Assembly: GCA_965261085.1 (NCBI GenBank)
Contig: OZ253442.1
Coordinates: forward strand, 832,001-896,000
Reading direction: 5' to 3'
Origin: a bacterium
GTDB taxonomy: Bacteria; UBA8248
Length of the DNA stretch: 64,000 nucleotides
Shown: in pieces, positions 1-64,000 of the stretch
How positions within the stretch are numbered: the first letter of the stretch is position 1
How the letters are laid out: each line of letters starts with the position of its first letter
The notes under the pieces: generated by a model
What the model saw: the letters and a program-made list of their open reading frames with translations, nothing else
Told to the model about the DNA's origin: nothing
Databases searched by the model: none
Translations under genes and position numbers: made by a program

Positions 1-1
1 G

Positions 2-187
2 CAAATTGCGGAACGGATGAGCGTACTCCTGGTCGAGCACGATACGGAGGTGGTTCTCTCGATTTCGGATAAAATCACCGTGATGACGCAGGGCCGGGTG
101 ATCGCCCAGGGCTCGCCCGAGCAGATCAGCAAGGACCCGCAGGTGCAGGACGCCTACTTAGGCGCCGTCGAAGTGGGGGAGAATTGA
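2..187 (+). CDS. Branched-chain amino acid ABC transporter ATP-binding protein (LivG-like), 3' part only
   Basis: Frame from nt 2 reads ...MSVLLVEHDTEVVLSISDKITVMTQGRVIAQGSPEQISKDPQVQDAYLG..., the typical LivG C-terminus. Its TGA overlaps the next ATG (TGATG). Confidence 0.85.
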   Translation, partial: QIAERMSVLLVEHDTEVVLSISDKITVMTQGRVIAQGSPEQISKDPQVQDAYLGAVEVGEN

Positions 188-918
188 TGCTCCGGGTCTC
201 CTCGCTTCACGTCCATTACGGGAGCGCCCACGTTCTCCACGGCGTGAATATCGAGGTGGGCGCAGGCCAGATCGTCTGCCTCATCGGGCGCAATGGCGCG
301 GGCAAGAGCACGACGCTCAAGGCCATCATGGGTCTCGCGCCCGCCACTTCAGGAGAAATCGCCTTCGAGGAGCAGCGCATCGACGCCATGGCGGCCCACC
401 GGGTCGCCCGCATGGGAGTGGCCTACGTGCCTGAGGACAGGCGGCCATTCGGCTCCTTGAGCGTGGAGGAGAACATTCGCGTCGCCGCGCAGGCCAGCCC
501 GTACTCGGACGCGAACGGCGTTCGCGAGGCGCTGGCGTTTTTCCCCGTCTTAGAGGAGCGGGCCGGTCAACTGGCGGGAAGCTTGAGCGGGGGCGAGCAG
601 CAGATGCTCGTGATCGCACGCGCCCTGGTGGCGCGGCCACGGCTGATTCTGCTCGATGAGCCTACCGAGGGATTAGCACCCAGTCTCGTCCGCTCCATCA
701 GGGACGGAATCATGAAGACCCGAACCCACGGACTCTCTATTTTGCTGGTGGAGCAGAACCTCTCCCTTGCGCTGGAGGTGGGGGATTACTTCTACGTGCT
801 GAGCCGCGGTTTCGTCGCCTTCGAGGGAACGAGCGCCGAACTCCTTGCGCGAGAGGACGTGATCGCCGAACATCTGGGAGTCGGCCGGGTCAAGGAGGCC
901 CTCAAACCGCGTGAATGA
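187..918 (+). CDS. Branched-chain amino acid ABC transporter ATP-binding protein (LivF-like)
   Basis: Walker A GRNGAGKST, signature LSGGEQQ, Walker B LLDEPTEGLAP, and LVEQN. Confidence 0.9.
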   Translation: MLRVSSLHVHYGSAHVLHGVNIEVGAGQIVCLIGRNGAGKSTTLKAIMGLAPATSGEIAFEEQRIDAMAAHRVARMGVAYVPEDRRPFGSLSVEENIRVAAQASPYSDANGVREALAFFPVLEERAGQLAGSLSGGEQQMLVIARALVARPRLILLDEPTEGLAPSLVRSIRDGIMKTRTHGLSILLVEQNLSLALEVGDYFYVLSRGFVAFEGTSAELLAREDVIAEHLGVGRVKEALKPRE

Positions 919-988
919 ATCACTGCGCAGCGCCGCGAAAAAACCGAACCGCTCCGAGCCGCCCTGAACCCTGAAAAGAGAACATCCA

Positions 989-1951
989 TTGCTCGCCTAC
1001 GTGCTCGAGGAAAACGGCCCCTCGCTGAAAGAGGTGGCGCTTCCCGAGCCGTCTGGGGGCGAAGCCCTCATCCGGGTGCGGCTCGCAGGGATTTGCGCCA
1101 CCGACTTGGAACTCATTCGCGGATACATGAATTTCCGGGGTGTGCTGGGCCATGAGTTCGTGGGTGAGGTGGCGGGGCCGGAGACGCACCCGCTTCTCGG
1201 GCGAAGGGTCGTAGGCGAGATAAATTGCGGATGCGGAAGCTGCGCCTGGTGCACGCGCGGAATGGAGCGGCATTGCCCCGGCAGGAGCGTCCTCGGCATT
1301 CTCGGCCGCCCGGGAGCTTTAGCGGAATACACCTGTCTGCCGAGTCGAAACCTTCACCTCATTCCCGATGCCGTGGAAGATGAGGCGGCCGTTTTCTGCG
1401 AGCCTCTGGCCGCCTGTTTCGAGGTGATCGAGCAGTTCCCCGAGATCGTGGAGCGCGAAGTCCTGGTGATCGGGGACGGGAGGCTGGGCCTCTTGCAAAC
1501 CCAGGTGCTATGCGCCGCCGGGGCGAGAGTGGGCCTGCTGGGTCGCCACCCGGAAAAAATGGCTCTGCTCGCCCCTTTGGGAATTCCCATGTTTAGCGAA
1601 CCGGCGCAGGCCCTGTGCTCCGAAGGGGAGAGATGGCCCGTGGTGGTCGAGGCTACGGGTGCTGCCGAGGGGTTTTCCCTCGCCGTTTCGAAAACGAAGC
1701 CCCGAGGCGTGCTGGTCCTCAAGAGCACGGTGGCTTCCGAGGTTCGCCTGAATCTATCCTCTGTCGTGGTGGATGAAATCACCATCCTGGGTTCGCGCTG
1801 CGGGCCTTTCGCGCCTGCGATTCGGGCGCTCGAGACGGGTGCGCTTCACACGTCCTCGATGATTCACGGGCGTTTCACTTTGCGAGACGCGCCCGAAGCG
1901 TTTGAAAAAGCTAGTGAAAAGGGCATAATCAAGGTGTTGCTCCGGCCCTAG
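989..1951 (+). CDS. Zn-dependent alcohol dehydrogenase (MDR family)
   Basis: GICATD, GHEFVG, structural Zn CGSCAWC..C and Rossmann GDGRLG. TTG start. Confidence 0.88.
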   Translation: MLAYVLEENGPSLKEVALPEPSGGEALIRVRLAGICATDLELIRGYMNFRGVLGHEFVGEVAGPETHPLLGRRVVGEINCGCGSCAWCTRGMERHCPGRSVLGILGRPGALAEYTCLPSRNLHLIPDAVEDEAAVFCEPLAACFEVIEQFPEIVEREVLVIGDGRLGLLQTQVLCAAGARVGLLGRHPEKMALLAPLGIPMFSEPAQALCSEGERWPVVVEATGAAEGFSLAVSKTKPRGVLVLKSTVASEVRLNLSSVVVDEITILGSRCGPFAPAIRALETGALHTSSMIHGRFTLRDAPEAFEKASEKGIIKVLLRP

Positions 1952-2026
1952 GCATTATTTGTATTTTTAGTGTAGAATGTAAGGTCGATATTGCTTCATA
2001 GGGTGGTGCTCTTTAAGGAGCATTCG

Positions 2027-2920
2027 ATGAGAGGCCTCACGGGGATGGCCTTGATATTGTTGCTGCTTGCTTCGGCTTGGAGTGTGGGGGTGTCTGCGGC
2101 CACGCCGGAGACACCCGAGGCGATAGAGCAAAGACGCGTTTCCCGTCTCGTCTCCCATCTCAAGCGACTGGAGAAGCCCGAGGATTGGCTGCTGGTCCGC
2201 AAGTTTTTCTCCTCCGATTCGAACGTACAGCTCAACGCCCTGTCGAACTGCCCGCTCCCGGAAAACGAATGGCCCTGGTATCTCTCCTCCGATCATCTGA
2301 AACATTACGCTTTTTCGGTGGATTTCATCCCGCTCAACATGGACGCGGACAAGCACCTCGAAACCCTGATGGTCATCCAGTCGGATTACGCCAAGGACCA
2401 CTACATAACCTTTTGCCTGATGGATGACGACAAGAACGCCCGAAAGCCGCTCGCCTCCTACAGCGACTTGAGCCGCGGGCGGGAGATTACCTACCAGATA
2501 GCCGATCTGACGGCGGACGGGGCATCCGAGTTGATCGTCAATATCCGGGAAGGTTCGAACGGCCACTATTCAGATGCCGTGCGTGTCATCAGGCCGACCC
2601 GAAAGCGCCGCTTCGAACTGGTGTGGTTCGCGCGCCTGCGAGAGGAGTTGAGATGGCCGAGAGCGTATCTCGACGATGCGGGAACCCGGGCCGTTCAGAG
2701 AAGCGAAGACCTGAGCGCCAAGGTTCGTTTCCGCTTTAACGGGCCGGGCAATCCGGCCACCCTCATCGTCAAGGGGGTCAGAAAATACGAGGAGCGGGTT
2801 TTCAACCTCAAAGGCGGGGAAGAGAAAAACGGTCTCCTGGTCGATCGGTTACCGTTCGAGGAATTCTGGCGGTGGGATAAGAAAAAACTGCAATTCGTCC
2901 GTGTTTTCGATTCGAGATAA
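2027..2920 (+). CDS. Exported hypothetical protein with DxDxDG/FG-GAP-like loops
   Basis: RBS AAGGAG before ATG 2027, N-terminal signal peptide, motifs NMDADKHLE and DLTADGASELIV. Confidence 0.7.
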   Translation: MRGLTGMALILLLLASAWSVGVSAATPETPEAIEQRRVSRLVSHLKRLEKPEDWLLVRKFFSSDSNVQLNALSNCPLPENEWPWYLSSDHLKHYAFSVDFIPLNMDADKHLETLMVIQSDYAKDHYITFCLMDDDKNARKPLASYSDLSRGREITYQIADLTADGASELIVNIREGSNGHYSDAVRVIRPTRKRRFELVWFARLREELRWPRAYLDDAGTRAVQRSEDLSAKVRFRFNGPGNPATLIVKGVRKYEERVFNLKGGEEKNGLLVDRLPFEEFWRWDKKKLQFVRVFDSR

Positions 2921-2953
2921 AAAGAGCGTCTCCGCTTTTCCGGAAAGGTTGTT

Positions 2954-4501
2954 GTGAAACCCTTGAACTCCCCTCGCCCCGTCATGCTCATTGTTCTGGA
3001 TGGATGGGGATTATCCGGCGAGCATGCCCATAACGCCGTCGCATTGGCCGATACCCCGACCATGGATACCCTGCTCTCGCACCGTCCCCATACCCGCCTC
3101 CTCACCTCCGGGCGCGCCGTGGGGCTTCCTGACGGGCAAATGGGCAATTCCGAAGTGGGGCATCTCAATCTCGGCGCGGGCCGGGTGGTGGATCAGGTCA
3201 TCGTTCGCATCGACCGCTCCATCGAGAGCGGCGATTTTTTTGAACTTTCCCCGTTCGTCGAGTGTATTCAAAAAGCCGGGTCGGGAGGCGGCGCCCTGCA
3301 CATCCTCGGCCTGGTTTCGGATGGCGGCGTGCACAGTCTTCAGGCCCACGGGGTGGCGCTGGCGCGATTGGGGAGAAAAATCGGAATCGAACGCATCTTC
3401 GCCCACGCCTTCACCGACGGGAGGGATACGCCTCCCCGCTCGGGTCTGGACTTCGTCAGTCGCTATGCGGAGAACCTGCGGCGCGAGGCGGGGGCCGCGC
3501 TCGCCACCGTTATCGGACGCTACTACGCGATGGACCGCGATGAGCGATGGGAGAGAAACGAGCGGGCCTACCGGGCCCTAGTGGCAGGAGAAGGCGTCCG
3601 CGCCCAAATCGCCGCAGAGGCGATAGAGGCCTCCTATGCGCGGGGCGTGACGGATGAGTTCATCGAACCGGTGGTGCTCGGCGAAAACGGGCGCCCAGTG
3701 GGGTTGATTCGCGATGGCGACGCCGTGATCTGCATGAACTTCCGCGCGGACAGGGTGAGGCAGATCACCCGCATATTCACCGAGGATCGTTTCGATGGCT
3801 TCGACGTCTCGGGCAGACCCTCGGTTCATTACGCCTGCATGACGGAATATGACGAGCGTTTCGGGCTGCCCGTCGCGTTTCCGCCCTTGCGGATGGAGGG
3901 CCTGTTCTGCCACGCCCTGGCGGATGCGGGAAAGACTTGCCTGAGAGTCGCCGAGACGGAGAAATATCCGCACGTCACTTATTTTTTTAACGGCGGCGAG
4001 GAGGAGCCTCCCCCGGGCGAGAGGCGGCGCATGGTTCCCTCGCCCAAAGTGGCCACCTATGACTTAAAGCCCGAGATGAGCGCGGGTGAAGTGACCGAGG
4101 TGGTCCTGGATGCCATCGAGCGAGGTGATGAGGATGCCATTGTCTTAAACTACGCCAATCCGGATATGGTGGGGCACACGGGTGTGGAGAGCGCCGCCGT
4201 TTCCGCCGTGGGTCTTGTGGATTCTTGTCTCGGGCGCGTTCTCGATGCCCTGGAACGGGCCGGCGGGGCGGCGGTGATTACGGCGGACCACGGAAATTGC
4301 GAGACGATGTGGGATGCGGAAAATGATTGTCCGCACACCGCGCACACGCTGAACGAGACGCCCTGCATCGTCGTGGCGCCCGGGTTCGGCGGCCCGCTCA
4401 GATCAGGTGGCGCGCTTTGCGACGTGGCGCCCACCCTGCTGGGGTTGATGGGCGTTTCCTCTCCGCCGCAGATGACGGGGAAGGATTTGAGGATTTCATA
4501 A
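2954..4501 (+). CDS. gpmI: 2,3-bisphosphoglycerate-independent phosphoglycerate mutase
   Basis: LDGWG, GQMGNSEVGH, DGGVHS, GRYYAMDRD, AETEKYPHVT, NPDMVGHTG, TADHGN. Confidence 0.97.
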   Translation: MKPLNSPRPVMLIVLDGWGLSGEHAHNAVALADTPTMDTLLSHRPHTRLLTSGRAVGLPDGQMGNSEVGHLNLGAGRVVDQVIVRIDRSIESGDFFELSPFVECIQKAGSGGGALHILGLVSDGGVHSLQAHGVALARLGRKIGIERIFAHAFTDGRDTPPRSGLDFVSRYAENLRREAGAALATVIGRYYAMDRDERWERNERAYRALVAGEGVRAQIAAEAIEASYARGVTDEFIEPVVLGENGRPVGLIRDGDAVICMNFRADRVRQITRIFTEDRFDGFDVSGRPSVHYACMTEYDERFGLPVAFPPLRMEGLFCHALADAGKTCLRVAETEKYPHVTYFFNGGEEEPPPGERRRMVPSPKVATYDLKPEMSAGEVTEVVLDAIERGDEDAIVLNYANPDMVGHTGVESAAVSAVGLVDSCLGRVLDALERAGGAAVITADHGNCETMWDAENDCPHTAHTLNETPCIVVAPGFGGPLRSGGALCDVAPTLLGLMGVSSPPQMTGKDLRIS

Positions 4502-4602
4502 CGCTACAAGGCGGTGTATTTGACTGGTAGCGGTTTTCGGACGGTGGGCGGCGGATTCGGCGGTTTCATGATGAGGGAGCATTCATTCGGGAGGAGATAG
4601 GC

Positions 4603-5283
4603 GTGAGCGAGGGAGTCCCCGATTTTCAGGCGTTGCGCACGATGTTTCACCAGGAAGTGGAAGGGCTGACCGACGCCCAGCTCGACTGGGAGGATGCGTC
4701 GGCGGAATGGTCGCGCTGGAGCATCAGGCGGCAGATAAGCCACGTGGCGCTCGCCTATTTTTTCTGGTGGGTGAAGATGTGGGGCAAAACCCTCTGGCCG
4801 GAAAACCCGCCCGAAGACCCGGTGGATTTCACAAAAGCGGCTCCCAATCAATATGACCGCAGGCTGGATGAGGAGAAATACTGGAAGCTCGATGATTTGC
4901 TCCCCAAATTCGATGAGGCGCTCGCCTTCGCCGAGCGCGCAGCCGATGGAAAGAGTGCGGATGAATTGAAGGCGATTTCCATCACGCGCTCGTTCAAGGC
5001 GGAGTTGCTCATGGGGGATACGGACCTGCCGGTGAATCGGTTCTGGATGCACGTTTCCACGTTTCACGACGAGGGCCTCTCGCAAGACCCCGAGGATGAG
5101 ACGAAATTCACATACACTCTGGCGGGAATGCTCCGGCAGATGTACTGGGAGGCGCTCGTACACTTGCGGACCATTCATCGTCTCAAGCTGAAACAAGGGC
5201 TCACGCCCGCCGCGCAGATTCCCCGGGAGGGCTTGCTGCTCGATCCGTTTTTCTGGGGACCCGAGGATGAACCCAGGATGTGA
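4603..5283 (+). CDS. DinB/YfiT-like four-helix-bundle protein
   Basis: LTDAQLDW...WSIRRQISHV and C-terminal EALVHLRTI. RBS GGAGGAG, GTG start. Confidence 0.7.
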   Translation: MSEGVPDFQALRTMFHQEVEGLTDAQLDWEDASAEWSRWSIRRQISHVALAYFFWWVKMWGKTLWPENPPEDPVDFTKAAPNQYDRRLDEEKYWKLDDLLPKFDEALAFAERAADGKSADELKAISITRSFKAELLMGDTDLPVNRFWMHVSTFHDEGLSQDPEDETKFTYTLAGMLRQMYWEALVHLRTIHRLKLKQGLTPAAQIPREGLLLDPFFWGPEDEPRM

Positions 5284-5322
5284 GGGCGCGCGCCGCCCGC
5301 CCGTGTTTTCGAGGAGGCTTCG

Positions 5323-6126
5323 ATGCCGTTCGTAACGCTGGAATCAGGCGTAGAGATTTTCTATGAGACCCAAGGAGAGGGGCCTCCCCTTCTCCTGGTG
5401 AGCGGAACGGGCCATGATCACACCTTCTAGTCGGCGCAACTGCCCTTGCTGAGCACGGATTACCGCTGCATCGTCTTCGACAACCGGGGGGTCGGCAAGA
5501 GCACGGCTCCCGCTCCGGGATATTTCCTGGCGGACATGGCGGATGACGCCGCGGGCGTTCTCGATGCCGCAGGCGTCGAGCGCGCCCACGTCATGGGTTT
5601 TTCGATGGGCGGGCATATTTCCACCGAGCTCACGCTTCGCCACCCAGAGCGCGTCGTGAGCCTGGGGCTTCACCACACCTGGGCGAGAAACTGCGCGCGC
5701 CTGGGCTCTTTTCAGAGCGCCCGTATGCGCCTCGCCGAGCGGGGCGAGCGCGAGGCGCTCGTGGAACTGAGTCTTCTGGGGCTTTATTCCCATGAATTCT
5801 ACGATACGAACGCCGACCTGCTGGAGCAGAAAAGGCAGTGGCTCACAGAGCAATCAGGAGTCGACCTCGGCTGGGAGGGGCAACTGCGCGCCTGTCTGGA
5901 GGGGGACACCCTCGAGCGGCTTCACCAGATAAAAGTCCCCACGCTCATCACCTGTTCTGATCGCGACCTCATCGTCGACCCTCACCACGCGAAGGAAATC
6001 CACGAGCGCATCGATGGTTCCAAACTCATCATCATGGAAGGCACGGGCCACGTGGCGCTCATCGAGCGGGCAGATTTATTCGCCCGCATTTGCCATGAGT
6101 TTTTGACTTCCCTGCCGCCGGCATAG
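5323..6126 (+). pseudogene. Alpha/beta hydrolase with a single in-frame TAG at codon 36 (5428-5430); nonsense allele or recoded
   Basis: RBS GAGGAGG plus ATG 5323 reads MPFVTLESGVEIFYETQGEGPPLLLVSGTGHDHTF*SAQLP, in frame with the 5446-6126 ORF (DNRGVGKS, GFSMGG, catalytic D and GTGH intact). Confidence 0.8.
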
Positions 6127-6301
6127 AAAATCGTGGACGACCGCTTTTAGGGGCGAATGAACCGTTTGAGCTGACTTTCAGGGAGCGCATGAAGCCGCCG
6201 CCGGTTTGACAAAGGCTTTGGTCTGTTGCAAGAAAAAATCGGTTTCATCCTCTTCGACCATAAAGCCGGACGTCGTTAGCGTTCGGAAAGCGAGGTGCGC
6301 C

Positions 6302-6955
6302 ATCCTCAAGAAGATTTTCGGCTGGTTGACACAAAAGAACGACCCCCCCACTGGGGGCGGCCCGCCCCGGGCGGGCGGTGGCGGCTTCGGCCTGCCCATG
6401 GCGCCGGATCAGGCGGAGCAGGAAGCGCTTTTCGCCGAAAAAATAGAAGCCCACGGCAAGTGGCTCCAGAGTTCCGGCGCGCGCGGGGAGCGCGCCGACT
6501 TCGCGGGCGCACGTCTCGAAGCCATCAGTTTTTTCATGGTGAATCTCTCGAAAGCGAATTTGCGCGAGGCGCGTCTCGCCCGCGTCAATGCGCAATGGGC
6601 GAACCTTGATGGAGCGGATCTCACCAACGCCAACCTCGAGGGGGGCGATCTGTTCCAATCCAGCCTCGAGGGAGCGAATCTCACCGGCGCGCGGATGACC
6701 GGGGCGAAAATGATGTCGGCGGATCTCAAGTTCGCGGATTTGACGAACGCCGACCTCGGTGGAGCCGACCTGCGCGGCGCCTCGCTTCAGCGGGCGAAAC
6801 TCGGGTGCGCCAATCTCGCTGGCGCGCTCTTGGACGATGCCGACCTGGAGCTTGCCGACATCCGGGGCGTCGACCTCTCGGGTGTGAAGGGACTGACGCC
6901 CGAGCAGGCCGAAGGCGCGATCAAGGACGGGGAAACGCTTTTTCCGGGTGTGTGA
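6302..6955 (+). CDS. Pentapeptide-repeat protein (start uncertain; possible ATC start at 6302)
   Basis: Many A(D/N)LxG repeats, preceded by HGKWLQSSGARGERADF, a typical pentapeptide-protein N-cap. Confidence 0.8.
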   Translation: MLKKIFGWLTQKNDPPTGGGPPRAGGGGFGLPMAPDQAEQEALFAEKIEAHGKWLQSSGARGERADFAGARLEAISFFMVNLSKANLREARLARVNAQWANLDGADLTNANLEGGDLFQSSLEGANLTGARMTGAKMMSADLKFADLTNADLGGADLRGASLQRAKLGCANLAGALLDDADLELADIRGVDLSGVKGLTPEQAEGAIKDGETLFPGV

Positions 6956-7025
6956 GGTCGCATATCCTAGGATAAGAATATAAACCGTGGTGAAAATGAA
7001 AATCGAAAAGAAGGTATTGATTACA

Positions 7026-7454
7026 TCATGCGAGCAGAGGCTCGACTTCTGAGGATACGAGTTCTTTAATCAACCCATAATTAAGGCGCTGATTTTCCCG
7101 TTTGAGGTTTGTGATTTCATTGTCGACGAATTCGTTGATTTCAATGGCGATTCGTTTGGGGCTTTGATCCCCGTAATTTATCAAGAACTCCATTAGTTTT
7201 CCGCTGTTCTCGCCAACGAAAAAACTTATCTTGTCATTACCTTTTTGTTCTATAGCTTTTTCGTTGTCGATGTAATTGAACGCAATTCTCATTTTTCCTG
7301 GTTCTTCATCAGTATTCACTGTTAGCGATTTGGGAATATCAAACACGGACAGTGAAATAGATACTTCAACACCACCAACATTTTCATTAACTTCTTTTGC
7401 TTCGAGAAGATGATGAATGTCTTCCGAATTGAGCATGATATTTTTTTCTGTCAT
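7026..7454 (-). CDS. Hypothetical acidic cytoplasmic protein (low-GC island)
   Basis: 142-aa ORF with RBS GGGAGG, directly downstream of the GAF gene in an AT-rich block. Confidence 0.7.
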   Translation of the reverse strand: MTEKNIMLNSEDIHHLLEAKEVNENVGGVEVSISLSVFDIPKSLTVNTDEEPGKMRIAFNYIDNEKAIEQKGNDKISFFVGENSGKLMEFLINYGDQSPKRIAIEINEFVDNEITNLKRENQRLNYGLIKELVSSEVEPLLA

Positions 7455-7479
7455 AGGATTGCCTCCCGGCTACGTATAA

Positions 7480-8166
7480 CTATAGCAATTTTCCAATCGT
7501 TGCGGCAATAGATTCAAATAAGTCATTTTGTTGGGTTTTATCCAAAAATTCATTTGGATTCCTACTGTCTACAACGAGAACACCCCACCTTTTCCCATCC
7601 AGATTTCGTATGGGTGTGGCGACGATGCTTCTCGATTTAACATTCAGCTTTTTTACTTTATCCAAAGGCAAATGGCCTGAGTTAGCATATTTATCATCAT
7701 CACGCCATTCTGGTAAATTAGGATAGTTAAGAGTTGCGTTCTTGAACCATGCCTGCCCTGCAATACCTTCGTTTTCCTTTTCGTTATCGTTGTTAATCTT
7801 AAATGGTTGTACTTTTTTCTGATATTGTGTTCCTGAACGACAAAAGAATTTCAATTTAGTTTCTCTACGATTCGCCTTGAACAAGGTAGCTCGGTGATGA
7901 AACATTTCATCAGGAGGCATATTCTTGAATAATGCGTCACGTAAAATATCAAGTGCGCTTTTATAGGACGCCTTGGACATCCAATCGATATATTCTTCTA
8001 CAAAAAATGCCGTAAAGGCGATTGTACCCAAGCTAATGTATATTTTATCGCAATTGAAATTGAGTAGCTTGAGGCAATTGAAATCTAGCGACGGCAATAT
8101 CGTAAGTAAAAGAATGCATATGAATTGGCTTGCTTTGGCTGAGCGGACGATCTTTTTGTGTTGCAT
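7480..8166 (-). CDS. Membrane protein with two N-terminal hydrophobic segments and a C-terminal GAF domain
   Basis: EGIAGQAW and SRSIVATPIRNLDGKRWGVLVVDS are GAF signatures. AT-rich codon usage. Confidence 0.72.
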   Translation of the reverse strand: MQHKKIVRSAKASQFICILLLTILPSLDFNCLKLLNFNCDKIYISLGTIAFTAFFVEEYIDWMSKASYKSALDILRDALFKNMPPDEMFHHRATLFKANRRETKLKFFCRSGTQYQKKVQPFKINNDNEKENEGIAGQAWFKNATLNYPNLPEWRDDDKYANSGHLPLDKVKKLNVKSRSIVATPIRNLDGKRWGVLVVDSRNPNEFLDKTQQNDLFESIAATIGKLL

Positions 8167-8403
8167 GAAAATGCTTTCTAAGGGCTCCTAAAAGTGCTGA
8201 ATTAATATTCTCCAAATATATATCGAAAATAAAGGAAATAATAGTAGTTACATTACCCATGACACATATTCCAAATGCGGGGAAATGCGTAAAGACTTTA
8301 TCGGAATTTGTGTTTGCTCTCACCTCTCTCCTGTCTTTTTCTTTTGTGGGATTCGGTTTATGATGGATTTTTCTTGAGATTCAACGAGCAGGAGTAATAA
8401 GGC

Positions 8404-9498
8404 ATGTCGCAGACGACCCGGACGGTAGGCCATGAAGTCGATTTGGTGGAGTATTACTACGAGCAGGGCTTCTCGGACGGGCTTCCCGTCGCCCCGCCCA
8501 CGCCCGAGAAGATAGACGCCGCCGTCGCGGCCTTAGGGGGCGATAAAGACCTCATCGAGTGCCGTGTGCCTCCGCGCTGGGGCAACCTCACGAGAGAGGT
8601 TTTGGCGATCAACATGGTGATGGCGGGCTGTAAGGCGGAATACGCGCCCGTCGTCCGCGCGGCGATGCTCGCGCTTTGCGACCCGCATTTCAACCTGAAC
8701 GGCGTGCAGGCCACCACCCACATGGCGTGTCCGCTCATCGTGGTGAACGGGCCGGTTCGAGACGAGATCGGCATGAACGCGGGCTGCAACGTGTTCGGCT
8801 CGGGCAACCGCGCGAACGCGACGATAGGCCGCGCGGTGCGAATGATGCTCCTGAACGTGGGCGGCGCGTGGCCGGGCGACCTCGACAAGAGCACGCTGGG
8901 CTGCCCCACGAAATACACTTACTGCATTGCGGAGAACGAAGAGGCGAGCCCATGGGCGCCCTATCACGTAGAACATGGCTACGCGCCTGAGGATTCCACG
9001 GTCTTCGCCATCGCGGCCGAGGCGCCCCACAGCGTGACGAACCACATTTCGGACGATCCCGAGGGCATACTCGACAGCATTTGTTCGGCGATGAGCACGA
9101 TTGCGCACAATAATTCGGTGAGCAGCGGCTCGTGCGCCGTCGTCATCAGCCCTGAGCACGCGGCCACCATCACCGCGAAGAGCTGGACGCGAAACGACGT
9201 GAAAAGCTATCTGTGGATGCACACCAAGAACACGTTCGCCGATATCTCGTTCAACCATCGCTACGGAAAAATCTATAACCGAAACATCCCCAAGTGGTAC
9301 AGGCGCGAACCGGACGAGAGAATACCCATCGTGCCGAGCCCTGAGAACATGCACCTGTTCGTGGTGGGTGGGGAGGCGGGGCGTTTTTCGGCGTACATCC
9401 CCGGTTGGGGCCACATGACGAATCCGGTGCTGCGGGCGATAGACGGAAGAGCGCTCGAAGGCGGCCCCGTCTGCGTGGACGGCACCTGTCTGCTTTAG
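8404..9498 (+). CDS. Conserved uncharacterised protein of the type found next to or fused with UGSC (seleno)proteins
   Basis: Motifs SDGLPVAPPT, AINMVMAGC, NRANATIGRA and AENEEASPW. C-terminal CVDGTC. Confidence 0.8.
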   Translation: MSQTTRTVGHEVDLVEYYYEQGFSDGLPVAPPTPEKIDAAVAALGGDKDLIECRVPPRWGNLTREVLAINMVMAGCKAEYAPVVRAAMLALCDPHFNLNGVQATTHMACPLIVVNGPVRDEIGMNAGCNVFGSGNRANATIGRAVRMMLLNVGGAWPGDLDKSTLGCPTKYTYCIAENEEASPWAPYHVEHGYAPEDSTVFAIAAEAPHSVTNHISDDPEGILDSICSAMSTIAHNNSVSSGSCAVVISPEHAATITAKSWTRNDVKSYLWMHTKNTFADISFNHRYGKIYNRNIPKWYRREPDERIPIVPSPENMHLFVVGGEAGRFSAYIPGWGHMTNPVLRAIDGRALEGGPVCVDGTCLL

Positions 9499-9526
9499 AA
9501 TTTGAGAGAGAATAGGAGGAAGAGCC

Positions 9527-10069
9527 ATGAGTGACGTCATCACCGGCCAGGTGGTCTACGACCCTAGAGGGGTGGTCGAGGCCCAAGCGCAACCCACCGC
9601 AAAGCGTGTCCGGAATTTGAAGGGCTTAAAGCTCGGCGTCCTGGACAACACCAAGTGGAACGGGCGCAGGCTGCTCGAGAAGACCACGGCGCTGATGGAG
9701 GCGGAAGGTCCCTTTTCCGAGGTGCATTACTACAAGAAAGAGAGTTTTTCCAAGAACGCGGCGCCTGAGTTGATCGCCCAAATCGCAAAGGAGAACGACG
9801 TCGTCCTGACGGCGATTGGCGACTGAGGCTCCTGCACTTCGTGCTGTATGCACGATGCGATCTCCCTGGAAGAAAAAGGGGTGCCCACCGCCGTGGTGGT
9901 GACGGAGGTTTTCCTGCATGAGGCCCACGTGCAAAGGGCGGCCTTGGGCATGGACGGTCTCGACCCCGTGGTCATTCAACACCCCCTGAGCACGCTTTCG
10001 GATGAGGAAATCTCCGCGCGCGCGAGCGATGCTGCTCTCCAGGCGGTGAAGGTTCTCCTCGGCGGATAG
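9527..10069 (+). CDS. UGSC-family selenoprotein (Sec at codon 100, TGA 9824-9826)
   Basis: ORFs 9527-9826 and 9848-10069 are in one frame and read TAIGD-U-GSCTSCCMHDAISLEEKGVPT. RBS AGGAGG. A SECIS-like hairpin follows. Confidence 0.92.
9834..9858 (+). promoter_or_regulatory. Putative bacterial SECIS element
   Basis: gca-ct-TCGTGC-tgtat-GCACGA-tgc; the loop starts 18 nt after the UGA and has G at loop position 2. Confidence 0.65.
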
Positions 10070-10081
10070 TTTAATCTTTTC

Positions 10082-11314
10082 ATGACGAAACCACTGGAAG
10101 GCATCCGAGTCTTAGACTTGACGCAGTTTCTCTCAGGTCCCCAAGCCACGCTTTTCCTGGCGGGTCTGGGAGCCGAGGTCATCCGTATCGACAATCCGGC
10201 TACCGGCGATCCGGTGGCCTATTCCCCCCCCTATATCGGGGCAAAAGGCGTCTCCTATCATCCCCAGACGGATGAGGACATAGGGCTGGCCTATCTCAAG
10301 CGCACGCGCGCGAAAAAAGCGATTACCCTCAACATCAAGGACCCGCGTGGTCTCGAGATGCTCTATGGACTCGTCGATCGCTCCGACATCCTGGTGGAGA
10401 ATTTCTCCGTCGGCGTCACGAAGAGACTCAAAATCGACTACGAGACGCTCCAGGCGCGAAAACCCTCCCTGGTCTACTGCTCCATCACGGGCTACGGCCA
10501 GACGGGGCCGGATGCGGGGCTCAAGGGCTACGACGCCGTTTCCCAGGCCGCCTCTGGGCTCATGAACCTAACGGGGTTTCCCGACGGGCCGCCCACCAAG
10601 GCGGGTTCGGCTCTTGGCGACAGCATGGGCGGCACGTTCGCTTTCGGCGCCATCATGACGGCGCTCTTTCACCGCGAGCGCACGGGCAAGGGCCAGCACA
10701 TCGATATTTCGATGATCGATTGCATCTTCTCCCTCATCTTCGATGAGCCGATGGATTGCTACGAGCATCTGGGCCTGCCGCCCCGAATCGGGAACCGCAT
10801 CATGCGGCTCGCTCCCTTTAACGCCTATGAGACGAAAGACGGCTGGGTCATCATCGCTTCGGGAACCAACGCCCATTGGCGCAACATATTGCGCGGCATC
10901 GAGCGCGCCGACCTTATCAACGATGAACGATACGAGGACATGAGCCGGCGCGTAAGCAAATACGAAGAGGTCGACGCCATCATTACCGACTGGACGAAGC
11001 GGCGCGAGACGAAAGAGGCGGTCTCCTCCCTGCGCGTGCACGACGTCATCTGCGGGCCGGTGCACAATATCGACGACATCCTCGCCTGGCCCCACATGCG
11101 CGCGCGCGGGATGATAGTCGATATCGAACACCCCACGCTCGGGCCGCTCGACAGCGCAAAGGCCCCGGGCTTTCCTTTCAAGTTCAGTGAAATAAAAGGC
11201 GGTTACGCCACCCCCGCCCCGCTCGTGGGCCAGCACAACGGGGAAATCCTCGGTGGTCTGCTCGGCGTGTCGGATGCGGAATTGAAAGAGCTGGAAGATG
11301 AGGGCGTGGTCTAG
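10082..11314 (+). CDS. CaiB/BaiF family III CoA-transferase
   Basis: PLEGIRVLDLTQFLSGP, LVENF, ITGYGQTGP and the catalytic Asp in ALGDSMGG. Confidence 0.93.
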   Translation: MTKPLEGIRVLDLTQFLSGPQATLFLAGLGAEVIRIDNPATGDPVAYSPPYIGAKGVSYHPQTDEDIGLAYLKRTRAKKAITLNIKDPRGLEMLYGLVDRSDILVENFSVGVTKRLKIDYETLQARKPSLVYCSITGYGQTGPDAGLKGYDAVSQAASGLMNLTGFPDGPPTKAGSALGDSMGGTFAFGAIMTALFHRERTGKGQHIDISMIDCIFSLIFDEPMDCYEHLGLPPRIGNRIMRLAPFNAYETKDGWVIIASGTNAHWRNILRGIERADLINDERYEDMSRRVSKYEEVDAIITDWTKRRETKEAVSSLRVHDVICGPVHNIDDILAWPHMRARGMIVDIEHPTLGPLDSAKAPGFPFKFSEIKGGYATPAPLVGQHNGEILGGLLGVSDAELKELEDEGVV

Positions 11315-11319
11315 GGTTT

Positions 11320-12156
11320 ATGAGGAGCCGAGCCTACGATTTCTCAGCCATGCGGCATTTTGTCTTTATCCTGATGCTGGTTGGTTTTGTTCTTCCGGGC
11401 TGCGCCGGCGGAGTCGGCCCCGTCGGGGTCGATTCCGAAACGCTCGACTTGGCGGATGAGGCGAGGCGTACTTTCGATTCCGCCTATGTCATGATCCGGT
11501 TAAAAGATGAGTTCATCGAAGGCAGGATGAGCGACGAATTCGTTCAGAGGAAACTTGCGAGCTTCAAGAAAAAACGCCCCATCGTCATTTTTTCGCACGG
11601 CTGCGCGGGGCTTGGCCGGGGAAATTTACGCTATATGCGGCTGTTGGCGCGCGCGGGATACGCTGTGATCGCTCCCGACAGCTTCGCGCGTCACTACCGG
11701 CCAGAGACCTGTGATCCTTCCCAACATCGAGGCATAAAGGGAGCGCCTCACAGGCGGGTGAACCAGATGCGCCAGGAGGAGATTCACCACGCGGCCTATC
11801 GTGTTCGGCGCATCCCCTGGGTGGACCGGAGAAACCTGTTCCTGATGGGACATAGCCAGGGCGGCACCGCGGTAGCCGCCTACGAGGGGGATGGGTTCAA
11901 GGCCCATGTCATCAGTGGTTCCATATGCTGGCGCGGCGTTCGGTCGCCACGCGGGACACCCATCCTCGCACTGTACTCAGAGGACGACCCATGGCGGCGG
12001 GGCAGACCCGCAGATTCATGCCTGCGCAAGGCAAAGGCGCGAGGCGCGAACATGGAATTTCACCTCTTCGGGGGCCGGGCGCACAACCTCTCGCGCAACA
12101 AGAGAGCGCGGCGGCTGATTCTCGATTTTCTTGGCCGACACCGCAGGGCGGAATAA
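11320..12156 (+). CDS. Dienelactone-hydrolase-family protein, probable lipoprotein
   Basis: Lipobox-like VLPGC, HGCAG, GHSQGG, D-P-W and AHN. Confidence 0.78.
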   Translation: MRSRAYDFSAMRHFVFILMLVGFVLPGCAGGVGPVGVDSETLDLADEARRTFDSAYVMIRLKDEFIEGRMSDEFVQRKLASFKKKRPIVIFSHGCAGLGRGNLRYMRLLARAGYAVIAPDSFARHYRPETCDPSQHRGIKGAPHRRVNQMRQEEIHHAAYRVRRIPWVDRRNLFLMGHSQGGTAVAAYEGDGFKAHVISGSICWRGVRSPRGTPILALYSEDDPWRRGRPADSCLRKAKARGANMEFHLFGGRAHNLSRNKRARRLILDFLGRHRRAE

Positions 12157-12298
12157 GAGCGCTTGAAGCGCGCGTCTTGAAATTTCATGCTATTCGTTCT
12201 CCCGGCAAGCTCCGGCTTTCAGGAGCGATGCGGCATCGCCCGCCCCCCTGTGGTAGGATTTCCCTTGTCGCGGACTTGAAACCTGGAGGCTCATCCTC

Positions 12299-13285
12299 AT
12301 GCGAATCTGTACTTTCAGCCTTGGGGGCGAGGCGCGCATCGGCGTCTTGTTCGAGGATAAAATCGCCGATCTCAAGATGGCCTACGCCTTGTCGCTGGAC
12401 GAGCAATCGGCGGCGGAGGCCATGGATCGCGTCGAGGCCGAAATTCCCGATGATTGCGAGGAGTTCATCGAGGACCTGGAGATGAATCGTCCTCTCGCCG
12501 AGGAAGCTCTCGAAGCGCTCGAAGCGCATTCGAGCAAAAAAGACCCGATTCGCTTCGACGGAATGCAGGTTGTCTATGCGCCCGAAGAAGTCGAGATTCT
12601 TCCCCCCGTCGTACCCGACACGCTGTTTTGTATGGCGAGAAACTATGTGGCCCATGCCGCCGAGATGGCGCGCACCAAGGTGGATGATTTCAAGGAGGAA
12701 CTCCCGCTCTATTGCTTCTTGAAGCCCAGCACCTGCGTGAGTGGCCCGTATGAGGAAGTGCCCGTCTACCCCTCGATGGAAAAACTCGACTACGAACTCG
12801 AACTCGGCGTGCTCATCGGCCAGGGCGGCAAGAACATTCCCGTGGAGCGGGCGATGGATCACGTGGGCGGCTACACTCTGTTCAACGACATGAGCGATCG
12901 CACGAGCCTGAACATGGGCAAGTTCATCGACTGGTACGCCATGAAGGCGCCGGACGGCTTCGCCCCCATCGGCCCCTACATCCTGCTCCCAGAAGAAGGT
13001 CTCGACCCCCACGATTTGAGGCTCAAGCTGTGGGTGAACGGTGAACTGAGGCAAGACGCCACCACGGGCGACATGGTCTGGCGGGTCGCCGAGCAGATAT
13101 CGTATCTATCGGGCATCGCCACGCTGCGAACGGGCGACATCATCGGCACCGGCTCGCCTGCGGGCAACGCCGCCTCCTGGGGGAAATACCTGGAGCCGGG
13201 CGACCTGATTGAGGGCGAAATCGAGCATATCGGGCGGCAGGCGTTTCGAATCAGGAGCGAAAGCCCCGAGTATACGCCGGTCTAG
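12299..13285 (+). CDS. Fumarylacetoacetate hydrolase family protein
   Basis: RNYVAHAAE, LDYELEL, NDMSDR, KAPDGFAPIGP, GDIIGTGSP. Confidence 0.92.
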   Translation: MRICTFSLGGEARIGVLFEDKIADLKMAYALSLDEQSAAEAMDRVEAEIPDDCEEFIEDLEMNRPLAEEALEALEAHSSKKDPIRFDGMQVVYAPEEVEILPPVVPDTLFCMARNYVAHAAEMARTKVDDFKEELPLYCFLKPSTCVSGPYEEVPVYPSMEKLDYELELGVLIGQGGKNIPVERAMDHVGGYTLFNDMSDRTSLNMGKFIDWYAMKAPDGFAPIGPYILLPEEGLDPHDLRLKLWVNGELRQDATTGDMVWRVAEQISYLSGIATLRTGDIIGTGSPAGNAASWGKYLEPGDLIEGEIEHIGRQAFRIRSESPEYTPV

Positions 13286-13379
13286 TTCTCCCGGCGGTTG
13301 ATTCGCACCCGTTTGCGCATTAAGATTTTCGCATCGATAGATAGAATACCGAACCGTTGAAACCCGAGAGGGGACCCCC

Positions 13380-14747
13380 ATGAACCCAGCCATAGCCGAA
13401 GCCGAATCCCTGCGGACGATGGACAAGGAGCACGTCTGGCATCCGCTCATGAACCATTCCGGGATCGAGAAAAATCCCCTCGACGTCGTGGTCAAGGCCA
13501 AAGGCTCGACCATCCAGGACGCCTCCGGTAAGGAATACATCGACGCCATGGCGGGGCTTTGGTGCGTGAACATCGGCTACGGGCGCGACGAGGTCGCCCG
13601 GGCGGCGTACGAGCAGATGCTCGAGTTGGCCTATTATCCGCTGACCCAGGTGAACCCCCCCGCGGCCAGGCTCGCCGAGCGTCTCGCTTCCCTGCTGCCC
13701 GAGGGGGTCGAGCGCATCTGGTTCGTGAACTCGGGATCAGAAGCCGTGGACACCGCCATCAAGATAGCCCGCGTCTACGGACGCCTGAAAGGCGGGAGGC
13801 GATATAAAATCATCGCCCGCCACCAGGGCTATCACGGGGCGACCATCGGCGGCGCGAGCTTGACCGGCCAGACACTCAGGCGCGCGATGTTCGAGCCGCT
13901 CCTGCCGGGGGTGATTCACGTGAGCGCCCCCTATTTCTACCGCAGCAACGCAGATTCCGAGGCAGAACTCGCCCGGCGGTGCGCGGATGAACTCGACGAG
14001 GTCATTCGCTACGAAGACCCCGAGACCGTGGCGGCGTTCATCGCGGAGCCCATCATCGGCGGCGGCGGGGTGATTCCCCCGCCCGCGGATTACTTAAAGC
14101 GCATGCGCGAGGTGTGCCGGAACCACGGGGTGTTGTTCATCGCCGATGAGGTCATCACCGGTTTCGGGCGCACGGGGGAGCTATTCGCTTCGGATCTGTA
14201 CGAGGTCGAGCCGGACATCATGACGATGGCCAAGGGGCTGAGCAGCGCCTATCTGCCCATCGGGGCGACGGCGACCACGAACGAGATATTCGAGGCCTTA
14301 AACGTGGAGGGCGATTCAGGGTTCCTGCAGATAAACACCTATGGCGGACACCCCGTCGCCTGCGCGGCGTCGCTCAAGAATCTCGAGATCATGATGGATG
14401 AGGAGTTGCCCGCGCGCGCCAAGAAGGTGGGCGCCTACCTGGGCGGGCTTCTGGGGAAACTCGCCGACATCCCCTGCGTGGGAGATATTAGAGGCGTGGG
14501 CCTCATCTGGGGTGTTGAACTGATAGAAGAAAGCGGCGCGCCGCTCTCCACGGCGGCCACGTCGAAGGTGCTTGCCTACGCCAAGGAGGCGGGCGTAATT
14601 TTCGGCAAGAACGCCGGCATCGCCGCCGGCCCGTCGAATACCGTCACCATCAGTCCGCCGCTGGTGCTGACCGAGGAAGAAGCCGAGCGCGCCGCGTCTG
14701 TTCTCGACGGCGCCTTGCGCCGCGTTCAGGCGGAGAGCGGGGCATGA
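13380..14747 (+). CDS. Class III (omega-amino acid) PLP aminotransferase
   Basis: SGSEAVD, GYHG, FIADEVITGFGRTG, MAKGLSS, TYGGHP. Confidence 0.93.
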   Translation: MNPAIAEAESLRTMDKEHVWHPLMNHSGIEKNPLDVVVKAKGSTIQDASGKEYIDAMAGLWCVNIGYGRDEVARAAYEQMLELAYYPLTQVNPPAARLAERLASLLPEGVERIWFVNSGSEAVDTAIKIARVYGRLKGGRRYKIIARHQGYHGATIGGASLTGQTLRRAMFEPLLPGVIHVSAPYFYRSNADSEAELARRCADELDEVIRYEDPETVAAFIAEPIIGGGGVIPPPADYLKRMREVCRNHGVLFIADEVITGFGRTGELFASDLYEVEPDIMTMAKGLSSAYLPIGATATTNEIFEALNVEGDSGFLQINTYGGHPVACAASLKNLEIMMDEELPARAKKVGAYLGGLLGKLADIPCVGDIRGVGLIWGVELIEESGAPLSTAATSKVLAYAKEAGVIFGKNAGIAAGPSNTVTISPPLVLTEEEAERAASVLDGALRRVQAESGA

Positions 14748-14798
14748 GGCGCTAAACGAAAAATTTATCTCGCACATCATTTTCTGGGAGATTGAAAG

Positions 14799-15461
14799 AT
14801 GTCCAACATCACCATGCTCGATATCGAGGATTTGAAGAAGACGAAGCTGGCTCCTTTCCTCAACAAGGCGCTCAAGCACCGCGCGCCCGACCCCGCCTTT
14901 CACGCCATGCAGGGCCACAACGAGGAATTGGCGAAATCGATGTATCTCGCCTGGGGCACGGTGTTCAACACCGGCGTCATCGACCACAAGCTCAAGGAGA
15001 TCATCCGCGTTCAACTCTCGCGCCGCGCTTTTTGCAATTACTGAGGGAACGTGCGTTCTGCTTCGGCGAAGCAGGCAGGCCTGACCGAGGAGTTGATAGA
15101 CGAGGGCATCGACAACTGGCGCGACAGCGAGAATTTCACCGAAGCCGAAAAACTCGCTCTCGAATACAGCGAACTTATGGATTCAGAGCCTGAGAAGATC
15201 GACGAGGCCTTCTACGCGAGGCTCAGGGAGCACTACTCGGATGAGGAAATCGTGGAGTTGGGTTCTTTCATCGGCTTCAACGTGGGCTACCACACTTTTT
15301 TCAGAACGCTCGATTTCTACCCCATGTTCTCCCCCGACGGCCGGCTGGTGAGCCAGGAGGAATCGCGCCGCATCTACGGCGATTGTCCCGTCTCGCACAT
15401 GAGCGGCCCGCTTGAGCGTGCTCTCGAAGAGGGCGAAGCGCAGCAAGCCAACGGAAGCTAG
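14799..15461 (+). CDS. AhpD/carboxymuconolactone-decarboxylase-like selenoprotein with CxxU motif (Sec at codon 82, TGA 15042-15044)
   Basis: ORFs 14799-15044 and 15051-15461 are in frame: IDHKLKEIIRVQLSRRAFCNY-U-GNVRS...FTEAEKLAL...LREHYSDEEIVEL. A SECIS-like hairpin follows. Confidence 0.9.
15052..15077 (+). promoter_or_regulatory. Putative bacterial SECIS element
   Basis: tgc-gtt-CTGCTTC-ggc-GAAGCAG-gca; the G-initiated loop is 20 nt after the UGA. Confidence 0.7.
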
Positions 15462-15470
15462 GAGGAAGAC

Positions 15471-16076
15471 ATGCCGATAATCGAGCCGCTTGACCCCGAA
15501 GCGATTGAGGAGAAGGACTGGAAGCGCGTCATGGAGCGCACCGCCGAGACCCAGGCGCCGGATGCGTTGTTCTCGCGCATCATGGCCCATGCGCCCGGCT
15601 ACGCCGCCGCCATGCACGACGCCATGCACCGCTCCCACGCCATGGGCGGGGTGGACCACAAGCTCAAGGAGATGGTCCGCATCCAGCTCGCCAGAACCGC
15701 GCAGGACACCTACTTCGCGAACTTACGCTCCGAGCAGGCGAAAAAAGAGGGTCTGACGGAGGAGCGCATCGAGGCCGCCTGCGGGGATTTCGAGAACGAC
15801 CCGCAGTTCACCGACGCCGAGAAGTGGGCGCTTCGCTATTCCTACTGGATGTACCGCGACGCCGCGAAGCTGGACAAGGATTTCTACGATGAGGGCAAAA
15901 AGCATTTTTCCGAAGCCCAGATTATGGAGCTCGGCGCAATGGTGGCGCTTCACTACGGTCTGCAGGTCTTCATGCGCACGCTCAAGGCCTACCCACTGCA
16001 CGATCCGGAAGGAAACGTCGTGACGCAGGCGCAGTCCGAGAAGATTTACGGAAAAGACGTGCCCCTGCCCGCCTGA
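15471..16076 (+). CDS. AhpD/CMD-like paralogue lacking the redox CxxC/CxxU motif
   Basis: VDHKLKEMVRIQLARTAQDTYFANLRS aligns with the upstream gene, but CNYU is replaced by DTYF. Confidence 0.85.
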   Translation: MPIIEPLDPEAIEEKDWKRVMERTAETQAPDALFSRIMAHAPGYAAAMHDAMHRSHAMGGVDHKLKEMVRIQLARTAQDTYFANLRSEQAKKEGLTEERIEAACGDFENDPQFTDAEKWALRYSYWMYRDAAKLDKDFYDEGKKHFSEAQIMELGAMVALHYGLQVFMRTLKAYPLHDPEGNVVTQAQSEKIYGKDVPLPA

Positions 16077-16093
16077 AGCTCGCCACTAAGGTG

Positions 16094-16123
16094 AAACGCT
16101 CGCTATCCGGCGGGCGTTTTTTA
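16094..16123 (+). terminator. Rho-independent terminator
   Basis: AAACGCTCGC...GCGGGCGTTT stem followed by a T-run. Confidence 0.75.
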
Positions 16124-16296
16124 TGGGCCTGAGAGCTTGAAAAATAGCGCGCCGCGGATTTTCTCCGCCATAGGCGTCAGTTTTTTGAGTCGTATTATTA
16201 TGCTGATAGCGGTGAAAGAAATTTCTTGAGTCACGGCCCCCGCCATGCTTTAATGCCTCATCTGTACGATAGCGACGGTCTCACCCGGAGGTGCGT

Positions 16297-16448
16297 ATGG
16301 CGACCCACGTTCCGCCTCGACCCAGTAACGATCTAGCGCATCATGTCTTGCCCGGCTATTTTGCGGCCGCTCCACCTCGCCACCTTACAGAATCTTTTCG
16401 AGAACGAAGCGAATTTCAACCGGATTTCACCAGAATGGGAGTGAACTC

Positions 16449-16452
<4 letters not shown>
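16297..16452 (+). CDS. Putative 51-aa upstream ORF coupled to amtB
   Basis: RBS GGAGGTG, ATG 16297, and a stop TGA overlapping the amtB ATG (ATGA). Confidence 0.4.
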
Positions 16453-17855
<1,403 letters not shown>

Positions 17856-17977
17856 GCCGGGGAGTGTGACGTAGAGTTCTTGGTTGGGTAGGGAGTGTCA
17901 GTGTTATTGTGGGTTCGACTCCACTATGCTGGAAACTCTGGAGCGGGAGATAAGGAAATACCCGCGTGAGGCCGAAG

Positions 17978-18568
17978 TCATTGGGTTTCAAACAAGACTG
18001 CACCTGGTGACGTGGAGCCGGGAAACTGGACGCCCATCGACGTTACAGTGCTCATGAAAAGAGTCGTGATATCCACAGTTTCATTACGAATTTGGGTGAG
18101 GTTCTTTAATGAGAGAAGGCGATCAAACTCTTTGGGGCTGTCGGTTTTTGTTTTCCGAAAGAATCGCAACCGTGCGGAATCGTCCGCTTCAACACCACTA
18201 ACCCACGCACCGTGGCAAAGAGCGTTGCGGTAAACACTCAACTCTCTCAACCGGTGAACAATTGCGATTCTATGTTCTCGCGAAACGCGGTCATCGTTCT
18301 TGAATGCTTTTTCAATACGGTTAATGAGAGTGCCCAAACTATCGGTTAGGGATAGTTCAAGGTTTTTAGCCCACTTCTGATAGACTACTTCGGTGATGTT
18401 CTCGTACTTACGAGTCGCGGTAAGTGCAAAATGAGTTCTCTTGAGAATATCTTCCAAAAATCCAAAGGTTGCCACTGTTCTTCCCAGTTCTTCCCAGAAT
18501 GCCGGAGGAAGAAGGTGAGTCGGCCAGTTGTCCGGTAGCTTCTTCTTATCAACGATGAAAGACTCCAT
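17978..18568 (-). CDS. Hypothetical helical protein (lower-GC island)
   Basis: 196-aa ORF with FWEELGRTVATFGFLE and an RNALCH (RxxxxH, HEPN-like) motif. Confidence 0.7.
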   Translation of the reverse strand: MESFIVDKKKLPDNWPTHLLPPAFWEELGRTVATFGFLEDILKRTHFALTATRKYENITEVVYQKWAKNLELSLTDSLGTLINRIEKAFKNDDRVSREHRIAIVHRLRELSVYRNALCHGAWVSGVEADDSARLRFFRKTKTDSPKEFDRLLSLKNLTQIRNETVDITTLFMSTVTSMGVQFPGSTSPGAVLFETQ

Positions 18569-18572
18569 AAAT

Positions 18573-19169
18573 TTAACTGGAGTGAAAAGGTGATGAAATG
18601 CGGTTTGTGTTGGTCTTTGAACCTCGGATCTTTAATCGAGCCTTTTCGCCCGGATATGCCGCTTCCTCTTTACGCCGCCACATGAAGCCGATATCAAGTT
18701 CTACACCCAAACTCTGCGCCAACATTAACAACGCGCTGCCTGTTGCTTCCGCAGATAGACCTTGAAAAGAGATGTCGATCTCGGAAATGTACCGATATCC
18801 TTCATCATCCTTATATCCCTGAACCATGTTCACGGAACAGAGTCTAGTCAGTTTCTGGAAGTCGCCGAAATGCTTCATCGCTTGGACTAGCATCTGCTCG
18901 ACCAACGAATTCCATTTTGGCTTGTCTATGGACTTTCCTCCTATGGAAGCGTCCAAGATCTTCGTATGTTTCAAACTCGGCAATCTGTATGGGTCAAGTT
19001 CACGCTCTGAAGCAGCTAGCCTCTCTTTTGGAACAAAGTGTTCCTCGTGTTGTTCAAGCGCATCAATGGCTCGGTTTATGATTGTGTCGACTGTGTCTAC
19101 GAGTGGCTTCGCATGGTGCTGGAGTCGTTCAAACGTTGATTGTTCTATCGTGATTTCTGGCATTAGCAT
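18573..19169 (-). CDS. Hypothetical protein with an RHH-like N-terminus (resembles proteins annotated SepA-family)
   Basis: RBS GGGAGG before ATG 19169; MPEITIEQSTFERLQHHAKPLVDTVDTIINRAIDALE. Family name is from recall and was not verified. Confidence 0.6.
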   Translation of the reverse strand: MLMPEITIEQSTFERLQHHAKPLVDTVDTIINRAIDALEQHEEHFVPKERLAASERELDPYRLPSLKHTKILDASIGGKSIDKPKWNSLVEQMLVQAMKHFGDFQKLTRLCSVNMVQGYKDDEGYRYISEIDISFQGLSAEATGSALLMLAQSLGVELDIGFMWRRKEEAAYPGEKARLKIRGSKTNTNRISSPFHSS

Positions 19170-19293
19170 TTCCTCCCGAGTTAAAAATATCATTATATCT
19201 GTATATCAATATATGATATGATATCAGAAAGGGAATTTGTCAAGCCATATTCTATGCTGACGGTGAAAAAGACGACCAGAAGAAAACCTGAAA

Positions 19294-20046
19294 TTACACC
19301 AACCCGAAATACGCCTTGATGCGCCGGGCCGCTTCTTGCGACACGCCTTGCATCACTTCGGCCACGCGCTCGGGAGAGGTGTCTTCTATCTGGCCGTACC
19401 AGCCCGATTCGTACATGTCCCGCACGTCCCTGGGAATGTAGTAGACCGCCGGGTCGCGCCGGGCCGCGTCGCTTTTTTCTCCGTGGTCCATGGGAGATGC
19501 GTCCGTGGCGAGTTCCAGATGCGCGAGTTCGGGCCTGTCGGCGAGCACGGGCAGGACTTCGAGTTCACCGCCGTGGGTCAGGCCCACCTTCTGGCCATAG
19601 AGGTTCTTGGCGATGAAGTGCGCGTGAACGATGAGGATTCGCAAGCCCTCGTGCGCGTTCTGGGCGTCTTCGGCCGCAATTTCCATCGCCGGCAGGTTGC
19701 GCTCGTGCCAGTTCAGGAACACCACCTTCCTCGCCCCGTGGCGGTGGAGGCTGCTCACGACGTCTCGCATCAGGTGGATCATGGTCTCAGAGCGCAGCGA
19801 CACCGTTCCGCCGAAGCCCATGTGCAGGGGCGTGACGCCGAAGGGACAGAAATCCACCAAAAGTCCGCCGGTGATGGCCGCGATTCGCCTCGCGAAAGAT
19901 TCCGCCGCGTAGTAGTCCGTCCCCATCGGCAGGTGGGCGCCGTGCTGCTCCACGCTGCCCAGGGGGAGAATGGCGAGGCCGGTTTCCTCCAGAATCTTCT
20001 CGGCCTCGGGGTTCGTCATCTCCATCAGAGTGCGCGCTTTTTCCAT
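19294..20046 (-). CDS. Creatininase-family amidohydrolase
   Basis: LPLGSVEQHGAHLPMGTD, NWHERN, HGGELE. Confidence 0.9.
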   Translation of the reverse strand: MEKARTLMEMTNPEAEKILEETGLAILPLGSVEQHGAHLPMGTDYYAAESFARRIAAITGGLLVDFCPFGVTPLHMGFGGTVSLRSETMIHLMRDVVSSLHRHGARKVVFLNWHERNLPAMEIAAEDAQNAHEGLRILIVHAHFIAKNLYGQKVGLTHGGELEVLPVLADRPELAHLELATDASPMDHGEKSDAARRDPAVYYIPRDVRDMYESGWYGQIEDTSPERVAEVMQGVSQEAARRIKAYFGLV

Positions 20047-20050
20047 GGTT

Positions 20051-20476
20051 TTACGGCTCCTCGTCGTGCTCCGGGGGTGATGCGGGAAGCGGCTCTTTTA
20101 ATTCCATGAGTTCGATCACCACGCCGTCCGGCCCCTGGAAGTAGAGGTATTTGAGGTGCGGCATGTCGTCTTCCTCCACGATGGGGACGCCGCGCTCGAT
20201 GAGCATCGCGCGGGCGGCCTCGAGTTCCCCCTCCCCGACGTAAAAGCCGATGTGGTCGACCCCCAGCCGGGGGGTGCGGCCCGCAGGGGCGGGGTCTTCC
20301 CCGGGCCGGACGCCCCGCACGATGAGCATGCCGCCTCCGGCCATGAGTTTGGTCTGGAGCGCTCCTTTTCGCTCACGCGAGTCGACGACACTCGCGCCCA
20401 GGATTTCGCGATAAAAGCGCACCGCCTCGTCGTGGTCCGTATGGAGGACGTGCGCGTGCTCGTAAGTGAGTTTCAT
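20051..20476 (-). CDS. VOC/glyoxalase family protein
   Basis: HAHV...AVRFYREILG, GVDHIGF, YFQGPDGVVIELME. Confidence 0.9.
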   Translation of the reverse strand: MKLTYEHAHVLHTDHDEAVRFYREILGASVVDSRERKGALQTKLMAGGGMLIVRGVRPGEDPAPAGRTPRLGVDHIGFYVGEGELEAARAMLIERGVPIVEEDDMPHLKYLYFQGPDGVVIELMELKEPLPASPPEHDEEP

Positions 20477-20799
20477 GAGAGCCCTTCTCGAAAGCGCGCC
20501 GCCTTTTCGAGTCCCAGCCGGACACGCGCTCGATGAGAATCATTGCCCTATTCATCGGTGAAATTGAACGGTCCGCATTCTGGCGCAAAAGGCTTTCTTT
20601 TTGAAGCGCGCCGTGAAAATTCTCTCCCCTTGGTGGCAGAGTCCTTACTGGAGCGAGGCCGTAGGGAAGCCGCCGCCGCGCGCAGAGGGCCGCCTGCGCT
20701 TTGCGGATCAAGGCAAATCATTGTATACACAATTCTTTCCAACCCAACCCGGCCGCCAACGCGGGACGGCTCGAGGAGGAGCCGGGCGGAGGGGTTTGG

Positions 20800-35087: not shown

Positions 35088-36080
35088 TTACAATGAGTTC
35101 ACAGGATACCTGGGCTTCTTTCCGCTCAAGACGCGGGCGATGTCCGCCCCCGCCCATGTGGCGATGGCTTCGAGGCACTCGTGCGTGGAGCCCGCCATGT
35201 GCGGCGTGAGAATGAGGTTGGGCGCACCGAAGATGGCGCTTTCTGGGTCGGGCGGTTCGCCTTCGAGCACGTCGAGGGCCGCCCCGCCGATTCGTCCACT
35301 CTTGAGCGCGCGCGCAAGCGCCGCTTCGTCCACCAGCGGGCCTCTCGCGGCGTTCACGAGAAACGCGCCTTTTTTCATTTTCGAGATCGCTTGCCTGTCG
35401 ATCAGGTGATGGGTTTTCGGCGTGAGCGGCGCGTGAAGTGTGATGAAATCGGCCCGGCCCAGGAGGGTGTCGTATCGCGTGGGCCTCGCACCGCGCGCCT
35501 TGATCTCCTCGCTCTTGAGGCCCGGGTCGTGGGCGAGGACCTTCATGCCCATCGCGAGCGCCATTTTCGTGAGCCGGCTCCCCACCTGCCCGATGCCGAT
35601 TAAGCCCAGCGTTTTCCCTTTGAGTTCCACTCCCGTGTGGCGCGCCTCGCCCCATACCCGTTCCGCGCCCACGCGGGAGGCCGCCTGGGGGATGCGTCTG
35701 GCTAAGGAGAGAATCAAGCCGAGAGTCAGTTCGGCCACGGCGTTCGCGTTCGCACCCGGCGTGTTGGTGACGAGTACGCCGCGTTGCGTGCAGGCCGCCA
35801 CGTCGACCTGATCCACGCCCGCGCCGTGTACGGCAACGACGCGCAGGTCCGGCAGCAGGTCGAGCAAAGAGGCGGCTATGTAGCCCGGACGCAGTAGAAT
35901 CCCTTCCGCGCCATTTAGTTTCTCGGCGAAGAGGACCTCTTCTTCTTCGGTCAGGGGTCTAAAGGGCAGCGCTACGGCGCGAACCGGCGCGACGCCGGCC
36001 AACGCCCTTTTCACGGGCTCCATGGCGACTGGAAAATCGGATGTGGAGGTGACGGCGGCCCACCGTTTTCTGAAAGGCAT
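35088..36080 (-). CDS. D-isomer-specific 2-hydroxyacid dehydrogenase (SerA-like, no ACT domain)
   Basis: GAGVDQVD, NANAVAE, GIGQVG, NAARG, ALDV..EP, TPHMAG. Confidence 0.9.
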   Translation of the reverse strand: MPFRKRWAAVTSTSDFPVAMEPVKRALAGVAPVRAVALPFRPLTEEEEVLFAEKLNGAEGILLRPGYIAASLLDLLPDLRVVAVHGAGVDQVDVAACTQRGVLVTNTPGANANAVAELTLGLILSLARRIPQAASRVGAERVWGEARHTGVELKGKTLGLIGIGQVGSRLTKMALAMGMKVLAHDPGLKSEEIKARGARPTRYDTLLGRADFITLHAPLTPKTHHLIDRQAISKMKKGAFLVNAARGPLVDEAALARALKSGRIGGAALDVLEGEPPDPESAIFGAPNLILTPHMAGSTHECLEAIATWAGADIARVLSGKKPRYPVNSL

Positions 36081-36088
36081 CAGGCGAG

Positions 36089-37750
36089 CTACATGTCGAC
36101 GACGGAGAATTCGCCATCATAGTTGTATTCGGCTCTGGCCTTTTGAACGGAAAGCAGTCCCTCTTGCAAGTCGTGTTCGATGGAGTAGAAGGAGCGGTCC
36201 TTCGGATCGCCGTAACCCCCCCCGCTCGGCACTTCGAGCACGAGCCTGTCGCTTTGGTTCATCACCCATTGACGCTTGGGGTTGATGGGGCGTCCGTTCA
36301 GGGTCACCTTGCCGACGCGCCCGTTTTTCCCGCCGAACAACCCATAGGCGGGGTGCCGGGTTCGCTCGCTCATGAACGTGAGGAGGATAGGTCCGTCGGA
36401 CAGCGATTTCACGATGACCTGCTGGCCGTTTCCACCGGCGTATTTGCCCGCGCCGCCGCTGTCTCTGATGGACGCTTTTCTCTCCACCAGCAAGGGTACA
36501 AGATGCTCGAGGATTTCGATGGGTGTATTCGACGTGTTCGAAGGGAAATCGAGACATACGCGCCCATCGTGCCTGTCCGTCGCGCCTTGTCCTCCGTGCA
36601 GGAAGAAGTTGCCGGCGAAGTGCCTGTTTTCCTTTGTGATGCCTGCCGCGTTGATGGCCCACGTGGGGCTGCCGCTGGCCGCCTGCACGAGGTTGGGAAC
36701 CGCTTTGCACAGCGCGCCGAAAATGGCCGAGGGAATGAAGTGTCCCACCATGGAGCGGCCGTTCACGGGGGCCGGATAACGGGGATTCAGTATGCTGCCC
36801 TCGGGGGCCGATACCGTCACGGGCCGGAAGTTGCCCTCGTTGTTGGGAATCTGCGGACAGAACAGGCATTTGAGCGAATAGGCGGAATAGGAATAGACAT
36901 AGTTCAGAACGGCGTTCAGGCCGCGGTCGACCTGTGGGGATGAGCCCGTGTAATCCACCAGAATGCTGCTGCCGCGTACCTTGACCTCCACGCGGATGAC
37001 GAGCGGCTCATCGTACCCGTCGGTGGATACCTGAAAGCGGTATTCCCCGTCTTCCACTTTCTTGATGGCCTCGCGCATCGCGTTTTCAGAACGCTGGAAG
37101 ATTGTGGTGGCCGGTGCCTCGATGTCGGCGAGTTTGTACTCTTCGAGCATCTCGCCGATGCGCTGGGCGGCGAGTCTTCCGGCGGACATATGGGAGATCA
37201 TGTCTCCCTCCACCTGGTTCGGCACGCGCACGTTTTTTCTGATAATGCGCAGAATATCCTCGTTGATCTGGCCCGCCGACATGTACTTGCAGGGCGGGAG
37301 CTGGAGGCCTTCTTCGTAAATCTCGCGCACCTCGGGGGATCGCAGTTTTCCCCCCATGTCCGTTACCTGGGTGGTGATGCCGATGATGGCGACCAGCTTC
37401 GATTTGTAGAACACCGGTGTGAGAGAAGTGAGGTCTTGAAGATGACCGGTTCCCATCCACGGGTCGTTCGTGAGGATGAGGTCATCCGGCTTGAGGGTTT
37501 CCTGCGGGAATATCTGCAGAAGTTTTTTGGCTGTAATCGGCAATGCGCCCACGAAGCTGGGCATGGTGGACCTGGCCTGGGCGATGGACTGTCCGTTGGG
37601 ATTCAGTATGATGACGGCGAAATTTCTCGATTCGCGTATGGTCGTGGAAAAAGCGGTGCGGACAATCTCGGTGGCCGCTTCCTCGGCGATGGCGATGAAG
37701 CGGTTCCAGAGGACTTCCAAGGTAATTGAATCGATACCCTTGCGGGCCAT
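36089..37750 (-). CDS. Hydantoinase B/oxoprolinase family protein
   Basis: RTAFSTTIRE, NDPWMGTGHLQD, EIYEEGL, NTPIEILE, DSGGAG, SGGGYGDP. Confidence 0.93.
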   Translation of the reverse strand: MARKGIDSITLEVLWNRFIAIAEEAATEIVRTAFSTTIRESRNFAVIILNPNGQSIAQARSTMPSFVGALPITAKKLLQIFPQETLKPDDLILTNDPWMGTGHLQDLTSLTPVFYKSKLVAIIGITTQVTDMGGKLRSPEVREIYEEGLQLPPCKYMSAGQINEDILRIIRKNVRVPNQVEGDMISHMSAGRLAAQRIGEMLEEYKLADIEAPATTIFQRSENAMREAIKKVEDGEYRFQVSTDGYDEPLVIRVEVKVRGSSILVDYTGSSPQVDRGLNAVLNYVYSYSAYSLKCLFCPQIPNNEGNFRPVTVSAPEGSILNPRYPAPVNGRSMVGHFIPSAIFGALCKAVPNLVQAASGSPTWAINAAGITKENRHFAGNFFLHGGQGATDRHDGRVCLDFPSNTSNTPIEILEHLVPLLVERKASIRDSGGAGKYAGGNGQQVIVKSLSDGPILLTFMSERTRHPAYGLFGGKNGRVGKVTLNGRPINPKRQWVMNQSDRLVLEVPSGGGYGDPKDRSFYSIEHDLQEGLLSVQKARAEYNYDGEFSVVDM

Positions 37751-37763
37751 ATTTGAATCTCTC

Positions 37764-39863
37764 CTAGAGTTCGATGATCAGGTTCTGGAATTTATCGACC
37801 TGGAAATTCGAGCGCGGCCCGATGACGGTCGTCGTCATTTTCTCTTCCACCAACGCCGGCCCCTTGAACTTCTGTCCCGGCTTCAACAGATAGCGGTCGA
37901 AGATATTTACCTTTCGGAAACCCTTGTTTTCCGGCATGTAGATGCGCCGGTTGCCCTTCAAGGCGTTTTTCACGTTTTTTTCGGGCAGATTCGAAAAATC
38001 AAAGCTCACGTTGGGTTCCGGCCCCATACCGAAGATTCGCCAACTGAACACCTGAAGCGGCACTTCGTCGATGGCGCGTCCATGAGCCGAGGCGTAGTGC
38101 TCGCGATAGGTTTCGCTGATTTCTCCAAAATGGTTCTGCGTCAGTTTTCCGCTCGGAATGGGAATGGTGAGCGGGAAGCCCTGACCCTCGAAGCTGATGT
38201 CCGCCATACGCTGAATCCGGATTTCGCGTTCTCTCACCCCTGCATCGGTGAGGACTTCGCGCAGCCGCTTTTCCCGAATGATGAGCGTGTCGTTGAGCTT
38301 GGTGAGGTTCACGTCTTCGAGCAGCATGACCTGGCTGTCCACGGTGTCCACCTTGAAGGGGACGGTGTGGAGACCCAGGCTGGAAGCCAATCCGGCGCCC
38401 GGCGGACAGACAATGCGCTTGAGCCCCACCTTGCGCGCAAGCCGGAAGGCGTGAACGGGGCCCGCGCCGCCGGTGGCCATGAGGGTGAAGTTGCGAGGGT
38501 CTTTTCCGCGCTCTGAGAGCTTGATGCGCGCGGCGGCGGCCATGGTTTCATTCACCAGTTCATGAATGCCCCAGGCCGCCTGGATCTCTTCGATCTTCAT
38601 CGGCGCGGCGATTTTGGTGCGTATGGCTTCGGATGCCGCCTCGAGGAAAATAGGCATCTCACCACCCAGGAAATAATCGGGATTGATGTAGCTGAGAAGC
38701 AGATTGGCATCGGTCACCGTAGGTTCTTCTCCGCCCAGTCCGTAGCAGGCGGGTCCGGGGGACGCCCCCTGGCTCTCGGGGCCGACCTTGAGCAATCCGA
38801 GATCATCGATTCGCGCGATGCTGCCTCCTCCGGCGCCGACTTCGATGAGATCGATGCACGGCACCTGGATGGGCATTCCACTGCCCTTGGTGAAGCGCTT
38901 GACGCGCGCAATCTCGAATTGAACGGACAGGTGGGGTTCGCCGTTTTCGATGATGCAGGATTTGGCGGTGGTGCCGCCCATGTCGAAGGCGATGAGATTT
39001 TCGAATCCACCCAGTTTCCCGAAATAGGCCGAGGAGAGTGCTCCCGCAGCGGGTCCTGATTCGAACATGCGTATGGGACTGCGTCCGGCGGATTGCGCCG
39101 TGGCGATGCCGCCGTTCGACAGCATGATGTAGAGCGAGACGTTTTCGAGGTTGACTTCCAGGTCTTCGAGATATTTCGAGACTATCGGCTGAATGTAGGC
39201 GTTGGCCACCGTGGTGGACGTTCTCTCGTATTCCCTGATCTCCGGACAAACCTGAGAGGAGAGGCTGAAACTCACTTCAGGGAACGATTGCGCTATCGCT
39301 TCGCCGACTTCGGTTTCATGGGCCGGATTGGCGTAGGAGTGCAAGAGGCAAACCGCTATGGATTCCGCCCCTTTTTCCACGAGTTCCTGAATCGTTACTT
39401 TCACTTCCTGGGTGCTCAGAGGCTGGAGAATCTCTCCGGACGCGGAAATCCTCTCCGTCAATTCACGACGGAAAGGTCCGGAAACCAGGGGTTCTGGAAA
39501 TTCAGGCACGATGTCGTAGATGTCATATCTTGATTCACGGCCCATCAAAAGGATGTCGGCGAATCCCTTCGTGGCGAGAAGACCCGTGGCCGCTCCTTTC
39601 TTCTCGATGATCGCGTTGGTGGCGAGGGTGGTCGCGTGAATCGCTTGGCCGAGATCGCGGAACCGCAGGCTTTCCTCATCGAGCAACGTCCGCAGACCTG
39701 CAAGCGCGCCGATGGAAGGGTCATTCGGCGTCGTGAGATATTTGCCCACCGAGGTCTTTCCGTTCGATGGGTTATAAATCGCAATATCGGTGAACGTGCC
39801 ACCTATATCAATAGCAGCGATAATTCGTTTTCTCGATGTGTAAGAGGATGCGGATTTGGCCAT
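37764..39863 (-). CDS. Hydantoinase A/oxoprolinase family protein
   Basis: DIGGTFTD, HATTLATNA, REYERTSTT, ESGPAAG, DMGGTT, GAGGGS, GPACYG, PTVTDA. Confidence 0.95.
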   Translation of the reverse strand: MAKSASSYTSRKRIIAAIDIGGTFTDIAIYNPSNGKTSVGKYLTTPNDPSIGALAGLRTLLDEESLRFRDLGQAIHATTLATNAIIEKKGAATGLLATKGFADILLMGRESRYDIYDIVPEFPEPLVSGPFRRELTERISASGEILQPLSTQEVKVTIQELVEKGAESIAVCLLHSYANPAHETEVGEAIAQSFPEVSFSLSSQVCPEIREYERTSTTVANAYIQPIVSKYLEDLEVNLENVSLYIMLSNGGIATAQSAGRSPIRMFESGPAAGALSSAYFGKLGGFENLIAFDMGGTTAKSCIIENGEPHLSVQFEIARVKRFTKGSGMPIQVPCIDLIEVGAGGGSIARIDDLGLLKVGPESQGASPGPACYGLGGEEPTVTDANLLLSYINPDYFLGGEMPIFLEAASEAIRTKIAAPMKIEEIQAAWGIHELVNETMAAAARIKLSERGKDPRNFTLMATGGAGPVHAFRLARKVGLKRIVCPPGAGLASSLGLHTVPFKVDTVDSQVMLLEDVNLTKLNDTLIIREKRLREVLTDAGVREREIRIQRMADISFEGQGFPLTIPIPSGKLTQNHFGEISETYREHYASAHGRAIDEVPLQVFSWRIFGMGPEPNVSFDFSNLPEKNVKNALKGNRRIYMPENKGFRKVNIFDRYLLKPGQKFKGPALVEEKMTTTVIGPRSNFQVDKFQNLIIEL

Positions 39864-40282
39864 TTCTAAGTTGTGGAAAAGCCTCTTGTAGTGGGGATGA
39901 AAAGATTAATGCGGCACCGTGTAATTAAGGGTGATCGCATGCAACTCAAATTCTACAAGTAGACATAAGTATATGAAAACAGACGCTTTGTCAATTCTTG
40001 GCCGGACGAATCTGATTTAGGATATTGAAATATAACGACTTATTTGATTTTATGAAACAAGATACAATAATATAAATTATGAAACTTAATGAGGAAATGA
40101 TGTTAACTCATTGATCTGTTTACCGTTATGAAACCATGATCCCCCGTTTCGCTTCAAATGGTCGAATCTGCAGGAGCGAAACAAGTTGCAACCCTCGATA
40201 AAAAGTAATTGTTTGCATATAAAAGCCGAATGTCCATACGATAGGATACGTGTTTTCTCAAACCAGAGTGAGGCCCGATGTA

Positions 40283-41296
40283 ATGGCGGGAATTAAAAGC
40301 GAATCGCCTGTTCGTTATGCCCTGGTGGATTGCGATCCTGGCGTGGATGACGCGCTGGCCCTGGCGATGGGCTTCGCATCGCCCTTTTTCCGGTACGACG
40401 CCGTGACGACCGTGCACGGCAATGTTTCCGCACGTCTGGCCTACAGGAACGCGAGAAGACTCACTGCATTCCTGCGGGATCATCTCGAATCCCCCATTCC
40501 GGATGCTCCCGTCTACCGGGGCGCTTCACTGGCCCTGGACGGAAGCCGCCTGAACCGGAGCGAATCGCGCATGATTCACGGGCCGGAAGGCATGGGAGCG
40601 ATGTTCAAAAACAAAAAGCGGTTGCGCCGCCTGGGCGGAGGAAGTTCGAAACCGGCTTGGGAGGTGATCATCGAGCAAGCCGCGGAGCGAGGTTCGGCGT
40701 TGACGATCATCATGCTGGGGCCGCTGACGAATCTGGCCCTGGCGCTTCGGCGCGCGCCCGGGGCCTTGGCTCGCGTGAGGCGGATTGTGGTCATGGGGGG
40801 AGCCGCCCGGATGCCGGGGAACGTGACGCCTGCGGCCGAATTCAATATCTATTGCGATCCCCAGGCGGCGGCCCAAGTGTTCTCATCGGGCTTGCCCGTC
40901 ACGATGGTGGGTCTGGACGTGACGAGACGCGCGCTCCTTGGCGTCGATGAATTCGAGGGTGGCGGTTCCTTCCGCGCGGCCCTTGGAGATCTCATTAAAG
41001 TCTATGCGCGATTCTCCCAAAAGCGGAGGGGGGCCGACGACATCACCCTGCACGATCCCCTGGCTCTCGCCGTCGCTATGAAGCCGGATTTGGTGGAGAC
41101 CAAAAGCTGTCATGTGGATGTGGATACGAGCAAGGGCATCGCGCGCGGAATGACGGTGGTGGATTTGCGGGAAAACAGGGGGGCGCGGGTCAAAAACCCA
41201 GTCGATGTAGCGCTGGACGTGGATGTAAAGAGATTTCTGGCGTTTTTTATCTCACATCTGCGCAAATATCGTGGATGGGATGAGGATGAGGAATAA
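40283..41296 (+). CDS. Nucleoside hydrolase (IU-NH family)
   Basis: DCDPGVDD, GPLTNLA, GNVTPAAEFNIYCDP, LHDP. Confidence 0.93.
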   Translation: MAGIKSESPVRYALVDCDPGVDDALALAMGFASPFFRYDAVTTVHGNVSARLAYRNARRLTAFLRDHLESPIPDAPVYRGASLALDGSRLNRSESRMIHGPEGMGAMFKNKKRLRRLGGGSSKPAWEVIIEQAAERGSALTIIMLGPLTNLALALRRAPGALARVRRIVVMGGAARMPGNVTPAAEFNIYCDPQAAAQVFSSGLPVTMVGLDVTRRALLGVDEFEGGGSFRAALGDLIKVYARFSQKRRGADDITLHDPLALAVAMKPDLVETKSCHVDVDTSKGIARGMTVVDLRENRGARVKNPVDVALDVDVKRFLAFFISHLRKYRGWDEDEE

Positions 41297-42260
41297 AAAG
41301 AACACCGTTTTGGTGTTGGGAAGTTCGAACATCGATATCGTCGTTCGCGTGGATAAACTTCCCTCCGCAGGGGAGACCGTCCTGGGAGAAGAGCGGCGTG
41401 AGTATTGGGGCGGGAAAGGGGCGAATCAGGCCCTGGCGGCCGTCCGCTCCGGGGCGGAGGTTCGTTTCGTCACCATGCTGGGAAACGACGCGGGCGGCGA
41501 CGCTTATGGCCGTTATCTGGTGGAAAGCGGGGTATCGCCCGACGGGATATTGCGCTCCAAGGCGAGCACGGGCGCTGCGCTGATAGTGGTGGACAAGAAA
41601 GGCGAGAACCAAATCGCCGTGGCCCCCGGCGCGAATGAGCTCCTCACGCCCGGGCGGATAAGAAGAAAAGCGGGACTTCTGGACTTTGGCGATGTCGTTC
41701 TGGCGCAGCTCGAGGTTCCGGTTCCATCAGTCGTGGCCGCGTTCGAAAGAGGAAGAAAGCGCGGCGCCTGCAACATCCTGAACCCGGCGCCGATCGCGGG
41801 AGAGTTGCCGCGTGAAGTGATTCGATTGGCCGACGTGCTGGCGCCGAACGAAACCGAGGCGGCGCATCTGGCCGAACTTGCGAAACCACCCGAAACCGAT
41901 GAGGAGTTCCTGCGCACGGCACGCGCCCTGCGGGCTCTGGGGCCTTCGCGGGTCGTTATCACCGCGGGCGCAAAAGGGGCTTTTCTCCTGGATGAAAAAC
42001 AAGCCTGCTGGCTCAGGCCTCCCGCCGGGATTGAGGTGGTGGATACCACGGGCGCGGGCGATGCTTTTTGCGGCGCGCTGGCGGCGAGATTCGCAGAAGG
42101 CGCAGGATTCGAGGATGCGGTTCGCTTCGCCGTCAGCGCCGGTTCGTGTTCGGTGAAAAGATATGGCGCGCAAACAGGTTTGCCTTCCCGTCGGCAAATT
42201 ATGAAAAACCAAAGGCAAGTGCGTCAAAAACAGATTCGGTTGGTTGACTTCAATCCATAA
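41286..42260 (+). CDS. rbsK: Ribokinase
   Basis: GSSNIDI, GGKGANQA, NETEA, DTTGAGDAF. Confidence 0.92.
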   Translation: MRNKKNTVLVLGSSNIDIVVRVDKLPSAGETVLGEERREYWGGKGANQALAAVRSGAEVRFVTMLGNDAGGDAYGRYLVESGVSPDGILRSKASTGAALIVVDKKGENQIAVAPGANELLTPGRIRRKAGLLDFGDVVLAQLEVPVPSVVAAFERGRKRGACNILNPAPIAGELPREVIRLADVLAPNETEAAHLAELAKPPETDEEFLRTARALRALGPSRVVITAGAKGAFLLDEKQACWLRPPAGIEVVDTTGAGDAFCGALAARFAEGAGFEDAVRFAVSAGSCSVKRYGAQTGLPSRRQIMKNQRQVRQKQIRLVDFNP

Positions 42261-42357
42261 CCCGCTTAGGGTAAACGCGATAGTTGTTGGGTGGTCGAAA
42301 TTTCTTTCCCATGTCGCCTCTTAAAGTCATGATGCGTCGCCAAAAGGAGAAACACTC

Positions 42358-43398
42358 ATGCCGATGGATTGGGATGAGTTCAAATCGAGAAGACAAGGTG
42401 GAGGAGGTGGCGGTGGAGGCGGCGGCATGCCGCAGTTCAAGCTGCCGCAGTTTCGTTTGCCGAATTTCAAGCTCCCGTCCGTGGCCATATTCGTGGTGGT
42501 GGTTCTGATTTGGCTGGCTTCGGGTATTTTCAGCGTGGGGCCGGACGAGCAGGGAATCGTTCTTCGGTTCGGCCGCATCGACCGGGTGGTGTCCTCGGGC
42601 TTGAACTATCATATGCCCTTCCCGATGGAGACCGCCTACACGCCGAAGGTAACGGAAGTGAAGCGCGTGGAAATCGGCTTCCGCACGATCGACCCTGGGC
42701 CCCCCGCCAGATATACGGACAAGCCCCACGAGTCGAGGATGTTGACCGGGGATGAGAACATGGTCGACGTCGACATGATCGTGCAGTACCGCATCGTGGA
42801 GGCGGACAAGTACCTCTTCAAGGTTCGCAATCCTAGGGAGACGGTGGTGCACGCCGCCGAAGCCGCCATCCGGCAAGTCGTGGGCAGCAAGCCCATCGAT
42901 GAGGCGCTTACCACCGGAAAGGGTGCGATTCAGCAAGAGACGATGGTGGAGATGCAAAAGATATTGGATCTGTACGAAACCGGTTTGCGCGTGGCGGCGG
43001 TGCAGCTTCAGGACGTGACGCCGCCCAAGGATGTCATTCACGCCTTCAAGGACGTGGCCAGCGCCCGTGAGGACAGAAACCGCCTCGTGAATGAGGCGCA
43101 AGGCTATCAAAACCAGGTGATACCGGAGACGCGCGGCAAGGTGGCCGCCGTTCTCAGACAAGCGGAAGCCTACCGCGAGACCAAGATTCGCCATGCGCGC
43201 GGAGATGCGAACCGCTTCCTCGCCACGCTCAAGGAATACAAAAAAGCGCCGGCCATTACGCGCGAGCGCCTGTATCTCGAAATGATGCAGGAGGTGATGC
43301 CGACGGTGGACAAAATAATTCTGGATCAGGGTAAATCCGGCGTGTTGCCGATACTCCCGCTGCGGGGAGGTGGAATAGAAGGGATAACGAAACGATGA
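42358..43398 (+). CDS. hflK: FtsH protease modulator HflK
   Basis: Gly-rich N-terminus, TM helix, SPFH domain MLTGDENMV, RERLYLE. Confidence 0.95.
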   Translation: MPMDWDEFKSRRQGGGGGGGGGGMPQFKLPQFRLPNFKLPSVAIFVVVVLIWLASGIFSVGPDEQGIVLRFGRIDRVVSSGLNYHMPFPMETAYTPKVTEVKRVEIGFRTIDPGPPARYTDKPHESRMLTGDENMVDVDMIVQYRIVEADKYLFKVRNPRETVVHAAEAAIRQVVGSKPIDEALTTGKGAIQQETMVEMQKILDLYETGLRVAAVQLQDVTPPKDVIHAFKDVASAREDRNRLVNEAQGYQNQVIPETRGKVAAVLRQAEAYRETKIRHARGDANRFLATLKEYKKAPAITRERLYLEMMQEVMPTVDKIILDQGKSGVLPILPLRGGGIEGITKR

Positions 43399-44300
43399 GC
43401 GCCGAGGGAGCCATAAAATTGCCCAAAAAGACAATCGCGTTGTTGGTTTTGGTCCTGATTCTCATCTTCGCGCTCAATTCGTTTTTCTTTAAGGTTCGTG
43501 AAGACAGGCAAGTGGTCGTCACCCGGTTCGGCAAGCCAGTCCGCGTTTTGCGTGACGCGGGGCTTAACTACCGGATTCCATTCGTGGAGCAGCTCACGTA
43601 TTTCGACCGCCGCCTGCTGGAGTATGACTCCAACCCCACGGAGATCATCACCCAAGACAAGAAATCCCTCGTGGTGGATAACTTCTCGCGCTGGCGCATC
43701 ATCGACCCGCTGCAATTTCTGCGCACCGTCCGCAACGAACCCGGGGCGCAAGCGCGGCTCGACGACATTATCTACAGTGAATTGCGCCAAGAGCTTGGCC
43801 GCAAGGACTTGAGTGATATCGTGTCGAAAGACCGCGCGCAATTGATGGCCAAGGTCACCAAGGCGAGCGACAAGAAAGCGCGCGAATACGGCATCGAGAT
43901 AGTGGACGTTCGCTTGAAGCGAGCAGACTTGCCCACGGAGAACTTAAAGGCCATTTACGGGCGCATGCAGGCCGAGCGGCAAAGAATCGCCCGCCAGTAC
44001 CGCTCGGAAGGAAAAGAGCAGGCCCAGAAGATACGGGCGGAAACCAATCGTGAGCGTGACGTGCTCCTGGCGGTGGCTTATGAGAAAGAGCAAACCACCA
44101 AGGGCGAGGGCGACGCCAAGAGCATCGACATCAACGCCCAGGCGTTCGGGCAGGATCAGGAATTTTATGCGTTCCTGAAGAGCCTGGAGGTGTACCGGAG
44201 TTCTTTGAAAGAGAAGACGACGCTCCTGCTGCCCGCGGGCAGCGATTTCCTCAGATTCCTGCAAGGATCGAGGAACAGAAACCTGAAAAAATCCGAATAA
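43395..44300 (+). CDS. hflC: FtsH protease modulator HflC
   Basis: TQDKKSLVVDN, DVRLKRADLP, RMQAERQRIA, GEGDA, FYAFLKSLEVY. Confidence 0.95.
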   Translation: MSAEGAIKLPKKTIALLVLVLILIFALNSFFFKVREDRQVVVTRFGKPVRVLRDAGLNYRIPFVEQLTYFDRRLLEYDSNPTEIITQDKKSLVVDNFSRWRIIDPLQFLRTVRNEPGAQARLDDIIYSELRQELGRKDLSDIVSKDRAQLMAKVTKASDKKAREYGIEIVDVRLKRADLPTENLKAIYGRMQAERQRIARQYRSEGKEQAQKIRAETNRERDVLLAVAYEKEQTTKGEGDAKSIDINAQAFGQDQEFYAFLKSLEVYRSSLKEKTTLLLPAGSDFLRFLQGSRNRNLKKSE

Positions 44301-44318
44301 ATCCGGTTCCGGAAAAGG

Positions 44319-44352
44319 AAAGCCCCCTCTCTCTTGGAGAGGGGGCTTTTTT
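44319..44352 (+). terminator. Rho-independent terminator (possibly bidirectional)
   Basis: AAAGCCCCCTCTC...GAGAGGGGGCTTTTTT. Confidence 0.85.
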
Positions 44353-44439
44353 CGTGGTGCGTGGTTTCTGAAAAGCGCCTGATGCGAATTTTCCGGGCTT
44401 TTCAGAATTTTGGAGCCCCGTGGGGCCCCCTTGGTGGGA

Positions 44440-44612
44440 TAGGGGCATCCTCTGGAGGGAAAGGGCAGGCGATGCCCGGAAGGATGATTCTGCCGCCCGT
44501 CATCATGAACAACGTCAACGACTTGCCTATGAAAATTGCTTTTCCAGCGGAGATGAAGGGCGGATGCGCCTACCTGAACTGATGGTGATATGAATGTTTG
44601 ATGCTACCCTTA
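44440..44612 (-). ncRNA. Candidate structured ncRNA (about 170 nt, unidentified)
   Basis: Starts just after a TTGACA/TACATT promoter; three nested stems can be drawn; no convincing ORF or RBS. Confidence 0.35.
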
Positions 44613-44618
44613 CTCTTC

Positions 44619-44647
44619 AATGTAGGTCGGATTTTTCCTTATGTCAA
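44619..44647 (-). promoter_or_regulatory. Sigma70-type promoter
   Basis: Minus strand TTGACA-17 nt-TACATT. Confidence 0.6.
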
Positions 44648-44655
44648 GAAATTTC

Positions 44656-44825
44656 ACACAAAATGTAGTGTATTATTTTCTAGTTACACAATATATTGGG
44701 TTTGAAAGATGATCTTACCCACAGGTTATCCAGATGGGGAAAACCGAATTACTACATAAAAAGCAATCAGTTACGGGGATTCTATATATAGTGTGGCGAT
44801 GAGTTGTGGATACAATATCTTGGGA
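44656..44825. promoter_or_regulatory. Four NrdR-box-like sites (44656, 44686, 44779, 44810) with DnaA-box-like and IHF-like sites
   Basis: ACACAAAATGTAGTGT, ACACAATATATTGGGT, ATTCTATATATAGTGT and ATACAATATCTTGGGA versus consensus acaCwAtATaTwGtg; the pairs are 30 and 31 bp apart. Confidence 0.65.
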
Positions 44826-44976
44826 TAAGAAGAAATATTCTTTGCGGGCTTTCCCTGGATTCGTTTTCGGTCGATGAAGTCATTGAATCGGCTGCCGGAC
44901 GCATCCGAAGGCGCGCAAAACGAGCCGCCCTCCGGATGTTTTTACCGCACCACCGATCCAGGTGAGGAATCCCCCG

Positions 44977-45339
44977 TTATTCGTCTCTCAGGTAATTATC
45001 GCTCCCGTCGAGCCAGTCTTCACGGATGGGGCTGAAGATGTCGTAGTCTATCGCCGTTTCATCGCCCACGACTTCCACGGAGTGGGGGACGTGCGGTGGG
45101 ATGAGGAGCGTCTCTCCAGGCCCGATTTCCACGGATTCATCGTCGATGAAGAACCGGAGCCTTCCCTTGATGACGTGGGATATCTGCTCGTGCTCGTGGC
45201 TGTGCAGGGGCACCACGCAGCCGGGTTTGAGTTTGAGCCGGCAAAGCATCTCTTTTTCGCCCACCACCATCTTTCTCGATAAAGTGTCTGTCACGGTCTC
45301 CTCGGGCATCTCATCCCAACTGTATTTTTGGGCGCGCAT
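44977..45339 (-). CDS. Cupin domain protein
   Basis: PLHSHEHEQ...IPPHVPHS. Confidence 0.9.
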   Translation of the reverse strand: MRAQKYSWDEMPEETVTDTLSRKMVVGEKEMLCRLKLKPGCVVPLHSHEHEQISHVIKGRLRFFIDDESVEIGPGETLLIPPHVPHSVEVVGDETAIDYDIFSPIREDWLDGSDNYLRDE

Positions 45340-45403
45340 GGTTCATCTCCTTGGGGTCGAGTGTTGGTTCGCTTTCGGAAGGCGGCGAAACCCGCCTGGG
45401 GAT

Positions 45404-45682
45404 TTACTGCTTGTACTCGGGAAGCGTCCTGCTGAAGCCCTCCCGCATGACCCGGCCTTTTTTGAGAACGTAATAACCCTCACCATACCGGATGACGCTG
45501 GTGAGAGGGGGAATCTGGCATTCTTTCGAGATGATCAGGTTTTCCTGGGATTCATCGCGTGGGAGATAGCGCTCCGCATCCCCTTCGGATAGATGAATCT
45601 CGCGGTTACAGGCGCTGGACGCCTTTTCGTATTCGCCTTGCAGCTTTATGGTCTTGCATTCACAAACAATCGCGTTGCTCAT
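45404..45682 (-). CDS. Small hypothetical protein (92 aa)
   Basis: RBS AGGAG before ATG 45682; MSNAIVCECKT...; four Cys residues. Confidence 0.6.
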   Translation of the reverse strand: MSNAIVCECKTIKLQGEYEKASSACNREIHLSEGDAERYLPRDESQENLIISKECQIPPLTSVIRYGEGYYVLKKGRVMREGFSRTLPEYKQ

Positions 45683-45912
45683 CAAGGGTCTCCTGTGCTC
45701 ATTGAGAGCCTTCAGAAAAAGTAGGCCTATGCTAGAAACCAAGCCTCTCGGTGTCAAGACCGTGCGAGACGAAAACGCAGGAATCATCGGCGCGATGGTT
45801 CGGGAGAGGCCCGGTTCGGTTTGAAATGTCCCCATCGCACGAGTATAAGTAATCGCGTTCGGGCCTTATTATTTCAGGCTTGTTTTCGCTTCATCTATTT
45901 CAGGAGGGCGTA

Positions 45913-46416
45913 TTGATTCCACGTATGACGGACAAGATGATCGACTCGGGCGATCCCTTCCCGAGCCTCGAGGTGGACCAGGTGGGAGGCGGCAAAATCT
46001 CCCTACCCGGCGATCTCGCGGACGATTGGGGAGTGGTTCTGTTCTACCGCGGACACTGGTGACCTTATTGCAAGCAGCAACTGACGGCTTTCGACAGGGC
46101 GGCGAAGCTCAAGGAAGAAGGCGTCAAGGTTGTTGCAGCCTCCGTGGACACGGAGGAGAACGCCAAGGGAACGATTGAGGAATGCGGAATCAACTTCCCT
46201 GTGGGCTATGGCTTGGACAACAAGCAGATTTCTGAACTCACCGGTTGTTTCTATGAAGAAAAACGCCAGATCATTCACAGCACGGGCTATGTCTTAAAGC
46301 CCGATGGAACGGTCGCCGTGGCCGTCTACAGCAGCGGGCCCATCGGCCGGCTCGTGTGGCAGGACGTATTGGGCTTGGTCCAGTTCCAAAAGAAGATGAT
46401 GGCGGCCCAAAGCTAG
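45913..46416 (+). CDS. Peroxiredoxin-like (AhpC/TSA) selenoprotein with UxxC motif (TGA 46060-46062)
   Basis: ORFs 45880-46062 and 46144-46416 are in frame: VVLFYRGHW-U-PYCKQQL. RBS AGGAGG before TTG 45913 (alternative start ATG 45925). Confidence 0.92.
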
Positions 46417-46432
46417 CGCGCATCTTTTTGAG

Positions 46433-46470
46433 CACCCCCTCGGGTTTTGACTTCGAGGGGGTGTTTTTTT
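46433..46470 (+). terminator. Rho-independent terminator between the two Prx-like genes
   Basis: CACCCCCTCG...CGAGGGGGTG followed by T7. Confidence 0.8.
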
Positions 46471-46573
46471 GCGCGAAATCCGGGGGGCCGGTTTTCATCG
46501 TTACGCCGGAGCGATAACATCCCGAGTACATGAAACGGACTCGATTATTTCTTGAACAAGAGTGGAGCGTATC

Positions 46574-47098
46574 ATGCCGAAAGCGAACCGGTTCTTCCTG
46601 GACACCGGGGATGATTTCCCGAGCCTCGAGATCGCCAAAGTGGGAGGCGGAAAAATCAGCTTGCCCGATGACTTGCGGGGCTCGTGGGGCGTCGTCCTGT
46701 TCTACCGCAGCCATTGGTGACCCTACTGACTCGCCCAGATGGCGGGATTCTCCCGGGCGGGAGAAAGACTGGAAGCAGAGGGCATCAAGGTCGTGGCGGC
46801 GTCCACCGACCCGGAAGATGAGGCGGTGCAGTCCAACGAGGCGAGCAAGGTGAATTTTCCGGTGGGCCACAGCGTGGACCCCGCCTATATATCCGAGATG
46901 ACGGGCGCTTTCTACGCCCCTGAAGCGGGCGAGAAGCCGAGGCCGTTTCTTCACGCCACCAACTTTCTGCTCTCACCCGACGGCAAGGTGAACATCTCGC
47001 TTTATAGTTCGGGTCCTCTGGGTCGTCTCGTCTGGCAGGACGTCATCCAGGCCGTGCAGTTCAGGAAAAAGCGCATGGCGGCCCAGGCGCAGCAGTAG
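46574..47098 (+). CDS. Peroxiredoxin-like selenoprotein with UxxU motif (TGA 46718-46720 and 46727-46729)
   Basis: ATG 46574 reads MPKANRFFLDTGDDFPSLEIAKVGGGKISLPDDLRGSWGVVLFYRSHW-U-PY-U-LAQMAGF..., in frame with ORF 46739-47098 and collinear with the upstream paralogue. Confidence 0.9.
46730..46765 (+). promoter_or_regulatory. Two tandem SECIS-like hairpins
   Basis: CTCGCC-cagat-GGCGGG (46730-46746) and TTCTCCC-gggc-GGGAGAA (46748-46765). Confidence 0.6.
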
Positions 47099-47104
47099 AA
47101 AAAC

Positions 47105-47138
47105 AAAAAGCCGGCGGGAGACTCCCCACCGGCTTTTC
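47105..47138. terminator. Bidirectional terminator
   Basis: AAAAGCCGG...CCGGCTTTT between convergent genes. Confidence 0.8.
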
Positions 47139-47150
47139 TGGTTCAGTTTG

Positions 47151-47537
47151 CTAGTTCTTGAGACGCTCCGCCACCTCGTCCGCATCGGAGGCTTTGTTGT
47201 AGTCCTGATCCAGCGTGCCGTCGCCCGCCGGGCTCTTGACGGCGAAGAATTTCGCCGGCCCTTCGGTGATGTGGATGCCGTGGCGCGTGTTTCTGGGGAT
47301 GTGGACCAACTCGCCGGGGCCGATCTCGCGCACCTCCTCGCCGCAGATCATGTTCATCTTGCCCTCGAGCATCAGGATGTACTGCTCCTCGTTGGGATGA
47401 AAATGAGGCGGCGGGCCGTCTCCCTGCGGATATATCACCCAGCCGACCTTCATCAACTCGCCCGCGGTCGCGTGGCTGGTGGCGGGACCCACTGCCGATG
47501 AGCCCCGGGGCAAGTCTTCCATTTTGTAAAAGGGCAT
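47151..47537 (-). CDS. Cupin domain protein
   Basis: PPPHFHPNEEQ...HIPRNTRHG. Confidence 0.9.
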   Translation of the reverse strand: MPFYKMEDLPRGSSAVGPATSHATAGELMKVGWVIYPQGDGPPPHFHPNEEQYILMLEGKMNMICGEEVREIGPGELVHIPRNTRHGIHITEGPAKFFAVKSPAGDGTLDQDYNKASDADEVAERLKN

Positions 47538-47567
47538 GCAAAATCTCCTTGTTTCAGGTTGATATCT

Positions 47568-47960
47568 TTATAAGGTGGATTCCAGTTTTTCTCGCGCCTC
47601 ATCGGCGTCTTCGGCCTTGTTGTAGTCCTGATACAAGTCGCCGTCGCCTGAGGGGCTTTTCACGGTAAAAAAGGTAAACGGCCCCTTGATGATGCGAAGG
47701 CCGTGGCGCTCGTTGCGGCGGATGTGGACCAGATCGCCTGCGCCGACGACGCGGGTTTCCTCCCCCAGAATCACGTTCGCCTCCCCCGCCATCACCAGAA
47801 AAAACTGCTCTTCGTTGGGGTGAAAATGAGGCGGCGGGCCGCCGCCTTCGGGGTAGGTGATCATCCCGGCCTTCATGAGTTCCCCGGCGACGCTTTGCGT
47901 CTGGGCTTGCCCCATGTCGACGTATTTCGTTTCCATCTCGGATATTCTGTAAAATGGCAA
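47568..47960 (-). CDS. Cupin domain protein (tandem paralogue)
   Basis: PPPHFHPNEEQ...HIRRNERHG; TTG start with RBS AAGGAG. Confidence 0.9.
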   Translation of the reverse strand: MPFYRISEMETKYVDMGQAQTQSVAGELMKAGMITYPEGGGPPPHFHPNEEQFFLVMAGEANVILGEETRVVGAGDLVHIRRNERHGLRIIKGPFTFFTVKSPSGDGDLYQDYNKAEDADEAREKLESTL

Positions 47961-47978
47961 GTCTGTGCTCCTTTCTGT

Positions 47979-48659
47979 TCAGTCGAGCCGCGCCACCACG
48001 CGCGCAGGCGCGCCCTCGATTCTGTAGAGTTTCATGGGAAATGCGAACATTTCGAATTCGGTCTCCTCGAACGTATCGAGGTTGATGACGTGCTCGATGA
48101 GTGGAACGCCCCGGCCCAGCACCGCGCGGTGGCCGGGGGAATCCTCATGGTGAACCACGGAGTCGGGCTGCATGCCCGGGTCGATGGCGTGGTCCATGCA
48201 AAGGGCCTTCATGCCGCAATCGCACAGAAAGAGGCACGCCTCCTTGTCGAGGTAGGGGTTGGGGCCGAAGTAATCGGGCGTGAAAAACTTTTCCTTTGAC
48301 CAGCCCGTCCAGGTGACGGCGATGGCCCCCTCGAGGCGCTCGGGCTTGAAGCCGGGGCTTGATTCGATCATCTCCCGGGTGATGGGGCTCGCCTCGCGCG
48401 CCGTTCCCCTCAAGTCGATCTTCACGGCGCGGCCGCAGAATGTTTCTAGCGGCATTTCGTCTATCGTGACGCCGTCGGGATAGAAATGGTTGGGCGCGTC
48501 GAGGTGAGTTCCCTGGTGTATCGCCATCCTGACCGCGCTGTTCTGACGACCGTGCGTGGGATGTTCGTGGAACTGCCAGTATTCCACCGGGGGAAACGTC
48601 GGCACTTCGCAAAGGTCGGGGTGTCCGAGAGGGGCTGTGAGGTCAATCAATCGGCTCAT
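47979..48659 (-). CDS. Cyclase-family (kynurenine formamidase-like) metal hydrolase
   Basis: MSRLIDLT, HQGTHLDAPNHF, LIEHVINL, EGAPARVVA. Confidence 0.9.
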   Translation of the reverse strand: MSRLIDLTAPLGHPDLCEVPTFPPVEYWQFHEHPTHGRQNSAVRMAIHQGTHLDAPNHFYPDGVTIDEMPLETFCGRAVKIDLRGTAREASPITREMIESSPGFKPERLEGAIAVTWTGWSKEKFFTPDYFGPNPYLDKEACLFLCDCGMKALCMDHAIDPGMQPDSVVHHEDSPGHRAVLGRGVPLIEHVINLDTFEETEFEMFAFPMKLYRIEGAPARVVARLD

Positions 48660-49524
48660 GGAATTCCTCCGTCGATTTGGCGACTGAAAGATGGTGTTTC
48701 CTGAAAAAATCGTGGATGAGGGCGAGCACCGCCTCGGGCCTGTCCATTTGCGCGTAGCGTCCCGCTCCTTCAATCGAGACGGACTCGCACCGGGGAATCT
48801 TCATGGATAGGGTTTGAGCGTCCTCGTGGTATTCGGGGTCGTTCTCGCCCGTGAGCGTGAGCACGGGGCAGGATATTTCGCCCAGGCGCTCCGTAAGGTC
48901 GGGTGCGAGAAGCTCGGCGTACCCCGCCGATGCGTATCCCGAAGCGTCGTTTCGTAAAAACAGGCGGTGACGCTCCGCGCGCTCTTTGGGATTCATGCCT
49001 CTGGGTTCTCTGCTCTCGCTTTTCTTGTTTCTGTAGGCCTCTTGCATGTCTCCCGCCTCGGCCAGATGGATGCGCTCGGCGACGCCTCTGCGCACGCTCT
49101 TAGCGGCGGGCGCAGCGCCCGTCGCGATGAGGATGAGCGCGCCCAGCAGACGAGGCTGCTCGATGGCTAGCAAAAGCGCCGCCCGCGCACCCAGGCCGTG
49201 CCCGATCAGAACGGGACGGTTCAGGTTCAATCTGGCGGCGAGAATCCCGATGTCGTCCGCCATCTCGTCGAGCGTGTATTTCCCCCGGGGGCTCGAGGAG
49301 CGCCCATGCCCTCTCGGTTCCAGTGCGATGACGCGGTGCATGGTGCTCAGCGTGGGAACGATCTTGCGCCACACCCAGGCCGTATCGCCCAGGCCCGGAA
49401 CGCAGAGTACCGGCGTACCGTCTCCTGATGCCTCATAGCACAGGACGATCGCCTCATGCGCCCAGGGAGGGCTGATTCTCAGGTATCTGGCCGTGCGGGA
49501 GGATTCGCCTGCGATGCGGACCAT
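48643..49524 (-). CDS. Alpha/beta hydrolase fold protein lacking the catalytic Ser and His
   Basis: EPRGHGRS fold motif is present, but GHGLG replaces GHSxG and GAGRY replaces GAGH. Confidence 0.8.
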   Translation of the reverse strand: MVRIAGESSRTARYLRISPPWAHEAIVLCYEASGDGTPVLCVPGLGDTAWVWRKIVPTLSTMHRVIALEPRGHGRSSSPRGKYTLDEMADDIGILAARLNLNRPVLIGHGLGARAALLLAIEQPRLLGALILIATGAAPAAKSVRRGVAERIHLAEAGDMQEAYRNKKSESREPRGMNPKERAERHRLFLRNDASGYASAGYAELLAPDLTERLGEISCPVLTLTGENDPEYHEDAQTLSMKIPRCESVSIEGAGRYAQMDRPEAVLALIHDFFRKHHLSVAKSTEEFHEPID

Positions 49525-49526
49525 GC

Positions 49527-50282
49527 CTAGAGCGCAGCCAGTTCTTCAATCAGCCCGCGCAGGCGGGTGGATACGGCCTCGAAGTATTGCGCTCCGTTTT
49601 CCGCCGTCGCAGCACTCGGCGTGCCCGATACGCCCGAGGGCGCGCGGTGTCTGTTGAAATCCACGGGGCGGAAGAGCGTTCCCCGGTGGTGCATGTCCTT
49701 CGTCGCCAGGGGGTGCGTGTTCGTGTTGGGCTGATCCACCACCTCGTCCATGTTCACCAGGTCGGGGCGTAAGTGGAGCATCATGGCGGTTTCGAACTCC
49801 CCGCTGTGCGCCATGCCGCCGACGGGCGATTTTCTGATCTTCGCGGAGATTTCGTTTCCCAGATGAAAATAGGTGATCATCCAGATGGTGAGGTCGATGT
49901 CGTAGCCGATGTCGTTCAGCGTGGCTTGCAGCGGCTGCACGTTGCCGCCGTGGCCGTTCACGACGAATATCTTCTTGTACCCGTGATGGGCTACGGAGCG
50001 GATGATGTCCTTGATGAGGGCGACGTAGGTTTCTAGCCTGAGCGAGATGGTTCCCGGGTATTCAAAGTGGTGGTGCGACGTGCCCGTCCACATGGTGCGG
50101 GTCAGCAGCACGTTGTCCAAGCCGTCCACCGCCTTTCCGCAGACGCTCTCACAAAGCAGGGTGTCCACCACGACGGGATTGTGCGGCCCGTGCTGTTCCA
50201 TCGAGGCGAAGGGAATGACGACCACAGTCCCGTTTTGGGCCATTTCCTTGTGCTGCGGCCAACTCAACTCTTCCCAAAGCAT
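49527..50282 (-). CDS. Creatininase-family amidohydrolase
   Basis: SMEQHGPH...D, SHHH, NGHGGN, HSGEFET. Confidence 0.92.
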   Translation of the reverse strand: MLWEELSWPQHKEMAQNGTVVVIPFASMEQHGPHNPVVVDTLLCESVCGKAVDGLDNVLLTRTMWTGTSHHHFEYPGTISLRLETYVALIKDIIRSVAHHGYKKIFVVNGHGGNVQPLQATLNDIGYDIDLTIWMITYFHLGNEISAKIRKSPVGGMAHSGEFETAMMLHLRPDLVNMDEVVDQPNTNTHPLATKDMHHRGTLFRPVDFNRHRAPSGVSGTPSAATAENGAQYFEAVSTRLRGLIEELAAL

Positions 50283-50521
50283 AGGGGCATCCTTCAAAAT
50301 AGTGTGAGTGATGGGTAAGGGCTTAAGACTCTCAGGTTTTCCCGCATCGGGCAAGAGCCGCGCCTCCTCGCCAGTGGGTGATGCTACGGTCGAGAAGTGT
50401 TGTATTCCCCGACAACATGCGCGCGAGGCGCTTCCCCGCTTGCCAGCGGTTTCGATTCGTGGTCTTTTAGGGGCCGCGATAAAAACCGGATGGAGAAAAG
50501 AAAGTGTATTCGACCGAGCAG

Positions 50522-51004
50522 ATGAGTGAAGACCAGCGCTGGATGATGGAAGCGCTGGAGTTGGCCAACATGGCCGAAGAAGCGGGCGACGTGCCCGTGG
50601 GCGCGCTGGTGGTGCGAGAAGGCCGGGTGCTGGGGCGCGGCTTCAACAGAAGAGAGGCCGCCTGCGACCCCACCGCGCACGCAGAAGTCCTGGCGCTGAG
50701 AGAAGCGGCCGAGACCGACGGTATCTGGCGGCTCGACGGCGCGACCTTGTACGTCACGCTCGAGCCGTGCCCCATGTGCGCGGGGGCCATCGTCAACTCG
50801 AGGATCGCAAGGCTCGTATTCGGCGCCACGGACCCCAAGGGCGGGGCCTGTGGCTCCTTGTTCGATATTCCCTCGGACCCGCGCGTGAACCACCGCGTGC
50901 CCATCACCTCAGGGATAATGGCCGAGGAGAGCGGCAAGCTCTTGCGCGCCTTTTTCGAGGAGCGCCGCCGCATCGCCCGCGAGGCGAGGCAGGCCGCGCG
51001 CTGA
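50522..51004 (+). CDS. tadA: tRNA adenosine(34) deaminase
   Basis: VPVGA, DPTAHAE, LYVTLEPCPMCAGA, DPKGGACGS, NH. Confidence 0.95.
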   Translation: MSEDQRWMMEALELANMAEEAGDVPVGALVVREGRVLGRGFNRREAACDPTAHAEVLALREAAETDGIWRLDGATLYVTLEPCPMCAGAIVNSRIARLVFGATDPKGGACGSLFDIPSDPRVNHRVPITSGIMAEESGKLLRAFFEERRRIAREARQAAR

Positions 51005-51019
51005 AGAGATAACCTATCC

Positions 51020-51111
51020 GGAGAGGTGGCCGAGTCCGGTTTAAGGCGGCAGACTCGAAATCTGTTGTGCAGGTAACTGCACCGGGGGTTCGAATCCCTC
51101 CCTCTCCGCCA
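51020..51111 (+). tRNA. tRNA-Ser(CGA)
   Basis: 92 nt, long variable arm, anticodon loop CTCGAAA, GCCA end. Confidence 0.95.
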
Positions 51112-51266
51112 ATTTCATGCCGGCAGGCCGAGTGGAGACCCGGGTTTGTCGCAGCCTTATATATATCCGCAACCCCGGTTCCAGATTCCGCAGAGCAGTC
51201 CCTCCCTTCCCGGTTGGAACTGACCTCATCGGTCGGCAAACACTCCCTCTCCTCGGTCGTGTTTGA

Positions 51267-51298
51267 CCCTCCATCTCCGCCAATTTCATGCCGGCAGG
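51267..51298 (+). repeat. Direct repeat of the tRNA-Ser 3' end (att-like)
   Basis: 31 of 32 nt identical to 51096-51127. Confidence 0.8.
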
Positions 51299-51576
51299 GG
51301 TCGGTGAACGCCCAAGCCTCTCGTAGCCTCTTTCGTATGGGCGAGCCCGGTGGAAACCTGAGTTTCTCGTAGCCTTCTTGCAGCCAATAGTGAGGGTGCG
51401 CCAGGCATCGCCATCTCCAAGAAAGATAGGCCCGAAGGCGGGGGCGATGGCGCCGGGATTGATCTTGGCGGTGAAGTTTGACCCCTCTTTTCGTATCGAG
51501 CGGCAATTTTAGGAGGTTCTCGAGTAACGGAAGTCCCGACTTGTCCATATGACAACCAAATCGAGGAAGGTTACCT

Positions 51577-52572
51577 ATGATACCGGCGGATGAGACATTC
51601 GGCGGCACATGGCCGTATGAGCCGCATTTTTTCGAAGGGAACGGCTTTCGCCAGCACTATATTGACGAGCGTGGGGGTGACGAGGGAGCAGACGACGTCA
51701 TTGTTTGTCTCCACGGGGAACCGACGTGGGGTTATCTCTACCGGAACTTCATTCCCAGGTTGCGCAAGCTGGGGCGCGTCATCGCGCCGGACCACATGGG
51801 CTTTGGCAAAAGCGAAACCCCTCAAGACAAGGATTACTCCATTCGTGAACATAGCGATAATCTCGAAGCTCTGCTCCTGGAGCTCGACGTGTGGAACATC
51901 ACCTTCGTCATGCAGGACTGGGGTGGCTCCATCGGCGCCAGTTTCGCCGTGCGGCATCCGGACCGCATCAAGTGTCTATGTATCTGCAACACCTATGCGC
52001 CCTGGGCGAGAATACCCACAGACGGAAAATTTCCTACCCCCGAGCATAAATGGTTTAACTGGGTGCAGACGGATCAATACGAACCCACTCTTTTGAATCT
52101 CGGCGCGACGGTGCTGTCGGTGATGAAGAGAATCGGCTTCGAGCGTACCGCACAGGTGGACGAGACCTGGGTCCGCGCTTACGCCAGCCCGTTTCCCACT
52201 CCGGAGTCCTGTCGTGGCGCGCTGCAATTCCCTCGCAACATTACGGATCCAAAAACTTTTGAATTCTTCCAGGAGCTTGCGGACAAGCACGACGTGGAAG
52301 TCTTGAAGACCATTCCCGCCATGTGCATCCATGGGGAAGAGGACCGGGCGATGCCTGCCAGGTATACGGTCTTTCGGTTCAAGAGTATCTGGCCCAATGG
52401 ACCCGTCGTCACCCTGCCGGGCGTCGGTCACTTTGTCCAGGAAGACGCGCCGGAGACGGTGACGGCTCTCATCGAGCAGTTCGTCCAGATGAACAATCCG
52501 CCTGTCGATGCTTTTTCCGAGCCGAGCCGGGCGTGGAACGAAGGCGACCGGTGGGCGAAAGGCAAGGAGTGA
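51577..52572 (+). CDS. Haloalkane dehalogenase-like alpha/beta hydrolase
   Basis: LHGEPTWGYLYR, QDWGG nucleophile, GEED, GHFVQED. Confidence 0.88.
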   Translation: MIPADETFGGTWPYEPHFFEGNGFRQHYIDERGGDEGADDVIVCLHGEPTWGYLYRNFIPRLRKLGRVIAPDHMGFGKSETPQDKDYSIREHSDNLEALLLELDVWNITFVMQDWGGSIGASFAVRHPDRIKCLCICNTYAPWARIPTDGKFPTPEHKWFNWVQTDQYEPTLLNLGATVLSVMKRIGFERTAQVDETWVRAYASPFPTPESCRGALQFPRNITDPKTFEFFQELADKHDVEVLKTIPAMCIHGEEDRAMPARYTVFRFKSIWPNGPVVTLPGVGHFVQEDAPETVTALIEQFVQMNNPPVDAFSEPSRAWNEGDRWAKGKE

Positions 52573-52886
52573 ACGTTGCTTTTCCTGGCGAGGGCTCTGC
52601 CCCACCGAATTTGAATTGGACAGACGTGTTGAATCGGGGTGGAGTCGGCAAGACAAGGGCGAAGCCCGAAGCCGCGCCGGTGGGGGGAGCTTTTGTTTTG
52701 TGGAACCATACCCCCCACGCATCAGCCTTCGCACAAACCGCTCGGCTTCTGCTACAATCCCTCCCTCTTCGGTCAGAATTAACCCTCAAGGGGGGAGTGT
52801 TTCTTGCTCTTTCATTGATCGCGTCAAATCCTCGTTCATCGGGGCTTTTTCAACAGCCCCCGAGGGGAGTGATTTTTGCCTTTGCG

Positions 52887-52913
52887 CGTCATTCCGGGTA
52901 TGCCGGAATCCAG
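52887..52913 (+). repeat. CGTC-type REP-like palindrome
   Basis: CGTCATTCCGGGTATGCCGGAATCCAG. Confidence 0.7.
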
Positions 52914-52971
52914 AATCAAAGTCACTACATTCCGTTTGATAAGCGTCGGCTAAGCCGCTATCTTAAAGCAC

Positions 52972-53976
52972 ATGAAGATCACCACCGCGATCACCCGCCT
53001 GCTGAACATCGACCATCCGATTCTGCTCGCCCCGATGGGCGGCGTTGCGGGCGGCGCGCTGGCCGGCGCGGTTTCGGCCGCCGGCGGGTTGGGCCTGATC
53101 GGCGCCGGCTACGCCGACCCTGCGTTCGGCTACGGCTCCGACGACTGGATTCGGAGCGAGTTCGACAAAGCGGGCGACCATCCAGTCGGTATCGGCTTCA
53201 TTACCTGGGCGCTGGACAAACGGTCCGGCGCGCTCGACGCAGCGCTGGAATGCCGGCCGCGGGCCGTCATGCTTTCTTTCGGTGATATCGCACCCTACGC
53301 TATGAAGATCCGGGCGGCCGGCGCGACGCTGATCTGCCAGGTCCAAACCCTGAAAGATGCCCGGGAGGCGGCGGCGAAGGGCGCCCAGATTATCGTCGCC
53401 CAGGGCACGGAGGCCGGGGGCCACGGGGCTGACCGATCCACGCTGCCACTTGTTCCGGCGGTCGCCGATGCGGTGGCGCCGATCCCTGTTGCCGCAGCCG
53501 GCGGCATTGCCGACGGGCGCGGACTGGCAGCCGCTCTCATACTGGGCGCCGAGGCCGTGCTGATTGGCACCCGTTTCTGGGCCACGCAGGAAGCGCTGGG
53601 TCATCCGAACCAGAAAGCGCTGATCGAGCGAACCGGCGGGGACCACACGCTGCGCACCAAGGCCTTCGACACGGCCCGGGACATCGCCTGGCCGGAACCT
53701 TACACCGGGCGCGCCATCCGCAACGCTTTTGCCGAAACCTGGCATGGCCGCGACGACGAATTGCGAGAGCGGGGCTCCTCGATGCGCGAACGCTTCTTCG
53801 CGGCCCAGCGCGGCGGGGATACGGAGGTGGCGGTAACATTCGCCGGTGAAGGCCTGGACCTGATAGCCGATCGCCCGTCCGCGGGCGCGCTGGTTGCGCG
53901 GATCGTCGACGAGGCTATCGAAGCGCTTACCAAGGCGCCGAGCCGTTATCTCACCCGCGGCCCGGCGGAAGGCTGA
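52972..53976 (+). CDS. Nitronate monooxygenase / FabK-like flavoprotein
   Basis: PILLAPMG, AQGTEAGGHG, AAGGIADGRG, GTRF. Confidence 0.92.
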   Translation: MKITTAITRLLNIDHPILLAPMGGVAGGALAGAVSAAGGLGLIGAGYADPAFGYGSDDWIRSEFDKAGDHPVGIGFITWALDKRSGALDAALECRPRAVMLSFGDIAPYAMKIRAAGATLICQVQTLKDAREAAAKGAQIIVAQGTEAGGHGADRSTLPLVPAVADAVAPIPVAAAGGIADGRGLAAALILGAEAVLIGTRFWATQEALGHPNQKALIERTGGDHTLRTKAFDTARDIAWPEPYTGRAIRNAFAETWHGRDDELRERGSSMRERFFAAQRGGDTEVAVTFAGEGLDLIADRPSAGALVARIVDEAIEALTKAPSRYLTRGPAEG

Positions 53977-54123
53977 TGGACGGACTGAATCTGTACTCGG
54001 TAAGCACTCGCTAGAAAGCGTAATGAGACACGCTGGCTAAGCCATCGGGCGATATCGACCCCAGACGGCTCGCCTTCCAGTCCAGTAATGGTGCGACGGC
54101 CGCAAGGTGGAAAGAGGGTCACC

Positions 54124-55557
54124 CTATCTAAGAAGCTCGCTGAGTCGGCGTTCAAGATACTGGTCCACATCTAATCTGCATCCCTCCTCAATCATTTTAA
54201 GCATCCGCTCAATGTCTTCATCAACCAATGCAATAATGAAGCCTCGGTCGTCTCTTGCGGTGTCCCGGCAGCGCGCGATGAACCGCTCGCGATTGTCAAA
54301 GTTCCTGCCAATCAGAAGTCCAAGGCGGCCTCGTACTGGCGAAAACCGACCAGCAAGCTGGTCAAGTTCGGGATTCGCCATTTCCTGCAAATAGTTCTTG
54401 CATTCGACGTAAACCTTTGTAGCGGCGATTCTCACGTCTTGGCGACGGCGAAAGAAGAAGCCTGTATTACTGTTGTTCGTGTAGGCTATGTCGATCCTCT
54501 TCCGGCCCTCATGTATCTCAAGCTCTTTCTCGGGATAAATCAGGTTCGGATAGAAGATGAACTCCAAAGCTCCGATCATGAAGCTGTGAAAACGACTGGC
54601 GTCAAGATTGCCGCGTGTAATCTCGCTAAGCCGAGCAGTTAATGTACTTGCAAATATTTCCTCTACGAAACCTTCCTCCAGCTCAAAGTCTTTTAGCTCG
54701 GGCGGTACGCCTAGCAGGTTTTTGTAGCGTTCAAGGACTTCGGGATGGTCTTTGGAAAAATCGGCAAGAAAATGTTTTGAGGGCGGATACATCTTTTCAA
54801 GTGAAGTTTTTGTTACCCGCTGTTGTCCGTTCTTTAGTGTTTCCACCAAGGCAGTGCCTTGGGACAGATGTTCTGACTGAAGGAATTCCAAAACAAACTT
54901 CTTGTAATATTGCCGGTGTGAAAAGGCCAAGCTCCACCGCACGCTGGCCTTCGGAACCATGATTATCTTTCTGCCCTCGATGATCGGTAGTCGCACATAA
55001 CGATTTCCCCAATTTCGGTTGTACTCATTCCACAAATTTCCCGAAGCAACTTGCCCGCGTAGCTCGATGCCATGAAGATCACACTGGTACTGTGTGTATT
55101 CGATCAAATGTTCCCGAATGATGTTCGTAGTTATATCCGAAATCTTGTCTGCTCCGATTCGCGGTATGAAAAGCTCGCAGTCGGAAAGCTCTTCCAATTG
55201 CCCGGTTTCTGCGGCTCGACTTTCCCTCAGTTTATTAAAGAGGTCTTTTGCTTGAAGGCTCCCTATCCCGCGCCCTGAAGGGGTTTGACGGGAAAGGCCC
55301 AGAGAGGTCTCGTTCGGCTCATGAAGCTGGCTCAGAAGCATCTGGCCTCTAGGTTCATTCCCTACCTTGATGGCCTCAAGCACAGCTTCAAAGAAAGACA
55401 GTATCGCGTTGTGACAATTAACAGACCAATCATCAGATCGCTTGCTGAACACATAAGGATCAATGAAAAGTTGCGTGTCTGTATCCGTATCAACATCAAC
55501 GAAGTCCAGCTCAGGCTGGCTTTTGTCTATCTTGAAATGCTGTGACAGCTTAGGCAT
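54124..55557 (-). CDS. Hypothetical protein with a C-terminal PD-(D/E)xK nuclease-like domain (lower GC)
   Basis: EIHEGRKRIDIAY...YVECKNY near the C-terminus; LDFVDV..DTQLFIDP at the N-terminus. Confidence 0.75.
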   Translation of the reverse strand: MPKLSQHFKIDKSQPELDFVDVDTDTDTQLFIDPYVFSKRSDDWSVNCHNAILSFFEAVLEAIKVGNEPRGQMLLSQLHEPNETSLGLSRQTPSGRGIGSLQAKDLFNKLRESRAAETGQLEELSDCELFIPRIGADKISDITTNIIREHLIEYTQYQCDLHGIELRGQVASGNLWNEYNRNWGNRYVRLPIIEGRKIIMVPKASVRWSLAFSHRQYYKKFVLEFLQSEHLSQGTALVETLKNGQQRVTKTSLEKMYPPSKHFLADFSKDHPEVLERYKNLLGVPPELKDFELEEGFVEEIFASTLTARLSEITRGNLDASRFHSFMIGALEFIFYPNLIYPEKELEIHEGRKRIDIAYTNNSNTGFFFRRRQDVRIAATKVYVECKNYLQEMANPELDQLAGRFSPVRGRLGLLIGRNFDNRERFIARCRDTARDDRGFIIALVDEDIERMLKMIEEGCRLDVDQYLERRLSELLR

Positions 55558-55790
55558 GGGTATAACCTAAAGTTTGAGTGTGCTTTGAATGCAGTACGGC
55601 CGTGTCATCACGGATTCTAGATGAAGTCATTGGGCACCAGCCTTAATTTGTCTCGTTCGGTTGGTTCAGAACAATCAATGATCAGCTTCTCGAATGAAGT
55701 TGAGCCTCTCTGCGCCCATATCCACTTGCGACGTTTTCCAGCCTACCATTTTACAGGCCAAGGTGTGTGAATGTCCATCACGCTCTACTT

Positions 55791-56008
55791 GGTTGGGCCT
55801 GATTGGCGCAGGCTACGCCGACCCTGCGTTCGGCTACGGCTCCGACGACTGGATTCGGGGGAGTTCGACAAGGCGGGCGGCCAAGCTATCGGCATCGGCT
55901 TCATTGCCGGCGCGCTGGTCGAGCGGATCGTCGACGAGGCGATCGACGCGCTTAACGCGGCTCCGAGCCGTTATCTCACCCGCGGCCCGGCGGAAGGCTG
56001 ATGGACGG
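55791..56008 (+). pseudogene. Internally deleted duplicate of the nitronate monooxygenase gene
   Basis: 55791-55905 matches about 53087-53202; 55909-56008 matches about 53884-53983; the last 46 bp are identical. Confidence 0.85.
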
Positions 56009-56577
56009 GCGCCATTGGCCGCGCGCCATGATTTGCTTTGCCGCGCGCCCGTATCGACGCCGGGCTTCGCTTCGCTCTAAGGCCCCTGGTTTCGCCCGGA
56101 CGCTCTGTAAGGTTTCGCTCAGGGCGTTGAACAGTCCCAGGAAAAGCCCCCTGCCGCCATCGTCTTCCTGGAACAAGCTCTGGGTGAACCCCACCACCAA
56201 CCGGGGATTGCCGTCGCCATCGGGGCGATTGGAAAACTGCCCGCCCCAATGTCCGCCCGATTTCGTGACGCTCCACTCCGGATGCGTCACCCTCACGTCG
56301 GCCTGCTCGAAATTGCCGTTTCGCGTGAAGGGCGTGGGCCCGAAATGCAGTTCGTAATCGGTAGGCGGGGTATGGAATAAGCGGAATCTCTGGCCGTGTT
56401 GAGCCTGATAGTACGTCCGTTTTCCCGCGTCACTTCCACGTCGAGAACCCGGCCGTCGAACTTCGTGACCCTTTTGAAGTCGAAGCGACCCTCGTCATCA
56501 GACAAGCCCCCGCCCCCGCCCGAGGCGCAGCCGCCGAGAATAATCGTTGCGAATAAAATGGAGATGAGGCGTTTCAT
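55976..56577 (-). pseudogene. Frameshifted or internally deleted surface lipoprotein (beta-barrel-like C-terminus)
   Basis: Lipobox LGGC N-terminus in ORF 56293-56577; a different frame continues ...YELHFGPTPF...GHWGGQFSNRPDGDGNPRLVVG...GLFLGLF. Confidence 0.6.
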
Positions 56578-57340
56578 GGCTTTCTCCCTGCTAGGTGTGT
56601 TTATCTTCTGATTTCATGTCTTGTATTTTAGGATTTCCCCGTGAGGGCTGGGAGTTCGGGCGTTATTTTCCAAACTGGATGTGTCTGGCCGTGGTTGTCG
56701 TCACGCCCAATGACCAGGGTGGCGCCTCGTGTTTAATGGCTTGTGAAAGTTCTATGTCGCGTTTGTGTCGCTCAAGAGCAAGTATTGCTTTTAGCGTCTT
56801 TGATTTCTTCGGTCAATGCGGAGACTCTCGAGTTGATGAGCGGTTTTTCTGAGGCTCCAGATGAAAGGCGCGGATGATTCCGCAAGTCTATTTCTCCCTT
56901 ATCGGTCGGAATTGACCTACATTTTTCCATTCTTTTTCCGAAATCGCTTGCGCGATGGTTCGGATGTTCCATAGGCGAAGGCGAGCAGGAATCCCGTAGT
57001 GGCGGCCCCTCCCCGGGTCCGCCCCATGGGCCGCCCGCATTCAGGGAATCACGAACCCCTCAACGAAAACCGGCGGTGAGCGCTTGCGGTTTGCTACCTG
57101 TGGGCGAACACGCACGATCTTCCCCTTCGCGGCGAAGATCGACACCCCTACACAAAAGCGCGATCTTCCCATTTCCGGGGAAGTTCGTTTCCTCTCTCAA
57201 CACGCAGTTCCCCGCATTTGCCGTTGCCGCGAATTTTCGGGTCTCGGTATCGTAGTTCGGTCGTGGCGGCATCCCTCCCTCCTTGGTCGGGATTGACCCC
57301 GCAATTGCCGCAGGCGTTCGAATCGGGTGCTCGCGTAGCC

Positions 57341-57656
57341 TTTCATCAGGACGGGCCCGGTGGGGGACCTGGGTTTCTCCTAACCTTTGATGCGGGCGGG
57401 CCTGGTGGATGCCCATATCTCTCGCAGCCCATTCGGCGCGTTTGGAGTTGATGAAACAATGAAACCTCTCGCAGTTTTTCATATGGGCAGGCCCGGTGGC
57501 GGGTTCACATATTTCGAAGCCTTTGATACGGGCAGTCCCGGTGGCGGACCTGGGTTTCTCCTAACCTTTGATACGGGCAGGCCCGGTGGCGGGTTTACAT
57601 ATTTCGAAGCCTTCGATAAGGACGAACCGGGCAGGGAGCGCGAGTTTCCCGAGGCC
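57341..57656. repeat. Imperfect 45-bp tandem array (about 7 units)
   Basis: Units begin TTTGAT/TTTCAT-like at 57341, 57386, 57477, 57522, 57567 and 57612; a degenerate unit lies at 57431. Confidence 0.85.
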
Positions 57657-57932
57657 TCTCATGCGGGCGAACTCCCCTCGCGGCTCAACGGCTCTCGCTG
57701 CTCAGGCTCGGAAGGGGAGCGCCTCAGCGGCGGGACAGGTTTCGCCTTCGGGGAATATGGGATCGATTTAATGGGAATATGTGAAAATATCGATAAATTC
57801 CTGAAAAATAATTCACCTGTAAGTGATTGAAATAATAAGAGTTATTTTTATAATCCGAGAGTATCACACTCAAATATGGAGTGAAAAGAAATTTTCCGGG
57901 TCCCCCGCATTTGCCCGCATTTGCGCGAGGCG

Positions 57933-58901
57933 CTACTTGCGGATGGTGCCGAAGCTGAAGCCCGTGACGAGGTGCTTCTGGATAAGGACGCCGAGAATAA
58001 CCACGGGGATGGTGATGACGGTCCCTATCGCCGCCTGGGGGCCGTAGAGTCTTCCCTCCATCGCGCTCTGGAACTTGTTGAGCAATACGGGAAGGGTGGC
58101 TACGTTCGGCTGGGTCAGCGTCAGCGCGAGCAGGAACTCGCTCCAGTTCAGGATGAAGATGAAGAGAAAGGTCACGACCATGCCCGGAGCGACCAGGGGG
58201 ACGACCACGCGGCGCAGCGTGTAGATACGCCCCGCGCCCATGATTTGGGCGGCGTGTTCGATGGTCATGGGTACTTCGTCGATGAAGTTCAGCATCATCC
58301 AGATGACGAACGGCAGCGTGGTCGCCATATAGAGGAGGCCCAGGCCGAGGTAGGTGTCGATCATGCTGATTCTAATCCCGAGGACCGTCTGGGTGGCGAA
58401 CGGAATCAGGATGGCGTAGTACATCACGACGGGAATCGCGATGATGATGGGCGGGACCATCCGGATGGTGAGAATCATATAGCGGAAATACTTTCCGCCG
58501 ACGCCGAACCTCGATATCGAATAGGCCAGAAACGTGCCCAGCAGGAGCGCGGCCAGGGAACTGAGGGAAGCGATGAGCATCGAATCCCGCACCGCTCCCC
58601 AGATGGTGTAGGCCTGATCGGTGGCTTCGCGGCTGAGGCCTTCGCCGTGCCCGGCGAAGGTGAAAATCTGCCGGTAGTTCAGCAGAGTGGGTTCATACCC
58701 CCCGCCTAAGAAGGTCGGAAACCAGTTCGGCGGCCAGGCGACCCAGTCGCCCGAATCCTTGAAGGAGGTCGATATCATCCAGAAGATCGGGAACATGATC
58801 ATGATGGCCCAGCCCAGCAGCGCGGCGTGGCGGAACCAGAAGAAGAGGTTGTAGCGCTTGGCGAAAGACATTTCGGCGCGCCTGCTTGCGTCGTTCGTCA
58901 T
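57933..58901 (-). CDS. Carbohydrate ABC transporter permease (MalG-like)
   Basis: MFPIFWMISTSFK, EAA-like loop IEHAAQIMGA, WSEFL; its ATG overlaps the upstream stop. Confidence 0.9.
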   Translation of the reverse strand: MTNDASRRAEMSFAKRYNLFFWFRHAALLGWAIMIMFPIFWMISTSFKDSGDWVAWPPNWFPTFLGGGYEPTLLNYRQIFTFAGHGEGLSREATDQAYTIWGAVRDSMLIASLSSLAALLLGTFLAYSISRFGVGGKYFRYMILTIRMVPPIIIAIPVVMYYAILIPFATQTVLGIRISMIDTYLGLGLLYMATTLPFVIWMMLNFIDEVPMTIEHAAQIMGAGRIYTLRRVVVPLVAPGMVVTFLFIFILNWSEFLLALTLTQPNVATLPVLLNKFQSAMEGRLYGPQAAIGTVITIPVVILGVLIQKHLVTGFSFGTIRK

Positions 58902-59848
58902 TTCATTCGCTCCTCTTCGACGATGGAGCGCTCCCGGACGAGCAGATAAATGCCGTAGAAGATGAGTCCCCCGAACATGAAGAGCAACAACACCGAGGCG
59001 GCCGCGCCGAAGCTGTACTTGTTGAACTGCCACACTTGGCGCCAGAGGAAGAACGCGATGGTTTCAGTCGAGGTGCCCGGGCCGCCGAAGGTGAGCAGCA
59101 CGGATAGATCGAAAAGTTTGAGCGCCTCCATCGATCGAATGATGACGGCGATCATGATCGCGGGCTTTAACAGCGGGAGGTGGACTTTCCAGAATATCTG
59201 CCACCTGCTCGCTCCCAGAACGCGCGCGGCGTTGGTGAGTTGCTGTGGAAGCGCGGCGAAGCCAGAGAGAAAAATCAGGAACGTCAATGATGTCCACTGC
59301 CATACGTCGGCGAGGATGATCGCCCACTGCGCGGCGATGGGGTGAGAGAGCCAGCGGATGCGCGGGTTCACGCCCAAAGCTTCGGTGATCGGAGCCAAAA
59401 GCTGGTTGAGGGGTCCTGAGTCGATGTAGATCATCGAAAAGTTGTAGCCCCCCACGACCGGAACCACCATCATGGGAATCAGGAAAATGGTGATGTAAAG
59501 CCGCCTGCCCCCGAACTGCCTGTAGGCCAGCATGGCGAGGAGAAAACCGAAGAGCAACTCGAGGGTGACCGCCGTTCCCGCGAAATAAAAGGTTCGCCCG
59601 AGGGCCCACCAGAAATCTTCGGTGGTGAGGACGCGGACATAATTCAGGAAGCCGTGAAAATAGGCCCGCTCGAAGGGCCGGTTGGCGCGCCATTTGAGGA
59701 GGCTGATGTAGATGGTGAGTATAAAAGGAACAGCGAGAAGCAGGAGGAAGGTCGCCTCCACCATGACGAACGGAATCAGGCGGAACACCTTCTCCTGTGA
59801 GAGCCAGGCGGAGAGACTTTTTCGCTGCTTTATCGACGCTTGGGCCAT
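58898..59848 (-). CDS. Carbohydrate ABC transporter permease (MalF-like)
   Basis: ADVWQWT, AARVLGASRWQIFWKVHLPLL, GGPGTSTET. Confidence 0.92.
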   Translation of the reverse strand: MAQASIKQRKSLSAWLSQEKVFRLIPFVMVEATFLLLLAVPFILTIYISLLKWRANRPFERAYFHGFLNYVRVLTTEDFWWALGRTFYFAGTAVTLELLFGFLLAMLAYRQFGGRRLYITIFLIPMMVVPVVGGYNFSMIYIDSGPLNQLLAPITEALGVNPRIRWLSHPIAAQWAIILADVWQWTSLTFLIFLSGFAALPQQLTNAARVLGASRWQIFWKVHLPLLKPAIMIAVIIRSMEALKLFDLSVLLTFGGPGTSTETIAFFLWRQVWQFNKYSFGAAASVLLLFMFGGLIFYGIYLLVRERSIVEEERMK

Positions 59849-59880
59849 TTTTCCGTCTTTATCTCAACGTGTATCGCGCA

Positions 59881-59918
59881 AGGCGCCTGCCCCGGCTTGG
59901 TGCGCCGGAGCAGGCGCT
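59881..59918 (-). other. Intercistronic hairpin after the substrate-binding gene
   Basis: GCGCCTGCCCCGGC...GCCGGAGCAGGCGC. Confidence 0.55.
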
Positions 59919-59932
59919 CTTGAGCGCAGTGC

Positions 59933-61411
59933 TTAATTCGTCGGTGCGAACTTGTCGATATAGGCGCCGCTGGCGACGCTCGCTCTCCAGGCCGCGATCT
60001 GCTCTTTCCTGCCGATGTCTTCGGTTATGCGGTTCCAGCCTTTCTCGATGTTTTTCGCCGCCTGTTCAGCGGAGATGTTGCCCTGCATGACCTGGGCCAA
60101 GTTCTTGTCGAGCACGTTGAAGTACTCGTAGTTACCCTCGATCATGAGAAGGGAAATGGCGTTTTTCGCGTTCTTCAGCGTCATCTTGACGAAAGGTTCG
60201 GTGTGCTTGGCGAGCACGGCCTTGTTCGTCAGGTTCGAGGCGCGCATCGGATCCCAGAAGCCCGCGGGATCGGCGATGGCTATGTCGCCTTGGGTCGGGC
60301 CCGTGAACCACTGGATGAAGTAATAGGCGAGCTCGGGGTGCTTGCTGTGCGCGTTCACCATGTAGCCGGTGCCTGCCGCCTGGGGAGCGCGACGAACCAT
60401 TTTGCCGCTCGCTCCTTTCACGGCGGGAGCCGGGCAGGCGAGCTGATGGCCGCTGATCTTGCTCTTCGGGCTGCGGTTGGCGTAGCCCATCGCCGAGGGG
60501 AAGGACATGAAGGAGAAGGCTTGTCCACTTCCCCAGTGAGGATAGAGTTGCGGCGTTCCCCAACCCTGCACGTCGGGAGGCATGTACTTGACGAGGGAGG
60601 AGAATTCCTTGATGGCCCGGATGCCGTTCGGGCTGTTGACGGTGGGGTTCATGTTCTTGTCGAAGAGCAGTCCGCCCAGATATGCCGGGAAATGCCGGTA
60701 GGAGAAGTTGATGCTCCGGTAGGCCTGGGCGCCGTAGAGCGGCTGGTCGAACTTTTTGCCCCAGCGAGTCTGGCCCTTTTTCGTGTGGAAGAATTTGGCC
60801 ATCTGTTCCCACTCGGCCATCGTGTCGGGACACCCGGGCGCCTTGCCGAACTTGGCCTTGTATTCGGCCGCGCCCAGCTTCATGATGTCCGAGCGCAGGA
60901 ACAAGGCGAGGTGGTCGCCGTCGAGGATGAACCAGTAGGTTTTTTCCTTGTAGCTCTGTTGCGCCAGCAGGCCGGAGTCGATGCCCGTAAAATCGGGTTT
61001 TCCCTTGGCCATGTAGGCATCGAGCGGCTGAAGAGTGCCCGCGCCTACGGCGTCCGGTATGACGTAGGGGAAGTGGTTGATGACGTCGTAGTTCCCCGTC
61101 TTCGCCACGGCTTCCGCCATGATTTTGGCCGGGATGTCGGTGTAGCCGTACTGGATGGTCTTGATCTTGACGCCGGTGAGCTTCTCCCATTGCCTCAGGT
61201 ATTTCGGCTGGGAGTTTTTGAAGAGCGAAATCAGAAGCATGGTCTGGGTCGGATTCTTCAGATTATGCTTTTTGACGTACGCTTTCGCTCCGTTGATGGC
61301 GCGCTCCTCGACCGTCTTTCCGGGGTGCACCATCATGGCGGCGATAGCCGTTGAGGCCACGAATGCCGTGAAGCCGATCAGAATCAGTGTTGCGAGAATG
61401 ATTCTCTTCAT
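59933..61411 (-). CDS. Carbohydrate ABC transporter substrate-binding protein
   Basis: RBS GGAGGAGG, signal peptide MKRIILATL...AIA, WEKLTGVKI, SKHPELAYYFIQWFT. Confidence 0.9.
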   Translation of the reverse strand: MKRIILATLILIGFTAFVASTAIAAMMVHPGKTVEERAINGAKAYVKKHNLKNPTQTMLLISLFKNSQPKYLRQWEKLTGVKIKTIQYGYTDIPAKIMAEAVAKTGNYDVINHFPYVIPDAVGAGTLQPLDAYMAKGKPDFTGIDSGLLAQQSYKEKTYWFILDGDHLALFLRSDIMKLGAAEYKAKFGKAPGCPDTMAEWEQMAKFFHTKKGQTRWGKKFDQPLYGAQAYRSINFSYRHFPAYLGGLLFDKNMNPTVNSPNGIRAIKEFSSLVKYMPPDVQGWGTPQLYPHWGSGQAFSFMSFPSAMGYANRSPKSKISGHQLACPAPAVKGASGKMVRRAPQAAGTGYMVNAHSKHPELAYYFIQWFTGPTQGDIAIADPAGFWDPMRASNLTNKAVLAKHTEPFVKMTLKNAKNAISLLMIEGNYEYFNVLDKNLAQVMQGNISAEQAAKNIEKGWNRITEDIGRKEQIAAWRASVASGAYIDKFAPTN

Positions 61412-61586
61412 CTTGATTCCTCCTCCCTTCGTGTTTGGAAAGGCGATGACTTGCTTCTGAATCGCCGAGATCGAACACAAAATCCATGAGACCGAGTTGT
61501 TTCCACCTTGTCGCCATTGCGACTTCCATGCGACATTGCATTTTCCAGAACCTTCGTTTTCGCGCTTCCTGGCGCGCTGCGGGCTT

Positions 61587-62660
61587 TTACTCCAGCCGTA
61601 AGCCGCTGTCGGCGTCGAAAAAGTGTATAGCGCTCGACTGAAAACCAAAGCGGATTTTATCGCCGGAGCTGAACTCGCGCTCGGCGTCGACCTTGGCCAC
61701 GAGGAATTCCTCATCTCCGCAGGAGAAGAAAATGAGCGTTTCGTCTCCCATCGGTTCGATGAGCCGCACCTCGCCGGGCGCTCCCTCATCCCCGATGGTT
61801 ACGTTCTCGGAGCGTACCCCGATGTTAAGCGTTTTGTTTCCGGCGGATGCGGGCACGACATCCGGCGCGATGTCCATCTCGAAATGCTCGGACAGGAATT
61901 TCGGAGAACCGCCGTTCTCGATGCGCCCCGAGACGACGTTCATCGTCGGTTGACCGAAGAACGTGGCGACGAACTGGTTCTTGGGTTTCCTGTATATTCC
62001 GAGAGGCGTGTCGATCTGCTGCACATATCCGCTTTCCATGACCATGATGCGGTCCGCCATGGTCATGGCTTCGGCCTGATCGTGGGTGACGTAGAGGAAG
62101 GTGGATTTCAAATCCTCGTGGAGGCGCTTGAGTTCCGTGCGCATTTCGATGCGCAGCTTGGCGTCCAGGCTGGAGAGCGGCTCGTCCATGAGCAATACTT
62201 GCGGCTGGGTTATTATCGTTCGCGCCAGGGCGACCCGCTGTGCCTCGCCTCCGGAACACTGGGCGGGTTTTTTGGAAAGAAGGTAGGATATCTTCATGGT
62301 CTGGGCGACTTTCGAAACCCGCTCTTTCACTTCCGCATCCGGAGCCTTGTCCACCCGCAAACCGAAGGCGATGTTTTCAAAGACGCTCATGTGAGGAAAC
62401 AGGGCGAGGTCCTGGAACACCATTCCCAGTCCACGGTCTCCAGGTTCGAGGTGATTCACCACGCGATCGCCTATCAGCATCGTGCCGCTCGTGGGTTCCT
62501 CGAATCCGGAAATCATGTTGAGTGTGGTGGTTTTTCCGCAGCCCGATGGCCCGACCACCACCATGAACTCGCCATCAATCACCTCGAGGTCGACACCCGC
62601 GACCGCGGTGACGGTTTCACCGAATTTTTTGACCAGGTTTTGGAGCGTGATGGATGCCAC
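61587..62660 (-). CDS. Carbohydrate ABC transporter ATP-binding protein (MalK-like)
   Basis: GPSGCGKTT, SGGEAQRVALAR, MDEPLSSLDAKLR, YVTHDQAEA. Confidence 0.93.
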   Translation of the reverse strand: MASITLQNLVKKFGETVTAVAGVDLEVIDGEFMVVVGPSGCGKTTTLNMISGFEEPTSGTMLIGDRVVNHLEPGDRGLGMVFQDLALFPHMSVFENIAFGLRVDKAPDAEVKERVSKVAQTMKISYLLSKKPAQCSGGEAQRVALARTIITQPQVLLMDEPLSSLDAKLRIEMRTELKRLHEDLKSTFLYVTHDQAEAMTMADRIMVMESGYVQQIDTPLGIYRKPKNQFVATFFGQPTMNVVSGRIENGGSPKFLSEHFEMDIAPDVVPASAGNKTLNIGVRSENVTIGDEGAPGEVRLIEPMGDETLIFFSCGDEEFLVAKVDAEREFSSGDKIRFGFQSSAIHFFDADSGLRLE

Positions 62661-63066
62661 CGCAATTTTCCCCTTCAAATTCGATGGTCAGCGAACATCG
62701 TTCCGGAACCGATGAGCCTGAATTTTTTGCTCTGAAGGTTATATTATGCACTTGTTTGTTCTGATTTTCAAATCCTTTGAATTTTATATGTGTTTGTACT
62801 GTCCACATCATGCAAGTGAACTTTGGGCTTCAAATTTCTCTGATTTGTTTGTCTAGGAGATATGTGGGCATTCGGCCCCGAGGCGGCTCTGCTTTCGTTC
62901 CTCGTTCGAGCGCTCGAAGAAATTGCCCGGGCGCAGAAAGGCGTCGATTTGAGGGAGCGCGGCGATTCGTCATTTTCCTCGTGTTGAATTTATTTGCATA
63001 ATTGATTAGTAGAACAAAGTTCCATGCAAACCGGGTTGATGCCTTGATTGGTGGTGGGGGATAAAG

Positions 63067-63759
63067 TTGGCTCAAAAAATTCTCATCATAGAAGACGAAT
63101 CCGATATTCGCGAACTTCTCACCTACAACCTTGAGTTGGAAGGATTCGATGTGGTGGGCGCGGCCAACGGCGAGGAGGCTTTCAAGGCGCTCCGGAGCGA
63201 GCCGATCCAGTTGGTCGTTCTCGATCTGATGCTTCCCGATATTTCGGGTCTTGAGATTTGCCGCTACATCCGGCGCGATTCCGCCCTGAGCCGGCTTCCC
63301 GTCATCATGCTGACCGCCAAGGGCGAGGAGGTGGACCGGATCGTCGGCTTCGAGTTGGGCGCGGACGATTACGTGACCAAGCCCTTCAACATCCGGGAAA
63401 TGATCCTGCGCGTGAAAGCGGTGCTCGCGCGATCCAAGATGACGCCGGTTGCGGGCAAGGCGCTCAAGCGCGGGCCGCTCACGATCGACCCCGAGCAATA
63501 CGAAGCGACTGTGGATGGGCGCCAGCTCTCCCTGACGGCGACGGAATTCCGCCTGTTGCATCACCTGGCGGCTCACCCCGGACACGCCCAGAATCGCGAT
63601 GAGTTGCTCGACGTCATCTGGGGAGAAGACAAGTTCGTCACCCCCCGCACCGTGGACACGTATATCCGCCGCCTCCGGGAGAAACTCGGCCCGGCGGGGG
63701 AGATGATCCAGACGCTTCGGGGCGTAGGCTACCGATTCCAGAAAATCTCCGAAGAGTAA
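63067..63759 (+). CDS. OmpR/PhoB-family response regulator (PhoB-like)
   Basis: IIEDE, LDLMLP, MLTAKGEEVDRIVG, GADDYVTKPF, RTVDTYIRRLREKL, TLRGVGY. Confidence 0.92.
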   Translation: MAQKILIIEDESDIRELLTYNLELEGFDVVGAANGEEAFKALRSEPIQLVVLDLMLPDISGLEICRYIRRDSALSRLPVIMLTAKGEEVDRIVGFELGADDYVTKPFNIREMILRVKAVLARSKMTPVAGKALKRGPLTIDPEQYEATVDGRQLSLTATEFRLLHHLAAHPGHAQNRDELLDVIWGEDKFVTPRTVDTYIRRLREKLGPAGEMIQTLRGVGYRFQKISEE

Positions 63760-63789
63760 ACCTCGCTGGCGCTTGGGGGAAACCCGTAT

Positions 63790-64000
63790 ATGCGCAAGTC
63801 GTTCTACAAGAAGCTGACGGCGAGCTATCTGGTGGTCATCACCGTGGTGTTCGCAGCGGGGTTGATCTATCTCCACTTCGGCCTCTCCGCCCAGTTGATG
63901 GAGCAGGCCGGGGAGAACCTCGCGCGCAATGCGCGCCTCGCACGCCGCCAGTTGGTTTCATCGACTTCCCGGAACGCGCAAGGTTACCGGATGGATGAAC
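63790..64000 (+). CDS. Sensor histidine kinase (PhoR-like), 5' part only
   Basis: MRKSFYKKLTASYLVVITVVFAAGLIYL N-terminal TM, directly after the response regulator; runs off the window. Confidence 0.65.
   Translation, partial: MRKSFYKKLTASYLVVITVVFAAGLIYLHFGLSAQLMEQAGENLARNARLARRQLVSSTSRNAQGYRMDE

What the first reader, a model, noticed from the sequence alone, without database searches (positions are those of the whole stretch)
9527..47098. Hidden selenoproteome: four Sec genes from three families (five UGA codons) in one 64-kb window
Seen: in-frame TGA at 9824, 15042, 46060, 46718 and 46727, each at a catalytic Cys-equivalent position with coding sequence continuing in frame. Each gene has a downstream hairpin with G in the first two loop positions, 18-34 nt after the UGA (the 46081-46097 hairpin is the weakest). 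Known: this matches the general bacterial SECIS model. Inference: the organism may be unusually selenoprotein-rich, and standard gene callers fragment these genes. The Sec machinery itself is not in this window.
Basis: partly seen in the sequence, partly recalled or inferred. Interest (0 to 1): 0.8.

Follow-up and report, generated by a model that had tools for sequence, protein, structure and literature searches.

The report
Four real selenoprotein genes, known families
The five in-frame TGA codons are genuine selenocysteine codons in four small redox-protein genes of a bacterium that carries about fifty such genes, but the protein families and the lineage's selenium richness are already in the literature.

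Summary
All five in-frame TGAs lie exactly where stated.

**The four genes**
- a UGSC-family protein
- an AhpD/CMD-like CxxU protein
- a tandem pair of Prx-like thiol:disulfide oxidoreductases, one UxxC and one UxxU

**Sec machinery.** The 4.27-Mb one-contig genome holds tRNA-Sec, selA, selB and a Sec-containing selD.

**Conservation.** The TGAs are kept in orthologues: UGSC 80 of 80, AhpD-like 32 of 32, first Prx-like position 32 of 32.

**SECIS hairpins.** The fourth (46081-46097) is not conserved. A longer hairpin, 46074-46136, is.

**Genome-wide count.** My screen found at least 45 Sec genes, probably 49-52. This window is the densest in the genome. SECIS-like hairpins are strongly enriched after these UGAs (p = 2e-14).

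**Novelty.** All three families, the UxxU form included, are in a 2026 review table. 'Nitrospinota' MAGs of GTDB phylum UBA8248 are published among the ten most selenoprotein-rich bacteria. Two earlier notes of this scan on the same genome reached the same view. The verdict is real but ordinary.

**Small new points**
- The second Sec of UxxU has switched with Cys at least 4 to 8 times among relatives.
- A PF04273-type Sec protein elsewhere in the genome was not found in the catalogues I could search.

The parts
9527..10069 (+). UGSC-family selenoprotein gene (180 aa, motif G-D-U-G-S-C, U100)
   Evidence: One search gives the translation. Pfam PF24696 scores 4.3e-58. NCBIfam NF041046 scores 158.7 bits against a cut-off of 125. 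80 of 80 homologous loci carry TGA at this position.
9824..9826 (+). UGA read as Sec (UGSC gene)
9839..9855 (+). SECIS-like hairpin: 6-bp stem UCGUGC/GCACGA, loop UGUAU, starting 18 nt after the UGA
   Evidence: Searches give dG -8.4. In 80 loci from several phyla the Ser-Cys-Cys codons TCG-TGC-TGT are almost fixed at synonymous sites. The G-C pair changes to G-U (CAT) or A-U (TCA with CAT, in L071 and L111).
14799..15461 (+). AhpD/CMD-like selenoprotein gene (220 aa, motif C-N-Y-U-G, U82)
   Evidence: One search gives the translation. PF02627 scores 28.1 bits against a cut-off of 23. 32 of 32 orthologous places carry one TGA. The U aligns with the second Cys of CxxC in solved CMD proteins.
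15042..15044 (+). UGA read as Sec (AhpD-like gene)
15057..15075 (+). SECIS-like hairpin: 8-bp stem, loop GGC, 20 nt after the UGA
   Evidence: One search gives dG -8.6. The sequence is identical in 23 of 25 loci. The other two (L288, L289) carry a compensatory U-A to C-G change.
15471..16076 (+). Adjacent AhpD-like paralogue without the redox motif (D..F in place of C..U)
   Evidence: 37% identity to the Sec gene. It lies next to the orthologue in the relatives.
45880..46416 (+). Prx-like thiol:disulfide oxidoreductase selenoprotein gene, motif W-U-P-Y-C (U61 counted from TTG 45880; the ATG at 45925 may be the true start)
   Evidence: One search gives the translation. PF00578 scores 3.1e-20. 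20 of 20 loci from the same genus read UPYC.
46060..46062 (+). UGA read as Sec (UxxC gene)
46074..46136 (+). Conserved long hairpin and likely SECIS: outer stem 46074-46082 with 46128-46136, inner stem 46087-46092 with 46117-46122, variable apex. In this genome the apical loop GGCGAA lies 38 nt after the UGA.
Evidence: 14 pairs are kept in 99.0% of 392 cells over 28 distinct sequences, against 31.6-68.4% when the partners are slid.
46562..47098 (+). Prx-like thiol:disulfide oxidoreductase selenoprotein gene with two Sec, motif W-U-P-Y-U (U53 and U56 counted from GTG 46562; the ATG at 46574 is a possible start). It is 55% identical to its upstream neighbour.
   Evidence: PF00578 scores 3.1e-18. 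Orthologues carry 1 or 2 TGAs.
46718..46720 (+). First UGA read as Sec; U in 32 of 32 orthologues
46727..46729 (+). Second UGA read as Sec; U in 15 and Cys in 17 of 32 orthologues
   Evidence: It aligns with the peroxidatic Cys of solved peroxiredoxins.
46748..46765 (+). SECIS-like hairpin UUCUCCC-GGGC-GGGAGAA, 34 nt after the first UGA and 25 nt after the second; probably serves both
   Evidence: One search gives dG -9.8. Each of its 7 pairs is unchanged in 24 to 26 of 26 distinct orthologue sequences, synonymous sites included, and the hairpin is the same in UxxC and UxxU forms.

Best explanation
The window holds four genuine selenoprotein genes.

**Decoding (inferred mechanism).** SelB carrying Sec-tRNA(Sec) binds a hairpin in the coding sequence just downstream of each UGA. 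Selenocysteine is then inserted instead of translation stopping.

**Where the Sec sits.** In each protein it occupies the redox-active position:
- U-G-S-C at a strand-to-helix turn of the UGSC protein;
- the second position of the CxxC-type motif of an AhpD-like protein;
- the first position (gene 3), or both positions (gene 4), of the CxxC-type motif of two tandem thioredoxin-fold, Prx-like oxidoreductases.

**The double-Sec gene.** One hairpin lies within working distance of both UGAs, which are 9 nt apart. A single TGC/TGA change therefore switches the second position between Cys and Sec, and this has happened repeatedly among relatives.

**Genome context.** The host is a Nitrospinota-labelled bacterium with a complete Sec system and roughly fifty selenoprotein genes, mostly small thiol-type redox proteins.

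**Shown here:** the codons, their conservation, the machinery, the hairpin enrichment and conservation, and family membership.

**Inferred:** actual Sec insertion, SelB binding, and the redox roles.
For: **Reading frames and families.**

**Sec machinery.**
- tRNA-Sec found by ARAGORN and by Rfam RF01852 (75.9 bits against a threshold of 47) at C1:110882-110974.
- selB 384 bits, selA 579 bits, selD 336 bits with one in-frame TGA, all over their cut-offs.

**TGA is still the commonest stop.** Among ORFs of at least 400 codons, TGA ends 729, TAG 438 and TAA 353.

**TGA conserved in orthologues.**
- UGSC: 80 of 80 loci, from MAGs labelled as several phyla.
- AhpD-like: 32 of 32 places down to 48% identity.
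- Prx-like pair: present in 22 of 22 genomes of the genus and 36 of 36 of the family. The first position is U in 32 of 32.

**Sec/Cys exchange.** The second position of gene 4 is U in 15 rows and C in 17.

**Hairpins.**
- Genome-wide enrichment.
- Invariance or compensatory changes at genes 1, 2 and 4.
- A long hairpin conserved at gene 3.

**Genome-wide screen.** 43 of 319 candidate junction peptides have a Pfam domain spanning the TGA, always at a redox-type motif.
Against: - No direct evidence of selenium in any of these proteins.
- Single-sequence folding energies of the four downstream regions do not differ from shuffles.
- Gene 3 has no strong canonical hairpin. The best perfect-stem candidate is only -3.9 kcal/mol, with its loop 38 nt from the UGA. 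That lies just beyond the 16-37 nt range I recall for the bacterial SECIS model.
- Covariation in the gene-3 long hairpin is thin: 1 pair has a change on both sides, in 2 sequences. The structure was also derived from the same alignment on which it was counted.
- Most compared sequences are close kin, so invariance partly reflects shared descent.
Confidence: 0.93

Rival explanations
1. Some of the UGAs are read through by something other than Sec, such as Cys-tRNA or near-cognate suppression, or they mostly terminate. The likeliest cases are the second UGA of the UxxU gene and the UGA of gene 3 with its atypical hairpin.
For: Gene 3 lacks a strong canonical hairpin. The second position of gene 4 accepts Cys freely in relatives. 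No tool here measures what is inserted.
Against: The gene-3 TGA is kept in all 29 gene-3-type sequences found, together with a conserved long hairpin. The gene-4 hairpin lies 25 nt from the second UGA, inside the range seen at the other Sec sites of this genome (14-38 nt). The UxxU form persists in 15 of 32 orthologues across several genera.
Confidence: 0.05
2. The organism reads TGA as an ordinary sense codon under an altered genetic code, so these are not selenoproteins.
For: Frames stay open through the TGA.
Against: TGA is the commonest stop of long ORFs: 729 of 1520. In-frame TGAs with a domain spanning them sit only at Cys-type redox motifs. A full Sec machinery is present.
Confidence: 0.01
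3. The TGAs are sequencing errors or inactivating mutations, and the genes are pseudogenes.
For: Gene callers would split each gene.
Against: The same TGA appears in 80 of 80, 32 of 32 and 32 of 32 independent assemblies. Coding potential is high on both sides. No other stops or frameshifts were seen, and the apparent break in G008 is one intact frame.
Confidence: 0.01

Closest known systems
UGSC-containing selenoprotein family (Pfam PF24696, NCBIfam NF041046). Described from ocean metagenomes: PMC2398784 and the PMC13188914 table, passages read.
   Same: The U-G-S-C motif. The gene passes both family models, NF041046 over its curated cut-off. Sec forms predominate: 80 of 80 here, and 255 Sec against 21 Cys in the GOS table.
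   Different: Nothing material. Function is unknown in the literature. My model (pLDDT 88) is a five-strand alpha/beta sandwich with U100 at the start of a helix. It matches only generic flavodoxin-like folds at TM about 0.4-0.5.
AhpD-like / carboxymuconolactone decarboxylase-like CxxU selenoproteins (PF02627, TIGR01926; PMC2398784 Table 2 and the PMC13188914 table)
   Same: The CMD domain. The CxxU motif aligns with CxxC of solved CMD-family proteins such as 7xw1 and 2ijc.
   Different: It is below the cut-off of every specific NCBIfam selenoprotein model. The best is NF053654, at 68.7 bits against 310. It has a conserved redox-dead paralogue next door.
Prx-like thiol:disulfide oxidoreductase selenoproteins (PF00578, motifs UxxC and UxxU, 1-2 Sec; PMC13188914 table, passage read)
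   Same: The AhpC/TSA domain and both motif forms.
   Different: Here the two forms sit in tandem. The second Sec toggles with Cys among close species. I did not see either point in the passages I read.
SelL, the UxxU diselenide Prx-like protein of aquatic animals and marine bacteria (recalled from the 2007 PNAS paper, not read here; named in a PMC2398784 passage). NCBIfam NF040769 is the SelL-related model.
   Same: A UxxU motif in a thioredoxin-fold, Prx-like protein.
   Different: It is not a member: NF040769 scores 26.9 and 18.6 bits against a cut-off of 120. It matches PF00578 well, whereas the GOS 'Prx-like 2' UxxU group is described as only weakly like pfam04592.
Selenoprotein-rich bacteria: Olavius Delta 1 symbiont (63 genes) and UBA8248 'Nitrospinota' MAGs (54, 50, 48), from BSepDB Table 2, PMC13326102 (passage read)
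   Same: About 45-52 Sec genes in a genome whose nearest named relatives are MAGs labelled Nitrospinota or Nitrospinaceae. The family mix is dominated by small redox proteins.
   Different: I could not confirm that this genome belongs to GTDB phylum UBA8248, nor whether it is in BSepDB.

Membership tests
Bacterial selenoprotein gene (SelB/SECIS-dependent UGA recoding) | In-frame UGA conserved in orthologues, with coding continuing | tested here: met
   80 of 80; 32 of 32; 20 of 20 and 32 of 32
Bacterial selenoprotein gene (SelB/SECIS-dependent UGA recoding) | selA, selB, selC (tRNA-Sec) and selD in the genome | tested here: met
   all are over their curated cut-offs
Bacterial selenoprotein gene (SelB/SECIS-dependent UGA recoding) | Stem-loop with G in the first two apical-loop positions about 16-37 nt after the UGA (range recalled, not read here) | tested here: met
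   Genes 1, 2 and 4 have loops at 18, 20 and 34/25 nt, conserved. Gene 3 is borderline, at 38 nt on a conserved long hairpin.
Bacterial selenoprotein gene (SelB/SECIS-dependent UGA recoding) | Homologues with Cys at the Sec position | tested here: met
   Gene 4, second position: C in 17 of 32. AhpD-like and Prx-like U align with Cys in solved homologues. Not shown here for UGSC.
Bacterial selenoprotein gene (SelB/SECIS-dependent UGA recoding) | Selenium actually present in the protein | not testable with these tools
   Needs 75Se labelling or mass spectrometry
UGSC family (PF24696 / NF041046) | Score over the curated cut-off, and the UGSC motif | tested here: met
   196.7 bits against 25; 158.7 bits against 125; motif GDUGSC
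AhpD/CMD family (PF02627) | Score over the gathering cut-off, and a CxxC-type motif | tested here: met
   28.1 bits against 23. C-N-Y-U aligns with C-A-Y-C of 7xw1 and 2ijc.
YciW-related (seleno)protein NF053654 | Score over the curated cut-off | tested here: not met
   68.7 bits against 310
Prx-like thiol:disulfide oxidoreductase selenoprotein (PF00578, UxxC/UxxU) | AhpC/TSA domain over the cut-off, with a UxxC or UxxU motif | tested here: met
   72.8 and 66.3 bits against 26; motifs WUPYC and WUPYU
Typical peroxiredoxin (AhpC, PrxU, PrxQ models) | Score over the equivalog cut-offs, and a Thr three residues before the peroxidatic Cys | tested here: not met
   All NCBIfam peroxiredoxin models are far below their cut-offs. 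U occupies the Thr position in the alignment to 7kuu and 6q5v.
SelL / SelL-related redox protein (NF040769) | Score over the curated cut-off | tested here: not met
   26.9 and 18.6 bits against 120

The most novel reading that the evidence does not exclude
This lineage may still hold selenoprotein biology that is not in the catalogues.

**(a) A natural Cys/Sec switch.** The tandem Prx-like pair has one invariant hairpin that decodes either one or two UGAs 9 nt apart. The second position flipped between Sec and Cys at least 4 to 8 times within one bacterial family. That offers matched natural selenylsulfide and diselenide variants of the same enzyme.

**(b) A possibly undescribed family.** A PF04273/TIGR01244-type sulfur-transferase-like protein (PTP-like fold) has Sec in an H-U-x5-R motif. 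It occurs in two paralogues per genome, and 53 of 54 matched places carry a TGA. It may be a selenoprotein family not yet described.
Probability: 0.35. Interest if true: 0.5.

Novelty: new member of a known kind. Interest (0 to 1): 0.3.

Why it matters
**For annotation.** About fifty genes in this genome are split or truncated by any caller that treats TGA only as stop. That distorts the redox and stress-defence inventory of a group known only from metagenome assemblies.

**For biology.** It adds one more complete genome to the short list of bacteria with about 50 selenoproteins. It also offers two testable side results:
- a repeatedly toggling UxxU/UxxC motif served by one hairpin;
- a possibly uncatalogued Sec form of a sulfur-transferase-like family.

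None of this changes what is known about how Sec is decoded.

Tried and rejected
- **Single-sequence folding** of the four regions downstream of the UGAs was not significant. I replaced it with a genome-wide comparison and with alignments.
- **A mini-hairpin 5 nt after the gene-3 UGA** (CUGC-AAGCA-GCAG) was seen. I did not adopt it. It lies too close to the UGA, and conserved Cys and Gln codons could explain it.
- **UGSC as a remote relative of the selenoprotein B (GrdB/PrdB) Sec region.** There are hints only: a PrdB model at E = 0.0059, and hhalign aligning U with U at E = 0.044, probability 1.2%. The PrdB-like comparison gave nothing. Not claimed.
- **Fold search of the UGSC model** gave only generic flavodoxin-like and TIR-like sandwiches, TM 0.35-0.53. 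The sequence search of solved structures found nothing below E = 0.8.
- **New families among leftover candidates.** The 268 candidate TGA junctions without a spanning domain were ranked by hairpin energy. The top ones look like ordinary gene ends followed by a new start. None was pursued.
- **More Sec genes in the window.** The other junctions that reached the Pfam scan (5281+, 14745+, 47979- and 36041-36352) have no domain across the TGA.
- **The apparent break of the gene-4 orthologue in G008** is one intact frame with a divergent middle.
- **A G000 coordinate reference** was not accepted by translate. I used fetched loci instead.

**Limits of the screen.** It needs 20 open codons with coding signal on both sides, or a redox-type motif for N-terminal sites. 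It missed selD, so the count is a lower bound.

Full report
**1. Observation**

Reading TGA as U gives four uninterrupted frames:

| Frame | Length | Motif | Sec position(s) |
|---|---|---|---|
| 9527-10069 | 180 aa | ...AIGDUGSCTSCC... | U100 = 9824 |
| 14799-15461 | 220 aa | ...RAFCNYUGNVR... | U82 = 15042 |
| 45880-46416 | - | ...YRGHWUPYCKQQ... | U61 = 46060 |
| 46562-47098 | - | ...YRSHWUPYULAQ... | U53 = 46718, U56 = 46727 |

Under table 11 each gene falls into two ORFs, so an ordinary caller would fragment them. The window's other RNA genes are one rRNA operon and three tRNAs. None is tRNA-Sec.

**2. Families**

- Gene 1 matches Pfam UGSC (4.3e-58). It also matches NCBIfam NF041046, 'UGSC family (seleno)protein', at 158.7 bits against a cut-off of 125.
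- Gene 2 matches the CMD/AhpD family (28.1 bits against 23). It reaches no specific NCBIfam selenoprotein model.
- Genes 3 and 4 match AhpC/TSA (72.8 and 66.3 bits against 26). They are far below every peroxiredoxin equivalog and below the SelL-related model, at 18.6 and 26.9 bits against 120.
- Genes 3 and 4 are 55% identical tandem paralogues.
- Against solved structures, the AhpD-like C-N-Y-U aligns with C-A-Y-C of CMD-family proteins.
- In gene 4 the first U aligns with the Thr of the peroxiredoxin TxxC motif. The second U aligns with the peroxidatic Cys. ResA-type CxxC oxidoreductases also match.

**3. Machinery and genetic code**

The window lies at 832001-896000 of a single 4,267,820-bp contig. 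Estimated completeness is 96%.

| Component | Place (C1) | Score |
|---|---|---|
| tRNA-Sec, anticodon TCA | 110882-110978 | Rfam RF01852, 75.9 bits against 47 |
| selB | 1297998-1299884 (-) | 384 bits |
| selA | 1300825-1302210 (-) | 579 bits |
| selD | 3459-4421 (-) | 336 bits, with its own in-frame TGA |

TGA ends 729 of the 1520 ORFs of at least 400 codons. There is therefore no general reassignment of TGA.

**4. Conservation**

- **UGSC.** 80 of the 80 best loci kept from the genome collection carry TGA in G-D-U-G-S-C. They come from MAGs labelled Nitrospinota, Alphaproteobacteria, Burkholderiales, Chloroflexota, Dormiibacterota, Vicinamibacterales, Methylomirabilales and others.
- **AhpD-like gene.** All 32 orthologous places, from 100% down to 48% identity, have exactly one TGA. 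25 of 25 fetched loci read C-N-Y-U-G.
- **Prx-like pair.** P0004 finds a match in 51 of 61 genomes searched. That covers 22 of 22 genomes of the genus and 36 of 36 of the family.
- In 20 loci from the genus, gene 3 is always UPYC. Gene 4 always has U first, then U in 8 and C in 12.
- Adding 12 more distant gene-4 sequences gives U first in 32 of 32, then U in 15 and C in 17.
- On a quick maximum-likelihood tree of these 32 rows, with the motif codons masked, the U/C state needs 8 changes. Well-supported branches force at least 4. As few changes arose in 21 and 31 of 500 label shuffles.
- This is a gene tree of kin built with a short search, so the number is indicative only.
- A seeming break of the G008 orthologue is one intact frame.

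**5. Hairpins**

Alone, the four downstream regions fold no better than shuffles. I therefore compared all Sec sites found in the genome with controls.

The measure was the best perfect-stem hairpin with G in loop position 1 or 2 and the loop 14-40 nt after the codon. At 44 Sec sites its median dG is -8.1 kcal/mol. At 1500 in-frame Cys codons it is -2.5 (p = 2e-14). A value of -6 or lower is reached at 75% of Sec sites against 17.6% of controls.

- **Gene 1** (9839-9855, loop UGUAU). The codons forming the stem are almost fixed at synonymous sites across 80 loci. The one variable pair runs G-C, G-U, A-U.
- **Gene 2** (15057-15075, loop GGC). Identical in 23 loci, with a U-A to C-G double change in the two from other genera.
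- **Gene 4** (46748-46765, loop GGGC). Each of its 7 pairs is unchanged in 24 to 26 of 26 distinct sequences, and the hairpin is the same in UxxC and UxxU forms. Its loop is 34 and 25 nt from the two UGAs, so one element plausibly serves both.
- **Gene 3.** A long hairpin 46074-46136 is kept in 99.0% of 392 cells, against 31.6-68.4% for slid partners. It has a variable apex, and in this genome the apical loop is 38 nt from the UGA. Covariation there is thin, and the structure came from the same alignment. This is the least certain element.

**6. Is the organism unusually rich?**

I scored every in-frame TGA for coding signal on both sides. I then cut 319 junction peptides and scanned them against Pfam.

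43 have a domain spanning the TGA:

| Family | Count |
|---|---|
| CMD | 10 |
| UGSC | 6 |
| OsmC | 5 |
| AhpC/TSA | 4 |
| deiodinase-like | 3 |
| DSBA | 3 |
| GRDA | 2 |
| glutaredoxin | 2 |
| rhodanese | 2 |
| PF04273 | 2 |
| DsrE, thioredoxin, DUF3179, DAO | 1 each |

- The U always sits in a redox-type motif.
- Adding a SelW-like CxxU protein and selD gives 45.
- Four more have an NCBIfam model across the TGA: PrdB-like, GrdB-type, ArsC-family (seleno)protein and peroxidase-related AhpD-like. The GrdB-type and ArsC-family hits exceed their cut-offs.
- Three more are weaker.
- The mean is 0.67 Sec genes per 64 kb. No 64-kb stretch holds more than 4, and only 0.6% of sliding windows reach 4.

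**7. What is known**

All papers below were read as passages found by term search, not in full.

- The GOS paper lists the UGSC-containing, AhpD-like and Prx-like families. It notes UxxU forms and neighbouring selenoprotein genes (PMC2398784).
- A 2026 review table lists 'Prx-like thiol:disulfide oxidoreductase, PF00578, UxxC, UxxU, 1~2'. It also lists UGSC, CMD-like, OsmC-like, DUF3179, deiodinase-like, DsbA-like, DsrE-like and rhodanese-like families (PMC13188914).
- BSepDB's Table 2 places three 'Nitrospinota/Nitrospinaceae/Nitrospinae' MAGs of GTDB phylum UBA8248, with 54, 50 and 48 genes, among the ten richest bacteria (PMC13326102).
- The nearest named relatives of this genome are MAGs with those NCBI labels. 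That it belongs to the same phylum is my inference.
- Two earlier notes of this scan on the same genome, a Sec rhodanese and a Sec DsbA-like protein, reached the same view. My screen recovered both sites.

**8. UGSC fold**

An AlphaFold model built from 31 sequences has mean pLDDT 88.1 and pTM 0.83. It is a five-strand alpha/beta sandwich, with U100 between strand 92-98 and helix 101-116. It resembles only generic flavodoxin-like folds. A link to the Sec region of selenoprotein B stays below significance.

**9. Verdict**

The finding is a new member of known kinds in a lineage already reported as selenoprotein-rich.

Worth keeping are:
- the corrected gene-3 structure;
- the repeated Sec/Cys toggling at the second position of the UxxU motif with an unchanged hairpin;
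- the PF04273-type Sec protein noted below.

Noticed in passing
G000:C1:1090623-1091072 (+) and 1938859-1939299 (+); L150:5747-6199 and L175:9601-9987: A 150-aa PF04273 / TIGR01244-type protein (sulfur-transferase-like, PTP-like) with Sec in F-V-H-U-K-x-x-G-R-A. It has two paralogues per genome. 53 of 54 matched places in 31 of 61 genomes carry a TGA, and the exception is a contig-end fragment. It was found only in the window's own family f1 (30 of 36 genomes). Term searches of the 2026 review and the BSepDB paper for PF04273, TIGR01244, 'phosphatase' and 'sulfur transferase' found nothing, and no paper in the library pairs these names with 'selenoprotein'. It may be an uncatalogued selenoprotein family; the supplements were not read.
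   Followed up: partly
G000:C1:1090037-1090597 (+), L150:5161-5721: An OsmC-like Sec gene (G-F-U-L-L-T) lies immediately upstream of the PF04273-type Sec gene, forming a two-selenoprotein operon. Eight pairs of Sec genes in the genome lie within 15 kb of each other.
   Followed up: no
G000:C1 near 3309999 (+), L220:704-1033: An N-methyltryptophan/sarcosine-oxidase-like (DAO) frame with an in-frame TGA in H-A-E-U-C-V-A. Pfam and NCBIfam domains span it, and a hairpin (dG -7.9) lies 35 nt downstream. It is either a Sec flavoprotein oxidase or a pseudogene. Conservation was not checked.
   Followed up: no
window 15471-16076 (+): The AhpD-like Sec gene has a 37%-identical neighbour that lacks both redox residues (D and F in place of C and U). 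This neighbour lies next to the orthologue throughout the genus.
   Followed up: partly
window 8404-17855 (+): The UGSC and AhpD-like genes sit on one strand among a family III CoA-transferase, a dienelactone hydrolase, a fumarylacetoacetate-hydrolase-family protein, a class III aminotransferase and an ammonium transporter. This may be one catabolic gene cluster. The ORFs 8404-9498 and 15471-16076 have no Pfam hit at 1e-5.
   Followed up: no
G000:C1:1195483-1204800 and 2149652-2153037: Two loci carry glycine-reductase-type selenoproteins: GrdA twice, a GrdB-type protein and a component-B subunit. A separate PrdB-like U-G-L-C protein lies near 505254. This is unexpected company for a Nitrospinota-labelled genome.
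   Followed up: no
window 46730-46745: A second hairpin (CUCGCC-CAGAU-GGCGGG) starts right after the second UGA of gene 4. It shows both-side changes at two pairs but is broken in several sequences. Its role is unclear.
   Followed up: no

Follow-up and report, generated by a model that had tools for sequence, protein, structure and literature searches.

A peroxiredoxin-like selenoprotein gene of Nitrospinaceae with two UGA codons, two conserved hairpins and Sec/Cys toggling at the second site

Introduction

A redox centre with two selenocysteines, UxxU, is reportedly found in SelL/SelenoL of aquatic eukaryotes, a thioredoxin-fold, Prx-like protein whose centre is said to be able to form a diselenide and whose SECIS element is said to lie in the 3'-UTR. 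The locus described here was initially annotated with UxxU as essentially a SelL feature, and as a candidate for a novel system. Neither view is supported for the protein. Two reviews (PMC13188914, PMC9312934) list UxxU for a bacterial family, the 'Prx-like thiol:disulfide oxidoreductase' (PF00578, UxxC or UxxU, one or two Sec), and both refer this family to a 2004 study of the prokaryotic selenoproteome, i.e. the family has already been catalogued. The passages on it in the two reviews are silent on the SECIS of UxxU members, on Sec/Cys toggling and on tandem paralogues in Nitrospinaceae.

The other close comparison is with the UXXU-type group 4 [NiFeSe] hydrogenases, which are also bacterial and have two UGAs 9 nt apart, and for which one downstream SECIS decoding both UGAs was raised as a possibility in 2026 (PMC13582414). 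Unlike in the present gene, Sec is there a ligand of Ni in a different protein. UXXU and single-Sec forms are mixed on the hydrogenase tree, and the variable UGA is the upstream one (CXXU to UXXU), whereas at our locus it is the downstream one (UxxC to UxxU) and so has the shorter distance to the SECIS. A second hairpin is present at our locus, while none is described for the hydrogenases in the relevant part of that paper.

In E. coli the UGA and the SECIS are 11 nt apart. For bacterial SECIS elements in general, the bSECIS model (PMC13188914, legend of Fig. 2) gives a loop of 3-9 nt, a stem of 4-16 bp, an energy of at most -7.5 kcal/mol, G within the first two nucleotides of the loop and a spacing of 16-37 nt. 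As far as the consensus is set out in that review, the present gene departs from it in having a covarying hairpin between the UGA and the proposed SECIS. It differs in this also from the fdhF SECIS of E. coli.

Results

The locus

The window, i.e. the whole 64,000-nucleotide stretch of DNA that was analysed, comes from a Nitrospinaceae MAG. The gene, here called paralogue B, lies on the forward strand at 46574..47098, with its ATG at 46574 and the stop codon TAG at 47096-47098. A GGAG 6 nt 5' of the ATG (46564..46567, +), as read off the sequence, may be its ribosome binding site. The in-frame TGAs of the gene are codons 49 (UGA1, Sec49; 46718..46720, +) and 52 (UGA2, Sec52; 46727..46729, +), and with TGA read as U the product has 174 amino acids, ...YRSHW-U-PY-U-LAQMAGFSRAGE. 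In the alignment UGA1 corresponds to the first and UGA2 to the second Cys of the WCPYC motif of Cys homologues, and in other species the second position is TGC or TGT. The UxxU thioredoxin-fold ORF of the initial annotation is genuine, and its remark that the true N-terminus is absent from the ORF track was correct: ORF callers truncate the gene, and the protein database has a 119-aa C-terminal piece only. A terminator-like 15-bp hairpin 3' of the stop codon (47105..47138) was called on the minus strand and is foldable on either.

A tandem copy with HW-U-PY-C, paralogue A, lies upstream (45925..46416, +; UGA at 46060-46062; PF00578, 72.8 bits). Its start is approximate, being the first ATG that matches the N-terminus of the orthologues. 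Paralogue A was found in 36 genomes and has UxxC in every one. A terminator-like hairpin followed by a U-run is seen in the sequence between the two copies (46433..46470, +), its loop being too long for the terminator scan; because of it, paralogue B is probably transcribed separately from A, on a transcript of its own.

Protein family and active site

PF00578 (AhpC-TSA) matches paralogue B with 66.4 bits, against a Pfam cut-off of 26. The AlphaFold2 model (pLDDT 89.2) has a Prx/BCP/ResA-like fold, with Bcp4, LsfA, PrxQ and ResA as fold matches, and places U49 at the N-terminus of helix 50-61. WCPYC is invariant in the 7 Cys homologues aligned with both paralogues, and U49 and U52 align with this motif in Cys homologues about 50% identical to paralogue B.

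In comparison with peroxiredoxins, U49 falls on the conserved Thr of the TxxC motif and U52 on the peroxidatic Cys; relative to 6q5v and 7kuu, U49 stands in for Thr, Arg45 for Pro, His126 for Arg and U52 for Cys. In other words, paralogue B lacks the PxxxTxxC motif and conserved Arg of peroxiredoxins proper (1-Cys/2-Cys Prx, PrxQ/BCP), and all NCBIfam Prx equivalogs score far under their cut-offs. The selenocysteine peroxiredoxin PrxU (TxxU; NF040737) has its peroxidatic Cys/Sec at the position of U52, but paralogue B has U49 instead of Thr, is without the active-site Pro and Arg, and reaches 18.5 bits against a cut-off of 270. Nor is it a member of the SelL-related NF040769 (27 bits, cut-off 120); what it has in common with SelL is the thioredoxin-fold, Prx-like UxxU centre.

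Of the features of the Prx-like oxidoreductases, PF00578, UGAs in a UxxC/UxxU motif aligned to CxxC, a SECIS candidate and the Sec machinery are found. The likeness to the family as described in the reviews (PMC13188914, PMC9312934) extends from PF00578 and Sec in UxxC/UxxU for CxxC to a function that is predicted only and to truncation by gene callers; the assignment was made by domain and motif. Paralogue B is an ordinary member of this catalogued family of predicted function, and we predict it to be a cytoplasmic thioredoxin-fold 'Prx-like thiol:disulfide oxidoreductase' with the redox centre U49-P-Y-U52 in place of CxxC. Such a centre would cycle between diselenol and diselenide, and in sister species whose codon 52 is TGC the pair would be selenol/thiol and selenenylsulfide.

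Variability of codon 52

The orthologue set consisted of 38 paralogue B sequences from 42 genomes of the family, 20 of which are UxxU and 18 UxxC; codon 52 of the latter is TGC (17) or TGT (1). Codon 49 is TGA in all 38 paralogue B sequences, in 36/36 of paralogue A and in 8/8 homologues from the phylum, so both TGAs recur in orthologues, the first one invariably. Codon 52 needs 8 switches on the tree, at least 5 of them forced by the starred branches. TGA/TGC switching is confined to this codon, and codon 49 never switches.

The second TGA could be thought to have arisen by mistake in sequencing or assembly, or to be a nonsense change of a single strain whose gene is decaying. The nearest relative (G006, protein 97% identical) has TGC at codon 52, near-identical strains from runs X2 and X5, compared like the other runs as assembled contigs rather than raw reads, have C at 46729, and the only run with an exact match to the window could be the window's own source. 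Against this explanation, TGA2 is shared by 19 other species from five genera, the frame is open and the downstream sequence is conserved. A metagenome scan gave 8 loci, 7 with the gene and 5 of these 7 with TGA2, which adds little diversity, and an RNA-library contig of another study (run X16) has A at 46729, which keeps TGA2 and does not prove transcription. The comparison between species refutes this explanation, to which we give practically no chance.

Reading of the UGA codons

The genome contains selA, selB, selC and selD, and its tRNA-Sec scores 75.9 bits. Among the 52 tRNAs predicted by ARAGORN there are one tRNA-SeC (UCA) and one ordinary 75-nt tRNA-Cys (GCA). The SelA/SelB/SelC/SelD system of the organism would read both UGAs as selenocysteine.

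UGA2 might instead be read as Cys by a SECIS-dependent, selC*/tRNA-ReC-like tRNA, be passed by near-cognate read-through, or terminate translation to give a 51-residue peptide. That TGC freely takes the place of UGA2 shows Cys to be functional at position 52, and tRNA-ReC-like genes are reported as enriched in genomes with UXXU hydrogenases (PMC13582414). In contrast to those genomes, ARAGORN and RF01852 found no tRNA-ReC/selC* in this one: there is no second long-arm UCA or GCA tRNA among the 52, and the remaining RF01852 matches comprise tRNAs for Leu and Ser plus an odd CCA tRNA. It also speaks against these readings that protein-level conservation extends over the 122 codons 3' of UGA2 in every one of the 20 UxxU species, and that an internal restart is not conserved, since no more than 18 of 36 orthologues have ATG at codon 56. 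We therefore consider it quite improbable that UGA2 is anything other than a Sec codon.

Two hairpins

Hairpin 1 (46730..46746, +; CUCGCC-CAGAU-GGCGGG, -7.8 kcal/mol) has a 6-bp stem and the loop CAGAU. Hairpin 2 (46748..46765, +; UUCUCCC-GGGC-GGGAGAA, -9.9 kcal/mol), the proposed SelB-binding SECIS, has a 7-bp stem and a GGGC tetraloop. The loop distances had been given correctly, i.e. 15 nt from UGA1 to the loop of hairpin 1, and 25 and 34 nt from UGA2 and UGA1, respectively, to that of hairpin 2; the loop of hairpin 1 is 6 nt from UGA2.

The folding energy of the single sequence is unremarkable (z -0.76 for 66 nt, z -1.57 for 48 nt), so the support for the hairpins is the comparison between species, by which both are conserved structures. 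Covariation is seen in one of them. In hairpin 1, 84.6% of cells are paired and 3 of the 6 pairs are changed on both sides, whereas hairpin 2 (97.3% of cells paired in a structure count on the B alignment) is nucleotide-invariant and shows no covariation. RNAalifold did not return hairpin 2 from the 75-column B alignment, because an invariant helix gets no covariation term, and the named structure was counted instead. An Rfam scan of 45500-47500 with E up to 10 gave no SECIS family; its 8 matches were all far under the gathering scores.

The invariance of hairpin 2 extends to synonymous positions. Among the 80 codon columns that are at least 4-fold degenerate, synonymous diversity is zero in only 4, codons 60-63, and all of these are within hairpin 2. 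No third-position change is seen in it, where 14.8 and 3.74 would be expected, the second figure applying to all-UxxC clades, taken over their 14 crown branches (Poisson P 0.024; a test of low power that disregards possible TGA/TGC polymorphism in populations). The sole synonymous change seen in the hairpin, in the metagenome copy L133, keeps a G-U pair.

One SECIS or two

Of the two arrangements proposed initially, a separate hairpin for each UGA or a SECIS shared by both, the evidence leans to the second, with hairpin 2 as the SECIS. That hairpin 2 is the single putative SelB-binding SECIS for both UGAs, with hairpin 1 as a structured spacer, has in our estimate about an even chance. With UGA1 in the A site, hairpin 1 would be folded just outside the ribosome, and as a spacer it would bring hairpin 2 into the normal reach of UGA1; three codons on, hairpin 1 would be melted by the ribosome and hairpin 2 would stand at its 25 nt from UGA2. 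The SECIS would then cover position 52 whether it is UGA or not, and a single A/C change would toggle Sec and Cys, which would account for the frequent switches of codon 52.

Hairpin 2 agrees with the bSECIS model for both UGAs in loop, stem, energy and distances. Hairpin 1 falls outside it on two counts, as neither of its first two loop nucleotides is a G and its 15 nt from UGA1 are below 16. Its loop sequence is not conserved (CAGAU, CAGCU), and in three genomes of genus g5, which are UxxU, the loop is without any G. On sequence grounds we lean towards a structural or auxiliary role for hairpin 1 rather than a SelB site.

Alternatively, the hairpins may be tandem SECIS elements, the ancestral hairpin 1 serving UGA1, with its loop G 17 nt after this codon, and hairpin 2 serving UGA2 at 25 nt. 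UGA2 would be too near hairpin 1 (6 nt, inside the ribosome), so that a second hairpin would have evolved downstream. Several observations fit this and count against hairpin 2 acting alone: distant single-copy homologues have a canonical SECIS at the position of hairpin 1 (loop AGUU or AGUUGA, 16 nt after the UGA) with AG at the same nucleotides, an AGAU loop occurs at the same distance in another candidate selenoprotein gene of the genome, and codon 55, which holds the loop G, is CAG in 33 of 36 orthologues. The covariation of hairpin 1 also favours two elements, as do the distances of 15-17 and 25 nt, which fall within or next to the genome's range of 16-25 nt. Moreover, hairpin 2 is present in 20/20 UxxU orthologues and absent only from three, all UxxC (G025, G029, G033; genera g4 and g8), as is predicted if it arose for UGA2; the base of the B clade in the rooted tree is an unresolved polytomy, so the tree does not settle whether hairpin 2 or UGA2 came first. 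On the other side stand the full synonymous constraint on hairpin 2 in all-UxxC clades, the G-less loops of g5, the departure of hairpin 1 from the published model and the fact that paralogue A, without a second UGA, keeps a hairpin shaped like hairpin 2. One element per UGA is possible, and we rather doubt it.

Other selenoprotein genes of the genome

A genome-wide search for in-frame TGAs gave 414 candidates, 46 of which were kept by motif, and a search for close TGA pairs listed 1483; both are noisy. The recognisable families were chosen by eye, and only three were compared with family models. Some two dozen SECIS candidates, likewise chosen by eye and only indicative, have loops that start 16-24 nt after the UGA. 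The 34 nt from UGA1 to hairpin 2 are past this range and hence unusual, but still within the published range, near the upper limit of the bSECIS model (PMC13188914). Some eight SECIS candidates of AhpD-like genes in the genome have a GGNC tetraloop closed by a stem of roughly 7 bp, and the GGGC loop of hairpin 2 resembles the GGUC loops of these genes.

The genome has a second UxxU gene, which is AhpD-like and has two TGAs in 24 of 42 genomes; it has a single conserved hairpin, 16 nt from one UGA and 25 nt from the other. This gene indicates that, in these organisms, two UGAs can share one SECIS. Its extra UGA is upstream of the old one, so that a second hairpin would be unneeded in this gene even with one element per UGA at paralogue B.

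The UGA of paralogue A is followed at 76 nt by a distal hairpin shaped like hairpin 2 (46139..46156, +; CCUCCGU-GGAC-ACGGAGG, -10.4 kcal/mol), which is 98% paired and has compensatory changes in 2 of 7 pairs. The codons of paralogue A that are homologous to those of hairpin 2 form no supported hairpin (75% of cells paired, reached by 105 of 500 shuffles). The layout is like that of paralogue B, with about 11 nt of spacer, then a folded domain and the 7-bp GGAC hairpin.

From this likeness we tentatively propose, as an idea that may well be wrong, a 'bridged' SECIS in these Nitrospinaceae, in which a helix between the UGA and a putative SelB-binding GGRC hairpin folds the intervening sequence away. 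Paralogue B would have 17 nt folded away and paralogue A about 63 nt, and a SECIS far past the usual window would still work. In paralogue B unwinding of the helix by the ribosome would reset the distance, so that one SECIS would serve two UGAs in turn. The distal hairpin of paralogue A could also serve another function.

Discussion

The protein family with its UxxU motif is already known; what is added here is the conserved arrangement of two hairpins and the Sec/Cys toggling. How two UGAs 9 nt apart are recoded by a position-dependent SECIS is a question that was raised again for the hydrogenases (PMC13582414), there, in what that paper says of it, without an experimental handle. The present locus is a natural test series: its 38 orthologues differ at the second site by a single A/C, its two short conserved hairpins can be mutated separately, and it comes with two comparators, a UxxU gene that has one hairpin and a one-UGA paralogue whose distant hairpin is shaped like hairpin 2.

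Over short evolutionary times Sec and Cys replace each other at the resolving position of the Sec redox centre, but never at the attacking position, which bears on the reason why selenium is used. If the bridged SECIS is true, the strict position rule of bacterial Sec decoding would be relaxed in these organisms, and there would be a simple route from UxxC to UxxU.

Organization of the gene and its protein

Paralogue B, which encodes a UxxU Prx-like selenoprotein (46574-47098, +), is a single reading frame of 174 codons once TGA is read through, starting with an ATG preceded by GGAG and ending with TAG. The in-frame TGAs are codon 49 (UGA1, 46718-46720, +) and codon 52 (UGA2, 46727-46729, +), within ...VVLFYRSHW-U-PY-U-LAQMAGFSRAGE..., which confirms the UxxU gene of the initial annotation. 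Plain ORF calling cuts the gene into pieces of 52 and 119 aa, and for B and its orthologues the public protein collection holds the 119-aa C-terminal piece only. Directly upstream lies paralogue A (approximately 45925-46416, 57% identity to B), which has one TGA (46060-46062) in HW-U-PY-C. Between the paralogues lies a terminator-like element of hairpin and U-run (46433-46470), and a second terminator-like hairpin (47105-47138) is found 3' of paralogue B.

The B protein matches Pfam AhpC/TSA (66.4 bits vs. a cut-off of 26) and also Redoxin. It reaches none of the NCBIfam models: the SelL-related model scores 27 bits vs. 120 and the Sec-peroxiredoxin PrxU model 18.5 vs. 270. Actinomycetota and others have full-length Cys homologues ('peroxiredoxin family protein', about 158 aa and roughly 50% identical) whose invariant WCPYC is aligned to W-U-P-Y-U. 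In the AlphaFold2 model (pLDDT 89.2) the fold is of the thioredoxin/Prx type and U49 sits at the N-terminal end of helix 50-61; the closest structural matches are BCP/PrxQ, 1-Cys Prx and ResA. In sequence alignment with solved 1-Cys peroxiredoxins, U52 takes the position of the peroxidatic Cys, U49 stands in place of a conserved Thr, and neither the Pro nor the Arg of the active site is conserved. This makes it a 'Prx-like' protein whose CxxC centre is of the thioredoxin type, not a peroxiredoxin proper. Judging from the motif, its chemistry is likely a dithiol-type redox exchange via a diselenide or selenenylsulfide intermediate.

Selenocysteine machinery of the genome

The window is part of one 4.27-Mb contig that carries adjoining selB and selA genes (384 and 579 bits, each above its cut-off), one tRNA-Sec (anticodon UCA, 75.9 bits, 8-bp acceptor stem) and selD, which has an in-frame TGA of its own. 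With this predicted gene complement, the organism can make selenoproteins. A rough genome scan found many more in-frame TGAs within recognisable redox motifs, and in a database paper Nitrospinota-labelled MAGs are listed with the bacteria that have the most selenoprotein genes (PMC13326102).

Among the candidates picked in this genome by motif only, about ten are AhpD-like CxxU genes whose SECIS loop is GGUC. Others are deiodinase-like (three, T-U-PP), DsbA-like (two, U-PYC or U-PFC), OsmC-like (two) and TlpA-like (U-xxC). Within the window, a UGSC-family selenoprotein gene (9527-10069, +, TGA 9824; NF041046 158.7 bits vs. a cut-off of 125) has a hairpin with loop UGUAU 18 nt past the UGA and three more paralogues elsewhere in the genome. 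A candidate AhpD/YciW-related CxxU selenoprotein (FCNY-U-G; 14799-15461, +, TGA 15042) shows weak family matches, every one under its cut-off. We also note an 89-nt tRNA-like gene (L021, C1:1155312-1155400, -) in low-GC surroundings. It is annotated as tRNA-Trp (CCA); its variable arm is long, its D stem measures 3 bp, and it has two U-U mismatches. The gene may encode an unusual long-arm tRNA or be a pseudo-tRNA.

Variability of the second TGA

Paralogue B orthologues were sought in all 42 family genomes and found in 38. Two in-frame TGAs are present in 20 of them and a single one in 18; codon 52 of the latter is TGC (17) or TGT (1). One genome (G016) has paralogue A alone, and three that are 87-91% complete (G024, G027, G032) gave no match in this search. 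UxxU occurs in 8/21 sequences of genus g1, 4/5 of g2, 3/3 of g5, 1/1 of g7 and 4/4 of g9, and in 0/1 of g4 and 0/2 of g8. Two disrupted single-TGA copies (G008, locus L064; G018, locus L063) were excluded from later counts; in both, codon 52 is TGC and hairpin 2 is undamaged. An in-frame loss leaves 132 codons in one of them, and in the other the frame is shifted or truncated.

In a maximum-likelihood tree for the 36 coding sequences, built with codon 52 left out, the state of this codon changes 8 times, and at least 5 changes are forced by well-supported branches alone. Codon 49 is invariably TGA (38/38 B, 36/36 A and 8/8 more distant phylum homologues). As far as the sequences indicate, codon 52 is evolutionarily labile, Sec and Cys switching repeatedly at the second site only.

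Contigs from two other studies represent a strain almost identical to this one in which 46729 is C. In a further study, a 301-nt assembled RNA-library contig, which is no proof of transcription, keeps A at 46729 despite 9 differences elsewhere. These run comparisons are based on assembled contigs and hence carry no allele frequencies, and the exactly matching run may be the window's own source. Taken between species and contigs, the comparison excludes sequencing error or decay as the origin of UGA2, i.e. the second TGA is genuine. At the internal ATG (46739), 18/36 orthologues have Met and the others Leu, therefore a restart product is not conserved. In run X16, a 60-nt RNA-library contig (depth 1380) matches only the ...YRSHW-U-PY stretch (46697-46728) and continues with TGC and a different sequence with a CGGC-AGUU-GCCG-type hairpin; it is probably a highly expressed UxxC homologue from another organism of the sample.

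Conservation of the two hairpins

Hairpin 1 (46730-46746, CUCGCC-CAGAU-GGCGGG, -7.8 kcal/mol) and hairpin 2 (46748-46765, UUCUCCC-GGGC-GGGAGAA, -9.9 kcal/mol) lie just 3' of UGA2, and both their placement and their distances had been correctly annotated. Synonymous diversity was calculated for 80 codon columns with 4-fold or higher degeneracy and the majority residue in at least 25/36 sequences. The median is 0.5, and only four columns have zero diversity: the consecutive codons 60-63 (TCC CGG GCG GGA). Codon 64 is invariant as well (GAA, 33/33) and codon 59 is TTC in 34/36; together these codons make up hairpin 2.

Base pairs were counted on a 38-sequence alignment (27 distinct rows). Hairpin 2 has 97.3% of cells paired; hairpin 1 has 84.6% paired, with both sides changed in 3/6 pairs. 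The whole two-hairpin structure is 91.4% paired vs. 85.5% in shuffles (0/500 as high) and 52-70% for slid partners. Seven further metagenome copies (5 UxxU, 2 UxxC) add a single synonymous change in hairpin 2, C-G to U-G. The exceptions are three UxxC orthologues of genera g4 and g8, which have other sequence there with a different fold.

Assignment of the hairpins to the UGA codons

According to the Fig. 2 legend of PMC13188914, a bacterial SECIS has a loop of 3-9 nt with G in its initial two positions, a stem of 4-16 bp, a UGA-loop spacing of 16-37 nt and -7.5 kcal/mol or better. Hairpin 2 agrees with this model in full for both UGA1 (34 nt) and UGA2 (25 nt), and hairpin 1 departs from it, with loop CAGAU and spacings of 15 nt (UGA1) and 6 nt (UGA2). 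We give about even chances to hairpin 2 being the single predicted SelB-binding hairpin and hairpin 1 a structured spacer. In this mechanism hairpin 2 would be the sole SelB site for both UGAs, and hairpin 1 would be melted by the ribosome.

Third-position changes in hairpin 2 number 0 vs. 14.8 expected over 22 branches of all-UxxU clades. Within three all-UxxC clades the count is 0 vs. 3.74 expected (14 crown branches, P 0.024), so hairpin 2 stays synonymously constrained where UGA1 is the sole UGA. This result points to hairpin 2 alone and speaks against the less likely alternative of tandem SECIS elements with one hairpin per UGA, as do the three UxxU genomes of g5, which keep the hairpin 1 stem with a loop devoid of G. 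However, the G of the hairpin 1 loop (third base of Gln55) is retained in 33/36 orthologues, the place of hairpin 1 is exactly where single-copy phylum homologues carry a canonical SECIS (AGUU/AGUUGA loop from 16 nt past the UGA), and another candidate gene of the genome has an AGAU loop at this distance. Moreover, hairpin 2 is present in every UxxU sequence and absent from UxxC ones only. About two dozen hand-picked candidate SECIS of the genome have the loop from 16-24 nt past the UGA, which makes 34 nt unusual for UGA1, and a new UGA downstream of an old one would be too near the old SECIS and would require a second. In the rooted tree the B clade starts from a polytomy, which gives no order of origin for UGA2 and hairpin 2. 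The residual probability goes to other arrangements or non-Sec decoding.

Two comparators in the same genome also point to hairpin 2 as the sole SECIS. An AhpD-like 'peroxidase-related enzyme' gene (C1:1054664-1055260, -; L100:262-861, -; TIGR01926 95.4 bits vs. 81.8), with the motif GG-U-YG-U-AMNHG, has two in-frame TGAs in 24/42 family genomes and one conserved hairpin, 16 nt past the second UGA and 25 nt past the first; therefore one SECIS can serve two UGAs here. The AhpD-like SECIS candidates of this genome share a GGNC tetraloop on about 7 bp. A review table gives the AhpD-like family as CxxU with one Sec, so the two-Sec form may be unlisted.

Paralogue A, with its one UGA, has the same layout at larger scale: an approximately 11-nt spacer, a folded domain (a long irregular stem-loop) and a distal hairpin (span 46068-46156, +). 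The 7-bp distal hairpin (46139-46156, +, CCUCCGU-GGAC-ACGGAGG) lies 76 nt past the UGA and has two pairs with both sides changed, at synonymous sites. Over three helices 97.2% of cells are paired vs. 43-61% when slid, the folding energy of the 89-nt stretch is -39.1 kcal/mol (z -3.8), and no canonical SECIS is evident 16-37 nt past the UGA. Unusual GTT GTT codons are also conserved in paralogue A.

Relation to known selenoproteins

The reviews PMC13188914 and PMC9312934 include a 'Prx-like thiol:disulfide oxidoreductase' (PF00578, UxxC/UxxU, 1-2 Sec) as a predicted bacterial selenoprotein, and UxxU sequences of a Prx-like family are mentioned in a 2008 ocean-metagenome study. For UXXU hydrogenases, PMC13582414 (2026) puts forward the possibility that both UGAs are decoded by a single SECIS downstream of them, and tRNA-ReC-like genes are reported there from such genomes; tRNA searches of the window's own genome found none. 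In the literature outside subscription journals and supplements, we found no account of bacterial UxxU being served by tandem or bridged SECIS hairpins, none of Sec/Cys toggling in the Prx-like family, and nothing on Nitrospinaceae. The B protein belongs to a catalogued family, so the proposal of a novel system was too strong. What we see is a useful, somewhat unusual variant that combines a conserved two-hairpin SECIS region and Sec/Cys switches at the second site only with comparators in the same genomes.
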